This document shows, one piece after another, positions 1 through 64,000 of a DNA stretch of 64,000 bases (the first letter of the stretch is position 1; the number at the start of each line of letters is the position of its first letter). Made by a program: the position numbers and the translations under genes. Source of the DNA: a virus. Lineage: Duplodnaviria > Caudoviricetes. The stretch spans positions 1-64,000 of IMG/VR virus record IMGVR_UViG_3300049009_000811; one strand, given 5' to 3'. The notes beneath the pieces are model-generated. The model was not told the origin of the DNA and did not search any database. It saw nothing but the letters and a program-made list of their open reading frames with translations.

Positions 1-416
1 GCCTTGGGGGAAATGCCCCGCCCCCCTGTTTCCGGCGTGAAGGTCGGCTTTCCGGCGCGGGAACGGCGCCCGTGGTCCGTCTTGTACGCCCGTGAAGCCC
101 CCAGGATGCCCTTTTTTCGGGTTTTCTCGTCGTGAATGGGTTTCGGGTCGTCATTTCGCGGGATGTGAGCGTCCTGGTGGCGTTTCTCGGGTTGTCCAGG
201 CGCGGTTCCCAGTCGTTTTCGCGTGTGAAGGAGGTATGGGGGGTCTGGGTGAACCGGAAAAAGAAACATAACTGGAAGTTATCGGACCTTGTGGGGCTTT
301 ATGGTGTACGTGAGTACAGTTTGTGAAGGCATGGATGGTGGTGTGAGGCAAAAGGGCTTGTGGCGGATAGATAGTTGTGGCTGGAGTCATCTCGGGAAAT
401 TACACAAGGAGGATTC

Positions 417-740
417 ATGTATTTCTACGTGGCGGCTGCGGTGCTTTATTTCGCTTTGACCATGATAACGTTCCTGGAATCGAGCCGGAACGCGTGGTAT
501 TTCATACCGTTGGCGACTGCCCTGAACGTGGGAGCCAGTTTGCTCTGGATTTTCTACGCCAGGTCTCTGCCTGACAAGGACTCGATCCTCTACTGTTCCG
601 CCTACTGGGACCTCATGGTTGTGATAGTTTGCAACGTGATTCCCCTGTTGGTGTTCAGGATGGGATTCAATGGCATGCAGTATGTCGGCTTCGTCGTGAT
701 ATTCGCCGGCTTCGTTCTCTTGGAGCTTTTCAAGGACTGA
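417..740 (+). CDS. small 4-TM membrane protein (SMR/DMT-like)
   Basis: ATG at 417 after AGGAGG; four hydrophobic segments, C-terminal QYVGFVVIFAGFVLL. Confidence 0.55.
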   Translation: MYFYVAAAVLYFALTMITFLESSRNAWYFIPLATALNVGASLLWIFYARSLPDKDSILYCSAYWDLMVVIVCNVIPLLVFRMGFNGMQYVGFVVIFAGFVLLELFKD

Positions 741-803
741 TGACGGCTGTGACACTTTTCCGGGGATGGACCGCCAGTCGGTCAAGCCCCGGACCATTTT
801 TTC

Positions 804-870
804 TCCGGAGGTCAGTACACATCTTTGTTCCGGAGGTCAGTACACATCTTTGTTCCGGAGGTCAGTACAC
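804..870 (-). repeat. three tandem copies of motif B (25-bp period)
   Basis: TCCGGAGGTCAGTACACATCTTTGT at 804 and 829, partial copy at 854. Confidence 0.95.
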
Positions 871-1017
871 GCGTATTTCCGTTTTCCCGTAGAATAATCC
901 CTGGGACACGGAAATCTTTTGCCGTACGCTTCGAATGACTATAGGGTGAAGCCGTTCGCTGGAGAACTGGCACCCGATGGTCGCGTGAACCGTAATCCGA
1001 AACAAGGAGAATGAAAG

Positions 1018-1857
1018 ATGGCTATCCGAAAGAAGAAGCTGACCAACGCCGACAACCTCACCGGTGACGTGACCGGTATATGGGGGAACGCGGGGAACAT
1101 CACGGGAGAGTGCGGCATCTCCCTCGGCAAGGTTCTCGACATCCCGACCGGCGACGTGTCCGCGATCACGGGCGACGTTTCCGAGATATACAACGACGTG
1201 AGCAGGATCAGGGGCGACGTGTCCGGGATATGGGGGGACGCGGGTAAGATCAGGGGCGACGTGACGAAGCTCAAGGGGAACGTGTCCGGGCTCAAGGGCG
1301 ACATCAGCAATATCGAGGGCGACGTGTCCCGTGGAGACTATCTCAGGGGCGACGTGACGAAGCTCAGGGGCGACGTGTCCGGGATCAGTGGCGTAGCGAG
1401 CAAGATCGAGGGTGACGTGGGCGGTCTCAGGGGCGACGTGTCCTGGATCAGGGGCGACGTGTCCGGGATCATCGGGCATGTCGGCATCAAGGGTGACGTG
1501 TCCGGTCTATATGGCGACGTGTCCGGGATCCATGGCGACGTCACGAACATCGGTGGCGACGTGTCCGGTCTATATGGCGACGTGACGAAGCTCAGGGGGC
1601 GCGTGAGTCGCCTGTACGGCAACGTGAACGGTCTGACCGGGGAAGTTGGCGACCTGTCCGGATGCGTGGACGACATCACCGGGGACGCGACTTTCATGTG
1701 GGGCGACGTGACGGGTCTCAAGGGCGACCTGACCGAAGCGGTGAAGGAACACGAGAAGATCAGGAATGACGGTCGGAAGATACTGAACGTCGACACGCTG
1801 CTGGGGGAGGGCTTTCTCTACCTGTCCGGCGTGAAGCAGAGGACCATCTGCCGGTAG
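1018..1857 (+). CDS. GDV heptapeptide-repeat protein, paralogue 1
   Basis: Motif A and SD upstream; KKKLTNADNLTGDV cap followed by many GDV[ST]x[IL]x repeats. Confidence 0.85.
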   Translation: MAIRKKKLTNADNLTGDVTGIWGNAGNITGECGISLGKVLDIPTGDVSAITGDVSEIYNDVSRIRGDVSGIWGDAGKIRGDVTKLKGNVSGLKGDISNIEGDVSRGDYLRGDVTKLRGDVSGISGVASKIEGDVGGLRGDVSWIRGDVSGIIGHVGIKGDVSGLYGDVSGIHGDVTNIGGDVSGLYGDVTKLRGRVSRLYGNVNGLTGEVGDLSGCVDDITGDATFMWGDVTGLKGDLTEAVKEHEKIRNDGRKILNVDTLLGEGFLYLSGVKQRTICR

Positions 1858-1918
1858 AGCCGTTCGGACCGGTCCCGGAACCCCATAGCCGTGTGAACGG
1901 TGAACGAGAAGGAGAAAC

Positions 1919-2110
1919 ATGTCTGATTCTGATCTGGACAAGGAACTGCTGGCGAGCATGCTGAGGCACGCGGCGAAGGACATCAGCGACACGATGGGCG
2001 ACGGCGGACCCCTCACCGGCGACCAGGTGGAGGAGGTCGCGCGAATGTTCGTCATACACCTGGCTGACTACAACTGCGAGATGGGGAAGGTGAGGGACAT
2101 ACTGGCTTGA
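1919..2110 (+). CDS. hypothetical protein
   Basis: Motif A, AAGGAG SD; stop TGA abuts next motif A. Confidence 0.75.
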   Translation: MSDSDLDKELLASMLRHAAKDISDTMGDGGPLTGDQVEEVARMFVIHLADYNCEMGKVRDILA

Positions 2111-2165
2111 GCCGTTCGGCTCGGTCACGGAACCCCAAGGTCGTAACCTAACAATGGAGGACGAG

Positions 2166-2447
2166 ATGAGCGACAAGTATTTCGGTGGCGGCGGCAATGG
2201 CTTTTCCGTAACCTACACGGACCTCAAGGTCGAGGGCATGGAGCTTTCGCTCCGGATGTGCTCCGGCGGCGTGAGCGTCACGGCGCGCGAGGGCGGCGAA
2301 GAGAGGACGAGCGAGGTGTTGCCGTGGGGCACGCTGGACGGTCTGCGGGACGCCGGGGGTTACGTCCGCGGGTTCGCGCTCGGGTTCAGCCGGCGGTTCC
2401 GCGCCATGCGAGCCGTTCGGGTCGCGATCGGAACCCTGCATTCGTAA
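2166..2447 (+). CDS. hypothetical protein (C-terminus reads through motif A)
   Basis: GGAGG SD; last codons encoded by the motif A copy at 2412. Confidence 0.7.
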   Translation: MSDKYFGGGGNGFSVTYTDLKVEGMELSLRMCSGGVSVTAREGGEERTSEVLPWGTLDGLRDAGGYVRGFALGFSRRFRAMRAVRVAIGTLHS

Positions 2448-2477
2448 CATTACATCACTTCAAAAAGGAGACTGACG

Positions 2478-2981
2478 ATGGGATACACGCATTACTGGAG
2501 ATTCGACAGGAACGTGTCGGCTTTCCCCGAGAGGAAGAAGGGTTTCGCCCTGGCTGGCGAGACGATACGGAAGGTCATCGCGCTTTCCGGGGTCGGGATA
2601 CACGGCTGGGACGGGCACGGCGATCCGGAGGTGTCGGAGACGCTGATCTCGCTCAACGGGTGCGGCGACACCGGCGAGGACCACGAGTCGTTCGTGGTCG
2701 AGCTCAACGAGAGGGTGTACGAGGACGAGGGGATGCGCAAGTTCCAGAGCCTGCGACCCGGTTTCGGTTTCTGCAAGACGGCGCGGAAGCATTACGACCT
2801 GGTGGTGTGCTGCTCGCTGATAGCGCTGAGCGAGAACATCGAGGGGTTCAAGGTAAGCTCCGACGGCGAGGAAGGCGACTGGTCCGAGGCGTTCGAGTTC
2901 TACGCGGAGAAGGTGAATCCCGAATTCGACTGGAAGGCGTGGACCAGGGAACACATAGGAAGCTGCGCGGAAAGCGATTGA
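2478..2981 (+). CDS. conserved phage hypothetical protein
   Basis: MGYTHYW start and FCKTARKHYD motif; motif A and SD upstream. Confidence 0.8.
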   Translation: MGYTHYWRFDRNVSAFPERKKGFALAGETIRKVIALSGVGIHGWDGHGDPEVSETLISLNGCGDTGEDHESFVVELNERVYEDEGMRKFQSLRPGFGFCKTARKHYDLVVCCSLIALSENIEGFKVSSDGEEGDWSEAFEFYAEKVNPEFDWKAWTREHIGSCAESD

Positions 2982-3076
2982 TTTCATCGGGTCCGGGGCG
3001 AACGGGCATGTCGAGCCGTTCGTTCCGGGTCTGGCACCCTACGGTCGTAACTTAACTTTCAAAAGGAGAACTGGAA

Positions 3077-5431
3077 ATGAAGATTGACAATTTCGGTGGC
3101 GGGGAAATAGGCAGGAGCGACAACCTTGGTGGCGAGACAAGCTTCACCATCGAGAACTCGCCCTTCGCGTTCAAGATACTTTCGGAGTCGCTGTACAGCC
3201 ACAAGATCCAGTCGGTGATCCGGGAATTGAGCACGAACGCGGCTGACGAGCATGTAAGCTCCGGCAAGGGCGACACCCCTTTCGACGTCCACATACCGAC
3301 GGGTTTCGAGCCTTACTTCTCGATCCGCGACTACGGCGCCGGTCTGTCCGAGGCGGACGCGACCACGTTGTACACCACCTTCTTCAAGTCGACGAAGCGA
3401 AACGACAACGCGGTGACGGGATGCCTGGGGCTCGGCTCCAAGTCACCGTTCGCCGTGACCGACAGCTTCACCATCGAGAGTTTCAACGGCGGGTTCAGGA
3501 CGGTCTACACCTGCTTCAAGGACGAGAACTTCTTCCCGAAGCTGGTCGTCCTCGAGAGGGGCGAGAGTTCCGAGCCTACCGGCGTGCGGATACAGTTCCC
3601 CGTGTCCGGATCCCACTGGGACTGGAAGTACGAGGCGGCGCGCGTCTACAAGTTCTTCGCGGTCAAGCCGAACCTCAATTTCGAGATATCCGGCACGGTC
3701 CTCCCCGCCCCGCTCCTCCGCGGCAAGGGATGGGCGATGTACGAGGACATGCACGAGAGTTACGCGGTGATGGGCAACGTAGCCTACCCCATAGACTTCT
3801 CGGCGTTCAAGAGCGACGACGAGCTCCAGAAGGACATCATCGGCGACTTCCGCGGCATGACCGGTTTCGTTTTCGAGTTCCCGCTGGGCGCGGTCAGCTT
3901 CGATCCCTCCAGGGAACGCCTCACCTACAACGTGGCGACCAAGGACGCGATATTCGCCGCCCTGGTGGCGCTCCGCGAGGAGTTCAAGCGGTCCATCGAG
4001 TCTTCGGTCTCCGAGGCGTCCAACCTGTTCGAGGCTCGGATGAAATACGCCAAGGTGACGAACGACCTCCTCAAGCATTTCGACAAGCGTCGGAAGAACG
4101 GCATCGGCTGGATGATCTCCGACATGGTATGCAAGTGGAACGGTCGGGACCTGTTCCCCACGACCTTGGGGCACGTGGTCTCGCTGGCGTCGGTCAGCGG
4201 CGGGGTGATGCACGCCTCGAAGTCCCCGCGTCGCCAGGCGGTCAACATCAACGTGTTCCCCGACATCTCCTTCGACTTCGACCGACCGACCGACATATAC
4301 GTCATCGGCAAGAAGACGAAGAGCGTGCGACGCAGGGCGAGGATGAAGGTCCTCGAGAACAACGATTCCATAATGCTGGTCAACCACGAGGCGGCGGACG
4401 CCGTGGCTCAGGTATTGGGCGCGGACGACGCCAGCGTGTTCAAGTCGGCGGACGACCTTCCCCAGGTGCCGCAGGGCGTTTCCCCCAGTTCCTCGCGGAG
4501 CAGGGTGGTGGCTACCGACCTCGACCGCAGCGGTCGGTCGTTCAACCTGTACGACCTCAACGCGGTCGATAAGGCGCAGCTGTCCGACCTCGAGGGCGAG
4601 GACGCGATGTACGTCATACGGAACAACGACAGCCTCGAGCTGGAGTCGAGCGTCGACTGGGGCTTGCCCGAACTGCAGGGTACGAACTACAGGTACCTCA
4701 CGAAGACCACCTTCCACCAGATGCTGCACATAGCGGACAAGGCTGGTTTCGCCATGCCGAAGACTTTGGTCATACTGAACAGGAGTACAGCCGCTTCGGT
4801 GCGGATCGCCGACAGGGGTTTCCCGAACATCGTGACGGAGGTGATCGAATTCTTCTCCGCGCATCTGAGCGACAAGGGTCTCGCCGAACTGATGGAGGAT
4901 TCCCGCGTGGAGTACTCCTACGTTGACGGCGAAGGCGTCTCCGACTGGGAGGTCAACGATTCGGCTGCCCGCAACATGGACAGGCTTCTGTCGTTGGTCG
5001 GCAAGCTGGAGGTTTCCAACTACCTCACGGGCACCGACGCCGAGCCCAACCCCGCCAGGGAGTTCGCCGATTTCCGGGAACGCGGCACGAAGGAAGAGTC
5101 CACCGTCAGTTCGCGGATCATGGAACTCAACGTCCTCGACGGCGACCTCATGACGAAGAGGAAGCTGTTCCAGACCGCCACCGACCCGCACTGCAAAAAC
5201 GTGGTGGACGACCTGCGCGGCTTGCTCAACCGCAAGGTGGAGACCAACGCCCACCGCAAGTTCGGTTTCGTCGCGGCTAACAAGGACACGGTCACGGCGG
5301 CGCTCAACCACCTGCATTCGGCTGGACTGCTGGAAGGTCTCCATGTCAGGGAGTTGCCGGTCGCCGAGTTCAACATCATCAGCCCTTCGGGGATGATGAC
5401 CGGCGGGAACCCGAATTCCCGTTGGCGGTAA
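3077..5431 (+). CDS. rIIA: rIIA-like protein with N-terminal GHKL/HATPase domain
   Basis: LYSHKIQSVIRELSTNAAD, IRDYGAGLS, GCLGLGSKSPFA, PSRERLTY motifs typical of T4 rIIA; rIIB-like gene nearby. Confidence 0.85.
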   Translation: MKIDNFGGGEIGRSDNLGGETSFTIENSPFAFKILSESLYSHKIQSVIRELSTNAADEHVSSGKGDTPFDVHIPTGFEPYFSIRDYGAGLSEADATTLYTTFFKSTKRNDNAVTGCLGLGSKSPFAVTDSFTIESFNGGFRTVYTCFKDENFFPKLVVLERGESSEPTGVRIQFPVSGSHWDWKYEAARVYKFFAVKPNLNFEISGTVLPAPLLRGKGWAMYEDMHESYAVMGNVAYPIDFSAFKSDDELQKDIIGDFRGMTGFVFEFPLGAVSFDPSRERLTYNVATKDAIFAALVALREEFKRSIESSVSEASNLFEARMKYAKVTNDLLKHFDKRRKNGIGWMISDMVCKWNGRDLFPTTLGHVVSLASVSGGVMHASKSPRRQAVNINVFPDISFDFDRPTDIYVIGKKTKSVRRRARMKVLENNDSIMLVNHEAADAVAQVLGADDASVFKSADDLPQVPQGVSPSSSRSRVVATDLDRSGRSFNLYDLNAVDKAQLSDLEGEDAMYVIRNNDSLELESSVDWGLPELQGTNYRYLTKTTFHQMLHIADKAGFAMPKTLVILNRSTAASVRIADRGFPNIVTEVIEFFSAHLSDKGLAELMEDSRVEYSYVDGEGVSDWEVNDSAARNMDRLLSLVGKLEVSNYLTGTDAEPNPAREFADFRERGTKEESTVSSRIMELNVLDGDLMTKRKLFQTATDPHCKNVVDDLRGLLNRKVETNAHRKFGFVAANKDTVTAALNHLHSAGLLEGLHVRELPVAEFNIISPSGMMTGGNPNSRWR

Positions 5432-5494
5432 GCCGTTCGCCGGGAGTCCGGCACCCCATGGCGGAGGGAACAACAACAACAAAGGGAGGATGCG

Positions 5495-6208
5495 ATGCAG
5501 GAAATCGAGAATCTGGAAGACACGATCGTGAGGATGGAGACCGCGCAGAAGCAGGTCGACGCCCTCAGGCTACACATAACGAGGTCGATACCGGAGGCAT
5601 ACTGGAGGACGGTGATGCCTACGGACCGCAACGACAACCCGATGGAATGGCTCGAGCGGAACATAGGCGGTTTCTCGGGGTCGTATCCCGACTGGCACGT
5701 CATCAGCATGATGCGCCGTTACTCGGGCGTCAAGTCCAGCCTGGGCGGTTCGATGTCACGGCTCGGTCTCGACTTCAAGGGTTCTGACAGCACCGTGGTC
5801 GTGGAACTCGGCGCGGGCTGCGGCTTCCGCGAGGTCAACGGGTTCGGGGGCAAGCTGGTGACGAGGATGAGGTTGTACAACTACGTCCACCACGTCAACA
5901 GGATGCTCAAGGCGGCTTGGCAGGAAAGGTACGGCGACTACATAAACCTGGTAACATGCGGAGACTGGGGAGTCAGCGGTGTCGAGAGTCTCATGTCCGC
6001 GGTGGATTCCGGCAAGCTTCCCGTCATGAGGAGCAGGCACCAGGAGTCGGTGGTGGAGCTCAACGAGGAAGGGGAGATATGCGCCTTCGAAGTTTCGAAG
6101 CGGGTTGACATGATGGTCGGAAGGGTCGCCGGCGACGGCGAGCTTAGGTCTCCCGAGCTTCCTAGCGAGTTCGACGAGTTCCTGTCTGGCTTCAAGATAT
6201 TGCGGTAG
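5495..6208 (+). CDS. hypothetical protein
   Basis: GGGAGG SD, 237 aa, follows motif A. Confidence 0.75.
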   Translation: MQEIENLEDTIVRMETAQKQVDALRLHITRSIPEAYWRTVMPTDRNDNPMEWLERNIGGFSGSYPDWHVISMMRRYSGVKSSLGGSMSRLGLDFKGSDSTVVVELGAGCGFREVNGFGGKLVTRMRLYNYVHHVNRMLKAAWQERYGDYINLVTCGDWGVSGVESLMSAVDSGKLPVMRSRHQESVVELNEEGEICAFEVSKRVDMMVGRVAGDGELRSPELPSEFDEFLSGFKILR

Positions 6209-6290
6209 AATTTCCATGATGTTTGTTTACTTTCCTCATACTTGTAGTATGATGATTTCGGACAAACGAACTTTAACGAAGGAGTATCCT

Positions 6291-7151
6291 ATGAATTGGG
6301 TAATAGACGGATCAGGTTGCGTGAACACCAGCGCTTGCGGGAAAGCATACACTTTCTCGAAGAACCATCCACACTACTCCAGGCTGATCAACTGCCTGAA
6401 GTCGAACAACGTCGAGCATTTCGAGGCTCTGTACGACGTGGGCGCGGCGATAGAGAACTATTGCCAGGGGGCTGTCAGCATCAGCGGGGACCGACTGATG
6501 TGGGACGGCAACCCGATGCCCGAGCTTTTCACCGAGCGGGTCATGGACCTGCGGTCGAGCGGTTCGGACTTCAGCCCGATGATGAACTTCCTCGACAACC
6601 TTTCGGACAACCCGTCCGACAAGTCGATCGTCGAGCTCTTCGATTTCATGCAGCACAAGGAACTGCCGTTGACCCCGGACGGTCACTTCCTCGCCTACAA
6701 GGCTGTTCGTTCCGACTTCCGCGACAAGTACAGCGGCAACTACGACAACAGCGTCGGTAGCGTGGTGGAGGTTTCCCGTGGGGAGGTCAACCCCGACCGC
6801 GACACGCATTGCGGCAGCGGGCTCCATGTGGGCGCCATCGACTACGTCCTCAGCTACGGTTCCGGATTGAGGAAGGACGACGGCGGCAACGTCACGAGGA
6901 ACGACGGCGGCGACCAGGTGGTCGTGTGCAAGGTCAATCCGCGCGACGTGGTCAGCGTTCCCGGCGACGTCCGGTTCCAGAAACTGCGGACCTGCAGGTA
7001 CGAGGTGGTGTCGGTCCTCAAGAAGGTCTACGCGTCTCCAGTGGTGGGTCATAACGGTCCGATCATGGCTTCAAGGTCTGCCAGTCCCGAGCTTGTACGC
7101 AAGATCGGAAGGGTGAGCAAGCTGTTGGCTGGGGTCGGCGCCAGGATCTAG
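6291..7151 (+). CDS. rIIB: rIIB-like protein
   Basis: NFLDNLSDNPS, LPLTPDGHFLAYKAV, CGSGLHVG, VNPRDVVSVP, KLRTCRYEVV motifs; AAGGAG SD before 6291. Confidence 0.85.
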   Translation: MNWVIDGSGCVNTSACGKAYTFSKNHPHYSRLINCLKSNNVEHFEALYDVGAAIENYCQGAVSISGDRLMWDGNPMPELFTERVMDLRSSGSDFSPMMNFLDNLSDNPSDKSIVELFDFMQHKELPLTPDGHFLAYKAVRSDFRDKYSGNYDNSVGSVVEVSRGEVNPDRDTHCGSGLHVGAIDYVLSYGSGLRKDDGGNVTRNDGGDQVVVCKVNPRDVVSVPGDVRFQKLRTCRYEVVSVLKKVYASPVVGHNGPIMASRSASPELVRKIGRVSKLLAGVGARI

Positions 7152-7260
7152 CCCGTCCGCGAGGGCGGGTCGGTTGTTGGTCGGGGGGAGCGACTGGGCG
7201 AAGTTCCCCCCTTCCGATATAAACGGGCATGATGCCTCATGTAGACGAAAGGAGTCGTTC

Positions 7261-7500
7261 GTGTTGCTGATGAGAAGTCTGTTAGCCGCGGTCACGATAA
7301 ACGCGATAATGTGGTATTGCATCAGCGGATGCTTTGCCTGGTACAACGTCTCGATAGCTGTCTGGTGTTTCGCGGAGTGGACGAGCGCGTTCAGGGATTC
7401 CGACAAGGAGGATATCCTTGATTGGGTCTTGCCGCCGCTCAACCAGCTCTGCCTGGCGTTCAGGGTGGTGGTTCAGGAGTTCGACAAGACGTCCCTTTAG
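7261..7500 (+). CDS. small membrane protein
   Basis: AAGGAG before GTG; hydrophobic; stop TAG overlaps degenerate motif A. Confidence 0.5.
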   Translation: MLLMRSLLAAVTINAIMWYCISGCFAWYNVSIAVWCFAEWTSAFRDSDKEDILDWVLPPLNQLCLAFRVVVQEFDKTSL

Positions 7501-7562
7501 CCGTTCGTGCCGGGAGAGGAATCCCGGTGTCGGCTTTGGACGAGACCCATGGAGTGTTACAG

Positions 7563-7814
7563 ATGGAAAGCAGGAAAAGCAGGAAGATGACCCCGGAGTT
7601 GCTGATAAAGACGTACATGAAGCTCGGCACCGCCGAGAAGACAGCCAGGAAGCTGGGCGTCGGCGTCAGCTACGTCAAGACGAAGCTCTGGCTCCTGCGC
7701 AAGGCTGGTCTCCCGATACCGAAGGAGAAGGCTGTGGCGCGGAAGACCTTCGAGGAGGCTGTCAAGAGGAACTTCAACGGTTTGAGGAGCCTGGTCATCC
7801 AGCTCAGCAAGTAA
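7563..7814 (+). CDS. small basic HTH-like DNA-binding protein
   Basis: TAEKTARKLGVGVSYVKTKLWLLRKAG helix-turn-helix pattern. Confidence 0.6.
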   Translation: MESRKSRKMTPELLIKTYMKLGTAEKTARKLGVGVSYVKTKLWLLRKAGLPIPKEKAVARKTFEEAVKRNFNGLRSLVIQLSK

Positions 7815-7839
7815 CCGAGCCCGTCGTTTCGGATCAATG

Positions 7840-7867
7840 GAAGCCGGGCATCGCCCCGGCTTTTTTC
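7840..7867 (+). terminator. intrinsic terminator
   Basis: AAGCCGGG-CATCGC-CCCGGCTT followed by T-run. Confidence 0.75.
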
Positions 7868-7998
7868 GTTTCCCCGGAATAATTCCCGGTTGGGCGGAAA
7901 TTTCCCGGACCGCGGGACGAATAAGGTATGTCGAGCCGTTCGTTCCCGTTCTGGCACCCGATGTTCGTGTCATGGAAATTTAACTTCATCAAGGAGAT

Positions 7999-8370
7999 AT
8001 GATTATGGCTAGCTTCGTGAATCTTACGCCTCACGCGATCACCGTTCTCGCCGTCAACGGCGGGGAGTCCACCTTCCAGCCTTCGGGCAAGGTGGCTCGG
8101 GTATCCGAACTCCCGACTACCGTCATCGGTCAGGTAAACGGCGTGCCCGTACTGTCCAAGACGGTGTTCGGCGACGTCATCGACCTTCCGGAGCCGCAGG
8201 ACGGCGTGTTCTTCCTCGTTTCCGGGATGGTGGCTGGTCAGGTGTTGAACCGCAAGGACGTGCTTGCGCCAGCCACCGGACCTAACGACGGCGCGATCAG
8301 GAACGACAAGGGTCACATCGTCGCGGTGACGCAGCTCAAGTCCACCTCGACGTCGCTTCCCGGACTATAG
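7999..8370 (+). CDS. conserved viral hypothetical protein (NLTPH family)
   Basis: NLTPH...PSGKVARV...LPEPQDGV..LVS...RKDVLAP...RNDKGHI pattern. Confidence 0.75.
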   Translation: MIMASFVNLTPHAITVLAVNGGESTFQPSGKVARVSELPTTVIGQVNGVPVLSKTVFGDVIDLPEPQDGVFFLVSGMVAGQVLNRKDVLAPATGPNDGAIRNDKGHIVAVTQLKSTSTSLPGL

Positions 8371-8523
8371 TCGAAATGGAATAGCCCATCTGGATTGACG
8401 CCAGGTGGGCTATTCCCGTTTCCGGGAAACAGGTGTACTGACCTCCGGAGGCTGGATAGCCGTTCGCCTGGAACTTGGCACCCGATGTCCGTGTGGCTTA
8501 CAGAAACCAAGAGGAGAATCGCC

Positions 8524-8916
8524 ATGAGTTTCATCGAGACAGCTTTCCAGGAGATATGCCTGGATTCGAAAAAGCCGAAGACCTGGTACGTCACGCTGTG
8601 CGTCAACGAGCGTTGCTATGGCGGACCAGAGGAGGGTGGCTGGTGGTATGACCGCGCCGCTGTCTTGGAGTACAAGTCGTTCCCGGACGAGGACACGGCT
8701 GCCGCCGTGGCTGACCGGGTTAGGGAGCGGGCTGCCGAGCTTTCGCTGGAAGCCGAGAGGGTCCACGGCGAGGCTTGCCTCAGTTCCCTCGACTGGCTTG
8801 AGGCTAGGGGTCTGGAGCCAGACTACCTCCCGGAGCCGAACGGACCAGAGGAGTATTTCGTGATGGTCACGGAATCGGTACCGAGCTTCTCCGTCGGCAA
8901 GCCGACATACGAATAG
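8524..8916 (+). CDS. conserved phage hypothetical protein
   Basis: YGGPEEGGWWY motif; GAGGAG SD. Confidence 0.75.
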   Translation: MSFIETAFQEICLDSKKPKTWYVTLCVNERCYGGPEEGGWWYDRAAVLEYKSFPDEDTAAAVADRVRERAAELSLEAERVHGEACLSSLDWLEARGLEPDYLPEPNGPEEYFVMVTESVPSFSVGKPTYE

Positions 8917-8926
8917 GGGGAACGCC

Positions 8927-9190
8927 ATGAGGGAACGCAAGGGCGGGGACGGGAGTCTTCGCATCCCGAACTTCATTGACATGAGATCGATGAAGAAGGG
9001 CGAGGCGAGGGTGTTCGCTTTGAGGAGCAGCACCGCCGTCGCCATGGTGCAGCACAGGATCGGCGGCAGCTTCACGCAGAGCGTGGCTATACTGGTCGAT
9101 CCGAAAACCGCGGTCTCGCAGAGGGTCCAGGTGGTGACCTGCCTGGGGCGCGCGCCGAAACATGTCCGCAAGAAAAGGACGACGGCGTGA
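8927..9190 (+). CDS. hypothetical basic protein
   Basis: Closely follows previous gene, ends just before motif A. Confidence 0.55.
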   Translation: MRERKGGDGSLRIPNFIDMRSMKKGEARVFALRSSTAVAMVQHRIGGSFTQSVAILVDPKTAVSQRVQVVTCLGRAPKHVRKKRTTA

Positions 9191-9259
9191 ACAGCCGTTC
9201 GTCCGGGGTCTGGCACCCGATGGTCGTAACTTACTTTCAACTCAAAGGGAGAACCGAAG

Positions 9260-10345
9260 ATGGCTACTGGCGAAAAGAAGAAGAAACCGGTCAAGAAGAA
9301 GAAACTGATCAACGCTGGCAACCTCACTGGAGACCTTTCCGGTATCTGGGGCGACGCCAAGCACATCGAGGGCAATGCGTCCAACATCAAGGGCGACGTT
9401 TCCAAACTCTGCTCTTGGGATGAGAATCTCGCCCCGAACACTGATAAAAACCGCATCGAAATGTGTCTAGAAGATCGAGACAACGGACGTAAGAGAGACG
9501 TGTCCGAGCTCAGCGGAGACGTTTCAGAGATCATCGGACTTTTTGCTACCAGCCTCACCGGCGACGTGTCCGGGATCAGTGGGTGTGCGTCCGAACTTAG
9601 GGGCGACGTGTCCGGGATCATCGGCGACCCAATAAACATCTGGGGCGATGTGTCTGGTATCTGGGGCGATGTGTCCGATCTCAGCGGAGATGTGTCCGAT
9701 ATCAGCGGAGATGTGTCCGATATCAGCGGCGACGTGGACGAGATCAGCGGCGACTTGACCGGGATCAGCGGCGACGTGTCCGGTCTCAGCGGCGACGTGG
9801 ACGAGATCACGGGCGACGTGTCCGGTCTCAGCGGCGACGTGGACGAGATCACGGGCGACGTGTCAGGTCTCATGGGCGACGTAACGAACATCAGCGGCGA
9901 CGTGACGAACATCAATGGCGACGTGAACAGCTGCTTGTATGGCGACGCGCGCGGGATCGAGGGTGACGTCACGAACATCAGGGGCGACGTGTCCGGTCTA
10001 GGTGGCGACGTTACGAATCTCAGGGGAGACGTGACCGGGATCGAGGGCTACTTGGATGGTTTCATGGGAGACGTGTCCGGTCTCAGCGGCAACGTTTACG
10101 GTCTTACTGGAGACGTGTCTGGTCTAAAGGGAAAATTGAAACCATTCGATGGCGACGTGTCCGAGGTCAGCGGTTGGAAGCCGGAGCAACTTAAAATTTA
10201 CGTAGCAGAAATGGTCAACCATGGCTGGATGCGTGTCAGTTCGGAGCAAGGCAATCCGGGTGGCACAGGAAAACCAGAGAAGAAGTCCAAGGAGTCTCGC
10301 CTGGTCGAGCTGCTCGAAGAGATCAAGGCGTTGTTCGCCGAGTAG
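9260..10345 (+). CDS. GDV heptapeptide-repeat protein, paralogue 2
   Basis: Lys-rich N-terminus, LINAGNLTGDLSGIWGDAK cap, repeats, tail ESRLVELLEEIKALFAE. Confidence 0.88.
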   Translation: MATGEKKKKPVKKKKLINAGNLTGDLSGIWGDAKHIEGNASNIKGDVSKLCSWDENLAPNTDKNRIEMCLEDRDNGRKRDVSELSGDVSEIIGLFATSLTGDVSGISGCASELRGDVSGIIGDPINIWGDVSGIWGDVSDLSGDVSDISGDVSDISGDVDEISGDLTGISGDVSGLSGDVDEITGDVSGLSGDVDEITGDVSGLMGDVTNISGDVTNINGDVNSCLYGDARGIEGDVTNIRGDVSGLGGDVTNLRGDVTGIEGYLDGFMGDVSGLSGNVYGLTGDVSGLKGKLKPFDGDVSEVSGWKPEQLKIYVAEMVNHGWMRVSSEQGNPGGTGKPEKKSKESRLVELLEEIKALFAE

Positions 10346-10410
10346 CCGTTCGCAACCGGTCTGGCACCCGATGGTCGTAACTTACTTTCAACTCAAAGGG
10401 AGAACCGAAG

Positions 10411-11589
10411 ATGGCTACTGGCGAAAAGAAGAAGAAACCGGTCAAGAAGAAATTGGTCAAGAAGAAGAAACTGATCAACGCTGGCAACCTCACTGGAGAC
10501 CTTTCCAGTATATGGGGCGACGCTGGTAAGCTCAAGGGCAGAACTGGAGTTCTCGCATGCCATTCTGCATGCGCCGATTCAAAAGTGTCCAGAATCAGTG
10601 GCGACGTAACGAACATCAAGGGCGATCCGACAAACATCAGCGGCGATGTCACGAAGATCAGGGGCGACGTTTCTGGCATCAAGGGCGATGTCACGAAGAT
10701 CAAGGGCGACGTTTCTGGCATCAAGGGCGATGTCACGAAGATCAAGGGCGACGTGACTGGCATCAAGGGCAATGTGCGCTGGCTCGGGGGCGATGTAGAA
10801 GACTTGGTTCGTCAAGGCGAGCTGAAGAAAATAAATCATAAGCTAAAAAAGGAACTTTTTAATGTCGGCGAAGAAGGAGAACTTACCGGAGACCTTTCCG
10901 GGATCTGGGGCGACGCCAAGAACATCAGGGGCGACGCTTCCAACATCAGGGGCGACGTGACTGGGATCGAGGGAGACCAGCCTTATCACGGCGAAAAAGC
11001 TTATGTAACGGATCTAAGGGGCGATGTAACGAACATAAGCGGCTTCATCGGAGGCATCACGGGGGATGTCACGAATCTTAGGGGGGATGTGACTGGTATC
11101 TCCACGTTCATGTGGGAAAGAGGCGAAGATTACCATACATGGGGCGAAGCCGACATGTCTGATCTCAGCGGCAATGTGAATGGAATCTATGGAGATGTGA
11201 CATATCAATTTGGTGACACGAATGGAAGCAGCAAATTTTATGGATATAGGGGCGAATGGTCCAATCTCAGCGGCGATGTAGAAGATCTGGTTCGACAAGG
11301 TCGGCTAAACTATTTTTCGAAGCATGAGCTAAAAGAGATGTATAAGATCGGTCGTGTCGCGTCAGCGACTAAGGCTGTCAAGGCGAAGGAAAATCCCGAG
11401 ACAAACCTGGTCGTTGGCAAAGTGTTCACGAATTTCGTTTTGTCTGAGAACTCTACTGGCGCTATGGTCAAAGCTTCTTATCTGGTTTGCCAAGGCAATC
11501 CCGGTGGCACAGGCAAACCAGATAAGAAGTCCAAGGAGTCTCGCCTGGTCGAGCTGCTCGAAGAGATCAAGGCGTTGTTCGCCGAGTAG
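10411..11589 (+). CDS. GDV heptapeptide-repeat protein, paralogue 3 (two repeat domains)
   Basis: Same leader, N- and C-terminus as 9260; two GDVEDLVRQG caps. Confidence 0.88.
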   Translation: MATGEKKKKPVKKKLVKKKKLINAGNLTGDLSSIWGDAGKLKGRTGVLACHSACADSKVSRISGDVTNIKGDPTNISGDVTKIRGDVSGIKGDVTKIKGDVSGIKGDVTKIKGDVTGIKGNVRWLGGDVEDLVRQGELKKINHKLKKELFNVGEEGELTGDLSGIWGDAKNIRGDASNIRGDVTGIEGDQPYHGEKAYVTDLRGDVTNISGFIGGITGDVTNLRGDVTGISTFMWERGEDYHTWGEADMSDLSGNVNGIYGDVTYQFGDTNGSSKFYGYRGEWSNLSGDVEDLVRQGRLNYFSKHELKEMYKIGRVASATKAVKAKENPETNLVVGKVFTNFVLSENSTGAMVKASYLVCQGNPGGTGKPDKKSKESRLVELLEEIKALFAE

Positions 11590-11654
11590 CCGTTCGTCCG
11601 GGGTCTGGCACCCGATGGTCGTAACTTACTTTCAACTCAAAGGGAGAACCGAAG

Positions 11655-11927
11655 ATGGCTAAGAAAGAGATGTTCTGTTCGTTGGGCGAGGCATACAAGG
11701 AGAACGGCGATTTCATCCCGAAGGGGACGCCAGTGCGGGTCATCACCTGGAGTCCGGACGACGAGAACCTGATGCGGGTCGAGGCTGTAGCCTACGTCTA
11801 CGCGGACAGTTCCGGCGACGAGACGCAGTCGTTCGTTGGTGGGAAGATATTCATCGACGTCAATCCTGAGTCGCTGACCTTCATGATGCTGGGCAACGAG
11901 GGCGACCTGGTAAAACAGGAATACTAG
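11655..11927 (+). CDS. hypothetical protein
   Basis: Leader identical to those of 9260/10411 up to ATGGCTA. Confidence 0.75.
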   Translation: MAKKEMFCSLGEAYKENGDFIPKGTPVRVITWSPDDENLMRVEAVAYVYADSSGDETQSFVGGKIFIDVNPESLTFMMLGNEGDLVKQEY

Positions 11928-11936
11928 GAGTTCCAC

Positions 11937-12086
11937 ATGAAGACTTACACGGTTACGATGAGGGAGGGGTCGAGCGAGTACAACCTCGTATTCGACTGCC
12001 AGGCTAAAGACGAGTCCGAAGCCAAGGGGTTGGCGGCAAGCCAGTTCCCCGGAGCCAGGATACTCGACGTGTTCATTATCCAGTAA
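11937..12086 (+). CDS. small hypothetical protein (49 aa)
   Basis: AGGAG SD; MKTYTVTMREG..LVFDCQAKDESEAK..FPGA resembles N-part of 36273(-). Confidence 0.6.
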   Translation: MKTYTVTMREGSSEYNLVFDCQAKDESEAKGLAASQFPGARILDVFIIQ

Positions 12087-12193
12087 CAAGTGAAAAGGAG
12101 TTCGCGTGTTCAACCTAGAGGAAAACGACATATGGTTCCTGTATGAGGCTTTCAGTTACCTGTCCGGTCTCATTTCATAGGAGGGTCTTTGGC

Positions 12194-12370
12194 ATGGATT
12201 TACCTGAAGTAAAGGACAAGGACGGCAAGCCCGTCGAGCTCGCGCCGGTCAAGTCGGTCAAGCTGAAGAGGGGCGGCAGGGACGAGCTTGAGAAGTTTCC
12301 CTGGTACGCCAACGGCAAGGGGGATTGGTTCGTGGAACTGGACCTCATCCGCGACTACGTAAGGTCGTGA
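12194..12370 (+). CDS. small hypothetical protein
   Basis: GGAGGG SD; stop just before motif A. Confidence 0.55.
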   Translation: MDLPEVKDKDGKPVELAPVKSVKLKRGGRDELEKFPWYANGKGDWFVELDLIRDYVRS

Positions 12371-12430
12371 AGCCGTTCGTTCGCTTTGTGGCACCCGATG
12401 GCTGTAACTTGACTCTAACCGGAGAATGAT

Positions 12431-13132
12431 ATGAGTGACTTCAGAAAATTGGATTACGCGATGATGCCTGTTGGCGGAGGGCAAATCGTGAACGTGAGCT
12501 ATGCTGTAGACGGGGATTATCTTTACTGCTGCAGCCACGACCAGAGCGACAACACCACCAGCTACAGCCGCGCGCCTCTAGACCTTGATGGGGAAACGGA
12601 ATTCGAGCCGTGGAACAACCAGTTGCCGGACATCGATGGCGAATGGGAAGCGTATGAGCCTAGATTCCGAGTTTGGGATGACGGAAATTCCGAGATCATC
12701 GAGGCTGAAGACATGGAAGCCGCCAAAGAAACGGCTGAGGAAATTTGGCAGGATGGGTCTTGGGATGAAAAATGCCTGATCGATGTGTATATCCAGCAGT
12801 TAGATTTCGATGATGAACCTATAGGGGATATGGAGGAGATTGAGGTGGAGTGCGGAGAGGAGACACCTGAGCCAGATTGCGCTGAAGGTGAAGAGCATGA
12901 ATGGGAATCGCCGCATGAACTGGTGGGTGGACTGGACCAGAATCCCGGCGTTTGGTCAACAGGCGGCACAACCTATGTTACAAAAACAGTGTGCAAAAAC
13001 TGTGGGATCTATCGCACTGAGACCGACTACGGTTCACAACGCAACCCCCAGCAGTGTGATCAGGTTGAGTATGAGGATTCTGACTACGACAGTCTGGAAT
13101 GGGTCGAAAACAACAAGAAAGAAGAGGTTTAA
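12431..13132 (+). CDS. acidic hypothetical protein with CxxC
   Basis: D/E-rich 233 aa; HEW..P, CKNCG. Confidence 0.75.
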   Translation: MSDFRKLDYAMMPVGGGQIVNVSYAVDGDYLYCCSHDQSDNTTSYSRAPLDLDGETEFEPWNNQLPDIDGEWEAYEPRFRVWDDGNSEIIEAEDMEAAKETAEEIWQDGSWDEKCLIDVYIQQLDFDDEPIGDMEEIEVECGEETPEPDCAEGEEHEWESPHELVGGLDQNPGVWSTGGTTYVTKTVCKNCGIYRTETDYGSQRNPQQCDQVEYEDSDYDSLEWVENNKKEEV

Positions 13133-13134
13133 AG

Positions 13135-13890
13135 ATGGCTACTTGTAAGAAGAAGAATAAACTGATAAACACGGGCTTGCTTACCGGAAACCTGGATGGG
13201 ATTTTCGGCGACGCCAAGAACATCAAGGGCAACGTCTCGAATATCAAGGGCGACGTGACGAAACTCAGCGGCGACGTGTCTGGTCTCGAGGGCGACGTGA
13301 CGAAACTCAGCGGCGACGCGACCGACGTCCTCGGAGACGTGAGCAACATCAGCGGAAACTTGTCGAAGATCTGGGGCGAGGCTTTCGGTCTTATTGGCGA
13401 TGTCTCGAACATCTATGGACAAGCGTCCAGCTACGTATGGGGAGACGTCACGGATCTCGAGGGCGACATTTCCAGGATAGAGGGAGACGTTACGGGTCTC
13501 AAGGGCGAACTCTTCGGCATCTGGGGAGTCGTCACGAACATCAGGGGAAAGCTGCGGACGCACGGAAAGTGTCCTGAGTACGGCGAGTTACCAGGTCTCA
13601 GCGGATACGTGACGAACATCAGCGGAAACGTGTCCAACATCTGGGGCTACGTGGGCGGTCTCGACGGTCTAAGGGGCGACGTTTCCAAGATCGAGGGCGA
13701 CGTGTCCGAGATCAGGGGCGACGTTTCTCATATCAGCGGCGACGTGTTCGGTCTCAGCGGACACGTGTCCAATATCTATGGCGACGTGTCCGGTATCCAT
13801 GGCGACGTCACCGGTCTCAAGGGCACCCCGAGCGGTCTCTTTGGCAAAGTCAAAAAACTGGTTAAAAACGGCTGGCTGGAACGATGCTAG
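13135..13890 (+). CDS. GDV heptapeptide-repeat protein, paralogue 4
   Basis: MATCKKKNKLINTGLLTGNL cap and repeats; stop TAG overlaps motif A. Confidence 0.85.
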   Translation: MATCKKKNKLINTGLLTGNLDGIFGDAKNIKGNVSNIKGDVTKLSGDVSGLEGDVTKLSGDATDVLGDVSNISGNLSKIWGEAFGLIGDVSNIYGQASSYVWGDVTDLEGDISRIEGDVTGLKGELFGIWGVVTNIRGKLRTHGKCPEYGELPGLSGYVTNISGNVSNIWGYVGGLDGLRGDVSKIEGDVSEIRGDVSHISGDVFGLSGHVSNIYGDVSGIHGDVTGLKGTPSGLFGKVKKLVKNGWLERC

Positions 13891-13948
13891 CCGTTCGTTC
13901 GCTTTCTGGCACCCCATGGTTGTAACTTGACTCTAACTGGAGAATGGA

Positions 13949-14164
13949 ATGAACACGACCAAGAAAAGTTTTTGTTCGAGCAATCACGAAATCATCAGAC
14001 TCGGGGATGAGATTTACAACATCATCAAGAGTAATGGCTATGATTGCCAGGACAGCATCGTGTCTTTGGACCGCATAAACCATTTCGTCGATGGCATAGT
14101 CAAGGATTCTCGTGGCGAAATTTCAAAAGACTGTTACTGTGATCGGTGCGGAAACCCCAAGTAA
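13949..14164 (+). CDS. small hypothetical protein
   Basis: After motif A and SD; C-terminal CYCDRC. Confidence 0.6.
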   Translation: MNTTKKSFCSSNHEIIRLGDEIYNIIKSNGYDCQDSIVSLDRINHFVDGIVKDSRGEISKDCYCDRCGNPK

Positions 14165-14174
14165 GGAGTTTATC

Positions 14175-14435
14175 ATGAACATGATCAAGTCGATGTTGCA
14201 GGACGAGGTGGTGCATCACATGGAGGGTCTTGGCTTCAAGCACTCCGGGAAGTCCAACTGGGACTTGGGCAGGGTGCGGGTCATGCTCGACGACGGCGAA
14301 CTGTCCGTCATCGTCTTCGACATCGGACCCGAGCAGGGCGTGGTCGGATACAAGATGACCATACAGGACAGCGCGGGCTCGGAAGTCATTTCCGCCGCGA
14401 TCGAAATGGTTCTCGGCTTCGAGAACGAGGACTAG
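14175..14435 (+). CDS. hypothetical protein
   Basis: TAAGGAG SD. Confidence 0.65.
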   Translation: MNMIKSMLQDEVVHHMEGLGFKHSGKSNWDLGRVRVMLDDGELSVIVFDIGPEQGVVGYKMTIQDSAGSEVISAAIEMVLGFENED

Positions 14436-14538
14436 ACGGCAATACAATCCGTGGCATTCCGCCGCGGAGAGCAATTGGATGCCTGCCCCCTGGCGTGTAG
14501 CCGGCGGGGTCGAGCGTCCGCATATAGGAGGTTTTGAC

Positions 14539-14955
14539 ATGAGTGTTACTACGAAAAACAAGGTTCAGGAATTGTATCCATATGATTATTTTGGCATGCT
14601 GGTATTTGATGACGCTTCTGTCGGGCTCGACAAAGAACCTTTCGTCCAGGGAGTGCCGGAGATAATCTACGCCCTATGCGAAGCGGTCGGCGTCAAGAAC
14701 CCGCAAAAGGGTTTCACCCTCAAGTTCAGCGACGAGAAGTTCGACGGGTTCCAGGTCGAAGCCAAGCGGCTCCGCGAGGAAAGCGGCGGCAACTGGTACC
14801 TGGTGAACGGTCATGAGGGTTGGCTTTGCCCGGCACTCTTCAAGTACTTCACCGAGGCGCCTGACCGGCTATACTTCGCGGTGGCTCCAGCCAGCGCCGA
14901 CGTACTAGAGGTGATCGCCGAGGAGAAGAAGAAGTTCGGGTTCTTCGGTTCATAG
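14539..14955 (+). CDS. conserved phage hypothetical protein
   Basis: VFDD..GL.KEPFV.G and GWLCPALFKYF..AP motifs; AGGAGG SD. Confidence 0.75.
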   Translation: MSVTTKNKVQELYPYDYFGMLVFDDASVGLDKEPFVQGVPEIIYALCEAVGVKNPQKGFTLKFSDEKFDGFQVEAKRLREESGGNWYLVNGHEGWLCPALFKYFTEAPDRLYFAVAPASADVLEVIAEEKKKFGFFGS

Positions 14956-15075
14956 TTCCTTTCCGAAAACGGAAATCTTTCAGGGCTGCGAGCGAATAAC
15001 TCGTAGCCCTGATTTTTTACGGCCGTTCGTTCCAAGTCCGGCACCCCACATCCATACAAACAACGAGGAGAAGCC

Positions 15076-16152
15076 ATGCAGAGACAGAAATACTTTTTCG
15101 GACCCAACGACCCCTGGGGAACACCCGCGCCAGACGAAGCCCAGAAGAAGTGGATGGTAAGCAGGGAAAACCCGAGCTGCCCGTTCTTCACCTTCGTGGG
15201 CAACGAGAAGGCGGTCAGGAAACTCCAGGCGGTGGCGTATGACGCCTTGGGCAGGGAAAACCACCTGTGCAGGGAGATCGCGTTCTCCGTGTTCGGTCCA
15301 GCCAGTTCCGGCAAGACCACGCTCGTGAAGATGTTCTCCAAGGTTCTCGGTCTCCCTTTCGTGGAGTTCGGACCTCAGGTGAAGTCGTGCGAGGACATAT
15401 ACAGGGAGTTGGAGAGGGTCATGGCTTTGGAGGGCGTCCCCCTCATAGAGTACAAGAGGAAGGGATATTTCGAGACCCCGCCATGCGTGATATTCATAGA
15501 CGAGATACACGCCGTGGCTGACTCGGTCGTGCAGGGTCTCCTCAAGGCTACGGAGTACAACGACAGCAAGCTGATCACCGAGAAGGGCAAGACCGTCGAC
15601 TGCCACAACGTATGCTGGGTCATAGCGACCACGGACGAGGGCATGCTATTCGACGCCTTCAGGTCGAGGTTCAGCCCTCTGGTTCTGAACTACCTCACGA
15701 ACAGGGAGATATCGACCATAGTGCAGAACGCCAACCCCGACATGCCGAAGGAGTCGTGCGACCTCATATCGTTCTTCAACAGCAGGGTTCCGCGCAAGGC
15801 TCTGGAGTTCGCCAGATACGTCAAGATCGTCAAGTCCATGAACAGTTCGGAGACATGGGAGTCGGTCATAAGGGGGGTAGCCGCCGACGAGGGGATAGAT
15901 TCCCACGGCATGAACCAGATGCACCGCAGGGTCATAGAGGCTCTGGCCAGAAGCCCAGTTCCGAAAAGCCGAATGCCTCTGGTCGTGGGTCGGAAGAAGG
16001 AGGAGGTCGAGCGTTACGTTATGCCACTCCTGCTGACCGACACCGATGACTCGAAAGCGTTGGTAACCGTGAACAACAAGGGGTATGTCCTCACTTCCGA
16101 CGGGGTCAACGCCTGCAGGGATAGGGGGATAGAAGTAAGTGTTGAAATTTAA
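15076..16152 (+). CDS. RuvB-like AAA+ ATPase
   Basis: Walker A GPASSGKTT, Walker B IFIDEIH, IATT..G.L.DAFRSRF, VPRKAL; C-terminal winged-helix-like segment as in RuvB. Confidence 0.75.
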   Translation: MQRQKYFFGPNDPWGTPAPDEAQKKWMVSRENPSCPFFTFVGNEKAVRKLQAVAYDALGRENHLCREIAFSVFGPASSGKTTLVKMFSKVLGLPFVEFGPQVKSCEDIYRELERVMALEGVPLIEYKRKGYFETPPCVIFIDEIHAVADSVVQGLLKATEYNDSKLITEKGKTVDCHNVCWVIATTDEGMLFDAFRSRFSPLVLNYLTNREISTIVQNANPDMPKESCDLISFFNSRVPRKALEFARYVKIVKSMNSSETWESVIRGVAADEGIDSHGMNQMHRRVIEALARSPVPKSRMPLVVGRKKEEVERYVMPLLLTDTDDSKALVTVNNKGYVLTSDGVNACRDRGIEVSVEI

Positions 16153-16194
16153 CCAGGCATTGGTTAGAATCCGACTTTTTAAGGAGTGAAGCCG

Positions 16195-16389
16195 GTGAAG
16201 AAAGACAGGCAGGCGAAAGCCATGAGGATCATGGTCGTCCTCTCCGCCAGGATGGCGAGGAGGGTAGGATGCGAGACCGACTGCGAGATAGACTCGATGT
16301 TGAGGGTTCGCGACAAATACGAGGAGGCTGTCGGCGGCATGATCGACGACAACCTCAGGAGGTTCGATCTGGTAAGCATCATAGCTTGA
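16195..16389 (+). CDS. small hypothetical protein
   Basis: TAAGGAG upstream; start uncertain (16186 or 16195). Confidence 0.45.
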   Translation: MKKDRQAKAMRIMVVLSARMARRVGCETDCEIDSMLRVRDKYEEAVGGMIDDNLRRFDLVSIIA

Positions 16390-16399
16390 GGAGGATGGG

Positions 16400-16780
16400 A
16401 TGAGCAGCAAATACAAGACCGAAAACGTGAGGAAACTGGTGGTCATGGTCAGCGACGCGCTCGCGCCGGTGTTCCGTGAGGGCGACTACAGCCCCGTCAC
16501 CGTGACGAAGCGGCTCGACGCGATCGCCTACCATTTCCTGGGTGACGAGGACCTGATCAGCGGCGAGATGGACCAGAGCCGCAAGGACAAGGTGTGCGTC
16601 CTCGAGGACTGCATCAGGGGATGGGAGAAATACGCCGAGCAGCTGTGTGACGACCCGGGCTTCATCGCCGAGCGGGACGACGGGTTCGGCAAGCAGTGCG
16701 CGGTCAACGTGTTCATGGCGCATATACTTTTCCATTACATAGACTCCCGCGACAAAACCATATTCAACAAGGACGAGTGA
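16400..16780 (+). CDS. hypothetical protein
   Basis: GAGGAGG SD. Confidence 0.7.
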   Translation: MSSKYKTENVRKLVVMVSDALAPVFREGDYSPVTVTKRLDAIAYHFLGDEDLISGEMDQSRKDKVCVLEDCIRGWEKYAEQLCDDPGFIAERDDGFGKQCAVNVFMAHILFHYIDSRDKTIFNKDE

Positions 16781-16784
16781 CCAC

Positions 16785-17117
16785 ATGTTCAAGGTTAACC
16801 AGAGGAACAACAGCGGCTTCCGCATCGCGTTCGACAACGGCTTCGTCGCGTCGGTGCAGTGGGGACCGGGGACGTACTCCTCGAACCACGGTTCGGACTA
16901 CGGCGACAATTCGTTGGAATCCAAAACCGCCGAGGTCGCGATCATGGACGAGGAAGGCAAGTTCTACGACCAGGACGGCAGGGTTGCGGTACTCGCGGAC
17001 CAGGTAATCGGATATAGGACGCCAGAAGAGGTGGCTAGCTTCATATATAATGTCAGCCAGTTGAGGAGGAGACATGCTGAAGAGATTGAAGAGGATGTTG
17101 AGGATGGCGGAGCTTGA
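16785..17117 (+). CDS. conserved phage hypothetical protein
   Basis: FDNGFVASVQWG.GTY...AEVAI motif. Confidence 0.7.
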   Translation: MFKVNQRNNSGFRIAFDNGFVASVQWGPGTYSSNHGSDYGDNSLESKTAEVAIMDEEGKFYDQDGRVAVLADQVIGYRTPEEVASFIYNVSQLRRRHAEEIEEDVEDGGA

Positions 17118-17382
17118 CCTAAAGACGTGGCACGCCGACGGCGACTGCCACGATCCCGAGACGGTCGAATACCTCGAGGGGAAGATACAGGGACTCAGGC
17201 TCGCCGTCATGGCGGTCAAGGAGTCCGATGGTTGAGTTCTTCGTGTTCTTCACCTTGTCGGCAACCCTGTCGATACTGTACATGTGCTATCTCTTCCTGA
17301 GGGAGCACGAGTGAGCCGTTCGCCGGGAATCCGGCACCCTATGTTCGTAAACACCAACCTACCCAGTAGAAAGGGGACCGAG

Positions 17383-17658
17383 ATGGCAGTCAACCTAGAT
17401 AAAGAACCGAAAGAGACCAAGCCCAAGGTCGCTCCGAAGCCGGACGACTCGGTGATACTGATGAACCTTTACAAGAAGGTTTCCCGTATCGACAAGACGA
17501 TCCGGGAGTCGGTGGTCAACGTGTACGCGGACAGGTACCGCGTCAACATATGGAAGAGCATCGAGAACGACTTCATCCCCAACGCCGGCTTCATAGCGGC
17601 GAGCTACTTCCTGGTGGCTGACAAGGACGGGTCGGTGACGATCCTGGGGGGATCATGA
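17383..17658 (+). CDS. hypothetical protein
   Basis: Motif A upstream; VY.DRYRVNIW, SYFL. Confidence 0.7.
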   Translation: MAVNLDKEPKETKPKVAPKPDDSVILMNLYKKVSRIDKTIRESVVNVYADRYRVNIWKSIENDFIPNAGFIAASYFLVADKDGSVTILGGS

Positions 17659-18266
17659 ACTTCAAGGATTGGATGAGCGAGTCGTCATTCGACAGTTCCA
17701 CGTTGCTGAGGGAGATGGCTATCCAGTCTCCCTCGGCGCTCAACAAGATACACAAGGCTTTCGCCTTCGTAACCGACAACAATCTGCAGGGCGAGTGCGT
17801 TCTGGTCGGCGGCATGGCTGTCGCCCACTGGACATCCAGGACAATAACGCCAGACGTCGACTTCCTGTGCGGGAACATCGGCGCCGTCAAGGCTGCGCTG
17901 TCGAAGGACGGCATAGATTTCTCGCCGGTCACGTTCGCCAACCTGGGCACGACCGGCGGATTCACCGTCCCGTCGTTCGACGCCGACTTCCTGGACCCGT
18001 CCGGTTCAAACCTGCCGGTCAACATGAACATACTCGACAGCGCGGCTCCGTCCACGATAGCGGGCATGACCATCATGGTGGCTGATCCTGCGGCACTTGC
18101 TATTCAAAAGTTCGTTACTGGCAGGACGAAAGACCTGGACGACGGGTTCAAGTTGCTCGCCGTGTGCGACAAGTCCAAGCTGAAGGCAATGCTGAAGAAT
18201 CTGCAGCGTGACTTGCCGGAGGAGATGAGCGCCAAGGAGATATGGAACTACGCGAAGGTCGTGTAG
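17655..18266 (+). CDS. nucleotidyltransferase-fold protein
   Basis: VLVGGMAVAHW..RT.TPDVDFL and K...GRTKDLDD; N-terminal MNFKDWMSE. Confidence 0.7.
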   Translation: MNFKDWMSESSFDSSTLLREMAIQSPSALNKIHKAFAFVTDNNLQGECVLVGGMAVAHWTSRTITPDVDFLCGNIGAVKAALSKDGIDFSPVTFANLGTTGGFTVPSFDADFLDPSGSNLPVNMNILDSAAPSTIAGMTIMVADPAALAIQKFVTGRTKDLDDGFKLLAVCDKSKLKAMLKNLQRDLPEEMSAKEIWNYAKVV

Positions 18267-18347
18267 ATCTATTTACGAAAACAACGAATGAGTGTATGAT
18301 GATATAGCCCTGTATGGATCAGGGCTATATTTTTTTAGGAGGATACG

Positions 18348-18797
18348 ATGAGGAATATTGTTTTGTGTCTGGGTCTCATGTTGCCTGGAGTATCGTTCGG
18401 CGGTGACGGTCTTGTCAGCCGCGTAATCAACGGAACGCCCAACCAGGTCTGCACGTCCTTCGTGGACGAGGTCAGGATAGAGAAGAGGATGGTCAGGACA
18501 TGCGACGGCTTGTGCGCCAGGTTCGAGTGCAGGGACTTCGCGGTCACGTACCGCAAGAAGGTCTGGACCGAGAAGGTGCCGACGGTCGAGTGCGTCTCCA
18601 GGGTCATCCAGGTCAACAGGACCGTATGCCAGTGCGTCAACGGGTGCATGGTTCCGACGGTAGTGCAGGAGAGCGTGGTGGTCAACACGCCTACCGTGGT
18701 CGGCTACACCGACAGGGTCATACGTTTCGGCATACCCATAAAGGTGTGCGAGCAGCCGGTGGCATACGGCACGGTCGCGCCGCCGTTGGCTCAGTGA
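18348..18797 (+). CDS. secreted Cys/Val-rich protein
   Basis: AGGAGG SD; signal-peptide-like N-terminus; beta-rich with many Cys. Confidence 0.6.
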   Translation: MRNIVLCLGLMLPGVSFGGDGLVSRVINGTPNQVCTSFVDEVRIEKRMVRTCDGLCARFECRDFAVTYRKKVWTEKVPTVECVSRVIQVNRTVCQCVNGCMVPTVVQESVVVNTPTVVGYTDRVIRFGIPIKVCEQPVAYGTVAPPLAQ

Positions 18798-18977
18798 TGT
18801 TCGAGACGAACCTCCTTTACGCGGCAGCCACGGTGCTGATAGCCTGGATCTGCTGGCTGGCTTGCGTACCCGAATGATAAAGGGGGCTGAAAAGCCCCCT
18901 TTCCCTTTCCCAGCCGTTCGCCGGACTCCCGGCACCCCATGTTCGTAAATGACTTAACCCTAACAGGAGAACTGGAC

Positions 18978-19253
18978 ATGAAGATTGAACATTACCAGGG
19001 CGACGGGCGAGACGGACCTTTCGGCTACTGCCAGGGGGTCTTCATCAAGTGGCTGATCAACGAGGAAGGCGAGTTCGACTTCATCCTCGAGGAAGACCAC
19101 GAGTGGGATATCTACGAGTCAGGAGACATGGCTGACGAGTGCGACCTCGAGTACGCCCTCAGGAAATGGATCGAGGAGGAGGGCGAGAAGCCCAATCCAG
19201 TGGTACTCAAGAGGATACAGGCGGCGTGCGCCGAGATCGGGAGCGAGAAGTGA
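18978..19253 (+). CDS. acidic hypothetical protein
   Basis: Motif A and AGGAG SD. Confidence 0.7.
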   Translation: MKIEHYQGDGRDGPFGYCQGVFIKWLINEEGEFDFILEEDHEWDIYESGDMADECDLEYALRKWIEEEGEKPNPVVLKRIQAACAEIGSEK

Positions 19254-19416
19254 ACGACATAGCAAGGCACCTGCAATCCATGCTGCTGCGCCAGCGCGGT
19301 CAGAACGGGAAGCTCGCCGAGGAGATATCCGAGAAGCTGTCCGCCGAGAGCCAGGAGCGCCTGTTCAGGATCTTCCAGGACATGGAAGGCGAGGCTACGG
19401 CGAACAGGAGGAAGAC

Positions 19417-19692
19417 GTGGATGAGATGATATGGGACGAGCATGACCTGGCTGCCGAGTTCGCGAAGCGGGTCGTCGAGAAGATAGGTCCCGAGAACGCG
19501 GAACTTGTCGACAGGATGAACAGGAGCGGCGTGTACGGCAAGTACTGCGCCAGCTTCGATTACTGCAAGCCGGTGGAAATCATCAATGATGCTATTGACT
19601 TTCTCGGCATGAACAGGCAAGATTGGGATTCGATCAGCGAGGCTTGGCGGATCTGCACCACCGAGGGGTTCGTCAGGCACTCGACCGAGTGA
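19417..19692 (+). CDS. hypothetical protein
   Basis: ORF in co-directional run. Confidence 0.55.
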   Translation: MDEMIWDEHDLAAEFAKRVVEKIGPENAELVDRMNRSGVYGKYCASFDYCKPVEIINDAIDFLGMNRQDWDSISEAWRICTTEGFVRHSTE

Positions 19693-19727
19693 TCGGACAG
19701 ACATACTTTATTTCAAAGGAGTGATAC

Positions 19728-20036
19728 GTGAAGGTAGTCTATCTCTACAATGACGGAACGAAGAAGATCTCCGGGACCAACGTGTTCACGGCATGCAGTC
19801 AGCTGGACGCTTACTTCCTGCTGCTGGACATAGTCGAGACCGAGATCGAAAGCGGATACAAGAAGTACACCGACAGCCAGGTGAAGGACATCTTCTCGTC
19901 GGAGAGCTTCGATCTGCATGACGGCGATCACGTTGCGATCGCCGACTGGAACGGTCAAGGCGACCCAGTGGAAGCCGCGAATTACCATTTTCAAGGAGGA
20001 AAGAAGAAATGTTCAAGATCAAGAAAACTTGCATGA
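19728..20036 (+). CDS. hypothetical protein
   Basis: AAGGAG SD before GTG. Confidence 0.6.
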   Translation: MKVVYLYNDGTKKISGTNVFTACSQLDAYFLLLDIVETEIESGYKKYTDSQVKDIFSSESFDLHDGDHVAIADWNGQGDPVEAANYHFQGGKKKCSRSRKLA

Positions 20037-20197
20037 GGACTAAGGACAAGCTGGTTGTCTACGACACTGATTCCCATTCGCCCGAGTTCGTTCTCGCCGG
20101 ACCGGACATCAGCGCGGAGGAGATAAGCGTGAGCAGGCTGCCGGAAGGTTTCCGGTGGGTCAACAACAACGAGATAGAGGTATTCCCTTCTATCTGA
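20009..20197 (+). CDS. small hypothetical protein
   Basis: AAGGAGG upstream; LPEGFRWV. Confidence 0.55.
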   Translation: MFKIKKTCMRTKDKLVVYDTDSHSPEFVLAGPDISAEEISVSRLPEGFRWVNNNEIEVFPSI

Positions 20198-20202
20198 AAA
20201 AA

Positions 20203-20274
20203 GGGACCGTAGCTCAACGGCAGAGCAGGGAACTCATAATTCCTTGGTTCCCGGTTCGAATCCGGGCGGTCCCA
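20203..20274 (+). tRNA. tRNA with CAT anticodon (Ile2 or elongator Met)
   Basis: Acceptor GGGACCG/CGGTCCC+A, anticodon arm GGGAA-CTCATAA-TTCCT, T-arm CCCGG-TTCGAAT-CCGGG; CCA not encoded. Confidence 0.92.
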
Positions 20275-20320
20275 ATTGCCGAAGGCACTTCGCCGAGGCT
20301 GCGTCTAAAGAAAGAAAAAA

Positions 20321-21022
20321 ATGCTGCTGGAATCACTCGAGTTCATAAACCGTTCATTGGAATCCCTGCTGCCCGAGGAGAGGGCTGTCATGGTCGACGG
20401 GGTCGTGTCCGCCATGGGCGGAGCCGTCAGGCTCACTTCCTCCGATGACGGGGACACGTTCCTGGTCTGCGGCTGGGACGACGAGATCATACGGGACGAG
20501 ACTTCCACCAGTTCCTACGGGTTCGACGACTGGATCGCGGCTTCGAGGCGTTTCGTCTCCGAGGTCATGCGGGTCAAGTGCGACAGGTTCTTCTCCGACG
20601 ACATCAAGGAGCAGACCAAGCAGATAAAGAAGGCGATGATGGGTATCTTCGACCAGGGCGTCCCGGCAATCGGCATCGACCTGGACGGCACGATCGACGA
20701 GGCTCCTGGATTCTTCGCCGACCTCAGCCACTCATGGAAGGGCAAGGTCTACATCGTCACCTACAGGGACGACGCCGAGAAAGCAAAGACTGACGCCCTC
20801 AGGCACGGGGTCCGCTGCGACGAGGTCATACTCGTCAACAGCTTCGAGGAGAAATCAAACAGGATAAGGCAGCTTGGCATCGAGTATTTCTTCGACGACA
20901 TGGACGAGGTCATCCAGCACGTCAAGCCGGAATGCAAGGTGTTCAAGGTGCGCAACGAGGGGAACTTCTGTTTCGACTCAAAGAAATGGCTGTACAGCGA
21001 CAAGACCGGCTCCCAGATCTAG
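20321..21022 (+). CDS. protein with C-terminal HAD-like phosphatase domain
   Basis: IGIDLDGTI, YIVT.R, YFFDD motifs. Confidence 0.7.
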   Translation: MLLESLEFINRSLESLLPEERAVMVDGVVSAMGGAVRLTSSDDGDTFLVCGWDDEIIRDETSTSSYGFDDWIAASRRFVSEVMRVKCDRFFSDDIKEQTKQIKKAMMGIFDQGVPAIGIDLDGTIDEAPGFFADLSHSWKGKVYIVTYRDDAEKAKTDALRHGVRCDEVILVNSFEEKSNRIRQLGIEYFFDDMDEVIQHVKPECKVFKVRNEGNFCFDSKKWLYSDKTGSQI

Positions 21023-21798
21023 ATGTTCCTGACCTTCGGCAGACCGAGTTGCTTCCTGGTCTTGTGTATCTTGCTCAGGAGTGACTTCTGCCCGGTGTGA
21101 ACGTGGGGACCCAGATCGGTCACCACTATCTCGCCCTTGTCGTCCATGCCCATGTTCTGCGGCATCGCGTCCGTGTGGAAATACCCGGTCCGCTTGTAAA
21201 ACCTGTCGTGCATGTCTATGATCGACTTGAGGTACGGCTTCAGGTACTGCTTCGCCGTCGGCTCGTTGGGGAACTCAGCCAGGACGTCGTCCGCCAGCTT
21301 GTCCTTGTCGATGTCCGAGTCCGGCACCCTCCTCAGGTTCTTTATGTCGCAGTAAGTCATGAACAGGTCAGCCGCGTGCCCGAGAGTCTTCGGGAACTTC
21401 ATGTTGACCTTGTCGTTCAGTATCGCGTACACCTGCGTTCCGGGTATCTTGTACACCGAATGGACGCGCGTGTGGGAGTCCCTGATCCCCGCCAGCATGT
21501 TTGCGACGTTCGCCTCGACCTTGTTGTCCGTGAACTTGACGACCATGTCGCCGACGAAGTAAGCCCTGCCGACGCCACCCTGCGCGTATGGCGGCACCTT
21601 CCCGCTCTCCACGTCTATACCGTTGCTGGACAGCCAGTTGAGGAAACCGTTGTCGGTCCAGAGGCGTTCGGTGTCTTCCTGCGCGCCCTTGCCCTCGAGC
21701 AGAGCCGGGGACTGGTCGAATATGCGCGTGAGGATCGAGACTATCTCCCGTGTCCTCTCCCGCATCTCGTTGCTTTCCATCCAGTTCTTGAATTTCAT
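21019..21798 (-). CDS. protein kinase-like (PKL/APH fold) protein
   Basis: QGGVGRAY, VVKFT...E, HTDAMPQNMG, VVTDLG; N-terminal MKFKNWMESNE. Confidence 0.7.
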   Translation of the reverse strand: MKFKNWMESNEMRERTREIVSILTRIFDQSPALLEGKGAQEDTERLWTDNGFLNWLSSNGIDVESGKVPPYAQGGVGRAYFVGDMVVKFTDNKVEANVANMLAGIRDSHTRVHSVYKIPGTQVYAILNDKVNMKFPKTLGHAADLFMTYCDIKNLRRVPDSDIDKDKLADDVLAEFPNEPTAKQYLKPYLKSIIDMHDRFYKRTGYFHTDAMPQNMGMDDKGEIVVTDLGPHVHTGQKSLLSKIHKTRKQLGLPKVRNI

Positions 21799-21921
21799 GC
21801 CCTATTTAGTGGTCAGTCGCTGTTTTCTGGAGGTCAGTACACCGATTTCCGGACTTAGCCGTTCGCCTTGATCCCGGCACCCTACCGCCGTAACATGAAT
21901 TTACCTTTACGGAGAAACGAT

Positions 21922-22377
21922 ATGATTGCGACCAAGAAGAACAAGGTGGTGACCAGGGGGAAGTCCTCCGTGTGGGACGTGCGAATCCTTTGCACCGAAT
22001 ATGACGGCGGGGCGCTGACGGACGTGTTCGACGGCTGCGTCGAAGGACCGCACACCGGAGTGTTCGATTTCAGGACCGAGCAAGTAAAGAGGAAGAGAAA
22101 GTCGTGGAGCAAGGAAACCGTCAGGCTGTTCGGGGAGTTCGACTTCTACGAGCACAAGTTCCTCCTGATCAAGTCAGACTATCGCCAATTTTTCAGCTGC
22201 GACGAGTACAAAATGTCGGGAGTCGAGTGGCTCCTGTGGGCAGCCAACCAGAACAAGATGCACGGTCACGCCGACAGCTTCTTTCGGAGCATCATAGAGA
22301 CGGAGGAGAGACGCCTGCGTCTCGTCACGCAGAAAACCAAGATCGACACGGACTGGGACCACTGGTATTCTTTGTAA
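21922..22377 (+). CDS. hypothetical protein
   Basis: Motif A and GGAG SD. Confidence 0.7.
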   Translation: MIATKKNKVVTRGKSSVWDVRILCTEYDGGALTDVFDGCVEGPHTGVFDFRTEQVKRKRKSWSKETVRLFGEFDFYEHKFLLIKSDYRQFFSCDEYKMSGVEWLLWAANQNKMHGHADSFFRSIIETEERRLRLVTQKTKIDTDWDHWYSL

Positions 22378-22448
22378 CCAGCCGTTCGTCCTGATCACGG
22401 CACCCTACCGCCGTGACATGACTTCAACTTCAAAAAAGGAGACTCAGA

Positions 22449-22976
22449 ATGTTGGAAAACGGCATACCGCACAAGCACTTCAAGGAGGTGCTGGAGATCG
22501 ACGCGACTTCCGCTACCGGACTCCGCTGGAAGAAACGGGACAAATCGACCGGCAACTTCAACACCCTGTTCGCGGGGAAGGAAGCCGGGTTCGTCCAGGT
22601 CTTCGGGAGCAACGAGACGAAGTACCACATCGTCAAGGTCGGCTACAAGGGAAGGGCTGTCAACTTCCCCGCCCACAGGATCGTCATGATCCTCGCCGGC
22701 AAGAAGGTCGAGGGGAAGGTCGTCCGCCACAAGGACGGCGACAGCCTCAACAACAAGCTGTCCAACCTCGAGGTCTGCACCCAGAGCCAGTTCCTCAGCA
22801 GCCGGGGGATGCAGAAGAACAACCATTCCGGGTTCAAGAACGTCGTCAAGGTCGCCGACAACAAGTTCGTCGCCCAGTTCAGCGTCAACGGGAAGAAACA
22901 CTACGTCGGATACTTCGACACCCCGAAGAAAGCCAACCAGGCTGTCCTCGAGAGGCGCAAGGCTCTGGCGGTGTAA
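22449..22976 (+). CDS. HNH endonuclease with AP2-like C-terminal domain
   Basis: AHRIV...VRHKDGDSLNNKLSNLE; NNHSGFKNV...YVGYFDTPKKA. Confidence 0.85.
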   Translation: MLENGIPHKHFKEVLEIDATSATGLRWKKRDKSTGNFNTLFAGKEAGFVQVFGSNETKYHIVKVGYKGRAVNFPAHRIVMILAGKKVEGKVVRHKDGDSLNNKLSNLEVCTQSQFLSSRGMQKNNHSGFKNVVKVADNKFVAQFSVNGKKHYVGYFDTPKKANQAVLERRKALAV

Positions 22977-23037
22977 AGCAAAAGGCTGCGGCTCGTCGTC
23001 GCAGCCTCACGTCACATCTATAGAAAAGGAAACCAAC

Positions 23038-24078
23038 ATGTCCACGGAGAAATCAGCCAGCCTTTACTTCAAGGAAGGCACGAGCGACAAGGTCTACAAC
23101 GCCACGATCGAGGATGTCGACGGCGGCTACGTCGTCAATTTCGCGTACGGCAGGCGAGGCAACTCGCTCACGACCGGCACCAAGACGACCAGCCCGGTAA
23201 GCCTGGACGCCGCCACCAGGATATTCGACAAGCTCATCAAGGAGAAGACCGGCAAGGGATACCAGTTCGTTAAGGACGGTGGTCAGTCGATACCGACCGT
23301 GACCCCGACCGACACGCCGACCCCCAGCAAGTGCGTACTGCTCAACGCCATCGACGCGGAGACCGCCGACATGATGCTCAACGGCAAGGACTGGTCGATG
23401 CAGGAGAAGGTCGACGGCGTGAGGTTCATGCTGGAGAGCAAGGGGGGGAAGCTGCGCGGCTACAACCGCCGGGGAGCGGAGGTCGCCGTGCCGAACGACG
23501 TGAGGGATCACCTCAAGGACGTCGAGGGCGACTTCACGTTGGACGGTGAGCTGGTGGGTGACGTCCTGCACTGCTTCGACCTGGTCGACGCGGGCAAGGG
23601 GTTCTCCGAAAGGTTCCGTGAGCTCTGCGCGCTGTTGCCCGTGAAGCTCGGATCGAGCGTCCGCGTCGTGAGCACCGCCGACACCAGGGACGACAAGAGG
23701 CGGCTCTACAACTCTGTAGTCGAGATGAAGGGCGAGGGCGTCGTGTTCAAGCGGAAGGACGCGATGTACGTGGTGGGGAGACCGTCGAGCGGCGGCGACT
23801 ACCTCAAGTTCAAGTTCTGTGAGACCGCGAGTTGCCAGGTCGTGAACGTCAACGACAAGAGGAGCGTGGGCATAGCCCTCAAGTCCGACGTCGGGCTGGT
23901 GCCTGCGGGGAACGTGACGATACCGCCCAACCACGAAGTGCCGACGGTCGGGTCCGTGGTCGAGGTCAGGTACCTGTACGCCTTCGAGCCCGCGACCCTT
24001 TACCAGCCGGTCTATCTCGGCGTCAGGAACGACTGTGAAGTCGACGACGCCAGGTCCGTGAAGCTGAAGGCGGTGTGA
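23038..24078 (+). CDS. WGR-domain ATP-dependent DNA ligase
   Basis: N-terminal SDKVY...YGRRG...EKTGKGY; ligase motifs EKVDGVR, LDGELV, FDL, EGVVFK, KFK; short OB domain. Confidence 0.85.
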   Translation: MSTEKSASLYFKEGTSDKVYNATIEDVDGGYVVNFAYGRRGNSLTTGTKTTSPVSLDAATRIFDKLIKEKTGKGYQFVKDGGQSIPTVTPTDTPTPSKCVLLNAIDAETADMMLNGKDWSMQEKVDGVRFMLESKGGKLRGYNRRGAEVAVPNDVRDHLKDVEGDFTLDGELVGDVLHCFDLVDAGKGFSERFRELCALLPVKLGSSVRVVSTADTRDDKRRLYNSVVEMKGEGVVFKRKDAMYVVGRPSSGGDYLKFKFCETASCQVVNVNDKRSVGIALKSDVGLVPAGNVTIPPNHEVPTVGSVVEVRYLYAFEPATLYQPVYLGVRNDCEVDDARSVKLKAV

Positions 24079-24079
24079 C

Positions 24080-24508
24080 ATGGCTGACAAGGTGAGCAAG
24101 GAGACGAGATCGCGGATGATGTCCGCGGTCAGGGGGTCGAACACCAAGCCCGAGATACTTGTGAGGCGTTGGCTGCACGCCCTCGGGTACAGGTTCAGGA
24201 TCCACGTGAAGGGTCTCCCGGGCAAGCCGGACATCGTGATGCCCAGCCGGCGGGCTGTGGTCAACGTCAACGGCTGCTTCTGGCACATGCACGACTGTGA
24301 AGGGTTCAGGATGCCCAGGAGCAACGTGAGTTTCTGGCGCGAGAAGTTCAGCCGCAACCGGGAACGTGACGAGGCGAACCGGGAAGCGCTGCTGGGGATG
24401 GGATGGAAGGTCGTGAACGTGTGGGAGTGCGCCGTGAAGGCTGGCGACTGCTCGGACGTGATAGACAGGGCGATAAGGTCGGGCGAGATGCTGGTGGACG
24501 TGAGGTGA
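24080..24508 (+). CDS. vsr: very short patch repair endonuclease
   Basis: RSRMMSAVRGSNTKPE, LPGKPDIV, GCFWHMHDC, GWKVVNVWEC. Confidence 0.92.
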   Translation: MADKVSKETRSRMMSAVRGSNTKPEILVRRWLHALGYRFRIHVKGLPGKPDIVMPSRRAVVNVNGCFWHMHDCEGFRMPRSNVSFWREKFSRNRERDEANREALLGMGWKVVNVWECAVKAGDCSDVIDRAIRSGEMLVDVR

Positions 24509-24514
24509 ACACGG

Positions 24515-24548
24515 AAAAGCCCGGGAGTCTTTTGACTCCCGGGCTTTC
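24515..24548. terminator. bidirectional terminator between convergent genes
   Basis: AAAAGCCCGGGAGTC-TTTT-GACTCCCGGGCTTT. Confidence 0.8.
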
Positions 24549-24556
24549 GTTGCGAT

Positions 24557-24961
24557 TCAGGACTTGAAGACGTTCCTCCCGACGGTGACAAGGCTTCCGA
24601 ACTTGCCCCCGTCCAGGTTGCCTCCGCTGGAGTCGGTCCAGTTCGGCGTGACCCGCGGGTTGAACTTCACGATCTTGTTCTCAGCCATTTTCTGGAAAAT
24701 CCCGAACAGGCGAGCCTGGCTTTCCGCGGACACCGTGTTGGGTATCTCGGACACCTCTAGCGACTCGCACTCGATCCACGCGCAGACTGTCTTGTGACTG
24801 CCTTGGTGTATCTTGCTGGCGGCGCCAGCCTTGTTTATCAATGAACACCCGTTCATCTGTAGGCTGAAAGCCTCTGGCTTGTAGTAGCGCACCGAGCGAC
24901 CGTCGCGGACCTGCCAGTGCATGAAGTGCTCGCCGTTGGCGAGGTGGAATCTTACTTTCAT
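24557..24961 (-). CDS. conserved phage hypothetical protein
   Basis: KVRFHLANGEHFMHWQV, KTVCAWIEC, FNPRVTPNW. Confidence 0.75.
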   Translation of the reverse strand: MKVRFHLANGEHFMHWQVRDGRSVRYYKPEAFSLQMNGCSLINKAGAASKIHQGSHKTVCAWIECESLEVSEIPNTVSAESQARLFGIFQKMAENKIVKFNPRVTPNWTDSSGGNLDGGKFGSLVTVGRNVFKS

Positions 24962-25012
24962 CTTTCTTTCTCCTTGAGTTGGGTTTTCGTCACACGAAGA
25001 TCGGGTTCACAA

Positions 25013-25162
25013 TCAAGAGACCTCTCTCTCCAGATCGTCGAATTTGTCGTAAAGTTCCCTGAGTTCCTTTGCGTACACCGGATCTAAATCATGATTCAAA
25101 ATCTCATAGCTCAAGCTATTGCCTATCATAGAGATTTCATCTGCCGTCAACTGTACGTTCAT
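25013..25162 (-). CDS. small AT-rich hypothetical protein
   Basis: Minus motif A and AAGGAG SD. Confidence 0.65.
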   Translation of the reverse strand: MNVQLTADEISMIGNSLSYEILNHDLDPVYAKELRELYDKFDDLEREVS

Positions 25163-25227
25163 ATTTCTTTCTCCTTGAGTTGGGTTTCCGTCACACGAAT
25201 ATCGGGTTCCGTCCAGCCGGTGAACGG

Positions 25228-25518
25228 CTAGAGGCGGTAGAAGTGGTACGACCACGAGAATCCGCGGTCCCACCAGAAGCCGTGCTTCCGCGCGACCTCG
25301 TTGAGCTTGTCGACGGTCATGTCGCCCGCGCGACCCTTGCCGTACCCGTTCAGCAGGTGGTGAAGCTCGCCCTCGCAGACGAGGGTGAACACGGAGCCAT
25401 CCCCCACGCTCTCGCCCCTGTCAGCCCACTCCTCTTGGCTGTAGACGTTGGTGTCGTCGTACTTTTTCGCGAGGTCGTCGAGAACCTTGCGCATCTTCTT
25501 CTCGTCGCATATCACCAT
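25228..25518 (-). CDS. hypothetical protein
   Basis: Minus motif A and SD; stop TAG overlaps next motif. Confidence 0.75.
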   Translation of the reverse strand: MVICDEKKMRKVLDDLAKKYDDTNVYSQEEWADRGESVGDGSVFTLVCEGELHHLLNGYGKGRAGDMTVDKLNEVARKHGFWWDRGFSWSYHFYRL

Positions 25519-25600
25519 GTCTCGGTCTCCTTGAGTTTGTTTCCCATCACACAACCATCGGGTTCCGGGTCGTCCGTGAACGGCTCGGGACGGTTTACCG

Positions 25601-25825
25601 TTACTGGATATAGATGCCAGCGTTCGTCCGAATGCGGTATTCGGCTTCTTCCTTGGCGGCTTCCACCGATTCGCACTTGAACTGGTAGCCGTTGATGATC
25701 AGCGTGACGCCATCGGCGTCGTCTGGCTCCAAGATGTTCGCGCGGACGCCCTTGTACGTTGCCCTGTGGATGGCGTGCTTGACGCCGTTGGTCTCTCCCC
25801 GATCGACTTTCCATTCTGTATCCAT
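25601..25825 (-). CDS. hypothetical protein
   Basis: Minus motif A and AAGGAG SD. Confidence 0.7.
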   Translation of the reverse strand: MDTEWKVDRGETNGVKHAIHRATYKGVRANILEPDDADGVTLIINGYQFKCESVEAAKEEAEYRIRTNAGIYIQ

Positions 25826-25897
25826 CTCGTACTCCTTTGTTTCTCGTTTCCCACCACACAACCATCGGGTTCCAGACGGCAAACGAACGGCCGTGCC

Positions 25898-26010
25898 GAC
25901 GAAGCCCCGAAACGCCACCTGTTTTCGACGATCTCCTTGAAACCGACTTCTGATGTTATTTAGCCAGAGATGTGCGAAAAATGGCACATGGCTTGGCGAG
26001 CCGTTCACCG
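25898..26010. repeat. divergent-junction element (second copy at 47938-48050)
   Basis: GACGAAGCCCCGAAACGCCACCTGTTTTCGACGATC ... GGCACATG.C.TGGCGAGCCGTTCAC shared by both copies. Confidence 0.85.
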
Positions 26011-26125
26011 AAGGTCTGGCACCCGATGGTTGTGTGGTGTGCGACTCAAACCTTCCGAGCCGTTCGCAGACGACCCGGAACCCGATGGTTGTGTGGCGGG
26101 TAACTTAACTCAAGGAGACCGAGAC

Positions 26126-26446
26126 ATGGCAGACAAGATGGCTGGTTGGATAAATAATGTGGAGTGTTTGGAAGCCAGTGGCGCGTTGTACGATCTAGTC
26201 GGCACGCGGGGCATGCTCCGCATCGACAAGAAATGCAACGAGTCGGCTGTCAACTGGTACGACGGCGGCATGGGCGTGTGTTTCGAGCGGAAACGCACCA
26301 CCATGAAGGGCGGTGTGTGTACCATACACACTAAGCTGGGCAACCGGCTGGTGTTCAAGGTCAAGGAGGTGGCTTCAGAAGCCAAGCTCAAGGCTGCGGA
26401 GTTCTGGAAGGGCATACAGTGCCTGCAGAGCAAGGCGACCCACTAG
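26126..26446 (+). CDS. hypothetical protein
   Basis: Motif A and AAGGAG SD. Confidence 0.7.
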   Translation: MADKMAGWINNVECLEASGALYDLVGTRGMLRIDKKCNESAVNWYDGGMGVCFERKRTTMKGGVCTIHTKLGNRLVFKVKEVASEAKLKAAEFWKGIQCLQSKATH

Positions 26447-26519
26447 GTCGCCGAGCCGTTCGCCGAAGGTCTGGAACCCGATGGTTGTGTGGCAAGTAAC
26501 TTAAAAAAAGGAGAACGAA

Positions 26520-26900
26520 ATGGGCATGGGATATTCAGCTTGTAAGGTTGTAGCAATTAAGTACGAGTACATCAAAGAGCTTTGTCCCAAAGAGATTGGG
26601 GCAATCGAAGCTCATGAAGAATTTGAAGGTTGGGGTAAATTGGCTTTGTATATGGTGTACGAATTTGAAGATGCGGAAGCTTTTGCTCCACTTGTCGACA
26701 ATTTGATCAACGCATTTAAGACTGCCACAGGGCTTGGCATGTCCTTGACTCAGTACGATTACGATAGTGGCAGCAGATATGACGAAGTGGAACACAAAGA
26801 AGGTTGCATATTTGAAGTTCTGGATGTTTATGAATTGACACCAAAAGCCAAAAGACTTAAGAAAAAGCTTCACTTTGGAAGCTATGTGGTGTTCGGTTAA
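26520..26900 (+). CDS. hypothetical protein (AT-rich)
   Basis: Motif A and SD; followed by terminator and motif B. Confidence 0.75.
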   Translation: MGMGYSACKVVAIKYEYIKELCPKEIGAIEAHEEFEGWGKLALYMVYEFEDAEAFAPLVDNLINAFKTATGLGMSLTQYDYDSGSRYDEVEHKEGCIFEVLDVYELTPKAKRLKKKLHFGSYVVFG

Positions 26901-26905
26901 ACGGG

Positions 26906-26940
26906 AAGCCCAGGTCAATCGCCTGGGCTTTTTCCTTTTT
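26906..26940 (+). terminator. intrinsic terminator (recurrent AAGCCYAGG/CCTRGGCTT type)
   Basis: AAGCCCAGG-TCAATCG-CCTGGGCTTTTT; related hairpins near 40886, 43065, 44875, 47139, 47465, 48275. Confidence 0.8.
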
Positions 26941-27049
26941 CCGGGAAACCGGTGTACTGACCTCCGGAGCCAGTAACCTAGACCAGGAGAGCCGTTCGCC
27001 TGGAGCACGGAACCCTACACTCGTAACCCAACCTCAAAAGGAGAACGAC

Positions 27050-27388
27050 ATGATAGAACTGAAACAAGGCTACGAATTGATCGACATATCCGTCAAGTGC
27101 CAGTCCCAGTCCTGGTACTGGCAAGAGATACGCGACTACGGTGGCGTCAAGCTGCGAGCCAACATCCAGCGCAACGCCTACGATGACCAGTCGTACGCCA
27201 ACATCGAGCAGTTCTCCGACCAGAAGGGCTGGCTCGTCGTCGCCTCGCATCCGATCACGAAATATTCCGTCAGCAAGATGTCGTATGTCTGGGAGATGAC
27301 GGACGACAGGCGAGATCTGTTCAGGGATTGCGCCGACCGGCTTTTCAAGCTTGGCGAGGCGTTCATCGGCTTCGACGGGAAAAGCTAG
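27050..27388 (+). CDS. hypothetical protein
   Basis: Motif A and SD; RNAYDDQSYA; ends GKS-stop in motif A. Confidence 0.75.
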   Translation: MIELKQGYELIDISVKCQSQSWYWQEIRDYGGVKLRANIQRNAYDDQSYANIEQFSDQKGWLVVASHPITKYSVSKMSYVWEMTDDRRDLFRDCADRLFKLGEAFIGFDGKS

Positions 27389-27454
27389 CCGTTCGCCTGG
27401 AGTTCGGAACCCTACCATCGTAACTTGACTCAACCCTAACAGGAGAATCGAAAT

Positions 27455-27742
27455 ATGTCCGCTAAAAGCAAAGCCGAAAAACATGCCGACACGCTTGCTG
27501 GCATGATAGACGGCAAAGATGACGATCTGGCTAAGACGCTTGAACCCATCAGAAAGTTCTTGTTGAGCCTTGATAAAGCCGAAAAAACAAAGTCGGCTTC
27601 CGACTCCAAGCTCGTGGCGGCGGCGCCAGAGTTGCTGGACGCGTGCAGGTATCTTCTGGCAAACGCAAAAGCAGAAGGATGGAGCGAGTTTATGCTTGGC
27701 GACGCACGTTCTGCCATCGCCAAGGCGACGAGGAAAAGCTAG
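27455..27742 (+). CDS. AAPELL/AIAKAT-family phage protein
   Basis: LVAAAPELLDAC...ARSAIAKATRKS. Confidence 0.75.
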   Translation: MSAKSKAEKHADTLAGMIDGKDDDLAKTLEPIRKFLLSLDKAEKTKSASDSKLVAAAPELLDACRYLLANAKAEGWSEFMLGDARSAIAKATRKS

Positions 27743-27805
27743 CCGTTCGCCTTCCGTCTGGCACCCTACCGTCGTGTGGCGAACAAACTTAAAAAGGAGA
27801 ACGAG

Positions 27806-28018
27806 ATGCACAGTTTCAAGGGTCGGGTATCAAAGAAGGATTTCGAGGACATGCTGGTCAAGGAGTTCGGCTCTGACGACCTCAACTCCAGCGTCCACTC
27901 CGAGGCAGCCTGCCCCGTGATGACCCTCTACTACCTGGGGGACATCCATGTGGGGACTTGGCAAGGCGGGGAGGGATGGACATTCAAGAGGAACATCAAC
28001 CAGGGGAGGACGGCATGA
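27806..28018 (+). CDS. hypothetical protein
   Basis: Motif A and SD. Confidence 0.7.
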   Translation: MHSFKGRVSKKDFEDMLVKEFGSDDLNSSVHSEAACPVMTLYYLGDIHVGTWQGGEGWTFKRNINQGRTA

Positions 28019-28185
28019 ACAAGTACCTGTGCGTTTATTTCGGCACCAAGGTGGAGATCAAGGCTGAAAGCCGCAAGGAAGCCTTGGAGCAGATGGTCGA
28101 GATGCTCGGCATAAGGAAGAAAAGCCAGCCCAAGGTGATGGTGCTGCTGATGGAACGCAACGGCGAGAGCATATTCGCCAGCTAG
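28015..28185 (+). CDS. small hypothetical protein
   Basis: GGAGG SD, ATGA overlap with previous gene; IKAESRKEA. Confidence 0.65.
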   Translation: MNKYLCVYFGTKVEIKAESRKEALEQMVEMLGIRKKSQPKVMVLLMERNGESIFAS

Positions 28186-28231
28186 CCGTTCGCCAGCCAA
28201 ACGTAACCCAACCCTAACAGGAGAACGAAAG

Positions 28232-28627
28232 ATGAAGATGATAAAAAAGTTAAAAAAGGAGGTTGTTTTCTCTGACAGCAACAAGAGGGACTGCCACATC
28301 GTCAACAGTAGTCTGGTTTACCCTGACGCTGTTTGGTTCGGTCTGAGTTCACCGCGAGGACAAAGGCTCCATCTTACCCAGGATTGCATGGACGACCTCG
28401 TCAAGGGCATCGAACTGATCAAGAATGGGGCAAAGAAGTTCGACGGGCTTGACCACTACAAATCCAGATACACCCTCACCCAGAACAATGGCGGCTTCCA
28501 TCTTACGGTGACAAGCGAATTCGGGAAAAAAAAGGTTAGTCGCGCGAACTTGATGTCGTTCGATCTCGAGTCCGCGGAATCGGTCTACGATTTACTGAGC
28601 GACTTCAGAGTCGGATACACAATCTAG
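28232..28627 (+). CDS. hypothetical protein
   Basis: Truncated motif A and SD; begins MKMIKKLKKE. Confidence 0.7.
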   Translation: MKMIKKLKKEVVFSDSNKRDCHIVNSSLVYPDAVWFGLSSPRGQRLHLTQDCMDDLVKGIELIKNGAKKFDGLDHYKSRYTLTQNNGGFHLTVTSEFGKKKVSRANLMSFDLESAESVYDLLSDFRVGYTI

Positions 28628-28688
28628 CCGTTCGCCCTTCAACCGGAACCCTACAAACGTAACCCAAACCCTAACAGGAGAACGAAAG

Positions 28689-29876
28689 ATGTCTACTTGC
28701 GAGAAGAAGCCCAAGAATAAGTGGTCAGTTCCACTGATCAACGCGGGAAGACTTACCGGCGACGTGTCCAACATCTGGGGCGACGCCAAGCACATCGAGG
28801 GCGACGCGTCCAACATCAGCGGTCACGTGTCCGGTCACTGTGACAACATGCACATCAAGGGCGATGTGAGCAAGATCAGGGGCGACGTGTCCGAGATATG
28901 GGAGGACGTGAGCAAGATCAGTGGCGACGTGTCCGGTCTCGAGGGCAACATGACTGGCATCCGCGGAGACGTGTCCGAGCTCAGAGGACAGGTGTCCGGT
29001 CTCTGGGGCGACGTGTCCAACATCTGGGGCAGTTTTTCCGACTTTGTCCAGATTACTGGCGACGTTACGAAGCTCATGGGCGACGTGTCCGGGATCTATG
29101 GCTTTGTGTCAGGTATCAGCGGCGACATGTCGGGGATCGAGGGGTCTGTCGAAGAACTGGTTCGCCAGGGCAAGCTGAAGCGTTGTGGGTTTTGGACGGG
29201 CAATCCAGACCAACCGGAGAAGACCGAGAAGGAACTTTTAAACGCGGGCAACCTCACCGGAGACGTGTCCGGGATCTGGGGCGACGCGAAGAACATCAAG
29301 GGCGAAGTGCGCAGAATGACAGGTGACGTGTCTGGTCTCTATGGCTATGTGTCTGGTCTCAGGGGCGACGTGTCGAACATCTATGGCGACCCGACTGACA
29401 TTAATGACTATGTTACGAAACTCAGGGGCGACGTGTCGAACATCCATGGACAAGCGAATCTTATCTGTGGCGATGTCACGAACATCAGGGGCGACATTTC
29501 CGGTCTCGAGGGCGACGTTTCCGGGATCAGCGGCGACGTTTCCGGGATCGAGGGCTGGAACGTGGTGTACAATGGCTGCAACACCGGTTTCCAGAGCGAC
29601 GTATCCGGTCTCAGGGGCGACGTGACCGGGATCGAGGGCTGCATGAAAGGACTCTCTGGCGATGTCGAAGACCTGGTCCGCCAGGGCAAGCTGAAGCGTA
29701 CAGGCAAGCTGGAGCCGGAACCAGAACCGGAATCGAAGGAAACCAAGCAGTACCTCCATAATCTCAAGCTCAATGCGCCAGACGAGATCAAGGCGCTTAA
29801 GGAGGCTCGCCTGGTCGAGGTCCTCGACGAGATCAAGGTACGTCTCGACGAGATCAAGACGTTGTTCGGCAAGTAG
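28689..29876 (+). CDS. GDV heptapeptide-repeat protein, paralogue 5 (two repeat domains)
   Basis: Two LxNAGxLTGDVS caps, two VE(E/D)LVRQGKLKR caps, tail RLVEVLDEIK..LDEIKTLFGK. Confidence 0.88.
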   Translation: MSTCEKKPKNKWSVPLINAGRLTGDVSNIWGDAKHIEGDASNISGHVSGHCDNMHIKGDVSKIRGDVSEIWEDVSKISGDVSGLEGNMTGIRGDVSELRGQVSGLWGDVSNIWGSFSDFVQITGDVTKLMGDVSGIYGFVSGISGDMSGIEGSVEELVRQGKLKRCGFWTGNPDQPEKTEKELLNAGNLTGDVSGIWGDAKNIKGEVRRMTGDVSGLYGYVSGLRGDVSNIYGDPTDINDYVTKLRGDVSNIHGQANLICGDVTNIRGDISGLEGDVSGISGDVSGIEGWNVVYNGCNTGFQSDVSGLRGDVTGIEGCMKGLSGDVEDLVRQGKLKRTGKLEPEPEPESKETKQYLHNLKLNAPDEIKALKEARLVEVLDEIKVRLDEIKTLFGK

Positions 29877-29973
29877 AAAATCAGGAAACCCCGGGTAACT
29901 CCCGGGGTTCCAGCCGTTCGCCCTATTTCTGGAACCCAACAAACGTAACCCAACCCTAACAGGAGAGTCGAAG

Positions 29974-31422
29974 ATGTCAATTTGCGAGAAGAAGAAGGTC
30001 AGATACAATGCCGTGGCGACTTACGTCCTCGAGTCAGACGCCAAGCTCAGCGAAGGGCAGATCGATATAATCAGATGGCGAATGCAGGACGCGCTTGACG
30101 AACTCCAATACCACTCTCGGCGGTATGGCGACGAATTCGACGTGAAAATCGTCAGCGAGAGCGCCGAGATCAGCGAAGCCCCAGACCAACCTAAGGAAAT
30201 CTTGCTGCTGATCAACGCGGACAACCTCACCGGAGACCTTTCCGGTATATGGGGCGACGCCAAGCACATCAAGGGCAACGTAACGAACATCATGAAGGGA
30301 GACGTGTCCGGGATCAAGGGCAACGTGTCCGGTCTCAGGGGCGACGTGTCCGGGATCAGGGGCGACGTGTCCCGTCTCAAGGGCAACGTCTCGAATATCA
30401 GCGGCGACATTTCCGATGGTATCATTTCCGATATCTATGGCGACGTTTCCTGGATCAGTGGTGACGTGTCCAACATCTATGGCGACGCGTGCAACATCAA
30501 GGGCTGCGTCACGCACATCATTGGCATCGTGTCCTCGCTTGATGGAGACGTGTCAGGTATCAGTGGCGTCGTGAGCGGGCGGCTCAGGGGCGACATGACC
30601 GGTATCGAGGGCGACGTGACTGGGCTTGAGGGCGACGTCGAAGAACTGGTTCGCCAGGGCAAGCTAAAGCGTACAGTCAAGCCTGAACCAGAGAAGACCG
30701 AGAAGAAACTTTTAAACGCGGACAACCTCACCGGAGACCTTTCCGGTATATGGGGCGACGCCAAGTACATCGAGGGCAATGCTTCCAACATCAAGGGCGA
30801 CGTTTCCAAACTTTGCTCTTGGGATGAGAATCTCGCCCCGAACGCTGATAAACGCATCAAAATGTGTCTAGAAGATCGAGACAACGGACTCAAGAGAGAC
30901 GTGTCCGAGCTCAGCGGAGACGTGTCCAGGATCATCGGACTTTTTGCTACCAGCCTCACCGGCGACGTGTCCATGATCAGTGGATGTGCGTCCGATATCG
31001 ATGGCGACGCGACTGGACTCATCGGCGACGTCACGAAGCTCGGTGGCGACGTGTCCGAGATCAGGGGCGACGTGTCCGGGATCTATGGCTACATAGAAGG
31101 GATCGAGGGCGACGTGTCCGGAATCAAGGGCAACATAACGAACATCGGCGGCGACGTTTCCGGTCTCACCGGCGATGTTTCCGGTCTCTTCGGCGGTCGA
31201 TATGGGGACATGGCCGATATCGAGGGCGACGTGACCGGGCTTGAAGGCGACGTCGAAGAACTGGTTCGCCAGGGCAAGCTGAAGCGTAAAGGCAAGCTTG
31301 AACCCAAGCCTGAACCCGAGATCAAACCTGAACCGGAGAAGACCAATGAGTCTCGCCTGGTCGAGGTCCTCGACGAGATCAAGGCACGTCTCGACGAGAT
31401 CAAGACTTTGTTCGGCAAGTAG
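29974..31422 (+). CDS. GDV heptapeptide-repeat protein, paralogue 6 (N-terminal insert, two repeat domains)
   Basis: MSICEKKK, ~70 unrelated residues, then two capped repeat domains and the shared tail. Confidence 0.88.
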   Translation: MSICEKKKVRYNAVATYVLESDAKLSEGQIDIIRWRMQDALDELQYHSRRYGDEFDVKIVSESAEISEAPDQPKEILLLINADNLTGDLSGIWGDAKHIKGNVTNIMKGDVSGIKGNVSGLRGDVSGIRGDVSRLKGNVSNISGDISDGIISDIYGDVSWISGDVSNIYGDACNIKGCVTHIIGIVSSLDGDVSGISGVVSGRLRGDMTGIEGDVTGLEGDVEELVRQGKLKRTVKPEPEKTEKKLLNADNLTGDLSGIWGDAKYIEGNASNIKGDVSKLCSWDENLAPNADKRIKMCLEDRDNGLKRDVSELSGDVSRIIGLFATSLTGDVSMISGCASDIDGDATGLIGDVTKLGGDVSEIRGDVSGIYGYIEGIEGDVSGIKGNITNIGGDVSGLTGDVSGLFGGRYGDMADIEGDVTGLEGDVEELVRQGKLKRKGKLEPKPEPEIKPEPEKTNESRLVEVLDEIKARLDEIKTLFGK

Positions 31423-31519
31423 AAAACCAGGAACCCCGGGGCAACTCCCGGGGTTCCAGCCGTTCGCCAACGGTCCGGCACCCTACCACCGTAACCCAAA
31501 CCCCAAAGGAGAACCGAAG

Positions 31520-31696
31520 ATGAAGAAGAAGTTCATAGTGCGGCTGGACGAGACGATCCAGCGGTCATGCGTCGTCGAGGCTGCAAGCCGTGACGAGGCG
31601 GAAGCCAAAGGATATGATATACTGATGAACGGCGGGGAGTGCGACTCCGAGAGCCTCGGGTCGGAGAACCTTACAGTGACAGAAAAGGAGAGCTAA
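31520..31696 (+). CDS. small hypothetical protein
   Basis: Motif A and SD; VEAASRDEAE. Confidence 0.7.
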   Translation: MKKKFIVRLDETIQRSCVVEAASRDEAEAKGYDILMNGGECDSESLGSENLTVTEKES

Positions 31697-31697
31697 C

Positions 31698-31964
31698 ATG
31701 ACACATGAGGAATGGGAAGAAGAGTACGTGCCAGTGAAGAACCACCTCGACGACAACGCTTCGTTCGACGGCTGCATGTTCGAGACCTACGACGAGGAAT
31801 TCGTCCACGTCCTCCGCAACGCCGACGACAAGAAAGTCTGGACCTACGTCGAGGGAGACGAGGGACTGTACCTCATCCCCGGTCTGCACTTCGTCAACCG
31901 GCTGGGCTACCTCATCACCGAGAAACCTTACACCGACGAGACCATCGAGGTCAAGCTGGACTAG
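31698..31964 (+). CDS. conserved phage hypothetical protein
   Basis: MFETY.EE, VWTYVEGD, G.HFVNRLGYLITEKP. Confidence 0.8.
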   Translation: MTHEEWEEEYVPVKNHLDDNASFDGCMFETYDEEFVHVLRNADDKKVWTYVEGDEGLYLIPGLHFVNRLGYLITEKPYTDETIEVKLD

Positions 31965-32034
31965 CAGGTTTGGTTTACGACAAATGGTTTTACCTTATGT
32001 TTGTGATCGGTAACTTTAACAAGGAGAATGAAAG

Positions 32035-32367
32035 ATGAAGATTTATGTTAAGAACAAAAGTGGCAAAGTGATTTTCACATCAGATAGTGCTAAGGGTTGG
32101 GTTGATGTTGATTTGAAGGGTGCGAATCTTGAGGGTGCTTATCTTCCTCATGTAAAACTTGCTGGTGCTAATGTGAATCTATCTGGTGCTAGGTTGGTTG
32201 GTGCTGATCTTAGGGGTGCTGATCTAACTGGTGTTTGGTTGCTTGCTGCGAATCTTGAGGGTGCGAATCTTGAGGGTGCGAATCTTGAGGGTGCGAATCT
32301 GAAGGGTGCGAATCTGAATGATGCGAATCTTGAGGGTATCAAAGTTGACAAAAAGACTCGATTCTAA
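32035..32367 (+). CDS. pentapeptide-repeat protein
   Basis: A(N/D)LxG repeats (GANLE); AT-rich; AAGGAG SD. Confidence 0.88.
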   Translation: MKIYVKNKSGKVIFTSDSAKGWVDVDLKGANLEGAYLPHVKLAGANVNLSGARLVGADLRGADLTGVWLLAANLEGANLEGANLEGANLKGANLNDANLEGIKVDKKTRF

Positions 32368-32371
32368 TCAG

Positions 32372-32443
32372 TACCTCCAAGGAGAATCGAACTCCTGTTT
32401 TAGCTGTGAGAAAGCTATGTCCTAACCGCTAGACGATGGAGGC
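32372..32443 (-). tRNA. tRNA-Glu (CTC)
   Basis: Reverse complement: acceptor GCCTCCA/TGGAGGT+A, anticodon arm TAGCT-TTCTCAC-AGCTA, T-arm AGGAG-TTCGATT-CTCCT. Confidence 0.9.
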
Positions 32444-32490
32444 GCGGACGGATTGTAACCGACGCGCCAGAGTAAATCAAGGAGAAAACC

Positions 32491-32817
32491 ATGATCAACG
32501 AAGACCTGTACCTGGACTTCCCCCCGGTACGACCGGTCCCGGAAGGCAATAAGACCTGCCCAGCCTGCGAAGGTCACGGCGGGTACAACGTGAGGCTGAA
32601 CGCCTACCCTCTGCACCGGTACGAGAACACCAGGGAGAACCGGCACCTGCACGCCCACTTCAGGCACGGGTGCGTCAACTGCAACGGCTTGGGCTACGTC
32701 CCCGAGGACCAGGATTGCGTCCACCAGTGGGGCGAGAGGCGTACCGTCGGCATGTCGCAGCACAGGTACTCCTGCGTCAACTGCGGAAGCCAGTGGACCG
32801 TCGACAGCGGCGACTGA
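32491..32817 (+). CDS. zinc-finger protein (DnaJ-type CxxCxGxG)
   Basis: CPACEGHG, CVNCNGLG, CVHQW, CVNCG. Confidence 0.75.
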   Translation: MINEDLYLDFPPVRPVPEGNKTCPACEGHGGYNVRLNAYPLHRYENTRENRHLHAHFRHGCVNCNGLGYVPEDQDCVHQWGERRTVGMSQHRYSCVNCGSQWTVDSGD

Positions 32818-32877
32818 GCCGTTCCCCGTCTGCCCGGAACCCTACAGACGTAACCGAAACCCAACAAGGAGAACCAG

Positions 32878-33255
32878 ATGCCTTTCAGAACGTCTGACAA
32901 AGTAGTGAAGGAGGACTTCTTCCTCCAGTTTGTGTACCAAAAGCCTTATAGCTTCGACGCGCCATCACACATACTCGCCAACAGTATCGCCAACGCCCTG
33001 ATGGATCGCGGACTATCCAGGGAAGCCGCCCAAAGTTTCATCTACAGCAAACTGTATCGTTGGGCATTTGATTTTGGCGGTCTTACAGAATCTATCGAAA
33101 AGGCAGGAAAAGATTTTGTCGGGAGTCTGTCGGAAGAGGATATCGAAGCCGATACCCTCAATGAGTATGGTGGCGAATTCAAAAAAGTTCCTGACGATTA
33201 CGAGTTCAGAAAACAAACCCAACAAGGAGATAGAGATGCCTTTCAGAACGTCTGA
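32878..33255 (+). CDS. hypothetical protein
   Basis: Motif A and SD; 3' end runs into a duplicated leader. Confidence 0.7.
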   Translation: MPFRTSDKVVKEDFFLQFVYQKPYSFDAPSHILANSIANALMDRGLSREAAQSFIYSKLYRWAFDFGGLTESIEKAGKDFVGSLSEEDIEADTLNEYGGEFKKVPDDYEFRKQTQQGDRDAFQNV

Positions 33256-33439
33256 CAAAGTAGTGAAGATTGACATATTCGTTTTAAGGGATGGATCTTT
33301 CAAATATTACTGTTCGACTGATTCTTCGAAAACTTGCAAGGAAGCAAAACAAAAGTTTTTGCAAAGCCACTCTGGTTTTAAAAATGATGAAGTTAAGGTT
33401 TCCAAGGTTAAGGCAAGAGAAGAAAGAGAAGGTGCGTAA
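33236..33439 (+). CDS. hypothetical protein (first 11 codons identical to 32878)
   Basis: MPFRTSDKVVK shared; Y.CST..SKTCKEAK. Confidence 0.7.
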   Translation: MPFRTSDKVVKIDIFVLRDGSFKYYCSTDSSKTCKEAKQKFLQSHSGFKNDEVKVSKVKAREEREGA

Positions 33440-33696
33440 TGTTGAAAGTAAAAGTAGAAGATTTAAAAGAAGGCGATCTTGTCGATTTAGAAAGCTGCCC
33501 CTACATGAAAGATTATCAATGGGCTAAGTGGGATATGGCTATAGTTTCCAGTGTAACAAAAGAATTTGTTGCTCGTTTTAATGAAAATCGTGTGGTAGTA
33601 AGTTATCGAGATATAGTCTGCCATATAGATACTGTTGATTATCCACTCGGAACTGTTCTGGAAGCCGTTCCCCGGCTACCCGGAACCCAACAATAG
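33439..33696 (+). CDS. hypothetical protein (reads through motif A)
   Basis: VEDLKEGDLVDLE; last codons encoded by motif A at 33664. Confidence 0.65.
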   Translation: MLKVKVEDLKEGDLVDLESCPYMKDYQWAKWDMAIVSSVTKEFVARFNENRVVVSYRDIVCHIDTVDYPLGTVLEAVPRLPGTQQ

Positions 33697-33728
33697 ACGT
33701 GACTGATAACTTTAACAAGGAGAATGAT

Positions 33729-33953
33729 ATGAGCGATAAGAAAGTTTTGGACTTGACTGAGAAGTTTGATGGATTGCTGAATGAGGCGCAAGAGATCAAG
33801 GCTTCTTCCGAAGAATTGACAAGCCACCTTGATTGCGCCGGGACCTGCGAGACCGCGGAAGACTTTTTCGCTAACGTGAAAGACGCGCTTCTCGTGGCGA
33901 ACGAAATCGTAAAGGAACTGAAAAAAACACTGAAGAAAAACAAGGGAGTGTAA
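33729..33953 (+). CDS. hypothetical helical protein
   Basis: AAGGAG SD. Confidence 0.7.
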   Translation: MSDKKVLDLTEKFDGLLNEAQEIKASSEELTSHLDCAGTCETAEDFFANVKDALLVANEIVKELKKTLKKNKGV

Positions 33954-33957
33954 AGAC

Positions 33958-34671
33958 ATGGAAAAGGCTAGACTGACGAACAGCATCCTCGGCTGGAGGC
34001 TGATACCGCTCACCGAAGGTGCTATACCGATCCTGTCGGAACTGTACGGCTCCGACTACGACAAGATGAGCAACAAGGAGAAATCCGTCGGCGAGGGCAG
34101 GGACTGCAAGGATATCCTGGAGAACATCAGGAACGTGGCGCGCGACCTCGGCATCAGGGTGTCGGCGTGCGGCAACCGGCTCGCCCCGACCCTCCGCCTG
34201 TGGGAGGCGAAGAAGGCACAGAAGCCGGAGACCATCTCCGTCGAATTCAGGTGGTCGTGCTGGAGCGAGGACTGGACCGACTGGGGCGAGCACCTCGAGA
34301 CGATGCGCAAGGCGTTCTCCGGGGAACGAAACCCGGTCGAAGTGCGATCCAACCCGCGGTCCGCTTCGTACGCGCACGGGGGAACGGTCACGATAAGCAA
34401 GGGTCGCGCCGAAGGCATGTTCTACTCCACGTGGGACGACGACGAGGCGCTCGCCTCGACGCTCGGCATCGAATGCGACGAGGGGTTCAGCGAGATGGTC
34501 CCCTACATCCACGCGGCGGAATCCAACGGCACAGTCCGGGAGTTCTCCGCCAAAGCCAGGACGTTCGAAACCCTCATGCGCAAGATAAAGAAAGCCGAGA
34601 TGTCCATGATCGAGGACGACGAGGAAGCCTGGGACCAGATAAGGGCGTGCTTCACCGGGAGCGACAAATGA
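33958..34671 (+). CDS. hypothetical protein
   Basis: GGGAG SD, 237 aa. Confidence 0.7.
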   Translation: MEKARLTNSILGWRLIPLTEGAIPILSELYGSDYDKMSNKEKSVGEGRDCKDILENIRNVARDLGIRVSACGNRLAPTLRLWEAKKAQKPETISVEFRWSCWSEDWTDWGEHLETMRKAFSGERNPVEVRSNPRSASYAHGGTVTISKGRAEGMFYSTWDDDEALASTLGIECDEGFSEMVPYIHAAESNGTVREFSAKARTFETLMRKIKKAEMSMIEDDEEAWDQIRACFTGSDK

Positions 34672-34838
34672 TCGACGAGAACGAGATACGCAAGCTGGAG
34701 AGGTGGAGCAGGGAGGAACTGTCCCTGCTCGTCTCGAGGACCGCGGAAAGGGAACTCCAGAGGCTCCGCGAGGAGAACCTGGCGCTGAGGGAAGAACTGG
34801 ACAGGCTGAAGAACCAAACAGACAAGGGAGGCGCGTGA
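34668..34838 (+). CDS. small coiled-coil protein
   Basis: ATGA overlap; ELQRLREENLALREELDRLK. Confidence 0.55.
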   Translation: MIDENEIRKLERWSREELSLLVSRTAERELQRLREENLALREELDRLKNQTDKGGA

Positions 34839-34962
34839 TGCTGCAGGACATCGTTTTCGGATTCTGCGTGGTATACCTGGCTGTCGTTTTGCCGGTCACG
34901 TTCTGCGTCGCCGTCGTCTCGGTGATCGTGAGCATTTTCATTTTGTAGGAAACGAGTAACAT

Positions 34963-35514
34963 ATGCCGAACTGGTGCATGAACATGGTGACCGTGTCACA
35001 CCCCAACCCGAAGAAGCTGCAGCTCCTGGTCGACGCGTACAACGCCGACAGGATGCTCGACATAATGGTGCCCGAGCCGGAATACGCGCGGGACGTCACC
35101 GGGGAAACCCGATCCGACATCCTCGACGTCCAAGACCTGGCTGCGCTGGGCGACGCGCAGATGGAACTCGAGAAGTCCAGGTACGCCTGGCGTCTCGGGA
35201 ACTGGGGATGCAAGTGGGACGTGAGGAGGTCTCACGGCGAGCCGGAAGCTTCGGTCAAGGAAGGATCGGCGACCATGCGGTTCCACAGCCCGTGGCAGCC
35301 TCCCCTGCGCGCCTACGAGATACTGCGCGACGAGGGGTTCACGGTCCAAGCCTACTACTTCGAGCCGATGATCGGGTTCTGCGGGTACGCCGACGAGAAG
35401 CAGCAGCAGCACGTGGACATAATCAAGCCGACACGTGAATGGATAGGCGCGAACGTGCCGGCTCACGTTGACGAAGCCATGGGCGTGAGCCAGACATACG
35501 TGAACCACCCGTAG
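34963..35514 (+). CDS. DUF1281/YubB-like protein
   Basis: MPNWC.N, WRLGNWGCKWDV, F.SPWQPP, YYFEP.IGFCG. Confidence 0.75.
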   Translation: MPNWCMNMVTVSHPNPKKLQLLVDAYNADRMLDIMVPEPEYARDVTGETRSDILDVQDLAALGDAQMELEKSRYAWRLGNWGCKWDVRRSHGEPEASVKEGSATMRFHSPWQPPLRAYEILRDEGFTVQAYYFEPMIGFCGYADEKQQQHVDIIKPTREWIGANVPAHVDEAMGVSQTYVNHP

Positions 35515-35518
35515 CAGC

Positions 35519-35679
35519 CTGTGAAGCGGACCTGTGAATCGGACTTGTGAAGGTATCCTGTGAAGGCAGCCCCGCGACGGCGAGACCACGTGAAGGCAAG
35601 GGAAACGTGAAGGTGGAAGCATCGCCGCGCGTGACCGGGGCGGAACTGTGAAGCCTCCGATCCCGAGTTGTGAAGCTTG
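35519..35679 (+). repeat. cluster of YGTGAA(G) heptamers in convergent intergenic gap
   Basis: About 8 copies in 160 bp; similar clusters at 45899-45940 and 46180-46242. Confidence 0.7.
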
Positions 35680-35745
35680 TCCGGAGGTCAGTACACCGGT
35701 CACATCCAATAAAAAAAGACCAGGGAATCTCCCTGGTCCTCTCGC

Positions 35746-36273
35746 TTACTTCTCCTGTCCCGTCGCCTTGGCGATAAGGGCGCGAAGCTCGTCCCACAAC
35801 GGCTCGTCCTCGTCCCATCGGTTGGGAAGGTCCTCGAGCCTGTGAAGCATCTCCAGCATTTCGGGCGCAGCCGCTATCAGCCTGGCGTCCGCGACGCTCG
35901 ACTCCGTGTAGTAGCACCTTTCTTCCCTCTTGCCCTTCGGCACCTTCCACTCGTGACCAGCGATGAGGCAGATCCTGATCGGATACTTGTGATGGTTTTC
36001 GTCCTGGGTGAGATACAGATGTTCCGCCCTGTCGCCGACGGCGAAACCTTCGGCTTTCCAGGGTCCGGGCGTGTGAGCCATTTTTTCGCTCCTCGTGTGG
36101 TACAGGTATTCTTCTTCGTCGCATTCGACCGCGTTTATCAACTCGCCATTCGGATAGGCTTCCATAGCCTGTTCGTCCGCCTGGTCCATGTCATCCGCCA
36201 TGCAATAAAAAAACAACGTAAGTTTCGTGTCGCCTTTGTCCTCGCGCAACGACACTTTGAATGGTCTCATCAT
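35746..36273 (-). CDS. apparent in-frame fusion of a small protein with an HTPGPW/AAPELL-family protein
   Basis: Internal GAGGAG SD and ATG at 36081 (MAHTPGPW...ARLIAAAPEML...LIAKATG). Confidence 0.7.
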   Translation of the reverse strand: MMRPFKVSLREDKGDTKLTLFFYCMADDMDQADEQAMEAYPNGELINAVECDEEEYLYHTRSEKMAHTPGPWKAEGFAVGDRAEHLYLTQDENHHKYPIRICLIAGHEWKVPKGKREERCYYTESSVADARLIAAAPEMLEMLHRLEDLPNRWDEDEPLWDELRALIAKATGQEK

Positions 36274-36319
36274 TTTCTTTTCTCCTTTGACAATAGGGTT
36301 CCGCGTGAAGCCCGAACGG

Positions 36320-36718
36320 CTAGACCGGGATACTTATCTTGAAGTAATCCCAGGTCTTGCTGGATACATGCTCGACCTTGCCCCCGATGGACTCGACCGA
36401 TCTCGTGACCGACGACACGCCGGATCCAGAAGGGAAGAAAGCCTTCCGCACCTTCGTGACGACCCGAGCCTTGCCGCGACCCGACTTGACCTCGTCGTCG
36501 AAGAAGCCGATGCCCTTGGCTGTAGCCTCGTTCTTCAGCGCCGCTTCCTGCACCTGCGGGATCTGGTCCAGGCACTCCGCCAGAACCGTGGAAAGCTTGC
36601 AATAGCCGCAGCCCGAGGCTTTGGCGGTCGCAGCCCCACCTGGATGGTAGGCTACTGCGTGGGGGTTCATCCCCCAGGTCTTCGATTTCTTCCATTCAAC
36701 CTTCACTTCAATTTCCAT
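36320..36718 (-). CDS. conserved phage hypothetical protein
   Basis: VEWKKSKTWGMNPHA, ASGCGYCKLSTVLA. Confidence 0.75.
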   Translation of the reverse strand: MEIEVKVEWKKSKTWGMNPHAVAYHPGGAATAKASGCGYCKLSTVLAECLDQIPQVQEAALKNEATAKGIGFFDDEVKSGRGKARVVTKVRKAFFPSGSGVSSVTRSVESIGGKVEHVSSKTWDYFKISIPV

Positions 36719-36828
36719 TTCAAGTCTCCTTGTTGTTTCGTTTCCACACGAAGGTGGGGTTCCAGGTAAAACACGAACGGCTTCAAAAGAAAAAGGGCGA
36801 CCGTGTGAAGGTCGCCCAGGTTTCCGGA

Positions 36829-37320
36829 CTACGCCGCATCCCCTGCGGTTTCTTCCTCGCTGTCGAACAAGCTAACGATGTTCGAGCTTTTTACCACGAA
36901 GCAAGGCTCGTTGCTAGGCTTCTGGTCCGATGGCGTGAGGAAGCTGTTGAAAACTTCCTTCGTCACCTCGTTGCCGTCCACGAAGTAAACGACCTTGGGC
37001 TTGTTGTTCGCCGCGGGGTAGAAGCGGAAATAAAAGGTTTCCTCTCCACCCTTGGGGGTGTGCTTGATCACATGGGGGAATACCACCCATGTCCCGAACG
37101 GAAGAGGACCAACATCACCACGCTCGCCGGCGGCGATTCCGTCCTTGACGGATTTGAGGTTTTCAAACGCCTTGCCGGCGGTGAAGACCCCGGAGGTCAA
37201 TTTCTCCAGAAGCTTGCCCTTGAAGGCAGCCGCTGGTTTCTTGGTGGTGCGGAACTTCGCTTTCACGAATTGTCCCTTGACACCCAAAAACTTCATCACA
37301 TTCGGATCGTTCATTTCCAT
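36829..37320 (-). CDS. conserved phage hypothetical protein
   Basis: PLPFGTW..FP.VI.H, YFRFYP, YFVDG.EVTKE. Confidence 0.75.
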   Translation of the reverse strand: MEMNDPNVMKFLGVKGQFVKAKFRTTKKPAAAFKGKLLEKLTSGVFTAGKAFENLKSVKDGIAAGERGDVGPLPFGTWVVFPHVIKHTPKGGEETFYFRFYPAANNKPKVVYFVDGNEVTKEVFNSFLTPSDQKPSNEPCFVVKSSNIVSLFDSEEETAGDAA

Positions 37321-37593
37321 TTCTCAATCCCCTTTTTAAAGTTTCCCACCACACGATGATGGGGTTCCAGGTCTTTGGCGAACGGCTCGCCATTAGTCAT
37401 TCGTTTCAAGTCCAAAAAGATTTCTCTTTTTTTTCCTTATTTCGTTTCCCACAATTGTAGGGTGCCAGATCCGGCACGAACGGCTCGCCTGGTCCGGAGG
37501 TCAGTACACCACATTCCCCCAGGTCGGCCGTTCGCCGAAAACCTGGCACCCTACCATCGTGTGGTGGAAACAATAAAACAAGGAGACTGAGAC

Positions 37594-37770
37594 ATGAACG
37601 AAAACCAGATCATCATCGAAGAAGCCCTCAATGCAGCTTGCCTAGCCGTACAAGAACGGATAGGTGTGACGGACGGGGGCTGGGCATCACTGTTCTTCAC
37701 TGGCGAGAATCGCCAGAAATTCGAGGATCTGTTCTCGGCTTACATTCGATCCGAGAAGTCCTCGGACTAG
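37594..37770 (+). CDS. small hypothetical protein (58 aa)
   Basis: Motif A and AAGGAG SD; below ORF-track cutoff. Confidence 0.7.
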   Translation: MNENQIIIEEALNAACLAVQERIGVTDGGWASLFFTGENRQKFEDLFSAYIRSEKSSD

Positions 37771-37919
37771 GGATAAAGCCCCGAAATGGGGCTTTGACTT
37801 TTTACTGGAAACCGGTGTACTGACTTCCAGAGCCAGTAACCTGGACCAGGCGAGCCGTTCGCCCTGAACCTGGAACCCTATCATCGTGTGGCGGGAACAA
37901 TAAAACAAGGAGAATGGAA

Positions 37920-38075
37920 ATGGAAGAGATGAAGCCTAGCGTGGTGCTCATGTGGGTAGCGGCTGAGACTTCGGTCGCAGCCTGCATACTGATGGACGAT
38001 CAGGCATTCGCCAGCAAGCTAAGGAACGGGGCGCAGGTCCAAGAATTGGTAAGCTGGGTAAACGAAAACTACTAG
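37920..38075 (+). CDS. small hypothetical protein (51 aa)
   Basis: Motifs B and A, SD upstream. Confidence 0.65.
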   Translation: MEEMKPSVVLMWVAAETSVAACILMDDQAFASKLRNGAQVQELVSWVNENY

Positions 38076-38229
38076 GGGATATCCCGGGTTTAACGCCCGG
38101 GATTTCTCGATTCCAGGAAACCGGTGTACTGACCTCCGGAGCCAGTAACCTGGACCAGGCGAGCCGTTCGCCCTGAACCCGGAACCCTATCGTCGTGTGG
38201 TGGAAACGAAACAAACAAGGAGAATGAAG

Positions 38230-38541
38230 ATGAACAAGATCGACGAGATGCTGGAAGCGAAGATAAAGGAAGAATTGACACCGGTCGATATCGAGGAATA
38301 TTACGCGGCAGCACTCGACGACATTTACCCCGTCGTTGAGATAGGACATTCCAGATTCAGCCCGAGCAGTATCGTAAGGGAACTTTCCCCGACAGATTTC
38401 CGCTGCGGGATGAACGACTACATCGACGGCGACGACACGCTCGAGTACGTGGCTGACGAATGGTACAGAGCCGACGAAATCCAGAAGCTCCGCGAGGAGA
38501 TCGAGGAAGAGATCGAGGCTGCGGAAGCGGAAGAGGACTAG
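38230..38541 (+). CDS. acidic conserved phage protein
   Basis: LDDIYP.V.IG..FSPS.IVREL.PT.FRCGMNDY.D. Confidence 0.75.
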   Translation: MNKIDEMLEAKIKEELTPVDIEEYYAAALDDIYPVVEIGHSRFSPSSIVRELSPTDFRCGMNDYIDGDDTLEYVADEWYRADEIQKLREEIEEEIEAAEAEED

Positions 38542-38608
38542 CCGTTCGCCGTCAACTCGGCACCCTATGTTCGTGGCGGGAAACTTAACTTTAACAGGAG
38601 AATAAACC

Positions 38609-38806
38609 ATGTATGTAAAAGCAAAAACGACAGAGGAAAAATTGATCGATCTTGTTAAGGAGCTTGCTGGACATCTGGAAGATGTTTACATTCAACCTGA
38701 CTTTGATGAAAATCAGTATGGGCAAAAACTTTGCGATAGGGCAAATAAATTTGCCTATAAAGCTGATAAAAGAAGGAACGAAATCTACAAAAAAGCAGGA
38801 GTTTAA
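38609..38806 (+). CDS. small AT-rich hypothetical protein
   Basis: Motif A and SD. Confidence 0.7.
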   Translation: MYVKAKTTEEKLIDLVKELAGHLEDVYIQPDFDENQYGQKLCDRANKFAYKADKRRNEIYKKAGV

Positions 38807-38807
38807 C

Positions 38808-39059
38808 ATGACGGACACAATAAAATTGGCGAACCGGTTCAGGAAATTGCCGTTCGCCAGCATATGCGAGCAGATCGAGCCGCTGGCGAAGGAGATCGAG
38901 GCGTCGAAATTCGCGAACGCGATGGAGATCCTCCGTCAGGAGATAGAGGTCCACCAAGACTGCGACAACTGGATAAAGGCGGACGTGCTTTCAAAAGCAC
39001 TACGTGAAATCAGAACAGTCAGAGACAGGGCGCTTGCAGCCTTGGCACGTAACCCATAG
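38808..39059 (+). CDS. hypothetical protein
   Basis: AGGAG SD. Confidence 0.6.
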   Translation: MTDTIKLANRFRKLPFASICEQIEPLAKEIEASKFANAMEILRQEIEVHQDCDNWIKADVLSKALREIRTVRDRALAALARNP

Positions 39060-39089
39060 GCATGGAAACAAACAAACAAGGAGACTGAG

Positions 39090-39278
39090 ATGAAGAAATT
39101 CACGGTAAAGGTTTGCAGGATCTCATACGGGTTCAACGACATCGAGGTGGACGCGGAAACGCCGGAGCAAGCCGAAGAGCTTGCCCTCGAGAACGCTGGC
39201 GACTACCTATTCAGCGAAAAAAGCAGCGAATATACGACCGATGGCGCAACCGAGAAGGAGCATATAAATGGAAGATGA
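39090..39278 (+). CDS. small hypothetical protein
   Basis: AAGGAG SD; IEVDAETPEQAEELA. Confidence 0.7.
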   Translation: MKKFTVKVCRISYGFNDIEVDAETPEQAEELALENAGDYLFSEKSSEYTTDGATEKEHINGR

Positions 39279-39525
39279 TTATTTCCGCGTTCCGACCTGG
39301 ACGGAAGTCTGCAGGGAGTACGCGGCGAACGTAGGAGGGGATCGACCCGAGCAGGCTTGGATCCTCACCCCATGGGACACCTGGGAACGCAACCCAGCCT
39401 ATTCCGGCGTGTTCGCGGACGCCCCGCACCCGTTCATCTCGGTGGAAGACTTCTACGACGACGACGGAGGCGCGCAGGCTCCGGCACCGGAGAAGCCGAC
39501 TGAACCGGACGACTGTCCGTTCTAG
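39268..39525 (+). CDS. conserved phage hypothetical protein
   Basis: G.DRPEQAWILTPWDTWERNP.YSG. Confidence 0.75.
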   Translation: MEDDYFRVPTWTEVCREYAANVGGDRPEQAWILTPWDTWERNPAYSGVFADAPHPFISVEDFYDDDGGAQAPAPEKPTEPDDCPF

Positions 39526-39585
39526 CCGTTCCCCGGCAACCCGGAACCCTATGGTCGCAACCTAACTTCAACAGGAGAATGAAAG

Positions 39586-39762
39586 ATGAGTCATACGCCA
39601 GAGAAAATAAATTCCGAGTTGCTCAACATGCTCATGAGAATGGTCGATGAATGTTCTTATTCCCATGTCACCCCCGAGGGCGTTGAAATCGCCAGCAGAC
39701 CGTGCCCAATCACGATGCAGCATGCCCGCGAAGCCATCGCAAAGGCGACAGGAAAAAGCTAG
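39586..39762 (+). CDS. small AIAKAT-family protein
   Basis: MSHTP...ELL...AREAIAKATGKS. Confidence 0.7.
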   Translation: MSHTPEKINSELLNMLMRMVDECSYSHVTPEGVEIASRPCPITMQHAREAIAKATGKS

Positions 39763-39834
39763 CCGTTCGCCCGACATCTGGAACCCTATGGTCGTGTGGT
39801 GGAAACGAAATTATAACCTATGAGGATTCATGCC

Positions 39835-40236
39835 ATGAAAAGAACAAGAACAGTAGAAATTGAAGATGTTTTAGATTCATGTGTAGAAACAGCAATCGAT
39901 AAAGTTAAGGATTTACTGGAAGAATACATAAAAGAAAACGATTCCGGTCCTTTGCCTGATATCAATAACGACTTGGATTACTCTGGCTCCGTTCACGAAA
40001 TAATCGATAGGTCTGTACCAGATTATTACAAGGTCATAGACGATACTTGGTATCTTTATAAAGAAGATTTGATCGAAGCTTACGAAAATTCCGGAATGGG
40101 CGACAATCCCATGGATGGCAACGGAACAGTTGCGATATATTGCTATATCGAACAAAAAGTAGGCGAATGGTACCGAAAAGAAGCGCAAGACATATTTGAT
40201 GAAATAGTCAGTAAGAAGAAGAAAAAGAAAAGCTAG
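39835..40236 (+). CDS. Ocr-like (T7 gp0.3-like) acidic anti-restriction candidate
   Basis: VHEIIDRSVPDYYKVI..EAYENSGM..AIY aligns by eye to recalled T7 Ocr IHMAADNAVPHYYADI..LEFEDSGL..RIY. Confidence 0.6.
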   Translation: MKRTRTVEIEDVLDSCVETAIDKVKDLLEEYIKENDSGPLPDINNDLDYSGSVHEIIDRSVPDYYKVIDDTWYLYKEDLIEAYENSGMGDNPMDGNGTVAIYCYIEQKVGEWYRKEAQDIFDEIVSKKKKKKS

Positions 40237-40294
40237 CCGTTCCCCGACATCTGGAACCCTACAAACGTAACTCAACACTAACAGGAGAAGAATA

Positions 40295-40585
40295 ATGACC
40301 GATAAACCAAAGTGGGACTTAGAAGAAGTTCCTTTTGAAAACAACGATCCTGCGGGTGGATGGTATCTCCACTTTGATACAGAGGCAGATCATGAAGTTC
40401 TATACATGAGTAAAAGCAATGTATCAGAAGAACAAGCCAATCTAATAGCAGCGTCGCCAGAGTTGCTGGAAACGCTGAAAGACATTTCTGTTTGGTTGAC
40501 AGCACCTTCTACGGACAAAGCAACCATCGATCATTGGAAGCAAAAGGTTTCAACAGCCATCGCAAAGGCGACAGGAAAAAGCTAG
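40295..40585 (+). CDS. AAPELL/AIAKAT-family phage protein
   Basis: ANLIAASPELLETLK...AIAKATGKS. Confidence 0.75.
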   Translation: MTDKPKWDLEEVPFENNDPAGGWYLHFDTEADHEVLYMSKSNVSEEQANLIAASPELLETLKDISVWLTAPSTDKATIDHWKQKVSTAIAKATGKS

Positions 40586-40651
40586 CCGTTCGCCCGACAT
40601 CTGGAACCCTATGGTCGTGTGGTGGAAACGAAACAAAAGGGAGACATAGAG

Positions 40652-40825
40652 ATGAATGACTCAGTGAAAAAATGGATCAACGGAAAGTCCGACAGCTGCA
40701 CCTTCACCGTCGACAAGGTTTCGACGGGGCACAAAGCCCACCGGGGAGGCGTCGGGATACACGACACCCGCCCGAGACGGCAGCGCACCAGGGGCGCAGC
40801 CCAGCGCAACGCGATGCGCGACTGA
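40652..40825 (+). CDS. small basic protein
   Basis: GH..HRGG.G.HD.RPRRQRTR. Confidence 0.65.
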   Translation: MNDSVKKWINGKSDSCTFTVDKVSTGHKAHRGGVGIHDTRPRRQRTRGAAQRNAMRD

Positions 40826-41032
40826 CAAACGCGGCGAAAGCCGCCAGGCGTGGCAACCCCACACACACAATTGCCACGCCAAGGAAACCCAGGTCAATAG
40901 CCTGGGTTTCTTTTTTGCCCGGAACCGGTGTACTGACCTCCGGAGCCAGCCTGTCTCCAGGTTCCAGCCGTTCGCCGACCAGGCGGAACCCAATCATTGT
41001 GGGAAACAACAAACCTTAAAAGGAGAATGAGG

Positions 41033-41926
41033 ATGATCAAGGTAAACAAGATTTTGCGGAACCCGAACATCACCGGCGACAGGTCAAACATCACCGGCGA
41101 TCCGATAAACATCAGGGGCGACATCACGAACATCAGGGGCGACGTAACGAAACTCAGGGGCGACGTAACGAACATCAGCGGCGACGTGACCCTAATCAAC
41201 CGGTGTGGGACCATTTACGGGATCGAGGGCGACGTCTCGGGAATCAGCGGCGACGTGACGAAAATCAAGGGCGACGTCTCGAATATCAGGGGCGACGTGA
41301 CCAAGATCAGTGGAAAGGTGGACGGGGTCAAGCCACACCCTGGGGGCGACAGCCATCAAACACGTCCAGGTCTCATGGGCGACGTGTCCAAGATCAGCGG
41401 CGACATATCCAATCTCTACGGCGACGTGTCCGGCATCTGGGGGAATGTTTCCGGGATCATAGGCGACGTGTCCTATATCAAGGGCGACGTGACCGATTTC
41501 TGCGGTGACGTGAACGGTCAATATCAACGTGTCACTGAGGGAGACATAAAAGACCTGGCGACGAACTATGGAAAGGTTAAAAAACTGATCAATTCCGGCA
41601 ATCTTGTTGGAAAATATCTTGAAATCAATGGCGATGCAAAGAACATCTGGGGCAACGCCTATAGAATCAGCGGCGACGTCTCGAATATCTGTGGTGACAT
41701 CAACAAGATCCATGGCTACGTCTCGGGAATCAGCGGCGACGTAACGAACATCGAGGGCGACGTCTCGAGAATCAGGGGCGACGTCTCGAAGCTCAGCGGC
41801 GACTTGTCCGGGATCAAGGGCGACGTGACCGGGATCGAGGGCGATTTCTCGTTCCTGACGGGAGAACAACGCTCGAAGGGAATCTCGATCTCTATAATCC
41901 TAGACATGTTGGAAAAAGCTGGCTAA
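41033..41926 (+). CDS. GDV heptapeptide-repeat protein, paralogue 7
   Basis: GDV[ST]xIx repeats; internal KKLINSGNL cap. Confidence 0.85.
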   Translation: MIKVNKILRNPNITGDRSNITGDPINIRGDITNIRGDVTKLRGDVTNISGDVTLINRCGTIYGIEGDVSGISGDVTKIKGDVSNIRGDVTKISGKVDGVKPHPGGDSHQTRPGLMGDVSKISGDISNLYGDVSGIWGNVSGIIGDVSYIKGDVTDFCGDVNGQYQRVTEGDIKDLATNYGKVKKLINSGNLVGKYLEINGDAKNIWGNAYRISGDVSNICGDINKIHGYVSGISGDVTNIEGDVSRIRGDVSKLSGDLSGIKGDVTGIEGDFSFLTGEQRSKGISISIILDMLEKAG

Positions 41927-42032
41927 CCACGCGGAAACCTGGAAGCCCTGGCGTGACTGCCGGGGCTCCAGCCGTTCCCAGTCAACCCGGAACCCAATCA
42001 TTGTGGTGGCAAGCAACAAACTATAAAGGAGA

Positions 42033-42242
42033 ATGAAAATGCTGGTAGGAGAATTGAACCAGGGTCAGAGGCTCGCTTACAAGCTTCTGCTCCGGAGGGA
42101 CGCGAAGATATACGACTGGGACGACACGTTCGTCGCCAGGATGCTCGACGACAACGAGTCGGTCCTCGGCGGCGAGGGATCGATAGAGGCGGGACGCAGG
42201 CTGGTGCCGTACTTCAGGTCCGTCTACCACGCGAGACGCTAG
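42033..42242 (+). CDS. hypothetical protein
   Basis: Motif A and SD. Confidence 0.7.
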   Translation: MKMLVGELNQGQRLAYKLLLRRDAKIYDWDDTFVARMLDDNESVLGGEGSIEAGRRLVPYFRSVYHARR

Positions 42243-42355
42243 ACCGGGAAACCCCCGGTCTTTTTTTTCCCCGGAAACCGGTGTACTGACCTCCGGAAAG
42301 CGAAACTCGGCACATATATAGGGTCATAACCGCCGTCCAACAAAAGGGAAGACCG

Positions 42356-43036
42356 ATGAAGACACAAAACAGGAAAGCCAAGAAACACCACAACCAGATC
42401 AACGAGGGGTTCGTCCGATACTCCTTCTCGGAGTACGTCCACAGGCAGGGCGACGAGCAGTTCGACGAGTTCCTCGGGATCGGGAAGGCTTTGGGCGGCG
42501 CGTGGAACAAACTCACCCAGAACCAGCGCCCAGGCGGCGTTCCCAGAGCTTCCGCCCCGGATGCGGCACCAGCACAAGCGCAGCGCCCAAGCGCGCCGCA
42601 GCGGATACTGCAGCGCGCCGCAGAGCAGAAGCCAAGCTCGTTCACCCCGGACCAAGCCAAAATGGCGAAACTGAAATCGAGGAACGTCCACCTGACACGC
42701 GTCGAGAAGTCTTTCGATGACATAGCCAACGTGCTGCAGAAACCGCAGCCCGGCGAGGACATGGCTGCGATATCGGGCATGAACGTATACGTGAAAGAGA
42801 AATTGATCCCGGCGCTGAAGAACCAGTTCCGCCCTTCGATGGACAAGAAATGGAAACTGCTCGACGACGCGACCCCGAACGACGTCTCCAGGAGCGGCGG
42901 CATGATATCCGCCAGGGAAACCAACCCAGAGGGCGGCGCGCCTAGGGGCAGCGGCTCGGCACCGGGTTCAGGCTCGGCTAAAGACCAGATCTCCAAGTCC
43001 GCCGGGAGTTACTTCGACAGGCTCAGCGGCAGGTAA
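42356..43036 (+). CDS. hypothetical protein, possible virion-internal protein
   Basis: No motif A; CATATATA at 42313; YSFSEYV..DE.FDEFLG; low-complexity linkers. Confidence 0.65.
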   Translation: MKTQNRKAKKHHNQINEGFVRYSFSEYVHRQGDEQFDEFLGIGKALGGAWNKLTQNQRPGGVPRASAPDAAPAQAQRPSAPQRILQRAAEQKPSSFTPDQAKMAKLKSRNVHLTRVEKSFDDIANVLQKPQPGEDMAAISGMNVYVKEKLIPALKNQFRPSMDKKWKLLDDATPNDVSRSGGMISARETNPEGGAPRGSGSAPGSGSAKDQISKSAGSYFDRLSGR

Positions 43037-43116
43037 CACGGGAACGGACGCGCGGAAACGAAGAAAGCCAGGGATTACTCCCTGGCTTTCTCATTTAAGT
43101 CAGTCTGCGCCCGCCA

Positions 43117-43200
43117 CTAGTCGGCTGCGCCAGTCGCGCATACCGCAGACACGAGGATCGAACCCATCATCGCCACGACCAACCACAGGTAAATTTCCAT
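43117..43200 (-). CDS. 27-aa hydrophobic peptide
   Basis: Minus motif A and AAGGAG SD; MEIYLWLVVAMMGSILVSAV. Confidence 0.5.
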   Translation of the reverse strand: MEIYLWLVVAMMGSILVSAVCATGAAD

Positions 43201-43269
43201 CTTTCATTCTCCTTCAAAGTTTTTGTTTCCCGCCACACGAACATAGGGTGCCGCGTGGCGGGCGAACGG

Positions 43270-43698
43270 CTATTCGGAAGCCATCATCGCGTCCCTCACC
43301 CTCGACGAGTGGTTGGTGCAATGGTGGTCATTCCCGGCGTAGGACTCGCCGCATCCCCTGCATACATTCGTCGCGGGCTTGACCCAGCTTTCGTTGCTCA
43401 AAGCCCACCGCAGCCGCTTCTCCGCGCGCTCCAGCGACACCTTCGCCTCGTCGGAACCGGGTTTCGCCTGCAGCGTCAACACCAGGTCGAGGACCTCGTC
43501 GCACCAGGCTTCGCTCGGGAACTGGTCATCCATCGCCCCGGTCAGCGTCTCCAGCACGTAAGCGAGGGTACGTTCCCGGCGGAAGAACTTGGACGTCCTC
43601 TCCCGGTCCTTCTGCCACACGACCATGCTTAGGTCATGAGCGAGGAACGCAGCGTGCGTCTCCAGCAACATCCCGATAACCTTCTTCTCCTTCTCCAT
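43270..43698 (-). CDS. hypothetical protein with C-terminal Zn ribbon
   Basis: AAGGAG SD; CRGCG...HHC; stop overlaps motif A. Confidence 0.7.
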   Translation of the reverse strand: MEKEKKVIGMLLETHAAFLAHDLSMVVWQKDRERTSKFFRRERTLAYVLETLTGAMDDQFPSEAWCDEVLDLVLTLQAKPGSDEAKVSLERAEKRLRWALSNESWVKPATNVCRGCGESYAGNDHHCTNHSSRVRDAMMASE

Positions 43699-43946
43699 GA
43701 CACGACTCCTTTCAAAAGTCCGATCTCCCGGGTTCCGCCCGACATAGGGCGAACGCCATACCCGCGAACCACCATATAGGTGGCGAGGTGCCAGACCCGG
43801 CAAGAACGGCTAAGTCATTCGCCCGGAACCGGGAAAGTTTGCATGGAAAAACCGATATTTTCCTTTTTCCCCGTTCCGTGAGCCGTTCGACAGCGGACCG
43901 GCACCCCATAGCCGTGTGACAAACATCAAAACGAGAGGGATTGATC

Positions 43947-44657
43947 ATGGGAATGTTCTCCTGGTGCTGCAAGGGATGCGGCGAAGAGATATGCCGCGGC
44001 GAGTTCGCCCGGCTCAACGGAAGAAAACAGGTCTACGGCGGATACGGCGACGGCGACCACGACGAATACGTCGCCTGGCACCAGCGCTGCTACGGCGCTG
44101 CGACCAAGGAACAGAAGCTGGACGACAACCCCAGCAAGCCCGCGAAAAACCAGGGCATGGGCGCCGCGAGGCTGCGTTTCCTCGAGGGCTACGACGAGGG
44201 CAAGCCGGTCACCTACACCGCGGTCCTGTACGCCTACGGCGAGAAGGGGCAATTCGAGTTCTTCTACACCAACTCCGGCAAGCTGGAGAACCAGACGTCC
44301 TATGACGCCCTCTACGAGGCTGAGGTCGACAAGCCTTCCGGTTTCGACTACGAGGCGTGGACGCTGCTCCCAGCGGAGGACAAGAAGAAGGCGAAAGAGG
44401 AACACCTGAAGAAGATAGAGGAAGCAATCGGCTTCCCTTCCCCGCGCGACAACGCCAAGGTTTTCGGCTCGAGGGTCGATGCGCTCGTGTTGGCACTCGC
44501 GGCGCTGGATCGCGCGGCGCTGGCTCGCGACCTGCCGGAGGAGTGCGGGGGGAGATACCATCTGATCGTCCTCGGCAGGCAGGGCGATATCGAGGGATCC
44601 GTCTACGAGCGGGTAAGCCGTTCGGAAACCGACCGGAACCCCACCATCGTAAAATAA
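43947..44657 (+). CDS. hypothetical protein (reads through motif A)
   Basis: MGMFSWCCKGCG, YGGYG, WHQRCY, NQG; last codons in motif A at 44617. Confidence 0.75.
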   Translation: MGMFSWCCKGCGEEICRGEFARLNGRKQVYGGYGDGDHDEYVAWHQRCYGAATKEQKLDDNPSKPAKNQGMGAARLRFLEGYDEGKPVTYTAVLYAYGEKGQFEFFYTNSGKLENQTSYDALYEAEVDKPSGFDYEAWTLLPAEDKKKAKEEHLKKIEEAIGFPSPRDNAKVFGSRVDALVLALAALDRAALARDLPEECGGRYHLIVLGRQGDIEGSVYERVSRSETDRNPTIVK

Positions 44658-44675
44658 CCATAAAGGAGAACCGAG

Positions 44676-44831
44676 ATGGAAGACTACTGGCTGGAAATGG
44701 CGTACGAGGACAGGGTCTCTGGGAATCCAGACTTCGACGAGGACGACTACGACATCGAACCTGACTTCGATGACGACGACGATGACATCGAGCCCGACTA
44801 CGACCCGGACGGTCACGCGCAGGCTGCGTAA
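44676..44831 (+). CDS. highly acidic 51-aa protein
   Basis: MEDYWLEMAYEDR...FDEDDYDIEPDFDDDDDDIEPDYD; motif A and SD. Confidence 0.7.
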   Translation: MEDYWLEMAYEDRVSGNPDFDEDDYDIEPDFDDDDDDIEPDYDPDGHAQAA

Positions 44832-44986
44832 GCAATGGCGGGCATCCACACACACTGAAGTCCCGCCGCGGGAAAGCCAGGGAAACCTGGCTTCCTCCCA
44901 TTCCACCCATATTACGGCTGAGCCGTTCACGGAAACCCCGGAACCCCATTGTCGTGACGGAAACCAAAACCAACGGAGATCGAAAG

Positions 44987-45196
44987 ATGAAGACCCTTTT
45001 CCTGCTTCTGGCGCCATTTTTCAACAACTATGTCGAGAGCGACGAGAACATAGTTTACGTCCAGAGCTACCAGATGGTAGTGAACGACGAGATCAAGCGT
45101 GACATCGTCGTGGGCGTGAAACCGGGCAAGAGGAAGTTCACGTTCGAGGTACTCGTCGTGGACAACGACAGCATCCTCGTCGACTTCCACAATTAA
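44987..45196 (+). CDS. small hypothetical protein
   Basis: Motif A and SD. Confidence 0.65.
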   Translation: MKTLFLLLAPFFNNYVESDENIVYVQSYQMVVNDEIKRDIVVGVKPGKRKFTFEVLVVDNDSILVDFHN

Positions 45197-45278
45197 GACC
45201 ATGCCACCGTATGTACTGGCATGGCGAAAAAGGCGGCTTTCCCTCGGGAAGGCTGCCTTTTCTCACATACATACATAC

Positions 45279-45902
45279 ATGAACCTAAGGCAACATTCGA
45301 AGGAAGGTCAGGACATCGTCCTGTACCACTGGATCAGGACGGTCGGCGAGACCAACAGGGTCGCCGTCGAGTTCGGGGCGCGCGACGGCTTCGACTGCTC
45401 CAACGTGAGGATGTTCGCGCAGCTCGGCTGGAGGCTGGTCCAGTGGGACGCCAACCAGTCCGGGGACGTGAGCAGGGAGTTCGTGACGAGGGAGAACGTC
45501 AACGACACGTTCGCCAGGCACGGCGTCCCGCCCGAGCCGGACATACTCTCCATAGACGTGGACGGCAACGACTACTGGATATGGGAAGCGCTCACGTACC
45601 TCCCGAGGATCGTCGTCATCGAGTACAACGCCAACTTCGCGATCGGCGAGAGCGCCGTCGTGAGGTATGACCCCAACAGGAAGTGGACCGGGGACGCAGC
45701 CTACGGGGCTTCGTTCACCGCCATGAACGACCTGGCGAGGCGCAAGGGATACGTGTACGTCGACGAGGTCGGTCACGACCTGGTTTTCGTGCGCGAGAGC
45801 CTGCTCCTCCCCAAAGCCGTGAACCCGACCCTGCCGAGGCACATCCACAGGCAGACCGGATATGACCAGTTCACCGCGCCGACGCGCCAGATAAAGCTGT
45901 GA
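45279..45902 (+). CDS. FkbM-like methyltransferase-fold protein
   Basis: S..GQD, VEFGARDG..SN, DILSIDVDGNDYWIW, PRIVVIEYN, GASF.AM..LA.RKGY. Confidence 0.8.
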   Translation: MNLRQHSKEGQDIVLYHWIRTVGETNRVAVEFGARDGFDCSNVRMFAQLGWRLVQWDANQSGDVSREFVTRENVNDTFARHGVPPEPDILSIDVDGNDYWIWEALTYLPRIVVIEYNANFAIGESAVVRYDPNRKWTGDAAYGASFTAMNDLARRKGYVYVDEVGHDLVFVRESLLLPKAVNPTLPRHIHRQTGYDQFTAPTRQIKL

Positions 45903-46002
45903 AGCCCGCGATCCCGCAAACGTGAAGCCGACCGGTGAAGCCGTTCCCAGACCGACCGGAACCCCATGGGCATGTGACGGAAACCGAACCAAGGAGAATG
46001 AA

Positions 46003-46107
46003 ATGAACGACATGAAGACACGCGAAGTGACGGACATCCAGTGCAACGAGGATACCGGGGTGACTCCCGAGCAGATCTACCTGGACATGCTGGCGATGGC
46101 TGCCTAG
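46003..46107 (+). CDS. 34-aa peptide
   Basis: Motif A and AAGGAG SD. Confidence 0.55.
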   Translation: MNDMKTREVTDIQCNEDTGVTPEQIYLDMLAMAA

Positions 46108-46335
46108 GACAGGACGTGAAACCCGAAACCAAAGCCCATGGGGATTGCCCCGTGGGCTTTTCCTTTTAGGCGCCGGAACACGTGAAGCCCGGACCCGACG
46201 CCGGACCGCGTGAAGCAGCCATGCCGACGTGAAGCCGTGAAACCGGTGTACTGACCTCCGGACCCTGGCGCGGAAACGAGAAAGCGAGCGAGTCATCGCT
46301 GACTCGCTCGCTTTACCCCCTAGACCGCGCGGAAC

Positions 46336-46758
46336 CTACAGTATCTGGTACTGGTTCGGGTACTTGCCGTCAAGCCAAACCTTGGCTTTCGCCAGTTCCG
46401 TGCAGCCAGTAAGCGTCCGGAAAGTTCCCCTATCGTCCGTGGTGAGACGGAACACGGTTCCCTTCCTCTTGGCTTTCGCCAGTTGCTTCTCCTTCTCGAA
46501 GTTCTCTAGGAGCTGGTCGAGGAAAGTCTCGACATTGTGGGTGTATTGAACACCAGAGAATTCATATTGGGGCTGAGAGGCTACATGAGCCTCAAGACTC
46601 GCTTGCGATCCGACGCCGAAGTACTCGACATCGACCGGACCGCCCTCTCCTCCGTTATGGACGAAGGCGAACCTTTTGCCGTCCACGTTCAACGTGAACT
46701 GGTAACCGCCACCATCCCTCGTGTCCCAAGTTTTCAATCCCTTTATCTTGAAGTCCAT
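46336..46758 (-). CDS. conserved phage hypothetical protein
   Basis: L.VDGKR.A.V.N.G.GG; minus motif A and SD. Confidence 0.75.
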   Translation of the reverse strand: MDFKIKGLKTWDTRDGGGYQFTLNVDGKRFAFVHNGGEGGPVDVEYFGVGSQASLEAHVASQPQYEFSGVQYTHNVETFLDQLLENFEKEKQLAKAKRKGTVFRLTTDDRGTFRTLTGCTELAKAKVWLDGKYPNQYQIL

Positions 46759-46831
46759 TTTTCCGTCTCCTTTGTTTTATTGTTCCCTTCACACAACCAT
46801 AGGGTGCCAGTTCGCCAGCGAACGGCTCAGC

Positions 46832-47017
46832 CTAGGCGATTCTGGTTATCCTCATGTCGCCACGGATCTCGTCACCGACCTCGGAACACGAAACCCAATC
46901 CTCGAACTCCTCGAAGGACTCCTCGAAGGATTCGTCATACAAGGCGAGGACTCTGTCGCCCTCGACCTCGGTGTTGTATCCACGACCAGTAAGATCCTTC
47001 ACGAAGAATTTCTTCAT
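46832..47017 (-). CDS. small acidic protein
   Basis: Minus motif A; ESFEESFEEFEDW. Confidence 0.65.
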   Translation of the reverse strand: MKKFFVKDLTGRGYNTEVEGDRVLALYDESFEESFEEFEDWVSCSEVGDEIRGDMRITRIA

Positions 47018-47168
47018 TTCCGATCCCCTTGATTTTAGTTTCCCGCCACACGACAATGGGGTTCCAGGTCGCCAGCGAACGGCTCGACCGAAGCCCTACT
47101 GGGACCGGAAGTCAGTACACCGGTCCCAGTCATAAAAAAAGCCTAGGTCGATGACCTAGGCTTCCATT

Positions 47169-47339
47169 CTAGTCGCGGCGGCAATATTCGAGGCGGACAG
47201 CCTCGATGGCAGCCGTGAAGGCTTCCTGGTTCCCGCTCGCCGCCTTGACCGCCGCCATCAAGGCGACATAAGGGTTGCTGGAAGCCTCGAGGGCGTCCAG
47301 GCGGGAGTTTACACCGACAAAATATTCGGCTTCGGTCAT
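47169..47339 (-). CDS. small protein, N-terminus shared with 49972
   Basis: MTEAEYFVGVNSRLDALEA; minus motif A and AGGAG SD. Confidence 0.7.
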   Translation of the reverse strand: MTEAEYFVGVNSRLDALEASSNPYVALMAAVKAASGNQEAFTAAIEAVRLEYCRRD

Positions 47340-47496
47340 GTTTCGATCTCCTGAAAGAGTTTAAGTTCCACACCACACAACCATGGGGTTCCAGGTCGAC
47401 CACGAACGGCTCAGCCGAAGCCCCACTGGGACCGGAAGTCAGTACACCGGTTCCAGCCATGAGAAAAGCCCAGGTCATTGACCTGGGCTTTTCTGG

Positions 47497-47820
47497 TTAT
47501 CCAACCACGCAGACCTCAAGGTTCTCTTCCAGCAATTGCCGTACCATGTCCCCGTTGTTATCCAAGGCAATCCGGTGAACACTTGCCAAATCCTTGTTCT
47601 GATATCGCCTGCATGGGATGACGCTGACGATTTTGTAGAAGTCCTTGTTAAGACGGTGAGTCTCCCAAATCCCCTCTATCTTGCAAACACTAACACTTGT
47701 CTTGTATGCCTTGTCGACATGCCTTGTCGACATTTTAACCCTGGTATTACCACTTGTCCACGATTCGGTTATTGTTCTTTTTACCGAATCTTCAAACTTG
47801 TTGTTCTCTACAATCATCAT
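47497..47820 (-). CDS. hypothetical protein (AT-rich)
   Basis: Minus motif A and SD. Confidence 0.7.
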   Translation of the reverse strand: MMIVENNKFEDSVKRTITESWTSGNTRVKMSTRHVDKAYKTSVSVCKIEGIWETHRLNKDFYKIVSVIPCRRYQNKDLASVHRIALDNNGDMVRQLLEENLEVCVVG

Positions 47821-48109
47821 CTTTCGATCCCCTTCAAAGTTTAAGTTCCACACCACACAAACATGGGGTTCCAGGTCATCCCCGAACGGCTCAGACTATA
47901 CTAGATCGATCCGCGGCAACAACGCAATACACCTAGCCGACGAAGCCCCGAAACGCCACCTGTTTTCGACGATCACCGGTAAATCGACCTGCCATGCCAT
48001 TCCAGGACATATGGACGAAAACAGGCACATGACCTGGCGAGCCGTTCACGGTCGACCCGGAACCCCATGGTTGTGTGATGGGAAACAAAAAACTTTCAGG
48101 AGATCGAAA

Positions 48110-48271
48110 ATGAAGAATCTTAGCGCGGTAAAGACCTTTGAGCAAAATTGCGAGTGGATTGACGCGGCAGCCGCCGCCCTCGAAAAACTCGAGGCTGCCA
48201 AGCTCGCGGTTATCGCCGCGCAGGCTGCGGCAGAAGCCGCCGAGGCTGAGGTCGAAATACTTTTCAGTTAA
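48110..48271 (+). CDS. small Ala-rich helical protein
   Basis: Motif A and AGGAG SD; terminator follows. Confidence 0.65.
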   Translation: MKNLSAVKTFEQNCEWIDAAAAALEKLEAAKLAVIAAQAAAEAAEAEVEILFS

Positions 48272-48423
48272 GGAAAAGCCTAGGTCCAAGACCTAGGCTT
48301 TTTTCATGCCCGGAAACCGGTGTACTGACCTCCGGACCCAGTGGAACCAGGTTCCAGCCGTTCGCCAAAGACCCGGAACCCCATCATCGTGTGGCAAGCA
48401 ACAAACTTTCAAGGAAATCAAAA

Positions 48424-48585
48424 ATGGCTAAGTTCTTTTTCGGCGCTTCAATCGTGTTGGCGACTTTCTCCTGCGTGGCTGCGAGCCATGCCGAGCCGAA
48501 TATCGGCGTCGGGATAGTGCTGACGACCCTGACCGCCGCCATGGCGTTGATCACGGCACCGGAGGCTCTCGGTCTCGACAAGTAA
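48424..48585 (+). CDS. small 2-TM membrane protein
   Basis: Two hydrophobic stretches; motifs B and A upstream. Confidence 0.65.
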   Translation: MAKFFFGASIVLATFSCVAASHAEPNIGVGIVLTTLTAAMALITAPEALGLDK

Positions 48586-48661
48586 GCCGAGCCGTTCGCC
48601 GAACACCCGGAACCCTATGGTTGTGTGGTGGGAAAAGGAAACAAAAAAAGGAGAATGGAAA

Positions 48662-48865
48662 ATGGAAGAACTGGCAGAAATGATCTACGACCGAAACCAG
48701 GAAACCATCTCGTCATTCTTCGAGGACGAGCGGTACGGAGAGGACGAATTCCTCGATGAATTGGTGGACGACATCGTCTCGGCGATCCAGATCGCCGAGG
48801 GCGAGGAATTCGCCCCCGAGGTCGAGGACCTCATCAGGGAACAAGTCATGAACGGTCTGACCTAG
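48662..48865 (+). CDS. highly acidic small protein
   Basis: FEDERYGEDEFLDELVDDIV; motif A and SD. Confidence 0.7.
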   Translation: MEELAEMIYDRNQETISSFFEDERYGEDEFLDELVDDIVSAIQIAEGEEFAPEVEDLIREQVMNGLT

Positions 48866-49007
48866 GACTCAGCCCAGGCTAAACGCCCGGGCTTTCCCTT
48901 TTCCCGGAAACCGGTGTACTGACCTCCGGAGCCGGACCCCTGGCGAGCCGTTCGTGAACTACCCGGAACCCTACAAACGTAACTCAACCCCAACCGGAGA
49001 ATCGAAG

Positions 49008-49598
49008 ATGTCTACTTGCGAGAAGAAACTGGTAAATGCAGGAAACCTCACCGGAGACCTTTCCGGGATATGGGGCGACGCGGGCAAGCGATATGATTGC
49101 GATATTACCGAACACCTTTCCGGTCTCACGGGCGACGCGACTAATATCAGGGGCGACGTGTCCAAAATCCGTGGCGACGTTACCGGGCTCAGGGGCGACG
49201 TGTCCGGGATCTGGGGATATGTGTCCGCGATCACGGGCGACGTGTCAAATCTCAGTGGCGACGCGTCCTTGTTCAGCCGGTGGGGATACGTGTCCAACCT
49301 CTACGGCGACGTGTCCGGGATCAGGGGATATGTGCACAATCTCAAGGGCGACGTTACCGGGATCAGGGGCGACGTGTCTGGTCTCCGTGGCGATGTCACC
49401 GGTCTCAAGGGCGGTGTGTACGGGCTCCGTGGCGATGTCACTGGGATCGAGGGAAGCGTGTACTGGCTCCGTGGCGACGTCGAAGACCTGGTTCTCCAGG
49501 GAAAGCTGAAGCGTACGGGCAAACATGAACCCGAGAAGACCAAGGAATCTCGACTGGTCGAGAAGCCAGACGATATCAAGACCTTGTTCGGCAAGTAA
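49008..49598 (+). CDS. GDV heptapeptide-repeat protein, paralogue 8
   Basis: MSTCEKKLVNAGNLTGDL cap, GDVEDLVLQGKLKR cap, ESRLVE..DIKTLFGK tail. Confidence 0.88.
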   Translation: MSTCEKKLVNAGNLTGDLSGIWGDAGKRYDCDITEHLSGLTGDATNIRGDVSKIRGDVTGLRGDVSGIWGYVSAITGDVSNLSGDASLFSRWGYVSNLYGDVSGIRGYVHNLKGDVTGIRGDVSGLRGDVTGLKGGVYGLRGDVTGIEGSVYWLRGDVEDLVLQGKLKRTGKHEPEKTKESRLVEKPDDIKTLFGK

Positions 49599-49679
49599 AA
49601 ATCAGAAGCCGTTCCCAATCAACCCGGAACCCTACCGTCGTGTGGCGGAAACGAAAAAAACAAACAAGGAGAATGGAAA

Positions 49680-49907
49680 ATGGCTGATTTCACCTGGGCT
49701 TGCGGCACTGATCCCGTGGATTCCCAATCGAGGATCGCCGTCATGGGACACATCCACCGCGAGACCCTGCAGAGTCACGCCTTCAGGGTCCAGGAGCTGC
49801 AGGGCGAGCTCCAGCAGGCTAACGAACGGATCCTCCTCCTCGAGGGATACCTCAAGGCGATGAGCGAGGGGGAGAGTTTCGCCCTCCCACCGAACCTGGG
49901 CATCTGA
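49680..49907 (+). CDS. small coiled-coil protein
   Basis: Motif A and SD. Confidence 0.7.
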   Translation: MADFTWACGTDPVDSQSRIAVMGHIHRETLQSHAFRVQELQGELQQANERILLLEGYLKAMSEGESFALPPNLGI

Positions 49908-49971
49908 CCCTGCGTCCTAGCCGTTCCCAATCAACCTGGAATCCCATAACTTAAACCAAGGAGACCGAAAC

Positions 49972-50154
49972 ATGAATGAAGCCGAATATTTCATCGCGGT
50001 AAACGCCCGCCTGGACGCCCTCGAGGCTGCCCGGGAAGAAGAACCCAAAGCCGAGAAGCACTGGAAGGACCAGATAACCTGGTCCTGCGGCACGGAAGGC
50101 TGCTACGGAAGCGTGTCCGGGATCAACATGCCCTGCAGCAACTGCGGGGGCTAG
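49972..50154 (+). CDS. small Zn-binding protein
   Basis: MNEAEYF...CGTEGC..CSNCGG. Confidence 0.7.
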   Translation: MNEAEYFIAVNARLDALEAAREEEPKAEKHWKDQITWSCGTEGCYGSVSGINMPCSNCGG

Positions 50155-50319
50155 GACGCAGCCCTGGTTTCAAAGCCAGGGCTTGCCTTTCCCGGCAAAC
50201 CGGTATACTGACCACCGGCGCAACCTGTCCCGGACATCCCGAGCCTGCGTCCGGAAGCCGTTCCCAATCAACCCGGAACCCCATCACCGTGTGGTGGGAA
50301 ACTTAAACCTTCAAGGAGA

Positions 50320-50547
50320 ATGAAAATGATCGAAGCAAAAGAAACCGAACGCCATGGCGGCGCCTACGACAGGGGTCGCGCCGACTCCTACTACAACCGC
50401 CCCCGGCTGCCCCATATGTTCGCCGGGGCGACATACGCCAGCCCGCAGGTCAACAAAAATGACATGACCGCGGAGCAGGTGGCGGATTACAACGCCGGCT
50501 ACAACTGGAACGAGGAGTTCGGGGACAAGAAGGACTGGGGGGGATAG
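50320..50547 (+). CDS. conserved phage small protein
   Basis: RHGGAYDRGRADSYY.R...PH...MT.EQ...Y.AGY..NEE.GDKKDW. Confidence 0.8.
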   Translation: MKMIEAKETERHGGAYDRGRADSYYNRPRLPHMFAGATYASPQVNKNDMTAEQVADYNAGYNWNEEFGDKKDWGG

Positions 50548-50588
50548 AACCCCGGCTTCCCGCGGGAACCGGTGTACTGACCTCCGGA

Positions 50589-51460
50589 GCCAGTCCGGGT
50601 CGACCAGTCTAACCAGTATCACCAGTCTCATCGGGTCGTCCCGAGCCTGCGTCCCATCTTTCCGTGAACGCCCGTACATCGAACCGTGTCCGGGTCGACC
50701 GGTCTAACCAGTATCACCAGTCTCATCGGCGCGTCCCGGCGTCCCGGTTCGTCCAGTGAAGCCAGTAGATCCAGTCTCCCCGGCAGAACCGTCCGGGTCG
50801 TCCCGAGCCTGCGTCCCATCTTTCTGTGAACGCCCGTACATCGAACCGTGTCCGGGTCGACCGGTCTAGCCAGTATCACCAGTCTCACCGGCGTCCCGGC
50901 TTTCCAGTATCGCCAGTGAAGCCAGTATGACCAGTAGCGCCAGTAGAGCCTGCGTCCAGTGACTCCAGTGGAACCAGTGGAACCTGCCGGAACCGTGTCC
51001 CGAGCCACCGCCCGGTGGCTCCCGTCTGCCCGGCTCGCCGGGGAAGCCCCGAGACGCCACCGGGTTTCGACGATCCCACGCGAATCGACCGAGAACGCCG
51101 CCTCCGGGAAACCGAGCTGGAAACGGCGACGCAGCCTGGCGTCGGTCCAGTAGCGCCAGTAGATCCGGCAGGTCCGACCCGGCACGGGCGTTGTCCGGGT
51201 CGTTCCAGCCCGGTAAAACCTGTAGAACCGGTAGAGCCAGTCGCTCCATCAGGACCTGTCCGGGTCGTTCCCGAGCCTGCGTCCCGCAGTGATATTGAAC
51301 GCCCGTACATCAAACCGTGTCCGGGTCGTCCGGTCCCGGCATGACCTGTAGAACCGGTAGAGCCAGTGGAACCTGTCCGGGTCAGTCCCGAGCCCGCGTC
51401 CCTGGTCGCCCCGGTCCGACCAGCCGGGTATGACCTGTAGAACCGCGGTTGCCCGCGTCC
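50589..51460. repeat. repetitive tract: 94-bp direct repeat plus 9-bp-period CCAGT/CCGGT runs
   Basis: 50632-50725 nearly identical to 50794-50887, partial third copy near 51260-51330; CCAGTnnnn runs at ~50903-50985. Confidence 0.8.
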
Positions 51461-51532
51461 CGAAGCCGTTCCCGGGCAACCCGGCACCCTACCATCGTGT
51501 GGCGGGAAACGAAAACTCAAGGAGAATGAAAC

Positions 51533-51799
51533 ATGGATGCCAAGAAAATGAGCGACGCGAACCTGAAGGCTGCGTACTGGGCTGCTTACAACAAGAAGGA
51601 AGCCGCCCACCTGGCGTGGCGCACGGAGACCGGCTTCGGTCGGGTAGCCCCGGACCTCGAGGCTGCGTTCCGGGCAGCGTGCGCGGAGTACGAGCCGCTC
51701 CTCGACGAGTGGGACGCCCGGTTCTCGTCCGAAGAGGACGACGTACGCGCCCGCGAGGCGATCGCGGACCGGTACGAGGTCAACTGGAGCGAGGAATAG
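51533..51799 (+). CDS. hypothetical protein
   Basis: Motif A and AAGGAG SD. Confidence 0.75.
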   Translation: MDAKKMSDANLKAAYWAAYNKKEAAHLAWRTETGFGRVAPDLEAAFRAACAEYEPLLDEWDARFSSEEDDVRAREAIADRYEVNWSEE

Positions 51800-52170
51800 A
51801 CCGGTAGCCCCGACCACGGGGCTTCACCTTTACCCCGGAAACCGGTGTACTGACCTCCGGAGCCCGGCACCCATGTCGCCGACCGGGTCCGGACCCTTCG
51901 GGCTGCGCGGACCGTGGCGGTCATTCCCCCTATATATATTGTATCAGGCGAGACGTCCGCCGGGAACGGGCGAGCCGAAGGGTCCAGCCGTTCGCCGGAT
52001 ACCCGGCACCCCATGGTCACGCGGACCGGGGGATCAAGCCCGGTCCGCGTGAAGCTACGCGTAAACATACTCAACGAGCCGGGCTAGTCGCCCGGCTTAA
52101 CTTGGACCGGCGACCGGTGTACTGACCTCCGGAGCCGGGCTACGTCTTACAGGTCGGATGGGGGGATAGC

Positions 52171-52545
52171 ATGCGCAAGGAAAACACGAAGGGTCTCGAG
52201 GGTTACAGGCTGTCGTACGTCACCAGGAAGAACGGGGTCGTCAAGACCATCACCGGCTACTGGGACGAGGACCTGTACTGGCTCATAGAGGACGCGAAGA
52301 CGGACGAGGGGTTCGTCGCGGTCGTCAGGGAGGCTGTCTTCCGCGGCGACACGGGATCCAGGGTCGTGCCGACCGGGACGCTGCACGGGATGATACCCGA
52401 GAGTTTCACGCTGGGCGAACTGGGATACTCGGAGATACCCATGGCTATCCCGGTGGAAGCCGGCGACGGCATACCCATGGCTATACCTGTCGGAACTGAC
52501 GGGGAGCTCGACGGGGACGAGCCGTGGGTCCTCAAGATGGTGTGA
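52171..52545 (+). CDS. hypothetical protein
   Basis: ORF after last motif B; internal IPMAIPV duplication. Confidence 0.6.
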   Translation: MRKENTKGLEGYRLSYVTRKNGVVKTITGYWDEDLYWLIEDAKTDEGFVAVVREAVFRGDTGSRVVPTGTLHGMIPESFTLGELGYSEIPMAIPVEAGDGIPMAIPVGTDGELDGDEPWVLKMV

Positions 52546-52893
52546 AGCGTTTTTTTGGCAAAGATTCTTTTGCGTAAATTAATTCGGAAAACCCCGGGGG
52601 GAAGACCGGGGGTGGGTACCCCCCGCCACCTATTACTGCCCCCTTTTGCTTGACCCTCCCCTTTTTGCAAAACCGGGGGAAGGGGAACCCGGAATTCTCC
52701 CGGCGGGGCTGTGGGATTGCGGAAAACCCCCGGAGAAAAAAAATCGCCGGGGGTTTTTCCGTTCTGTCTGTGGGGGAAAACGGTTTCTTCATGGGGCATC
52801 CGCAGGAATGGGATTGATGCGGTAGACTTTCCAGGCAGATAAAATCATGTTTGGCGCCCATCCGAATCGTTGACGCCAAGTTTGGTTTCCGCT

Positions 52894-53307
52894 TTACGCG
52901 AGTTTCTTGCCGCAGGACGCGCATTCCAGGCTTTCGATCGAGTTGATGAAAGCGCAGTCCCCGCACTTCTTCGTCTCGTTAACCTTTATGGTCAAGAGGT
53001 GAGCCTTGAGAGCCCCGACCAGTGCGCCGAGCAGCTTCTTTCCCGATGGATGGAGCTGGGTCGTGTTCAGCATGCCGTCAAGGTGGCTTGCGAGCTGGTT
53101 TTTGACGGAGTTGGCGTCGGTGCCCGGCAGACCGCCGCCGCACCCGTGGCAAGTGCCGCCCGGGGCGTTGCCCTCGGTGCCGCAGACCATGCACTTGATC
53201 GCTTGGGGCGCCGCTTCCTCCAGGAAGCCGTACGATACGTTCTCCTGCTTGACGCCGAGACCCCTCGATATAGTGTTCCACCATTCCTTCTCAGATAAGT
53301 TGTTCAT
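52894..53307 (-). CDS. double zinc-ribbon protein
   Basis: CMVCG..CHGCG and CGDC..CASCG; AAGGAG SD; CATATATA upstream. Confidence 0.75.
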   Translation of the reverse strand: MNNLSEKEWWNTISRGLGVKQENVSYGFLEEAAPQAIKCMVCGTEGNAPGGTCHGCGGGLPGTDANSVKNQLASHLDGMLNTTQLHPSGKKLLGALVGALKAHLLTIKVNETKKCGDCAFINSIESLECASCGKKLA

Positions 53308-53382
53308 GATGCTCCTTTCCGTTATATATGTCGGAGTATTCAAGTTTGCCTACAATATATATTCGCATTCCGAGGGGGGAAG

Positions 53383-54222
53383 ATGCTGAAGCACGACCTG
53401 TTGGGCGATGACGAATGGGTTTTGATCAATCAAAGATGTCACGGGCAATTGGGCGACATCGTAATGTCTCTCAACCTGATGTACAACTTGGGAGTGGAGA
53501 CAGGACGAAGGTTCGAGATTGTCTGTTACGATGGCGCGGCAAGCCAGCTCCTCGATCTTTTCGATTACGGAATCTCGAGGCGGTCGGGAAATGCCCCAGT
53601 CGGTTCCGGAAACGAGCTTGGTCGTTCCGGGGATATAAACATCCTGCTGGATTCATCCTACCACTCCGTGTACGGAAAGATTGGCGGTCCCGAACGCTCG
53701 GCTATCGCCGCGCCGTGGGGCGTGGAGCTATACGGATTCTCCCCCGACAGGGTTTCCTGCTCAGCCTTCCCGCACAAGTTGAGGTCGTTCCGCCTCCCCC
53801 CGCGCAAGGTGAGCGCGTCTGGCGCGCGCGGAACGGCGTGCTGCCAGATGGACACCCGCTCCGCGCATCCTGGAAAGGACAGGTTCTCCACGGAGGAGGT
53901 CGACATGGCGAACTCCATGTTCGGCGGGAGGGACTCCGTCCACATCGGCGGACCGGGCACGGACGCGTACACCGGGGGATTGCGGACCCACTACGCCGCG
54001 CTGCGCGAGCAGAGCGAGTTCATCTTGGGATGCAGCGGGTTCTACGGGATCGACAGCGGCATGTCGCACCTCGCAGGGACTCTGGGAATGCCAGGCGACG
54101 TGGTGATACAGAATTCCGGCGAATTCGAATCTTTAAGTTACATGTACGGGTTGATGTACCCTAGCCTGCGGGTTCACAGGAGGTCGGTTCTGGAAGGAGT
54201 CGTGGGGAGAGAGCCTCGATAA
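53383..54222 (+). CDS. glycosyltransferase family 9-like protein, copy 1
   Basis: LGDIVMSL near N-terminus; F.GIDSGMSHLA near C-terminus. Confidence 0.65.
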   Translation: MLKHDLLGDDEWVLINQRCHGQLGDIVMSLNLMYNLGVETGRRFEIVCYDGAASQLLDLFDYGISRRSGNAPVGSGNELGRSGDINILLDSSYHSVYGKIGGPERSAIAAPWGVELYGFSPDRVSCSAFPHKLRSFRLPPRKVSASGARGTACCQMDTRSAHPGKDRFSTEEVDMANSMFGGRDSVHIGGPGTDAYTGGLRTHYAALREQSEFILGCSGFYGIDSGMSHLAGTLGMPGDVVIQNSGEFESLSYMYGLMYPSLRVHRRSVLEGVVGREPR

Positions 54223-54255
54223 GGAAATTTCCGAATACATGTCCTAAGGGGGAAG

Positions 54256-55092
54256 ATGCTGAAACACGACCTGTCCGCCGGCGCCGAGGAGCGCCTCTAC
54301 ATTGGTTCGGGGATACACCTCGGCGACGTGATCATGTCGCTGAACATCATGTACAACCTGAGCCTCGAGAGCGGCGTGAGGTGCGCCGTCCCGTGTTCCG
54401 AGGGCGACAGGGTCAGCCAGCTCATGGGAATATTCGACTACGGCGGCGTCCTCGTAGGCTGCCCTTTGACGAAGACCAGGGGCACGCCGCGAGTCTGCCC
54501 CGGCACGTCCGCCTCCGAGGCTGTCTCGACCGCCAGCAGGCTCGTGGGAAGCACCAGGTCGAAGAGCCTCGGCGCGTTCATGCGCTGGAAGGCTGAGACG
54601 GAAGCGGGCAAGGAGTCCCCGCACATGTTGAGGTCTTTCCGGCTGCCGCCGAGCAGGGTCGAGCCTTCCGGGGTACGCGGGGCGAGGTGCTGCCAGATGA
54701 ACACCAGTTCCCCCCTCCATGGGAAGGAGAGGTTGTCGAAGATGGAGGTCGACATGGCGAACGCCCTGTTCGGCGGGAGGGACTCCGTCCACATCGGCGG
54801 ACCTGGGACCGACACGTACACGGGCGGCTTGCGGACCCACTACGCCACGCTGCGCGAGCAGAGCGGGTTCATACTGGGGTGCAGCGGGTTCTACGGGATC
54901 GACAGCGGCATGTCGCACCTCGCCGGGTCTCTCGGTCTTGGGGGGGACGTGGTGATACAGGACACCAACGAGGAGGACATCGAGTGCATCACGGGGATGT
55001 ACGGGTTCATGTACCCCGGGATGAGGACGCACAGGAGGTCGGTTCTGGGAGGGGTCGCCCCCGGGCGCGGGATGTCGGCGCTGCTACAGTGA
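54256..55092 (+). CDS. glycosyltransferase family 9-like protein, copy 2
   Basis: Tandem paralogue of 53383 with near-identical C-terminal part. Confidence 0.65.
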   Translation: MLKHDLSAGAEERLYIGSGIHLGDVIMSLNIMYNLSLESGVRCAVPCSEGDRVSQLMGIFDYGGVLVGCPLTKTRGTPRVCPGTSASEAVSTASRLVGSTRSKSLGAFMRWKAETEAGKESPHMLRSFRLPPSRVEPSGVRGARCCQMNTSSPLHGKERLSKMEVDMANALFGGRDSVHIGGPGTDTYTGGLRTHYATLREQSGFILGCSGFYGIDSGMSHLAGSLGLGGDVVIQDTNEEDIECITGMYGFMYPGMRTHRRSVLGGVAPGRGMSALLQ

Positions 55093-55599
55093 GAACTTCG
55101 CGAGGAACAAATCTATGTCGGCGAGGAGGTCTATGTTGCTCTCCACCTTACCCCTGTCCCAGTCCCACCACCTTATCTCCATCAGCCTGTCTATCACGTC
55201 CCTCTCGAACCTGTACCTAATGACCCTGGCGGGGTTCCCAGCCACCACGGCGAACGGGGGGACGTCCTTCGTGACGACCGCCCTGGCGCCCACGATGGAC
55301 CCGTGACCGATGGTGGTGCCGCCGAATATCATCGCCTCCGTGCCGACCCAGCAGTCCGAGCCTATCTCGATCGGACCCTTGTCCCTGCCCGTCGGGTAGT
55401 TCGAGTCCGGGTAGTGCGACCTGAACCTGAAGTTGCTCACGGTCGGGTGGTCCGCGGAGGCGTGGTCTATCGGACCGCCGCAGAGGAAGGTGACCCTCCT
55501 GGCTATCCCGGAGTAGTTCCCCACGGTTATCCGCCCGTTCGGGAAGTACACGACGCAGTCCTGGTTTATTGTCGATAGCGTGCCAAGGGTTATCCCCAT
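55084..55599 (-). CDS. CatB/Vat-like hexapeptide-repeat O-acetyltransferase
   Basis: GPIEIGSDCWVG, GARAVVTKDVPPFAVVAGNPARVIRYRF, IRWWDW. Confidence 0.88.
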   Translation of the reverse strand: MGITLGTLSTINQDCVVYFPNGRITVGNYSGIARRVTFLCGGPIDHASADHPTVSNFRFRSHYPDSNYPTGRDKGPIEIGSDCWVGTEAMIFGGTTIGHGSIVGARAVVTKDVPPFAVVAGNPARVIRYRFERDVIDRLMEIRWWDWDRGKVESNIDLLADIDLFLAKFSL

Positions 55600-55836
55600 T
55601 CGTCTGTCTCCGGTTGGAACACGTTGCGCGGTGCGCTGTTTCGCCGCTGGCATCATAGCGGATCTTAGCCTCGCCTCCAAGGCGTTTTTCGCGGGGACAA
55701 TTGGAATTGACGTGTTTTTTCGGTTCTGCTAGATTCACGCATCGCGTCGGGACGAAGAATTGCCGTGGGTGGGAATTCCGAAGAGGCAACGCGTTGTTGC
55801 CGCCCGGGGCGGTTCAAAAAGAAAGGTAACAATGTC

Positions 55837-56544
55837 ATGTATTCAAAAGAAAATGTCAGCCGCCTCATGGGTAGCGATGAATCAATTTATAATGCGGGAA
55901 ATTTTGATCCCATTGGAACACTCGACAAGAATATAAATTTTATAAACGAAAAGTACAATGGACAATTCAATAAAACAGAGGTTTTGTCGACATCATACAC
56001 AGAGGGCGACAAAGAATTTGCGGTCATCACATGTCGCGACATGACATGTTTAAATGAAAACAAACTTTTAATGTATCTTACCACTGGGAAAGATGCAAAA
56101 AGATTAATGCCGAAAATTCAAATGGCAGTTAACGAAAACAAGCAACTGTCATTTGTGGAATTTGTGATGTTTCTTTCCTTTAATGATATTGAAACCGAAA
56201 GAGATGCTTTTGGAGTTGATTCGAATGAAGATGGGCAAATGGAAAAATTCAAATCTTCAGTAACAGGATACAAGCATGACCCATTGTATCCTCCTCTGCC
56301 AAAAGAACCCCATGGTTCCTTGTCCGGCATAGGGTTCATCTATGACGAAGATATGGACGAAAGGGTTTTAATGGCAATAGAACTAGTAAAACACATGAAA
56401 AACGTCGTGGCAGTTCATGAGCATCAAGGCACTTTGGCAATTTACAGTAAAGATCCTTGCGAAATGGAAGAAATAGAAGTGTATGGCGACAATTGGTCTG
56501 TTGACAACTATGTGCCAGAAAACGGAAAATGGGTCGAAGTATAG
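55837..56544 (+). CDS. hypothetical protein (AT-rich)
   Basis: Long ORF; start inferred. Confidence 0.65.
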   Translation: MYSKENVSRLMGSDESIYNAGNFDPIGTLDKNINFINEKYNGQFNKTEVLSTSYTEGDKEFAVITCRDMTCLNENKLLMYLTTGKDAKRLMPKIQMAVNENKQLSFVEFVMFLSFNDIETERDAFGVDSNEDGQMEKFKSSVTGYKHDPLYPPLPKEPHGSLSGIGFIYDEDMDERVLMAIELVKHMKNVVAVHEHQGTLAIYSKDPCEMEEIEVYGDNWSVDNYVPENGKWVEV

Positions 56545-56663
56545 AAAATGAGACTCCATTCCATAAAAGGCATTCCCTTGGAACACGTAAGGTCGATATT
56601 GTATGAAAACAAAGTTAGATGAAGAATTGTATTCTAAATTCTAAACCGCACAATTAAAATCAT

Positions 56664-56999
56664 ATGGAGACAAACGACATGGCGACTATTGATGAAGTCA
56701 TAGAAGAATTACAAGAAATGAAGAATCAAAAAGGGAATACAGGAGAAACAAGAATTATACCTTGTATTTTCAAAAAGGAAGATTTCAAAATATCCCCAGA
56801 AGAATGGGATGAGTATATGGAATCATACTCATTCGTGGGACCCGGAGTTGAGCCCCATCTCCATATGGATATCCGATATAAAATCAGCGAACACATTAAA
56901 GAACATGTGACTATGGTGTCGAAATATAGAGAACAACAAAAAGAATATAGAGAACAACAAAAAGGACGCCGCAAGGGTGGCAGCCGAAGCCAGGAATAA
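56664..56999 (+). CDS. hypothetical protein (AT-rich)
   Basis: YREQQK duplicated; alternative start 56679 with GGAG SD. Confidence 0.65.
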   Translation: METNDMATIDEVIEELQEMKNQKGNTGETRIIPCIFKKEDFKISPEEWDEYMESYSFVGPGVEPHLHMDIRYKISEHIKEHVTMVSKYREQQKEYREQQKGRRKGGSRSQE

Positions 57000-57026
57000 G
57001 ATGCACGGCACTTTCGGGAGGGTGAA

Positions 57027-57251
57027 ATGATACACGAGTTCAGGAACCCCATGCCGGTGGAGACGCCCCTGGGCTACGGCATGCTGGTGTACGTGAGGGA
57101 CGGCGGCGCGTTCTCCAACGACGTGTTCGCCATAGTCTCCGAGTCGGACGGCGTGCTGCGCCACTACCGCAGCGGTCAGTTCAGGTTCCTCCCGAACCCG
57201 ACTTTCGACATCCAGAACAGGGGCGAGATCAGGGAAACCAAGGACATATAG
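57027..57251 (+). CDS. conserved small phage protein
   Basis: PMPVETPLG.G...ND.F. Confidence 0.7.
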   Translation: MIHEFRNPMPVETPLGYGMLVYVRDGGAFSNDVFAIVSESDGVLRHYRSGQFRFLPNPTFDIQNRGEIRETKDI

Positions 57252-57266
57252 GAACAGGAGGTCCAC

Positions 57267-57479
57267 ATGGACACTTTCGAGAACGCGTCGCCGCCCCACG
57301 AGCAGCCGGACAAGGTGCTGGCGAGATGCTGGGAATGCGGCGAGACGAAAATGTGCTTCGAGCACATCGTCTGCTGCACGGGAACACACTTCCACACCTG
57401 CGTGAAGTGCAGGGAAGCCATAAACCGCAGGGAATACGTCTATTCCCATACCGAACCGGGGGCGGAATCCAATGCCTAA
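57267..57479 (+). CDS. small Cys/His-rich protein
   Basis: AGGAGG SD; CWECG, CVKC. Confidence 0.65.
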   Translation: MDTFENASPPHEQPDKVLARCWECGETKMCFEHIVCCTGTHFHTCVKCREAINRREYVYSHTEPGAESNA

Positions 57480-57640
57480 CGTTAACCCACCACCAGTGAG
57501 CCTCGCGCTCGCCCCGCACCTCGTCCTGATACTGGAGCAGATAAGGAGCGAGGATCTGCCCCTTTACGAGGAGATACTCCGCACGATAGAGCTGAAACTC
57601 CAGACCCTCGAAACAGGCAAGGCTTTATAAAGGAGAGGAC

Positions 57641-58114
57641 ATGGCGTCATCGCCCTTCATCAACGACATACCGGCTGCGTACATCCGTTCCGTGCTAGAG
57701 ATAGACCCGGGGAGCGAGACCGGTCTCACCTGGAAGCCCAGGGAGTCCGCCCCCAAGCAGTGGAACACCAGGTACGCCGGGAAGTCTGCCGGCTACAGGC
57801 ACGCCTCCAAGAACACGGAGAGGGAGACGTGGAGGGTCGACGTCAAGTACGGGGAGAAGGTCTTCAAGCTGTACGCCCACCGCCTAGTCTGGCTTCTGAA
57901 GGAGGGGGAGATAGACCCCGACTTAGAGATCGACCACGCCAACGGGAATCCCCTGGACAACGGGGTTGAGAACCTGAGGCTGGACACCAAGTCTAGGAAC
58001 ACGCGGAACAGGAAAGCGCGCCCGCGGTTTCCCCATGGTCTCCATCCAGTTTTCCCAGTAACCTATCCCGAGCCGGCGCGGGCGCCGGCTGCAACCGAAA
58101 GGATTTCGCGATGA
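57641..58114 (+). CDS. HNH endonuclease, C-terminus possibly degenerate
   Basis: WNTRYAGK.AG, AHRLVW, IDHANGNPLDNGVENLR; lacks the AP2-like tail of 22449. Confidence 0.8.
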   Translation: MASSPFINDIPAAYIRSVLEIDPGSETGLTWKPRESAPKQWNTRYAGKSAGYRHASKNTERETWRVDVKYGEKVFKLYAHRLVWLLKEGEIDPDLEIDHANGNPLDNGVENLRLDTKSRNTRNRKARPRFPHGLHPVFPVTYPEPARAPAATERISR

Positions 58115-58278
58115 ACACGATTGAGTTTTTCCAGGAACTGGCGTATGATGCGTTCACGGTGCCGCTGTTCTGGCTCCTGCGCAACTGGGCTACCGCCCTG
58201 CCGGCAGCCATGTTCGCCGGGACCGCGCTTGCGGTAGCGCTCCTGCTTTCCTGAAACCTTTCCCCGGAGGACGACCAG

Positions 58279-58641
58279 ATGTCGAAGATGAGCAACCTTC
58301 TCGAAGCCGCGGAGGCTGCCAGGGCGGCAGCCAAGGCTTCCGACGTGGCGCACGACGCCTACCTTTCCTACTCCAACGCGGTCTTAGCCTCGTACAGGTG
58401 CAACCTGAAGGTCGTCATCGCCTCGCTCAACTGCGAGACGGACCGCTCGGAGGAGAACCTCTCAGCCCTAGCCGAAGCCGAGTCGGAATCGTCCGAAGCG
58501 GACGCCGCGGCGAGCGGAGCAAGGTCTGGGGCGCTGGCTGCCGACCACTACGCCAAGGCTGCCGCGAGGAAGGCTTACGAGGCTAGCGTGAGGGACAAGG
58601 GGGCGAGGTTTCCCGGTCTCGGGCTGGGGCGAGGAAAATAG
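58279..58641 (+). CDS. Ala-rich hypothetical protein
   Basis: GGAGG SD. Confidence 0.65.
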   Translation: MSKMSNLLEAAEAARAAAKASDVAHDAYLSYSNAVLASYRCNLKVVIASLNCETDRSEENLSALAEAESESSEADAAASGARSGALAADHYAKAAARKAYEASVRDKGARFPGLGLGRGK

Positions 58642-58682
58642 ACAGAAAAGTTAATATGGACCCGCGGGTGGCTCGCCCGCCG

Positions 58683-59201
58683 TCACTTCTTCGTGACCGT
58701 TATGACGAATGTCCCGAATTCCGTCCGCTTGCTCGCGCTGAACAGGGCGAACCCGTCATCCGCGCTCGACCTGTCCTTCAGTTCCTCGATCTCCTTGATG
58801 GCGTTTGTGTTGTCGAGGAACTTGTTCTTCGAGCCGAAGTGCTTCACCGCCAGCACGTTGAACTGGTATTCGCCGAGGTCGAGCTTCTGGAACCCGGCGC
58901 CGTGGAGGGTTTGTCTGCCGCCCTTGCGCATCAGAGCCTCGAACCCTTTCTCCGTGGCGTAGTGTTCGATCAGGTCCCTCGCCTTCGCCGAGTACTGCTC
59001 CTCCTGGAGTCTGGCTGGGGCTACGGAGGGCAGAACGTGGGAGTACCCGGGCTTCTGCGGCTGTGCTTGCGGCTCGGCTCCGGAGGCGTCCCCGGCTAAA
59101 GCCCCGAGGGCGGCTAGCCCGCCGGCAGCCAGCTGCCGCAGGTTTATCTCGTTGTACAGGTCTTGGTCTCTCTCCCGCAGGAATTCGTTGAACGCGATCA
59201 T
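58683..59201 (-). CDS. hypothetical protein, possible virion-internal protein
   Basis: MIAFNEFLRERD.DLYNEI then hydrophobic LAAGGLAALGALA; CATACATA upstream. Confidence 0.7.
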   Translation of the reverse strand: MIAFNEFLRERDQDLYNEINLRQLAAGGLAALGALAGDASGAEPQAQPQKPGYSHVLPSVAPARLQEEQYSAKARDLIEHYATEKGFEALMRKGGRQTLHGAGFQKLDLGEYQFNVLAVKHFGSKNKFLDNTNAIKEIEELKDRSSADDGFALFSASKRTEFGTFVITVTKK

Positions 59202-59284
59202 GTCTTCACCTTCTCCCAGTGTTTTGGCGTATGCTTGTATGTATGCAATCGAGTAGAAAAGTTAATATGCCGGTCGCAAGGAAG

Positions 59285-60007
59285 TCATCGAGCCAACATC
59301 CTGAGCTTTTCCCTGTTGTCCACGTTGACGACATCGTCGAATCCTTCCTCGTTCGAGACATTCTCGAACGACCTCATCATTCTCTCGAGGACTTCCGGCG
59401 GGATGGTTTTCGATCCCCCCTGGAACTTTATCTCCCTCGACCTCTTGAACGCTATTTTCTGGATGACCTCCTCAGCCCCCTCGAAAGGGAAGACCACGGC
59501 GACCTTCTGGAACATCTCGTCCTTGCCAGCGACGGCGGAGAGAGCCTGGCTTCTCGCCCTCGCGGTCATGTTGGTCATGTCCACGACTATGTCCCTGCCC
59601 GAGGTGGCAGCCCCCGCCATCTTGCCCTTGAGCTGTGCGTTTATGGAGGAGTTGGCTGCGAGTATCTTCGAGTACGACAGCGACTGCCATGGGACGGAAG
59701 GTGGGGACTTGACGACCGTGCCGTACTTGCCGTCCTCCGAGCCCTCGACCGAGCCTTCCGGCGGGGCTGAGAACATGTCGTCGTATGTCATGCCCATACC
59801 CTTCGCCACCTCCTCGGCTATGGAGTCGCGGTTGATGATGTAAGGCTCGTCACGGAAGGTTTCCTTGATCCATGTCGATTTCCCCACCGCCGGCGGACCG
59901 ACCAGGACGAATATGGTCTTCCTCTCCTCGGCGTCCTCGAGGTACTGGCTCTCCGTGATTATGCCTGCGAGGTAAAGCCTGTATTTGGGGTTGTCTTTGT
60001 TGTTCAT
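59285..60007 (-). CDS. P-loop kinase (AAA_33 / polynucleotide-kinase-like)
   Basis: VLVGPPAVGKSTW, INRD, IVVDMTNMT..AR, KTIPPEVL, EEGFD. Confidence 0.8.
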   Translation of the reverse strand: MNNKDNPKYRLYLAGIITESQYLEDAEERKTIFVLVGPPAVGKSTWIKETFRDEPYIINRDSIAEEVAKGMGMTYDDMFSAPPEGSVEGSEDGKYGTVVKSPPSVPWQSLSYSKILAANSSINAQLKGKMAGAATSGRDIVVDMTNMTARARSQALSAVAGKDEMFQKVAVVFPFEGAEEVIQKIAFKRSREIKFQGGSKTIPPEVLERMMRSFENVSNEEGFDDVVNVDNREKLRMLAR

Positions 60008-60066
60008 AGAAGAATTCGTCCTTTTCTGTCTGATCGATCATACTATTGATTTTATACTGAATATAT

Positions 60067-60630
60067 ATGGTCATGGAGAAATATAATTGGAAACATTTGA
60101 TGGAGATAGAGCCGAGGTCTTCGGTGACTTTCGGGATGATCAAGCCTTTCCTGCTGCCGGAACACAAGGTCGTGCTGGACGTGTTCTGCGGCTTTGCCCC
60201 GCTGCACAAGCACATGGCTGACAGGGAATATTTCGGCTACGACTCGAGCGAGGAGGCGATATCGAGCCTCAGGAGGGATTTCCCGAGGGGCAACTGGAAA
60301 GTCCTCAGGGACAGCCAGTTCTCGTTCGACGGCAAGATCGATGTCTTCATCCACCTTGGCATATCGGCTGGGGAGAGGGATACGGACAGCAAGATCGAGA
60401 CGGAGGTGGACTCGAGGATAATAGGGTCGTGTTCGCCTTCTCTGGTCATTCTGGAGATGTGCGCCGGTCATTACGACCGCATAAAGGCTGCCAAGCTGCC
60501 GCACCATTGGGACGCCATAAACGAGCGTGTCGCCAGCAAGTACAGGCTGTTGGCTTCCGAGGCTTTCGATTCGGGCATAAAGAGGGAGTGCGTCGCCAAG
60601 AGGGTGATGAACATCTATGGGGTCGGCTGA
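60067..60630 (+). CDS. class I SAM-dependent methyltransferase
   Basis: VLDVFCGFAPL, YFGYDSS..AI. Confidence 0.7.
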   Translation: MVMEKYNWKHLMEIEPRSSVTFGMIKPFLLPEHKVVLDVFCGFAPLHKHMADREYFGYDSSEEAISSLRRDFPRGNWKVLRDSQFSFDGKIDVFIHLGISAGERDTDSKIETEVDSRIIGSCSPSLVILEMCAGHYDRIKAAKLPHHWDAINERVASKYRLLASEAFDSGIKRECVAKRVMNIYGVG

Positions 60631-61277
60631 CCGGTTCGCCTTGCGAATCCCAGACCTGCGGCGAACGGTATGGACAGGAACTCGAAACTTTTTTTCGCCT
60701 CGTGGTCTGCCGTGATTTCCTCCCAGAACCGCTTGACGCCACATTTGCCGTATTTCGTCTCTTTCTCGACCGTTATGTCATGGAGAGCCATGTATCCGTC
60801 GTGGGCTAGGAGTTTCTCGCAGAAATGGAAGTCGTGCTTGACCCCTTCGTACGAGTGGTCGCCGTCGATGTAGATGTATTGGTACTTGGAGGGCGAGGAG
60901 AAGTTCTCCAGCCTCATGTTGTGTATCCTTATGATGTTCTGGCATCCGACTGGTTCCCAGTAGTCTTTCTTGGCTGTCTTCCAGATGCCGACCCCGCCCC
61001 AGGCGTTCGTCTCGTCGATGCTGTAGCCCGCGTCGACGAAATCGACGGTCCCGGCTCCCTCGTCCCTGCAGGCTATGCCGCATATCGATGGAACGTATCC
61101 CCTTTGCGACCCGACGACCAGGACATTTGCCGGTCTTATGTTGCGGATGAAGGCGTAGTGGAAAAGACCGAACCCGAGGTTGTTTTTGGCGTAGTCGTTG
61201 TTGTGGTTCCTGTCGTGGTATCTGTCCCTTATTGTTTTCGCGATGTTCGGGTTCGCGAACGGGTCGTGGTTTCCCAT
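60615..61277 (-). CDS. class I SAM-dependent methyltransferase (Methyltransf_24-like)
   Basis: VLVVGS.RGY, YIYIDGDHSYEGVKHD, G.MALHD, GVKRFW. Confidence 0.8.
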   Translation of the reverse strand: MGNHDPFANPNIAKTIRDRYHDRNHNNDYAKNNLGFGLFHYAFIRNIRPANVLVVGSQRGYVPSICGIACRDEGAGTVDFVDAGYSIDETNAWGGVGIWKTAKKDYWEPVGCQNIIRIHNMRLENFSSPSKYQYIYIDGDHSYEGVKHDFHFCEKLLAHDGYMALHDITVEKETKYGKCGVKRFWEEITADHEAKKSFEFLSIPFAAGLGFARRTGQPTP

Positions 61278-61288
61278 TGTTTCCCCCG

Positions 61289-61633
61289 TTACATGCTGAA
61301 GGAGCTTCCGCAGCCGCAGGTTGACTTCGCTTGCGGGTTGTCTATCCTGAAGCCGCGGGCGTTGAGGTCGTCGACGAAGTCGACGGTGGCGTCGCCGATG
61401 TACATGGCGCTCCTCTTGTCGAGGACGATCGTGACCCCGTTGACCTCGTGCCTCTCGTCTATCCTCTCGTTGAACTCCGTCTCCACGGTTATCTTGGACT
61501 GGAAGCCGGAACAGCCGCCGCCGACCACCTTCAGCCTTATGTGCATTTCTCCCGCGGACTGGTCTTGCGACTTCTGCTCCTCTATAGCCCTCGCTATCTC
61601 CGCGGCAGCCTTGTCTGTGATCTTTATTGGCAT
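61289..61633 (-). CDS. iscA: A-type Fe-S cluster carrier (IscA/HesB/ErpA family)
   Basis: I.ITDKAA, VVGGGCSGF, GF.IDNP.AKSTCGCGSSF. Confidence 0.92.
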   Translation of the reverse strand: MPIKITDKAAAEIARAIEEQKSQDQSAGEMHIRLKVVGGGCSGFQSKITVETEFNERIDERHEVNGVTIVLDKRSAMYIGDATVDFVDDLNARGFRIDNPQAKSTCGCGSSFSM

Positions 61634-61714
61634 ATGTCTTCCTTTCTAGAAAAAACTTTCATTGGTTGTTCGCCCCATATCATTTTTGTGTCCGACTTTG
61701 CAAGATCAAGTGCT

Positions 61715-62371
61715 CTAGTTGATCCCGTCGTAGTTCTTGTTGCTAGGGGATTCGCCGAAAACTCCACGCATCCACGACTCGTTCTTGCCTGGCTGAACAT
61801 TACCTTTCAAAGCGGAAAGCAAAGCTCTGGCGACAACTCTGTCTTTTTCTTGTTCGTCATTAGGCAATCCTGCATAATCAATGTTCATTAATTTTTGTCG
61901 TTGTTGAAGTTTTGCTTCTAATTTACCTGCTTCTTTTAACTTTGCAGTATCGTCGAATTGATCTGGATTCTGAACAAAAGCTTGAGCAGTAACATTCCAA
62001 CCTTTATGTATAGCATCACTGATCGCTTCAATGTCAGTAACGCCAGAGTCAATGATTTTCTTAGCGAACTCTGCTGACTTTAAATTAGCTTGCCATCCAA
62101 ATGTATTGCCTGGAGTGCTTCGACCATAATGGTAAGCATCATCTAATGCTTTGTCGCTAATTGTCGCTAATTGTTGAATGTTTAAAGATGAAGCTGCTTG
62201 TGCTTGTGCCGCTCCCGGAGCTTGTGCTTGTGCCGCTCCCGGAGCTTGTGCTTGTGCCGCTCCCGGAGCTTGTGCTTGTGCCGCTCCCGGAGCTTGCGCT
62301 GCTCCTGCCGTTGGCGGAATCTCGCCAGCCTCGTTGGTCCTGAGTTGCAGATACTCGTAGAAATTCATCAT
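61715..62371 (-). CDS. hypothetical protein with AQAQAPGA repeats and RyR-like motif
   Basis: MMNFYEYL..NE; AIHKGW...Y.GLP.DEQEKDR. Confidence 0.7.
   Translation of the reverse strand: MMNFYEYLQLRTNEAGEIPPTAGAAQAPGAAQAQAPGAAQAQAPGAAQAQAPGAAQAQAASSLNIQQLATISDKALDDAYHYGRSTPGNTFGWQANLKSAEFAKKIIDSGVTDIEAISDAIHKGWNVTAQAFVQNPDQFDDTAKLKEAGKLEAKLQQRQKLMNIDYAGLPNDEQEKDRVVARALLSALKGNVQPGKNESWMRGVFGESPSNKNYDGIN
62196..62291. repeat. 24-bp coding tandem repeat, 4 copies
   Basis: GCTTGTGCTTGTGCCGCTCCCGGA x4. Confidence 0.9.
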
Positions 62372-62434
62372 GACGACACCTTTTTTAAAAAACATTTGAT
62401 GAATTATGTATGTCTCTACGATGGAAAACAACGG

Positions 62435-62626
62435 TTATTTTTTGTTTTCCAGGCTTCTGTCCAAGATCCTCTCCGCGATGTCGACCATCACCGAGACGGA
62501 TTCTTCGCCAGCCGAAGTCCTCCTCGCAGCCTCCTTCCGCAGGGACGCAAGGAAAAGCCTTTCCGCCTCGCCGAGGTTCGGGTCGTTGACGACTTCCGAC
62601 AGCATGTTGTCGATGTCCATGTCCAT
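62435..62626 (-). CDS. small hypothetical protein
   Basis: GAGGT SD. Confidence 0.6.
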   Translation of the reverse strand: MDMDIDNMLSEVVNDPNLGEAERLFLASLRKEAARRTSAGEESVSVMVDIAERILDRSLENKK

Positions 62627-62784
62627 GTGGCTACCTCTATCCAATGTGATTGTTTTCCGACACACCAAAATATCATATCCGCGTCGACAGGAGAATATGG
62701 TTTTCCGCATTATGGTCGGATGATTTTCCTTCTGGGCACATAGATATCGGTGAGGCTGGAAAACTTATAATGGGGTGAGACAAC

Positions 62785-63450
62785 ATGAGATTCAAAGAGT
62801 GGCTGGTTCTTGGCGAGGCTTTGGACCCTACCAAGACATACGACAAGGCGTCAGACAAGTGGGTCCCGTTCGACCCCAACAGCATCGAGATCAAGAACGG
62901 CAAGGTAGATTTCTCCGTTGACGGAGAGGACTTCTTCGCGTCGTTCGCGCCCACGACGATAACGGCCAACCAAGTCAATCCGGCGCTTGGGGACCAGGAG
63001 TTCAAAGGCGTGTCCATAAGCTTCACCGGTCCAAGAGGTTTCTCCCTGACCGGGACAAGCAAGAACCCGACCGAGGTCTACGCCAACCTGGCGAAGGCGG
63101 TATATGGCTACACGTCCCAGAGGAACCCCGACTTCCTGACGTTCGGTCCAGCCAACGAGAAGATGAACGTCCCATACAAGCTCCTCTACGACGGTTTCCT
63201 CAGCAAGTCCTACCCGCTGGCGCACGCGTCTGACGACCAGAAGTATTTCGTGAGAAGGGACATTTTCGAGATGATGAAGAATCATTTCCCGAAACCAAGG
63301 GAAGAACACGAGGAAGAATGGTCCAAAAGGGTCAAGGAAATAAAGGAAAAAAAGGTGAGGGAAAGAAAACCCGTTGGCTTTCTGAGCAAGCCGCCGAATG
63401 AAATCCCATATTCTTTCGAGCCAGAGCCAAGCTTCGGTCGTGACGTTTAA
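62785..63450 (+). CDS. hypothetical protein, possible virion-internal protein
   Basis: MRFKEWL..GEA; CATAGATA at 62739. Confidence 0.7.
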   Translation: MRFKEWLVLGEALDPTKTYDKASDKWVPFDPNSIEIKNGKVDFSVDGEDFFASFAPTTITANQVNPALGDQEFKGVSISFTGPRGFSLTGTSKNPTEVYANLAKAVYGYTSQRNPDFLTFGPANEKMNVPYKLLYDGFLSKSYPLAHASDDQKYFVRRDIFEMMKNHFPKPREEHEEEWSKRVKEIKEKKVRERKPVGFLSKPPNEIPYSFEPEPSFGRDV

Positions 63451-63480
63451 ACATCCAGAAAACAATCAAAGGACACCTCT

Positions 63481-64000
63481 ATGGCGAGAGTCATGACATT
63501 CATCGAGTACCTTGAGCATCGAGACCCTTCGATGCACGCCGAGATCATCAACGAGGACCTAGCCGGGATCTACAGGAGAGGCAAGGAGATGGTCGGTCAG
63601 GCTTGGCAGGGGACGAAGGACTTCGCCTCGAGTTTCATGTCCGAGCTGAAAAGCCAGATCGGGGAGTTCTCCGCGGACTTCAAGAGCATAAAGGGGATTT
63701 ACGACAAGGGGGAGCTGACCCCCAAGCTGGTGACGCTCATGAGGGAGAAGGGTCTGAGGCACAGGGACACGCTCATGGAACTCGGGAAACTGGGGATCAT
63801 CCTCGGGACGGTCGGTCTGGTCGCGATGGGCGGCGCCGCAGGCAAGGCTCACGCCCCGACCGTGCAGCACGACTACGACCATGACGGCGGCGACCACTCC
63901 CATGACGGCGCTGACCACTCCCACGACGGCGGTATCGGCGTACTCGCCGGGAAGGAAGGGATCAAGATAGCCAAGGCTATAGACAGCAAATACAAGCTGT
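63481..64000 (+). CDS. partial ORF running off the window; N-terminus related to 59201(-)
   Basis: MTFIEYLEHRDP.MH.EIINE, a TM-like segment, DHSHDG repeats; no stop before 64000. Confidence 0.7.
   Translation, partial: MARVMTFIEYLEHRDPSMHAEIINEDLAGIYRRGKEMVGQAWQGTKDFASSFMSELKSQIGEFSADFKSIKGIYDKGELTPKLVTLMREKGLRHRDTLMELGKLGIILGTVGLVAMGGAAGKAHAPTVQHDYDHDGGDHSHDGADHSHDGGIGVLAGKEGIKIAKAIDSKYKL

Follow-up and report, generated by a model that had tools for sequence, protein, structure and literature searches.

Phage-encoded sigma factors can redirect the host core RNA polymerase to private promoters with -35 and -10 elements of their own. In SPO1 they form part of a cascade that runs from host sigma A to the gp28 middle promoters and from these to the gp33/34 late promoters, and gp55 of T4 is a further example of a phage sigma factor. 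A different kind of regulatory element is represented by the promoter-early stem-loops (PeSLs) of the T4-type phages RB49/phi1, T4/PST, and KVP40/nt-1 (Arbiol et al. 2010, PMC2839356; Comeau et al. 2014, PMC4122927).

Here we analyse a stretch of 64,000 nt (the window) from a fragment of an uncultured freshwater huge phage. The window is part of a 115.7-kb contig (G000) that is ~24% complete according to CheckV, and it carries a long array of genes preceded by copies of one repeated element, motif A, which is most likely a promoter and is also a substrate for recombination between strains.

Results

An array of fixed geometry

The initial annotation had described ~67 copies of a fixed-geometry element at 950-52012, and a scan of the window bore this out. 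The core, AGCCGTTC-N11-GGMACCC, gave 67 matches at two or fewer mismatches, all of them in 950-52,011, whereas shuffled sequence gave 0.42 on average and at most 2. One match (14746-14771, minus strand) is probably due to chance, as it has two mismatches, lies antisense within an ORF and has neither SD nor ATG, so that 66 copies are credible (53 on the plus and 13 on the minus strand); a variant with an N10 spacer at 40235 restores the number to 67. The core is exact in 59 of the 66 copies, and YGT stands exactly 6 nt past ACCC in 54.

We give as the coordinate of each 38-nt copy the first base A of AGCCGTTC, which on the minus strand is at the higher coordinate. The array of 67 copies (950..52023, both strands) has plus-strand copies at 950, 1858, 2110, 2411, 3014, 5431, 7499, 7934, 8458, 9193, 10344, 11588, 12371, 13889, 15021, 17314, 18912, 21857, 22380, 25999, 26058, 26454, 26990, 27387, 27741, 28184, 28626, 29912, 31458, 32817, 33663, 37526, 37853, 38162, 38540, 39524, 39761, 40235, 40584, 40966, 41970, 43881, 44616, 44921, 45939, 48040, 48356, 48590, 48946, 49607, 49919, 50256, 51464, and 51986, and minus-strand copies at 25229, 25585, 25892, 36321, 36782, 37387, 37485, 43271, 43811, 46827, 47084, 47411, and 47891.

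The position matrix has a sharp 5' edge and ~38 conserved positions with ~43 bits in total, its consensus being AGCCGTTC-G-C-c-nnnn-R-Y-C-Y-GG-M-ACCC-n-A-Y-n-r-T-C-G-T-R, with a purine at position 35 in 63 of the 67 copies. That none occurs after ~52,000, as had been noted, holds within the window; a scan of the full 115.7-kb contig added one good copy (82,986-83,011, minus strand), and two tandem copies were found in the neighbouring segment of a relative. The strict pattern had no occurrence in 185,579 bacterial and archaeal species, represented by one genome each. Within the array, similarity is higher between neighbouring copies than between pairs drawn at random (0.574 vs 0.475, p<0.0002), and the copies at 9193, 10344, and 11588 (9193..11660, plus strand) share an identical motif and leader of ~70 nt.

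The array holds ~100 genes, of which ~62-65, i.e. about two thirds, have a motif A copy of their own, and 87 of 101 predicted products are without a paralog inside it. Its plus-strand genes include a rIIA-like gene (3077-5431), a rIIB-like gene (6216/6291-7151), an AAA+ clamp-loader-like gene (15076-16152), an HNH endonuclease gene (22449-22976), and an ATP-dependent DNA ligase gene (23038-24078); HNH endonuclease genes are abundant in this phage genome. In a typical unit (26454..26522, plus strand), Box 1 (AGCCGTTCGC, positions 0-9) is followed by a variable spacer, Box 2 (YGGMACCC, 18-25), Box 3 (nAYnnTCGT, 26-34), the purine at 35, an A-rich leader, AAGGAGA, and the ATG at 26520. The variant copy with the 10-nt spacer (40235..40271, plus strand) lies ahead of the gene at 40295-40585. 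At the left border of the array there are three tandem copies of a second motif, motif B (805..873, minus strand; consensus CCGGTGTACTGACCTCCGG), which is present in 21 copies in the window, at least seven of them 9-22 nt upstream of motif A (from the end of B to the first base of A).

Motif A as a putative promoter

All copies face a gene except the last one (51986..52060, plus strand), which is followed by a hairpin with an 11-bp stem (CGCGGACCGGG...CCCGGTCCGCG) and no SD or gene. Of the 65 gene-linked copies, 62 have their start codon 48-74 nt past the first base of the motif, mostly at 60-70 nt. At least 7 of the 67 copies have a strong hairpin or terminator 0-70 nt upstream: at 14980..15058 (plus strand) a strong terminator-like hairpin and its T run (14980-15012) are followed after 9 nt by a motif copy and then by the AAA+ gene, and hairpins also precede the copies at 7934, 26990, 29912, 31458, 36782 (minus strand), and 37853. 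There are four divergent pairs, 40-148 nt apart, including the copies at 37485 (minus) and 37526 (plus) (37448..37563), whose first bases are 40 nt apart, with a motif B copy (37494-37512, minus strand) in the gap and no space upstream for other promoters. Furthermore, one gene (26126-26446) is preceded by a tandem pair 59 nt apart (25999..26095, plus strand), and a related strain has three tandem copies at this site. Orientation, the fixed distance to the start codon, the terminator-then-motif order, the divergent pairs, and the tandem copies make a promoter the most likely role of motif A, and of the earlier proposal of a phage-specific early promoter it is the promoter part, still putative, that they favour.

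The tight start-codon distance and the constant sense orientation would also suit an RNA-level signal in the 5' UTR, i.e. a processing or translational-regulator site on polycistronic transcripts with promoters elsewhere. In fact, 21 copies touch or overlap the preceding gene's stop codon, and a few upstream genes run into the motif, so that read-through transcripts would carry motif A. We nevertheless consider this explanation quite improbable, since the motif has no structure, covariation, or Rfam family: mutual information peaks at adjacent columns, candidate helices show the pairing frequency predicted from independent columns, the folding energy is that of shuffles, and an Rfam search gave 2 tRNAs only. 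This supports the initial annotation in preferring protein-DNA recognition to RNA folding, and an N4-type hairpin promoter or other structured RNA element was rejected as there is no conserved stem by covariation or stability. Moreover, terminator-like hairpins lie immediately upstream of several copies, tandem copies exist, conservation sets in abruptly at the 5' end, as it would at a DNA site, and the merely 40-148 nt between divergent copies hold no other conserved promoter-like sequence. Sigma-70-consensus sites are scarce and hardly enriched in the array (13, 11, and 9 found vs 6.5, 7.7, and 6.8 expected), which therefore has no alternative promoter set.

Sigma-type layout and phage sigma factors

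None of these sigma-70-like sites coincides with motif A, which is without the TTGACA/TATAAT consensus. A sigma-70-family register does fit, in geometry only, as CGTTCG (positions 3-8) is followed after 17 bp by nAYnnT (26-31), with A27 in 96% of the copies; T31 is conserved in only 75%, which was counted against a sigma reading. The earlier statement that the motif does not match sigma70 is thus right for its sequence, whereas its layout is that of the sigma-70 family. No match to sigma54 had been seen either, and we agree. The YTGGCAC of 28 of the 67 copies equals the -24 element of sigma-54 promoters, but the other 39 have GGAAC, and no Sigma54_DBD match was found in the 115.7-kb contig; a sigma-54 promoter was rejected because positions 31-32 are TC where the -12 GC is expected.

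A search elsewhere in the genome for a sigma factor or RNA polymerase, as proposed with the initial annotation, yielded two sigma factors and no credible RNA polymerase match in the contigs G000 and G001. No sigma factor was found in G000; both are encoded in G001, a 189-kb record that is 39% complete (CheckV) and overlaps G000 at 79-86% nucleotide identity. As the strain contig locus L139 joins 181-189 kb of G001 to 1-3820 of G000, G001 represents the segment of a relative's genome that adjoins on the left. The first factor, sigma 1, has regions 2 and 4 (PDB SigA, E=1e-16), and its gene is preceded by a host-type promoter, TTGCAA-N17-TAAAAT. The second is divergent (34 of 65 family members match Sigma70_r2, and the family profile matches PDB sigma factors at E=3e-17), and its gene sits behind two tandem copies of motif A. 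A second lineage (69-100% protein identity) preserves Box 1, N11, and Box 2 without change in two tandem copies whose spacers have drifted. The position of this second gene, together with the geometry, is the sole tie between the sigma factors and motif A, and it suggests that one of them may read it. With two sigma-70-family factors in the neighbouring segment of the relative, the early class assigned before is no more likely than a delayed-early or middle class that depends on a phage sigma.

The ~43 bits and the eight invariant bases of Box 1 are far above what is usual for sigma-dependent promoters and closer to those of single-subunit phage polymerases, although concerted evolution by recombination could be the cause of this extreme conservation. 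The high information content would favour a promoter of a sigma-free phage polymerase (T7-like single-subunit or jumbo-phage multisubunit), in which Boxes 2 and 3 would form a 17-nt core ending at the purine start 35 and an accessory factor would bind at Box 1. Consistent with this, positions 18-34 make up a 17-nt block followed by that purine, invariant between orthologs, and GGCACCC...GTAA is loosely like the Syn5 promoter ATTGGGCACCCGTAA (PMC3950665); the genome, too, is far from complete, and as both contigs are incomplete another polymerase may be encoded elsewhere. However, we find this reading unlikely, because the likeness to Syn5 is interrupted by a 7-nt insertion, known promoters of single-subunit polymerases are one contiguous block with no distal box while Box 1 lies 10 nt further upstream, Rpb2_6 and Rpb1_2 had no credible match in G000 and G001 (305 kb together), and two sigma genes exist, one of them wired to motif A. 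PF00940 (T7-type polymerase) had no credible match in these contigs either, a result of little weight since the control was also silent. A 3917-aa ORF was considered as an N4-like virion polymerase and rejected, as it matches tape-measure families.

Exchange of units between strains

A strain that is 90-96% identical differs through gains, losses, and swaps of cassettes. The comparison between related contigs that had been suggested earlier showed breakpoints enriched at the motif: 20 of 70 ends of homology blocks fall within 5 nt of a copy, against 6.3% expected (p ~7e-9). The junction alignments place the switch of homology at Box 1, inside the motif or at the 3' edge, and include chimeric motifs. 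Crossovers range from position -8 to about +45, and many of the switches are at Box 1 or the 5' edge. For example, a one-gene cassette (21922-22377) between two motif copies (21857..22417, plus strand) is missing in a related strain, which retains one motif there, a chimera of both. Another (27455-27742; 27387..27778, plus strand) is also missing in a related strain, where the left flank corresponds to copy 27387 through Box 1 and the sequence from the spacer onward to copy 27741. Two other populations lack the paralogous genes at 9260-10345 and 10411-11589, and the junction falls within the repeat of motif and leader that copies 9193, 10344, and 11588 share.

Roughly one third of the indels between strains fall on gene borders without a motif, so that motif A is a substrate of recombination but not demonstrably a hotspot beyond ordinary gene borders. 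Of its earlier description as the unit of capture and shuffling, the gain, loss, and swap of units is supported, given the block ends and the junctions within motifs. In 27 orthologous, non-identical pairs of copies, mismatches amount to 0.7% in Box 1 vs 5-8% in the flanks, spacer, and leader, and positions 0-7, 19-20, 22-25, 27, 33, and 35 do not change; the boxes are under purifying selection.

The many switches at Box 1 or the 5' edge, the plentiful HNH endonuclease genes, and the one-gene length of the cassettes would suit a dedicated capture system, integron-like or driven by homing endonucleases, with motif A as its recombination site and expression as a secondary matter. We give this very little credence, because the crossovers are spread and some lie at the 3' edge, the element has no hairpin or attC-like symmetry and stands 5' of each gene with the start codon at a fixed distance, indels also occur at borders without it, and general inspection of the genes examined in this incomplete genome revealed no tyrosine or serine recombinase or integrase. 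Homology switches at several positions of the motif favour homology-driven exchange over an integron-like site. An integron cassette array proper (attC/attI, IntI) was rejected on the lack of a fold, the site 5' of the genes and the spread of crossovers, in agreement with the absence of an attC match noted before. Among the analogues first proposed, integrons are therefore a weak one, and PeSLs are retained, as breakpoints lie in the elements at variable points. It is also very unlikely that capture is actively maintained through a phage enzyme (for example an HNH endonuclease or an unrecognised recombinase) that cleaves or synapses the invariant 8-10-bp Box 1, with units exchanged between co-infecting phages far above background homologous recombination; if true, this would be the phage counterpart of an integron, with an attachment site that doubles as a sigma-specific promoter.

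Discussion

On the sequence comparisons made here we moderately favour a mechanism in which motif A would be a phage promoter, read by the host core RNA polymerase with a phage-encoded sigma-70-family factor, and would serve, because it is repeated, as homology for the exchange of units. Box 1 (AGCCGTTC) would take the place of the -35 element, at about -38 to -31, and Box 2 (GGMACCC) would lie over -19 to -13, the extended -10 zone, with nAYnnT (positions 26-31) as the -10 hexamer and CGT as discriminator. Transcription would start at ~positions 35-39 and give an A-rich leader of 22-32 nt with AAGGAGA. A host sigma-70-type promoter would drive sigma 1, which in turn would activate the motif A promoters, that of the gene for the second, divergent phage sigma among them, and promoter-leader-gene units could be deleted, duplicated, inserted, or swapped between strains at motif A homology.

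Such a cascade would resemble those of SPO1 and T4, in which the gene for a later sigma is driven by the promoter class of an earlier one; the two sigma genes have the same arrangement here, judged from gene order and geometry. Unlike the sigma promoters of those phages, motif A includes in its spacer a third block of conserved sequence, GGMACCC. With PeSLs it shares being a repeated composite regulatory element before small ORFan genes in hyperplastic regions, the presence of rIIA and rIIB in the same region, and close relatives in which single cassettes have been inserted, deleted, or replaced. Crossovers at varied points of the element are likewise common to both and suggest that homologous recombination, not a site-specific enzyme, is at work. 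However, PeSLs combine a host sigma-70-type early promoter with a GC stem-loop over ~100 bp, whereas motif A has 38 nt and no sigma-70 consensus, and the stem-loop that is integral to PeSLs appears to accompany only a minority of its copies. Motif A is also far more conserved (59 of 66 exact cores) and very dense, with 67 copies in 51 kb, and this phage, which has a 3917-aa tape-measure-like gene, may be of another type than the T4-type phages with PeSLs. The array would thus represent a known organisation of phage genomes, that of PeSL-type shuffling and private promoters, in a new sequence dialect.

Anatomy of motif A

The initial annotation had described some 67 copies of a fixed-geometry element, motif A, preceding the array genes, and our scan confirmed this description. 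The pattern AGCCGTTC-N11-GGMACCC (up to two mismatches) has 67 matches in the window, all within 950-52,011, versus 0.42 in shuffled sequence. One of them (14746-14771, minus strand) lies antisense within an ORF and is probably due to chance, and copy 40235, in which the spacer measures 10 nt, brings the credible total again to 67 (each copy is named by its first base, which is position 0 of the motif). The 66 N11 copies (53 on the plus and 13 on the minus strand) carry the exact core in 59 cases, and YGT follows exactly 6 bases past ACCC in 54 of them. According to the position matrix, ∼38 positions of motif A are conserved (∼43 bits), with zero information upstream of the first A. They are grouped into Box 1 (AGCCGTTCGC, positions 0-9), Box 2 (YGGMACCC, positions 18-25) and Box 3 (nAYnnTCGT, positions 26-34, then a purine at 35). 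Two sub-types are distinguished past position 34, as 28 copies have CGTGTGG and 16 have CGTAAC. A leader rich in A, the sequence AAGGAGA, and the start codon come next; for 62 of the 65 copies linked to a gene, this codon is 48-74 nt (mostly 60-70) from the first base. Nowhere in the 115.7-kb contig were Box 2 and Box 3 found without Box 1.

Purifying selection on the boxes is visible in 27 orthologous pairs of copies from different strains, in which Box 1 has 0.7% mismatches versus 5-8% around it, and positions 0-7, 19-20, 22-25, 27, 33, and 35 are invariant. The final copy of the array is followed, where a gene would be, by a hairpin with an 11-bp stem (51986-52060), a unit that may yield a short transcript or be a dead end.

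Motif A as a predicted promoter

Recognition of DNA by a protein had been preferred to RNA folding as the explanation of the constant spacing, and our data point the same way. In every candidate helix the frequency of pairing is exactly that expected from independent columns, the folding energies are those of shuffles, and Rfam returned nothing but two tRNAs. Mutual information is highest between adjacent columns because of the two 3' sub-types. Moreover, motif A keeps a strict orientation toward the gene and a fixed distance from the start codon, at least seven copies have a strong hairpin or terminator 0-70 nt upstream, no more than 40-148 nt separate the copies in four divergent pairs, and tandem copies also occur, while sites with the sigma-70 consensus are scarce within the array. 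Taken together, these sequence features make it likely that motif A is a promoter. The earlier proposal of a phage-specific early promoter is thus retained as to the promoter, the word early being uncertain and a class that requires a phage sigma factor at least as likely.

Two other short elements were observed. Motif B, CCGGTGTACTGACCTCCGG, has 21 copies (0.02 expected) in window 805-52132 (for example, 26949-26967, 38121-38139, and 52114-52132). In many cases motif B separates a terminator from the motif A copy that starts 9-22 nt further on, and the array is bordered on its left by a tandem triplet of motif B on the opposite strand. Motif B may act as an upstream site or represent another class of promoter. 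Outside the array, palindromic TATATAT/ATATATA is enriched before genes (9 of 74 upstream regions, 0.8 expected), usually 20-50 nt before the start codon (window 53323-53362 and 60061; positions 65240, 67916, 77690, 83851, and 107168 of the contig), and may represent another, perhaps late, promoter class.

Distribution of motif A and extent of the genome

The strict motif AGCCGTTC-N10-YGGMACCCNAYNNNYGT was absent from 185,579 bacterial and archaeal species (one genome each), was found among viral contigs only in a strain fragment of the same phage, and was present in freshwater metagenome contigs. The contig Ga0209500_10000060 (101.8 kb; hereafter strain R) carries the same array with 90-96% identity. 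A loose scan of viral contigs gave mostly single chance matches among the matches listed; two supposed relatives (L143 and L147) were discarded, as they are bacterial contigs (TonB-type receptor) and the lone match, located within conserved coding DNA, is probably fortuitous. Neither a 12-kb stretch nor the large ORF used as queries identified a resembling phage in the reference collection, and rIIA as a single-protein query found no related viral contigs.

Two tandem copies were found in G001, a 189-kb viral record with few proteins in common with the contig of the window (G000). The last 31 bases of G001 (189199-189229) are identical to the first 31 of G000 (window 1-31), and a strain R locus, L139, aligns colinearly to G001:181,078-189,229 (79-86% identity) before running into G000:1-3820. 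The shared end and the bridging locus show that G001 is the neighboring part of a relative's genome, and hence that the genome of this lineage measures at least ∼305 kb. The idea that unrelated phages share motif A, and that a host factor therefore reads it, was abandoned once G001 proved to be this adjoining segment. Independent assemblies end at one and the same G/C homopolymer hairpin (GGGGTGGGGAAAATCCCCCGCCCC GCCTTGGGGGAAATGCCCC...), just left of the array (window 1-31; G001:189199-189229; L139:4460-4580). Tandem HNH endonuclease genes also lie left of the array (L139:118-1592; G001:181-186 kb), more of them in G001 than in strain R, and further HNH genes are at window 22449-22976 and 57641-58114.

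Across the ∼305 kb, motif A has 67 copies in the array, one at G000:82,986-83,011 (minus) and the two tandem ones at G001:110,726 and 110,814. The isolated copy overlaps a gene (G000 82999-83469, minus, L001:18999-19469) at its 3' end. The 156-aa product of this gene, a free-standing protein with an RNA polymerase alpha C-terminal domain (PF03118, E=1e-17), is conserved in another strain (G002) and is a candidate accessory factor for phage transcription. This copy heads genes for a zinc-ribbon protein (multi-CxxC, 141 aa) and a member of the S-adenosylmethionine lyase family (PF23780; G000 81952-82940, minus, L001:17952-18940). The SAM lyase of T3 provides a comparison for anti-restriction function, which by analogy is likely here too and suggests that the isolated copy expresses this function before the late genes.

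Sigma factors and the reading of motif A

The search for a sigma factor elsewhere in the genome, also suggested at the outset, yielded two genes of the sigma-70 family, both in G001. Sigma 1 (G001:98793-99710; L154:763-1680) has profile matches to regions 2 and 4, its closest solved relatives are SigA and HrdB (E = 1e-16), and a textbook host-type promoter, TTGCAA-N17-TAAAAT, lies upstream of its gene. Sigma 2 (G001:110882-111790; L118:1657-2565) is very divergent and lies behind the two tandem copies of motif A. With the sigma 2 protein alone, Pfam, PDB, and hhalign tests were all non-significant, and its single-sequence structure model was too poor for use (pLDDT 46.7). An exhaustive profile search produced a family of 127 representatives, in which Sigma70_r2 was matched by 34 of 65 aligned members, and the family profile matched solved sigma factors with E = 3e-17. 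Judged by this profile, which alone reveals it, the predicted protein behind the tandem copies is a second, divergent sigma factor. Both copies are kept in five diverged versions of the locus (69-100% protein identity), in which the spacers drift in sequence at a constant 11 nt and Boxes 1 and 2 are unchanged. A homolog of sigma 2 was not found in G000. Before a distant homolog (∼31% identity) in a Logan SRR33541912 contig of 31% GC, we observed GTTTCGGCC-N8-TTCACCTTATGTTTGTAG (L166:255-300), which is like motif A in spacing and Box 3 and, as a single case, may be a diverged dialect of it.

The layout of motif A, CGTTCG (positions 3-8), 17 bp, and nAYnnT (positions 26-31), fits the sigma-70 family, as A27 (96%) and T31 (75%) occupy the places of the two key bases of a -10 element, the hexamer nAYnnT is followed two bases later by a G, and Box 2 is in the place of an extended -10 element. 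Other classes have the consensus forms GGAAC-N16/17-CGT (ECF), CCCCATnT (sigma-32), and a block, 8 nt and TAnnnT (PafBC-type); compared by eye, these together with sigma-54 and HrpL mismatch the matrix in spacing or key bases, and no sigma-54 domain was found in G000. SPO1 is a known example of a phage sigma cascade, and the sigma-type layout together with the two sigma genes suggests a similar one here, in which a host sigma-70 promoter would drive sigma 1, sigma 1 would read the motif A genes, sigma 2 among them, and sigma 2 would in turn read a later gene class. Alternatively, sigma 2 may regulate its own gene. The very high information content speaks against reading by a sigma factor. A sigma-less polymerase from the missing part of the genome may instead read motif A, for which positions 18-34, plus the purine at 35, would be a 17-nt core; no such enzyme was detected in the 305 kb, where the T7-type control itself gave no match. 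The Syn5 promoter, ATTGGGCACCCGTAA (PMC3950665), resembles motif A only partially, with an interruption by a 7-nt insertion, and we treated this likeness as a coincidence.

Gene content of the array

The window covers positions 1-64,000 of a linear IMG/VR virus record that measures 115,719 bp (CheckV completeness 24%). The array has ∼100 predicted genes with a median product of 102 aa, ∼62-65 of them with their own copy of motif A, and 87 of 101 products have no paralog within it. Recognizable genes in or near the array encode rIIA-like, rIIB-like, and AAA+ clamp-loader-like proteins, an HNH endonuclease, and an ATP-dependent DNA ligase. Eight paralogous coiled-coil/heptad-repeat proteins (LPP-like matches, phrog_19577) are scattered across it (window 1018-1857, 9260-10345, 10411-11589, 13135-13890, 28689-29876, 29974-31422, 41033-41926, and 49008-49598); motif A lies 60-70 nt upstream of each except 13135-13890, and several are at sites of between-strain indels. 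The array also contains tRNA-Met(CAT) (20203-20274, plus) and tRNA-Glu(CTC) (32371-32443, minus), and a stretch near the latter (31972-32352) is replaced in strain R.

Genes for C5-methyltransferases and for a baseplate wedge protein lie downstream of the array, as does a tape-measure-like ORF of 3917 aa (G000 84120-95873, plus; L002:120-11873). This ORF matches tape measures weakly, contains long DNA repeats and, if indeed a tape measure, would imply an exceptionally long tail. An N4-like reading, with this ORF as a virion RNA polymerase acting on hairpin promoters, was rejected, as its PHROGs matches are to tape-measure families only and motif A has no hairpin.

Exchange of cassettes between strains

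Motif A had also been proposed as the unit of gene shuffling, and the comparison of cassette order with strain R supports this role. The two differ by about two dozen structural changes. Strain R lacks 9266-11588 (two genes, missing also in a third population), 21908-22378, 27421-27732, 39557-40582, 47089-47814, and 48951-49607, in each case with the junction in or beside motif A copies; 28194-28621 and 41036-42026 are replaced, extra cassettes are present at 25877, 37853, and 49919, and three tandem copies of motif A correspond to two in our contig. In another population, a 270-bp insertion lies exactly at copy 15021. Ends of homology blocks fall within 5 nt of motif A in 20 of 70 cases versus 6.3% expected (p about 7e-9), and in 27 of 60 strain R copies the best partner of the upstream flank differs from that of the downstream flank. 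Furthermore, base-level alignments place the switches of homology at the 5' edge or Box 1, within the motif, or at its 3' end; chimeric copies can survive at junctions, and adjacent copies are more alike than random pairs. Such spread junctions are what recombination between short dispersed homologies predicts and do not fit a single-site recombinase, leaving the proposed analogy to integrons a weak one. Roughly one in three indels falls at a gene border that has neither motif A nor obvious homology, a proportion similar to the share of motif-less borders, so that motif A is a proven substrate of these exchanges and not a proven hotspot.

Comparison with known systems

Huge phages carry long runs of small unknown genes whose expression and renewal are poorly understood, and this array offers a clean example, with a well-defined 38-nt signal and natural strain variants in which cassettes move at it. 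The two sigma genes, one of them wired to motif A, make a cascade that can be tested. If one of these factors indeed reads motif A, the pair would constitute a new orthogonal sigma-promoter set, and one temporal gene class could be annotated in this phage group by sequence alone.

Repeated promoters that serve as recombination linkers are already known from T4-type phages as promoter-early stem-loop (PeSL) cassettes, which the motif A array resembles and for which the same junction behavior has been described (PMC2839356, PMC4122927). The system is of a kind already known, that of PeSL-type promoter cassettes and phage sigma regulons, and the new features are motif A, with its tripartite organization over 38 nt, the dense packing of the array, and the second sigma gene wired to the motif.

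What the first reader, a model, noticed from the sequence alone, without database searches (positions are those of the whole stretch)
1018..49598. Eight-member family of capped GDV heptapeptide-repeat proteins
Seen: 1018, 9260, 10411, 13135, 28689, 29974, 41033 and 49008 are built from G-D-V-[ST]-x-[IL]-x repeats (21-bp units). Most have a Lys-rich start and an N-cap LxNAxNLTGDLSGIWGDAK; four have a C-cap GDVExLVxQGxL and five end in an amphipathic RLVE..(E/D)IKxLF tail. Several have two capped domains. The x positions and inserted loops vary widely. Inference: Gly richness and caps suggest a beta-solenoid with a variable surface, though the 3-4 hydrophobic spacing also fits a coiled coil. No signal peptide and placement in motif A units suggest cytoplasmic early binders, possibly of defence proteins. 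I know no described family with this architecture.
Basis: partly seen in the sequence, partly recalled or inferred. Interest (0 to 1): 0.8.

Follow-up and report, generated by a model that had tools for sequence, protein, structure and literature searches.

The report
Eight glycine-heptad repeat phage proteins
A very large uncultivated phage carries eight early-region genes built from seven-residue Gly-Asp-Val-Ser-x-Ile-x units; they belong to a big, unnamed, mostly viral protein family whose shape (probably a thin beta-solenoid rod) and job are still unknown.

Summary
There are exactly eight + strand genes made of G-D-V-[ST]-x-[IL]-x heptads: 240 in-phase units, with Gly at position 1 in 98%. 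The N-caps, C-caps and RLVE..IKxLF tails are as described.

They are not unique to this genome. They form a sub-branch of a large family found in many IMG/VR phage contigs and in some bacteria. The Pfam, PHROG, NCBIfam and PADLOC copies searched hold no model of it, and the PDB no solved relative. This scan has met the family before on other DNA, in CPR bacteria and other phages.

The fold is not settled:
- **For a narrow beta-solenoid (about 60-65%):** AlphaFold2 and ESMFold both give beta models. Positions 1 and 5 take turn-type residues (G/N/D), Pro occurs at position 3, and one-residue indels fall at positions 4-5. Ala is 1-5%.
- **For a trimeric coiled coil (about 25%):** all library and PDB sequence hits are Lpp, P22 gp26 or cavin-type coiled coils. 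One hit of the profile search carries G-heptads in phase with ordinary coiled-coil heptads.

Context points to cytoplasmic early proteins. Seven genes have their own motif A copy, rIIA/rIIB and a ligase lie nearby, and small-phage relatives sit beside ERF/YqaJ or SSB genes. Repeat number changes fast. Function is untested; binding or counter-defence is only an inference.

The parts
1018..1857 (+). P0001, 279 aa, one repeat domain with N-cap (1039-1068); no C-cap, no tail
   Evidence: motif A at 951-974
9260..10345 (+). P0002, 361 aa, Lys-rich start, N-cap, about 33 heptads, a 27-aa Cys-containing loop, tail at 10298-10336; most acidic member (net -32)
   Evidence: motif A at 9194-9217
10411..11589 (+). 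P0003, 392 aa, two capped domains (C-caps at 10789-10824 and 11272-11307), tail at 11542-11580
   Evidence: motif A at 10345-10368; its last 99 nt are 97% identical to those of P0002
13135..13890 (+). P0004, 251 aa, N-cap, about 30 heptads, degenerate C-cap GKVKKLVKNGWL; second gene of a two-gene cassette
   Evidence: nearest upstream motif A is at 12372-12395, before the ORF 12431-13132
28689..29876 (+). P0005, 395 aa, two capped domains (C-caps at 29142-29177 and 29658-29693), tail at 29808-29867
   Evidence: motif A at 28627-28650; hairpin terminator after the stop
29974..31422 (+). P0006, 482 aa, extra 75-aa N-terminal domain, two capped domains (C-caps at 30631-30666 and 31246-31281), tail at 31354-31413
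   Evidence: motif A at 29913-29936; its orthologue P0009 in a closely related phage contig lacks about 520 nt of repeats
41033..41926 (+). P0007, 297 aa, two domains. The second ends in FSFLTGEQRSKGISISIILDML, a variant of the family's common C-cap
   Evidence: motif A at 40967-40990
49008..49598 (+). P0008, 196 aa, the shortest complete member: N-cap (49029-49058), 18 heptads, C-cap (49473-49508), shortened tail (49551-49589)
   Evidence: motif A at 48947-48970; AlphaFold2 model

Best explanation
The eight genes are real, separately transcribed, cytoplasmic paralogues from the early-gene array of a very large phage. They belong to a big unnamed family of glycine-marked heptapeptide-repeat proteins.

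**Fold (inferred).** Each heptad most likely forms one short beta-strand (I6-x7-G1-D2-V3) followed by a two-residue turn (S/T4-x5). The units stack into a thin beta-solenoid rod. I6, G1 and V3 face inward. D2, x7, the turn residue x5 and the inserted loops form the surface. Both ends are closed by an L-[IV]-x-x-G-x-L element.

**Evolution (shown).** Rod length and surface change quickly through in-frame gain and loss of heptads and through exchange between paralogues.

**Function (inferred only).** The rods serve as adjustable binding or scaffold modules during early infection, in host take-over or counter-defence. The shared C-terminal amphipathic helix would act as a common oligomerisation or docking handle.

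Shown here: the genes, their architecture, their context and the spread of the family. Inferred: the fold. The function is not tested at all.
For: **Genes and expression context**
-.
- The genes share the array with rIIA, rIIB, a ligase and a clamp-loader-like gene.

**Beta fold**
- The AF2 model of P0008 is all-beta, with strands on I-x-G-D-V and turns on S-x.
- Its best solved match is the Ag43 beta-helix (Z 12.0, rmsd 2.9 A over 150 residues).
- In a 228-aa bacterial relative with 44 constant-length orthologues, the heptads next to the same type of C-cap are strands in the same register, with block-mean pLDDT of 86-95.
- The nearest named folds to ESMFold's own model of a typical family member are pentapeptide-repeat and right-handed beta-helix proteins (TM 0.47-0.49).
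- Position 5 is G, N or D in 66% of heptads and position 1 is G in 98%.
- Pro sits at position 3 in five heptads.
- All five +1 indels and the one -1 indel lie between positions 3 and 6. Units of 13 or 15 residues do not occur.
- Ala is 1-5% and Gly 14-19%.
- The helix penalty is 0.56-0.65 kcal/mol per residue, against 0.46-0.51 for heptads that are probably helical.

**Fast length change**
- The P0006 orthologue in a contig 86-97% identical in DNA lacks about 520 nt of repeats.

**Non-structural context of relatives**
- One relative lies beside ERF and YqaJ, another beside SSB.
Against: - The P0008 model has low confidence (pLDDT 54.9).
- AF2 is known to over-predict beta-solenoids for repeat sequences (PMC11795689, found).
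- Every library and PDB sequence hit to the eight window proteins is to a coiled coil: Lpp above Pfam's cut-off in four members, P22 gp26 at 4.6e-8, SlaB, and cavin-1 HR1, which has Gly at position 1 in several of its heptads.
- In P0157, a hit of the profile search, GDIAGMK heptads run in phase with ordinary coiled-coil heptads.
- Some family members have only about five heptads, too few for a stable monomeric solenoid.
- The coil size is unclear. AF2 gives a three-sided coil of 21 residues. Sequence periodicity and duplication units hint at 14 residues.
- No result bears on function.
Confidence: 0.45

Rival explanations
1. The repeats form a three-stranded alpha-helical coiled-coil rod of the Lpp or P22 tail-needle type. 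V3 and I6 would be the a and d core positions, D2 and x7 the g and e salt-bridge positions, and Gly the outermost f position. The caps and the tail would set the register of the trimer.
For: - Hydrophobic spacing is 3-4, with beta-branched residues at both core positions.
- Lpp, DUF1664 and other coiled-coil models hit the proteins.
- phrog_19577 and phrog_1219 hit them.
- PDB profile hits are to P22 gp26, SlaB, cavin-1 and reovirus sigma-1.
- In P0157, G-heptads run in phase with classical coiled-coil heptads.
- Very short members of about five heptads exist.
- The tail itself is a clear amphipathic helix of about three heptads.
Against: - About 1.4 Gly per heptad on average, with position 5 being G, N or D in 66%.
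- Pro occurs at the would-be a position in five units.
- Ala is only 1-5%.
- One-residue indels are frequent.
- Neither AF2 nor ESMFold gives a helix for the repeats.
- The helix penalty is higher than in the probably helical heptads compared.
Confidence: 0.25
2. The repeats form a trimeric, triple-stranded beta-helix like the T4 gp5 needle, but with 7-residue instead of 8-residue strands. Locally this is the same strand-turn unit as in the best explanation, but three chains interleave. The C-terminal helix would act as the trimerisation seed.
For: - It uses the same strand and turn assignment.
- It would explain how members with only five heptads can be stable.
- It would explain why the monomer models have low confidence away from the caps.
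- An earlier follow-up of this scan raised the same idea.
Against: - The window proteins gave no match to a gp5 C-terminal model at E up to 1.
- Three of the eight proteins lack the tail.
- The caps look like the end caps of a single-chain solenoid.
Confidence: 0.12
3. Whatever the exact fold, the acidic rods act as nucleic-acid mimics. They would block host nucleases or restriction enzymes early in infection, in the way Ocr, ArdA, Gam or the pentapeptide-repeat protein MfpA do.
For: - Repeat regions are acidic in 11 of 12 domains (pI 4.05-5.7, down to -14 net charge per 100 aa).
- An Asp sits in most heptads.
- Relatives lie beside recombination and SSB genes.
- There is a weak Foldseek likeness to QnrB1 and MfpA (E 0.014, TM 0.31).
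Against: - The charge density is well below what I recall for Ocr or ArdA.
- One domain, and several small relatives, are neutral or basic.
- The Foldseek match is not significant.
- No assay has been done.
Confidence: 0.12
4. They are virion-associated proteins, either fibres or injected internal proteins, and not cytoplasmic early proteins.
For: - phrog_19577 is labelled 'minor head protein' (4e-21) and phrog_1219 is the tail needle.
- The shared MSTCEKK-type N-terminus could be a targeting signal.
Against: - The PHROG matches cover only the heptad part of the profiles.
- The Bacillus phage protein behind phrog_19577 sits among baseplate genes, has its own end domains and lacks Gly at position 1.
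- The window genes lie in the rII/ligase array.
- Relatives in small phages lie in replication or recombination modules.
Confidence: 0.08

Closest known systems
Trimeric coiled-coil rods: Braun's lipoprotein Lpp (PF04728, 1EQ7), P22 tail needle gp26 (2POH, 4LIN), cavin-1 HR1 (4QKV)
   Same: Heptad x-D/N-V-S/T-x-L/I-x with hydrophobic residues at positions 3 and 6. Some heptads of gp26 and cavin-1 carry Gly at position 1. These are the best sequence hits.
   Different: The window proteins have Gly in 98% of heptads at position 1 and G/N/D in 66% at position 5. They have Pro at position 3, almost no Ala, no lipobox, no gp26 end domains, and beta rather than helical predictions.
Pentapeptide-repeat proteins (MfpA, QnrB1, AlbG)
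   Same: Short-period repeats predicted to stack into a right-handed solenoid. Acidic surface and cytoplasmic location. These are the top Foldseek rows and the nearest named fold to an ESMFold model.
   Different: The period is 7, not 5, so the cross-section would differ. The matches are weak (E 0.014, TM 0.31). No Pentapeptide model hit.
Seven-residue half-coil beta-rolls: Lolium perenne ice-binding protein (3ULT, PF21300) and the YadA-type head
   Same: A Gly, a small polar residue three positions later and a beta-branched hydrophobic residue two after that, in the same spacing as G1, S/T4 and I6. Pfam LbR_Ice_bind hits two relatives weakly. Relatives show an even-lag periodicity and two-heptad duplication units that would suit a 14-residue coil.
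   Different: The hits fall below the cut-off (about 21 bits against 30) and none is in the window proteins. The AF2 model superposes poorly on 3ULT (rmsd 8.8 A) and on 1P9H (rmsd 8.6 A). Position 3 is hydrophobic here; as I recall the grass protein's sequence, it is polar there.
Autotransporter passenger beta-helix (Ag43, 7KOB)
   Same: Best structural match of the P0008 model: Z 12.0, rmsd 2.9 A over 150 residues.
   Different: No sequence relation, and the model has low confidence. Ag43 is secreted and, from memory, has coils of about 19 residues. This says only that the model is a three-sided right-handed solenoid.
T4 gp5 C-terminal triple-stranded beta-helix
   Same: A short Val/Gly-marked repeat forming one strand per unit in a phage protein. 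It would explain very short family members.
   Different: The gp5 repeat has eight residues and is a virion needle. No model hit. Trimer state could not be tested here.

Membership tests
Lpp, lipoprotein leucine zipper (PF04728) | Pfam score above the gathering cut-off | tested here: met
   P0002 55.0, P0001 34.1, P0007 33.5 and P0004 30.1 bits against 29.1. The matches are short and driven by the repeat period.
Lpp, lipoprotein leucine zipper (PF04728) | Signal peptide with a lipobox Cys, and a small mature protein of about 56 aa | tested here: not met
   The N-termini are Lys-rich with no hydrophobic stretch (maximum KD12 0.78 in the first 36 aa). The proteins are 196-482 aa.
Lpp, lipoprotein leucine zipper (PF04728) | Alpha-helical trimer | tested here: inconclusive
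   The monomer predictions are beta.
phrog_19577, 'minor head protein' of Bacillus Nitunavirus phages | Match along the whole profile, including the N-terminal part and the C-terminal globular domain | tested here: not met
   Only profile positions about 50-194 of 378 match. The Grass protein has end domains that are absent here.
phrog_19577, 'minor head protein' of Bacillus Nitunavirus phages | Gene lies in the structural (baseplate/tail) module | tested here: not met
   The Grass gene lies between baseplate and tail-associated genes. The window genes lie in the rII/ligase array.
P22-type tail needle gp26 (phrog_1219; 2POH, 4LIN) | N-terminal docking domain, central coiled coil, beta-helix and inverted coiled coil in one protein of about 233 aa | tested here: not met
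   Only the coiled-coil part of the profile, about positions 75-161 of 233, is matched.
Pentapeptide-repeat proteins (PF00805) | Five-residue period A-[DN]-L-x-x | tested here: not met
   The period is 7: 185 of the unit spacings are exactly 7. No Pentapeptide hit at E up to 1.
Pentapeptide-repeat proteins (PF00805) | Right-handed four-sided beta-helix | tested here: inconclusive
   Foldseek to QnrB1 gives E 0.014 and TM 0.31 on a low-confidence model. An ESMFold model of a relative gives TM 0.47.
Grass antifreeze beta-roll (PF21300, 3ULT) | Pfam match above the cut-off | tested here: not met
   No hit in the window proteins. Two relatives reach 20.6-21.7 bits against a cut-off of 30.
Grass antifreeze beta-roll (PF21300, 3ULT) | Two-sided roll with coils of 14-15 residues | tested here: inconclusive
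   For: even-lag periodicity in relatives and duplication in two-heptad units. Against: the AF2 model is three-sided and fits 3ULT at rmsd 8.8 A.
Unnamed viral glycine-heptad family (typical small phage proteins) | Runs of G-[DN]-[VIC]-[ST]-x-[IL]-x heptads | tested here: met
   for the window; for relatives.
Unnamed viral glycine-heptad family (typical small phage proteins) | The family's common N-cap (aromatic-rich hairpin, then G-x-H-x-x-I-x-G) and common C-cap C-E-I-T-x-E-D-R-x-x-G-I-x-I-x-D-L-I | tested here: not met
   The window proteins use their own caps, LINAGNLTGD and GDVEDLVRQGKL. Only the second domain of P0007 ends in a variant of the common C-cap.
Window-type sub-branch (caps L-[IV]-x-x-G-x-L) | N-cap L-[IV]-N-x-x-N-[LI]-x-G-D-x-S-x-I-[WY]-G-D-A-K, with or without C-cap G-x-[VI]-x-[ED]-L-[LVI]-x-x-G-x-L | tested here: met
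   Shared with P0009, P0010, P0064, P0073, P0109, P0131, P0149, P0214 and P0222, and with loci L003 and L004. The C-cap type also occurs in the 228-aa bacterial family.
T4 gp5 C-terminal beta-helix | Eight-residue V-x-G repeat | tested here: not met
   The period is 7. No such model among Pfam hits at E up to 1.
T4 gp5 C-terminal beta-helix | Three interleaved chains | not testable with these tools

The most novel reading that the evidence does not exclude
The glycine-marked heptapeptide repeat is a new class of beta-solenoid, with one strand and one tight turn per seven residues. Phages would use it as a length-adjustable, surface-programmable binder, comparable in role to ankyrin, LRR or pentapeptide repeats. 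This huge phage would deploy eight versions early in infection to neutralise different host factors or defence proteins.
Probability: 0.2. Interest if true: 0.8.

Novelty: new variant of a known kind. Interest (0 to 1): 0.55.

Why it matters
Many phages and some bacteria encode this repeat, yet the family libraries searched here hold no model of it. No structure of it has been solved, and no paper in the text library quotes its sequence.

If the beta reading is right, it adds a seventh-residue class to the short-period solenoids, which so far are built on penta- and hexapeptide repeats. That would give a natural scaffold whose length and surface change easily.

If the proteins prove to be early binders of host factors, an eight-member set in one phage would be a ready-made panel for finding their targets. 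If instead they are Gly-rich trimeric coiled coils, they would test the limits of what sequence a coiled coil can tolerate.

Either way, one purified protein and a CD spectrum would settle a question that several follow-ups of this scan have left open.

Tried and rejected
- **Foldseek against the PDB:** nothing at E 0.001 or better.
- **BFVD:** only two unrelated rows below 0.001.
- **PADLOC:** nothing meaningful.
- **NCBIfam:** a hit to the RiPP precursor TigB reached up to 36.5 bits against a cut-off of 70. I read this as repeat composition and did not pursue it. Neighbours were not screened for radical-SAM enzymes.
- **tblastn against 50,697 deposited phage genomes:** only one uncultivated podovirus carries a true relative. 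The hit in Synechococcus phage S-RIM2 is a four-residue GNVT repeat, not this family.
- **A 21-residue super-period, which would back the three-sided model:** not found.
- **The family-size figure from the profile search** (10,636 clusters at E up to 0.001) is inflated. Many of the top hits are ordinary coiled coils. Only about 37 of 128 top representatives have eight or more consecutive Gly-marked heptads.
- **Literature:** searches for the repeat strings and for heptapeptide beta-solenoids in phages found nothing relevant.
- **A selection test on the variable positions** was not attempted. The one close orthologue differs mainly by whole-heptad indels.

Full report
**What is there.** The window is the first 64 kb of a 115.7-kb IMG/VR virus record that CheckV rates at 24% complete, so it comes from a very large phage. 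Translating the eight named ORFs shows the repeat directly. A six-frame scan places 166 of 187 loose pattern matches in one frame of these eight genes, with no other cluster. A search of the whole record finds no ninth copy.

Over 240 in-phase heptads the composition is as follows:

| Position | Main residues | Note |
|---|---|---|
| 1 | G 98% | |
| 2 | D 71% | |
| 3 | V 69% | Pro in five units |
| 4 | S/T 73% | |
| 5 | G, N, K, D | G/N/D together 66%; 2.85 bits |
| 6 | I/L 93% | |
| 7 | almost free | 3.63 bits |

I add one point. The N-cap (LINAGNL) and the C-cap (LVRQGKL) share one motif, L-[IV]-x-x-G-x-L, so each repeat domain is flanked by the same element on both sides. In P0007 the end of domain 1 and the start of domain 2 overlap in one such element. 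Synonymous codons differ among units, so the repeat is kept by selection on the protein. There is no signal peptide or membrane helix.

**Context.** A fixed element, GCCGTTC-N(10-14)-GG[AC]ACC, occurs 64 times in the window against 0.01 expected. Seven of the eight genes have their own copy 60-70 nt upstream plus a Shine-Dalgarno. P0004 is the second gene of a two-gene cassette. Hairpin terminators follow three of the genes, P0005, P0006 and P0007. The same array holds rIIA, rIIB, a DNA ligase and a clamp-loader-like gene. This is the make-up of an early region in T4-like phages (my own knowledge).

**Relatives.**
- A word-indexed search found P0009, which has the same caps and tail, along with many metagenomic proteins carrying the repeat. 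Some of these are fused to trypsin-like proteases or kinases.
- A scan of IMG/VR returned 25 loci. Most encode small proteins of 82-306 aa that share a common N-cap and the common C-cap C-E-I-T-x-E-D-R-x-x-G-I-x-I-x-D-L-I, with between about 5 and about 40 heptads.
- In a 43.8-kb phage contig the gene sits next to ERF and YqaJ. In a 40.5-kb podovirus genome it sits just after an SSB gene.
- The ESM Atlas holds several clusters of 50-130 members, mostly viral and carrying only automatic names.
- A 228-aa family encoded among housekeeping genes of bacteria combines the common N-cap, about ten heptads, a window-type C-cap and a globular C-terminal domain.
- A contig 86-97% identical in DNA to window 29.9-38.1 kb carries the orthologue of P0006 with about 520 nt of repeats missing. 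Paralogues in the window share exchanged segments. Repeat number and content therefore turn over quickly.

No Pfam, PHROG, NCBIfam or PADLOC model covers the caps or names the family. No paper in the text library quotes the repeat. Earlier entries of this scan describe the same family in CPR bacteria and other phages, with the fold left open.

**Fold: evidence for beta.**
- AlphaFold2 on P0008 with the paralogue alignment gives an all-beta model of low confidence (pLDDT 54.9). Strands fall on I6-x7-G1-D2-V3, turns on S4-x5, and a short helix sits on the C-cap.
- The model's best solved match is the three-sided right-handed Ag43 beta-helix (Z 12.0, rmsd 2.9 A over 150 residues). Left-handed hexapeptide helices fit at about 10 A.
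- For the 228-aa bacterial family (44 orthologues of constant length), the four heptads next to the C-cap are strands in the same register. Block-mean pLDDT across them is 86-95. The heptads nearer the N-terminus stay below 50.
- The nearest named folds to ESMFold's own model of a typical family member are pentapeptide-repeat and right-handed beta-helix proteins (TM 0.47-0.49).
- Independent of any predictor:
  - the near-invariant Gly at position 1 and the G/N/D preference at position 5 are what positions with turn-type backbone angles need, and a helix surface position has no such need (established residue propensities);
  - Pro occurs at the would-be core position 3;
  - all six one-residue indels fall between positions 3 and 6, and no 13- or 15-residue units occur;
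  - Ala is 1-5%;
  - the mean helix penalty is 0.56-0.65 kcal/mol per residue, against 0.46-0.51 for heptads that are probably helical.

**Fold: evidence for a coiled coil.**
- AF2 is documented to produce unrealistic beta-solenoids for repeats (PMC11795689).
- All sequence-level hits to the eight window proteins are to coiled coils, four of them above Pfam's Lpp cut-off.
- A profile search of the PDB gives P22 gp26 (4.6e-8), SlaB and cavin-1 HR1. Gly occupies position 1 of several heptads in the cavin-1 sequence.
- P0157, a hit of the profile search, has GDIAGMK units running in phase with classical coiled-coil heptads.
- Family members with about five heptads are too short for a lone solenoid. 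That argues for an oligomer, either a coiled coil or a triple beta-helix.
- The trimer test could not be run.

**Coil size.** This is also open. The AF2 model has three heptads per coil. Against that, 2,398 heptads of relatives show even-lag periodicity at positions 2, 4 and 6, and near-identical DNA units lie mostly two heptads apart (11 pairs, against 2-3 at other lags).

**My odds on the fold.**

| Reading | Odds |
|---|---|
| beta-type fold, all forms together (single-chain solenoid is my lead reading; a triple-stranded beta-helix takes about 12 points of this) | about 60-65% |
| alpha-helical trimer | about 25% |
| other | the rest |

**Function.** Nothing here tests it. Three things fit proteins that bind varied partners early in infection: the early, non-structural context; the paralogue expansion; the variable surface positions and loops with fast length change.

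Repeat regions are acidic in 11 of 12 domains, which allows a nucleic-acid-mimic reading. But the charge density is modest, and some relatives are neutral or basic.

The label 'minor head protein' on phrog_19577 does not transfer. The Bacillus phage protein behind it is a fibre-like protein in the baseplate cluster, with its own end domains and no Gly at position 1.

**Verdict.** The family is real, widespread and undescribed in the libraries and papers searched, but it is not unique to this genome and is not new to this scan. Fold and function remain to be shown by simple experiments.

Noticed in passing
window 951-52010, both strands: The element GCCGTTC-N(10-14)-GG[AC]ACC occurs 64 times against 0.01 expected. 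It usually lies 60-70 nt before a start codon and often directly after the previous stop or a hairpin. This is the 'motif A' of other findings on this stretch.
   Followed up: partly
window 3077-5431, 6216-7151, 15076-16152, 23038-24078: rIIA, rIIB, a clamp-loader-like gene and an ATP-dependent DNA ligase lie in the same + strand array.
   Followed up: partly
L030 (ENA contig, 10,242 bp) against window 29912-38121: A closely related phage contig, 86-97% identical in DNA, with the same gene order. Its copy of P0006 (P0009, 304 aa) lacks about 520 nt of repeats.
   Followed up: partly
P0086 family (228 aa; alignment A3): A conserved bacterial chromosomal protein joins the heptad module to a C-terminal domain. 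The AF2 model of that domain weakly resembles ADP-ribosyltransferase-type folds such as Arr, Tpt1 and PARP (Z 4.5-5.8). Its top match is a Bacillus cereus protein of unknown function (Z 6.6). Neighbouring genes are housekeeping.
   Followed up: partly
window 29974-30198 (P0006 residues 1-75): An extra N-terminal domain of about 75 aa precedes the first cap. It is also found in P0009, P0073, P0149 and P0222, and has no family match.
   Followed up: no
window about 9398-9600 and 30820-31020: P0002 and the second domain of P0006 share the same Cys-containing loop (KLCSWDENLAP...) and the heptads after it. This suggests common origin or exchange between paralogues 20 kb apart.
   Followed up: no
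L028:7523-7912 and L030:6014-6702: Genes of Pfam family PF27050 (Phage_P22_Y8K6) lie near the heptad gene in two unrelated phage contigs. This may be chance.
   Followed up: no
P0157 (401 aa, metagenomic): GDIAGMK heptads, with Gly at positions 1 and 5, continue in the same phase as ordinary Ala/Glu/Lys-rich coiled-coil heptads. This is a useful test case for whether Gly-marked heptads can be helical.
   Followed up: no
L032:4500-6098 (Synechococcus phage S-RIM2 structural protein): Long runs of a four-residue G-[ND]-[VL]-T repeat in a 1,912-aa protein annotated 'structural protein', encoded next to the neck genes. This is a different repeat from the heptads.
   Followed up: no

Follow-up and report, generated by a model that had tools for sequence, protein, structure and literature searches.

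Repeated regulatory units that meet upstream stop codons probably double as recombination sites for gene exchange in a large T4-like phage

Results

The window analysed here, a stretch of 64,000 nucleotides from an uncultivated tailed phage (Caudoviricetes, IMG/VR record IMGVR_UViG_3300049009_000811), carries an array of 65 units built around a conserved sequence, motif A (positions 950-52021). The array as a whole has no single strand, each unit being oriented toward its downstream gene. Motif A has the consensus A-GCCGTTC-N11-GGMACCC-N-A-Y-NN-TCGT and is followed by an A-rich leader, AGGAGA and ATG. Against an expectation of 14, the heptamer GCCGTTC has 74 occurrences in the window, and 65 copies fit the pattern GCCGTTC-N10-12-GG[AC]A[CT]CC. 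Every copy faces a downstream Shine-Dalgarno (SD) sequence and ATG, at +59 to +73, and a -10-like TAYNNT occupies columns 25-30 (A in 64 of 67 copies, T in 49 of 67). Paired copies were found at divergent junctions (25891/26000, 37484/37527, 43810/43882 and 47890/48041), and none between convergent genes. Since motif A faces the SD and ATG, is paired at divergent junctions and is missing at convergent ones, its position and orientation indicate that it is most likely a phage promoter.

Motif A contains no TTGACA-like box, only the -10-like TAYNNT, and a scan with the sigma-70 consensus revealed no enrichment (6 found, 7 expected). The 115-kb fragment searched, about 24% of the genome, yielded no sigma factor. 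The spacers showed no extra structure (-5.64 kcal/mol, compared with -5.86 kcal/mol for shuffled spacers), and a mutual-information scan in and around motif A detected no covarying pairs, its sole signal being two leader subclasses. About half of the longer-spacer junctions carry, between the stop and motif A, either a GC hairpin or a terminator-like stem with Ts after it; motif B, a second element, and terminator hairpins lie upstream of only some units. Exact-pattern scans for motif A returned only single chance matches, both in IMG/VR and, among the matches listed, in the JGI metagenomes.

The array occupies a plastic stretch of small orphan genes in a T4-type phage. The rIIA-like gene (3077-5431) matched phrog_612 (E=2e-104), rIIB was recognized by a Pfam match in the orthologue of a close relative (L210), and a baseplate wedge protein was also identified. 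Of nine small cargo proteins scanned (rIIA aside), none had a Pfam match and seven matched no PHROG family (E <= 0.001). A search for loci related to the rIIA-like and AAA proteins yielded no relatives, and neither did 20 kb compared by megablast with GenBank phages. The contig encodes HNH_3 endonucleases, and three such genes adjoin the array in L210. A tyrosine integrase (PF00589) was looked for in the same 115 kb and not found.

A gene model of the window was built afresh; independent gene calls in the relatives agree on the gene ends. According to the original prediction, 18 upstream genes have a stop codon fused to the left edge of motif A. All 18 are present in the new model, together with a nineteenth, at 7500, that had been overlooked. 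Sixteen are TAG codons sharing A-1 and G0 of the motif, and the other three share A-1: the TGA of gene 1919-2110 (2108..2110), the TAA of the rIIA-like gene (5429..5431) and the TGA of gene 32491-32817 (32815..32817), all on the plus strand. Plus-strand TAG codons close gene 7261-7500 (7498..7500), the coiled-coil gene 9260-10345 (10343..10345) and gene 10411-11589 (11587..11589), the last two ends belonging to a tandem duplication, as well as genes 13135-13890 (13888..13890), 27050-27388 (27386..27388), 27455-27742 (27740..27742), 27976-28185 (28183..28185), 28232-28627 (28625..28627), 38230-38541 (38539..38541, after the tail E-E-D), 39268-39525 (39523..39525), 39586-39762 (39760..39762), 39835-40236 and 40295-40585 (40583..40585). 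The stop at 28185 is fused to an internally deleted copy of the motif that has lost its GGAACCC block. On the minus strand, TAG codons of this kind end genes 25228-25518 (25228..25230), 36320-36718 (36320..36322) and 43270-43698 (43270..43272). In tblastn searches against phages, genes 36320-36718 and 43270-43698 had no matches, and the matches to 38230-38541 stop short of its acidic tail.

It had also been noted that genes of three unrelated families end in the same AAAAGCTAG (K-S-stop), and all five such ends are present. They belong to three aligned paralogues of the AIAKATG family (the AIAKATRKS gene 27455-27742 and the AIAKATGKS genes 39586-39762 and 40295-40585), to gene 27050-27388 (tail G-K-S) and to the ocr-like gene 39835-40236, which was also aligned. 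The copies at 39762 and 40585 are identical from 30 nt upstream of the motif through about 50 nt of the motif itself. Two other tails shared by unrelated genes, GAGGACTAG and GAAGAGCTAG, were set aside as evidence for borrowed tails because they lie in purine-rich low-complexity sequence, where a chance match is possible. Recoding of TAG was rejected: in the gene calls of the present model, made under table 11, TAG closes 62 of 176 ORFs, and an ORF of 3917 codons is open with this code.

For 54 copies with a co-directional upstream gene, the stop lies <=17 nt from the motif in 28 and at offset 0 in 15. A T stands at -2 in 18 copies, 15 of which have an in-frame stop (P=2e-5 against 1/3). Thus the claim that the unit supplies the stop holds for the A and the G, which come from the motif, but not for the T, which is the gene's and is nearly absent where it is unused. 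The abutting stops, tabulated as suggested against a null based on the AG dinucleotide, fit that null (TAG : TGA/TAA : detached 15:3:2, expected 11.9:5.9:2.2, P=0.11), which bears out in part the refuting condition named beforehand; over a wider range, offset 0 is in excess (P=3e-4 for -17 to 0). The share of abutting stops at motif junctions is 38-53%, on par with the 51% of motif-less junctions (n=84) in which the next start follows the stop within <=15 nt. Among the fused genes, at least 32491-32817 stops at the very residue where its distant L084 homologue stops.

Three ORFs thought to lack a stop before the motif and to read through it were confirmed as such: 2166-2447 (+35), 33439-33696 (+32) and 43947-44657 (+40). 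They extend 10-13 codons into motif A, and a fourth case lies beyond the window, at 83010 (+11). The motif-encoded tails, all on the plus strand, are AVRVAIGTLHS plus stop (2412..2447), AVPRLPGTQQ plus stop (33664..33696) and SRSETDRNPTIVK plus stop (44616..44657). When the cargo was aligned with outside relatives, homology ended exactly at the motif-encoded tail in two of the three: comparison with P0135 shows that the native tail of the 33439-33696 ORF has been replaced, and distant homologues of the 43947-44657 ORF run 25-40 aa further, to a conserved end.

Two cargo ORFs resemble genes of AT-rich phages. The AT-rich segment 33303..33663 (plus strand) shares 84% DNA identity with phage contig L212, ending at motif position -1, exactly where the acquired sequence lost its own tail and stop. 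The ocr-like ORF (39835..40236, plus strand, GC3 0.37), which has a poly-K-S tail and a TAG fused to motif A, shares 80% DNA identity with the AT-rich phage L206 from its ATG to 7 nt before motif A; a 7-nt deletion changed a poly-E tail to poly-K and eliminated the native TAA. In both ORFs, homology to the AT-rich phages is confined to the stretch from the ATG through 0-7 nt before motif A, showing that they were acquired as bare ORFs. The AT-rich phages carry different motifs, so homologous recombination between units cannot by itself explain how these ORFs were taken up. Compaction does not fully explain the joint exactly at -1 (position 33663), the AAAAGCTAG ends in three families or the excess at offset 0.

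Compared with three close relatives (L085, L208 and L210), the window differs by gene replacements and indels. These start right after the SD of one unit and finish at the left edge of the next: 21 of 45 internal ends of homology blocks fall inside units (-16 to +75 of a motif), compared with 13% expected (P=4e-8), and they concentrate at -1 to -6, the unit's left edge, and at +54 to +73, around the SD and start. Together with the two AT-rich ORFs, these breakpoints bear out the original prediction that the variable cargo amounts to little more than a bare ORF lying between two conserved units. Several individual joints could be followed. The 39525 unit equals the L085 5526 unit up to ...CAACAGGAGAA, and the ORFs beyond are unrelated; conversely, unrelated ORFs end in a terminal cTAG on the same unit at 40585 and at L085 6317. 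The L085 motif at 2842 is a chimera of 50257-type and 48041-type units, and a unit-plus-gene found at 48041 in the window lies at another genomic place, 2842, in L085. A two-gene indel in L085 lies between direct repeats of GGCTGAGCCGTTCA. The C-terminal tails themselves travel with the units: residues 1-93 of L085_6015 and L208_6619 share 93.5% identity, but their last 6-7 residues differ, as does the downstream unit. In L210, an apparent spacer of 128 nt with a duplicate of the rIIA end was dismissed as a scaffold gap of Ns.

Discussion

Motif A is probably the promoter part of a regulatory unit that doubles as a recombination site for swapping ORFs, in the manner of the promoter-early stem-loop (PeSL) cassettes of T4-type phages. 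A unit of about 60 nt, comprising a putative promoter, a short A-rich leader, an SD and a start codon, is repeated ahead of almost all small genes in the plastic, rII-containing early region of this large T4-like phage. With some 65 near-identical copies within 52 kb, the units would also offer recombination sites, and we infer a pathway in which crossovers inside units or at their edges remove, duplicate, relocate or replace the intervening ORFs. Genes would be packed against the next functional element, so that an ORF usually extends to the first constrained base of the unit; as this edge reads A-G, a single T suffices to make a TAG with a 2-nt overlap, which would account for the predominance of TAG. 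Where a gene end is lost by a recombination joint or a frameshift, the ORF would run on into the unit and halt either at a motif-made TAG or 10-13 codons into the motif.

Much of this anatomy could in principle be produced by a promoter, tight packing and an AG edge, without any special exchange role for the units, the breakpoints falling there because units are the only conserved DNA amid variable genes. The stop-codon ratios that agree with the AG weights, the abutting share on a level with motif-less junctions and the final residue common to 32491-32817 and its L084 homologue all suit this explanation. It had been argued that promoter conservation alone hardly explains the pattern; the rate of abutment matches the general compaction of the genome, whereas the breakpoints favour a cassette role. 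Speaking against compaction alone are a crossover within the motif of a chimeric unit, direct motif repeats bracketing an indel, the same unit-plus-gene at different places in the window and in L085, orthologue tails that co-vary with the downstream unit, and gene truncation exactly at the motif edge. We therefore regard compaction as the whole explanation as unlikely.

A phage enzyme that cuts or recombines at A|GCCGTTC could instead capture bare ORFs as integron cassettes are captured at att sites. The joint of the AT-rich segment exactly at -1, two independent breakpoints directly after GCCGTTCA (at +7), eight block ends at -1 to -16 and the HNH_3 genes of the contig, with three beside the L210 array, would be in line with such an enzyme. 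The crossovers are, however, spread over the unit (+7, +25/+27, +37, the spacer and +54 to +73), which fits homology-driven exchange better than a single site of cutting; several of the joints fall 7-24 nt within the upstream gene, an att-like structure or covariation was looked for in the units and not found, and no tyrosine integrase turned up in 115 kb. Site-specific capture thus seems improbable, and we give an equally small chance to its more concrete form, in which, for instance, an HNH endonuclease near the array cuts A|GCCGTTC and ORFs are pasted onto a ready-made stop-promoter-SD unit. If true, it would mean promoter-linked, integron-like gene capture in a giant phage, including ORFs of other base composition and other promoter motifs. 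Alternatively, the unit itself might be mobile, a MITE-like promoter cassette that inserts at or into the 3' ends of genes, truncating them and creating fused stops. Truncation at the left edge (43947 and 33439) and the near-identical units at distant sites (39762/40585 and 49608/50257) speak for insertion. Against it, inspection of the flanks of all copies revealed neither target-site duplications nor terminal inverted repeats; the flanking sequences on the left belong to a few short shared types, and the right end lacks a duplicated target; the gene's SD and ATG, rather than an element terminus, set the right end; and it is the ORF, not the unit, that is compositionally foreign. An inserting unit is accordingly very improbable.

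The cassette reading holds, since breakpoints lie at unit edges and bare ORFs have been acquired, and it belongs to a known type. PeSLs of T4-type phages combine a strong sigma-70-like early promoter, with -35 and -10 boxes, and a stem-loop or terminator, and give rise to excised mini-circles, each with a single ORF and a single chimeric unit (Arbiol et al. 2010, PMC2839356; Comeau et al. 2014, PMC4122927). Like PeSLs, the units described here cluster in a plastic region of small orphan genes by rII-type early genes; indels, replacements and relocations among close relatives are bounded by units, and internal crossovers yield chimeric units. In contrast to PeSLs, the sequence conserved here is bipartite and rich in GC and does not look sigma-70-like, and the stem-loop does not appear to be an integral part, hairpins or terminators preceding only a subset of units. 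Spacers are moreover often absent, so that the stop overlaps the first bases of the unit or the ORF enters it. The promoter and terminator roles of the units are predicted.

The window reveals the turnover of accessory genes in a large uncultivated phage at single-base resolution: near-flankless ORFs appear to be swapped between standard regulatory units, at times across lineages of very different GC, and where a gene has lost its end, the unit terminates it. This would carry the PeSL idea past T4-type coliphages and vibriophages in culture, into a GC-rich lineage whose promoter type differs. Natural variants exist in dozens of metagenome contigs and could be used for crossover mapping; a 93-aa protein by itself is indexed in 77 blocks of the collection. 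For annotation, it should be kept in mind that C-terminal tails beside units may be promoter-encoded and lie outside the protein family.

Other known systems share parts of this arrangement. Integron cassettes, each an ORF with an attC site captured by IntI, are likewise mostly promoter-less single ORFs between repeated sites, with cargo of diverse composition. Unlike them, each unit here most likely brings a promoter and SD of its own; a search of the 115 kb (about 24% of the genome) found no integrase, no attC-like folded site is apparent and crossovers are dispersed over the unit. The start-associated sequences of Cluster K mycobacteriophages, about 13 bp in length, overlap the ribosome-binding site and recur ahead of many start codons at a short and constant distance. 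They resemble the units in being a conserved sequence repeated shortly upstream of many starts in one phage genome; they are not known as recombination joints or to overlap upstream stops. Finally, in the ATGA and TAATG overlaps of compact phage operons, a stop codon likewise has bases in common with whatever functional element comes next. Such overlaps are also frequent in this genome, where 17 overlapping junctions were counted. At the units, however, the common bases are those of a promoter-like motif that lies about 65 nt ahead of the following start, so translational coupling is not the reason for the sharing.

Gene ends at the left edge of motif A

Eighteen stop codons had been listed as fused to motif A, that is, to share the A preceding its GCCGTTC block (A-1), or this A and the first G of the block (G0, from which offsets are counted). 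All 18 are real in our own gene model, with which independent gene calls in relatives agree, and a 19th was found at 7500. A TAG lies on A-1/G0 at 15 full copies of the motif and at one internally deleted copy at 28185, and a TGA or TAA ends on A-1 in three cases. Among the 54 copies whose upstream gene is co-directional, stops fell at offset 0 (n=15), -1 (n=3), -2, -4 and -6 (n=2 each) and -9, -10, -13 and -17 (n=1 each). A second spacing class places the stop 32-48 nt from the motif, with a GC hairpin. In a third, of 82-91 nt, the spacer carries a terminator-like sequence and, between it and motif A, a second element termed motif B (~CCGGAAACCGGTGTACTGACCTCC), ~45-60 nt upstream of motif A (8459, 26991, 37854, 38163, 40967, 48357, 48947, 50257; on the minus strand 47083 and 47410; and 37484, minus, with 37527).

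The three ORFs thought to translate through motif A indeed do so: 2166-2447 (11 codons), 33439-33696 (10) and 43947-44657 (13); a fourth occurs outside the window at 83010. The five shared AAAAGCTAG gene ends are likewise present and come from three families, namely the AIAKATG family (three paralogues), the 27050 gene and the ocr-like gene. AIAKATG is conserved across its own family (alignment A2), thus only the terminal K-S-stop is extra in these ends.

Compaction and the AG edge largely account for stop positions

According to the original prediction, the conserved unit (motif A, leader, SD and start) supplies the stop of the upstream gene. Two-thirds of this statement stands: the A and the G belong to the unit, and the T comes with the use of the stop. 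Of the 18 copies with a T at -2, 15 use it in an in-frame stop (P=2e-5 against one third), so the T is present because it makes a stop. Only weak preferences exist 5' of A-1, such as C at -3 in 37/67 copies.

We compared stop positions with a null in which, given abutment, the number of bases that must be specified for a stop is one at offset 0, two at -1 and three further 5'. The resulting weights of 16:8:3 predict 11.9:5.9:2.2 of 20 stops at 0, -1 and -2, where 15:3:2 were observed (P=0.11); offset 0 is significantly over-represented only over wider ranges (P=0.03 for -6 to 0; P=3e-4 for -17 to 0). Moreover, 43 of the 84 co-directional junctions lacking the motif (51%) have 15 nt or less from stop to start, 17 of them overlapping, thus genes here are as a rule packed tightly against whatever element comes next. 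Motif A junctions abut to a similar share (20/54 within 2 nt, 28/54 within 17 nt). The offset distribution is therefore largely that predicted by compaction and the AG edge, the very explanation that had been named as refuting a special role of the unit, and it covers most of the distances.

Where homology of the cargo genes ends

The protein encoded at 43947-44657 aligns with its homologues (34-53% identity) up to ...DIEGSVYER, after which these run on for 25-40 aa (A1), with a similar C-terminal end common to the homologues P0004, P0005 and P0009; in place of this extension, the protein and its 89-98% relatives carry the motif-encoded tail. The homologue P0135 (86% identical) matches 33439-33696 to residue 75, beyond which a different 10-residue tail follows (A5). 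At the DNA level, window positions 33303-33663 match L212, an AT-rich phage contig, at 84% identity up to motif position -1, where the match stops, and their GC3 is ~0.3 versus 0.79 for the genome. The expectation that homology ends just before the motif-encoded tail is thus borne out for these two ORFs, but not for the fused gene 32491-32817 (TGA), whose product terminates at the position where its 40%-identical homologue in L084, a distant relative, also ends. Homologues found for 2166-2447 come from close relatives only, all with the same tail.

From its ATG to a point 7 nt short of motif A, the AT-rich ocr-like ORF at 39835-40236 is 80% identical to AT-rich contig L206. A 7-nt deletion (40205-40236 versus L206:10360-10405) turned its poly-E tail into poly-K and removed its own TAA, and the ORF now runs to the TAG made with motif A. 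The number of K residues in this purine-repeat tail varies among close relatives (A3). The orthologues L085_6015 and L208_6619, from two relatives, are 93.5% identical over residues 1-93, and their last 6-7 residues differ along with the downstream unit.

Low GC3 (0.28-0.41, where the remainder of the region has ~0.8) also marks cargo genes at 26520-26900, 32035-32367, 33236-33696, 38609-38806 and 39835-40585, which suggests recent acquisition from AT-rich phages. The neighbouring genes at 32878 and 33236 both begin with MPFRT behind the same AAACCCAACAAGGAGA leader, and the leader copy of the second gene is embedded in the 3' end of the first.

Homology with related phages often breaks at the units

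Pattern scans of public collections gave no other motif A carrier among the matches listed; protein look-up identified close carriers, L085, L086, L210 and L211 (ENA) and L208 and L209 (JGI), of which L085 holds 29 copies in 16 kb. Fused ends are alike in these relatives, and genes absent from the window also end on units (e.g. TGA at L085 3745, TAG at L085 6317 and L208 6918). Homology between the window and its relatives is mosaic: 21 of 45 internal block ends fall between -16 and +75 relative to G0, where 13% would be expected (P=4e-8), and they concentrate at -1 to -6 and +54 to +73. The unit at 39525 is identical through the SD to that at L085 5526, with unrelated ORFs thereafter; conversely, the unit shared by 40585 and L085 6317 is preceded by two unrelated ORFs, both terminating on it in cTAG. 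In the motif at L085 2842, the left half is that of the 50257 unit of the window and the right half, with its gene, that of the 48041 unit, which places the crossover inside motif A. A two-gene indel in L085 is bordered by the direct repeat GGCTGAGCCGTTCA, and a 105-aa pentapeptide-repeat ORF (L210:9650-10004; absent from the window, equivalent 2148-2169) sits between two 22-nt SD-ATG direct repeats, its TAA lying inside that repeat.

Window positions 9194-11654 form a tandem duplication of motif A, leader and a coiled-coil gene, present once in L210; its three units, at 9194, 10345 and 11589, differ little from one another, and the 60 nt preceding 10345 and 11589 are identical.

A putative promoter module and its probable role in exchange

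GCCGTTC occurs 74 times in the window (14 expected), and 67 aligned genome copies gave the consensus A(-1)-GCCGTTC-g-c/t-N9-GG-A/C-ACCC-N-A-Y-N-N-T-C-G-T. Every copy precedes an AGGAGA-type SD and ATG 59-73 nt from G0; each divergent junction carries a back-to-back pair, and convergent junctions carry none. Columns 25-30 read TAYNNT, which is -10-like (A in 64/67, T in 49/67). TTGACA is absent from the motif, a sigma-70 consensus scan showed no enrichment, covariation within the motif was sought and not found, spacer structure did not exceed that of shuffled controls, and no sigma factor was found in the 115-kb fragment (~24% of the genome). Motif A is best read as a putative promoter. The copy at 28185-28231, which lost its GGAACCC block and kept leader, SD and ATG, may be a dead promoter.

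The unit as a whole is most readily interpreted as a promoter-leader-SD module that would also act as a recombination substrate. The idea that cargo is close to a bare ORF between units has independent comparative backing. A site-specific cut at the motif A edge might also place junctions there, and two HNH_3 endonuclease genes (22449-22976 and 57641-58114) are encoded in the 115 kb; however, no integrase was found in it and crossover points are scattered across the unit, making such a cut improbable.

Among known systems the module is closest to the promoter-early stem-loop cassettes (PeSLs) of T4-type phages. It departs from them in three respects: motif A is GC-rich and not sigma-70-like, its unit has no integral stem-loop, and packing is so extreme that genes end on the unit's own bases or continue into it. 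Recombination between homologous units cannot on its own account for ORFs taken up from AT-rich phages with other motifs. Such ORFs might enter through illegitimate joints and then be trimmed, or alternatively through microhomology at SD-ATG and in purine-rich tails.

AT-rich relatives have a similar habit of placing stops near motifs, with different motif sequences. In L084 (2834-20322), (c/t)TGATACCAAC occurs 21 times ahead of its genes, and the TGA within it is the upstream gene's stop in 11/21. In L206 (GC 37%; 455-20385), a CAACTTGTGTACTG / CAACTTGTGTACTGTATTGG motif occurs 44 times in 20 kb; stops typically lie 8-12 nt upstream, before TTGTG, often as TAG/TAA within a TTAGCC/TAGACT-like hexamer. 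The GTGTACTG core of motif B also occurs in this main repeated motif of L206. Another contig, L081, has terminators between stops and motif.

Genomic setting

The source record comprises 115,719 bp (CheckV completeness ~24%), the window being its first 64 kb. An rIIA-like gene lies at 3077-5431 (phrog_612, E=2e-104), and a relative's region orthologous to this one has a T4 rIIB Pfam match. An ATP-dependent ligase and an AAA ATPase are also encoded in the window, with C5-methyltransferases, a baseplate wedge protein and a 3917-aa ORF downstream of it. We interpret the record as part of the genome of a large T4-like myovirus, with an early-type small-gene region occupying the first 52 kb of the fragment. 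In L210, an N run with duplicated flanks at the rIIA end (13267-13366) is a scaffolding artefact mimicking a spacer and a repeated gene end; the same contig carries three more HNH_3 genes just upstream of the point matching the start of ours.
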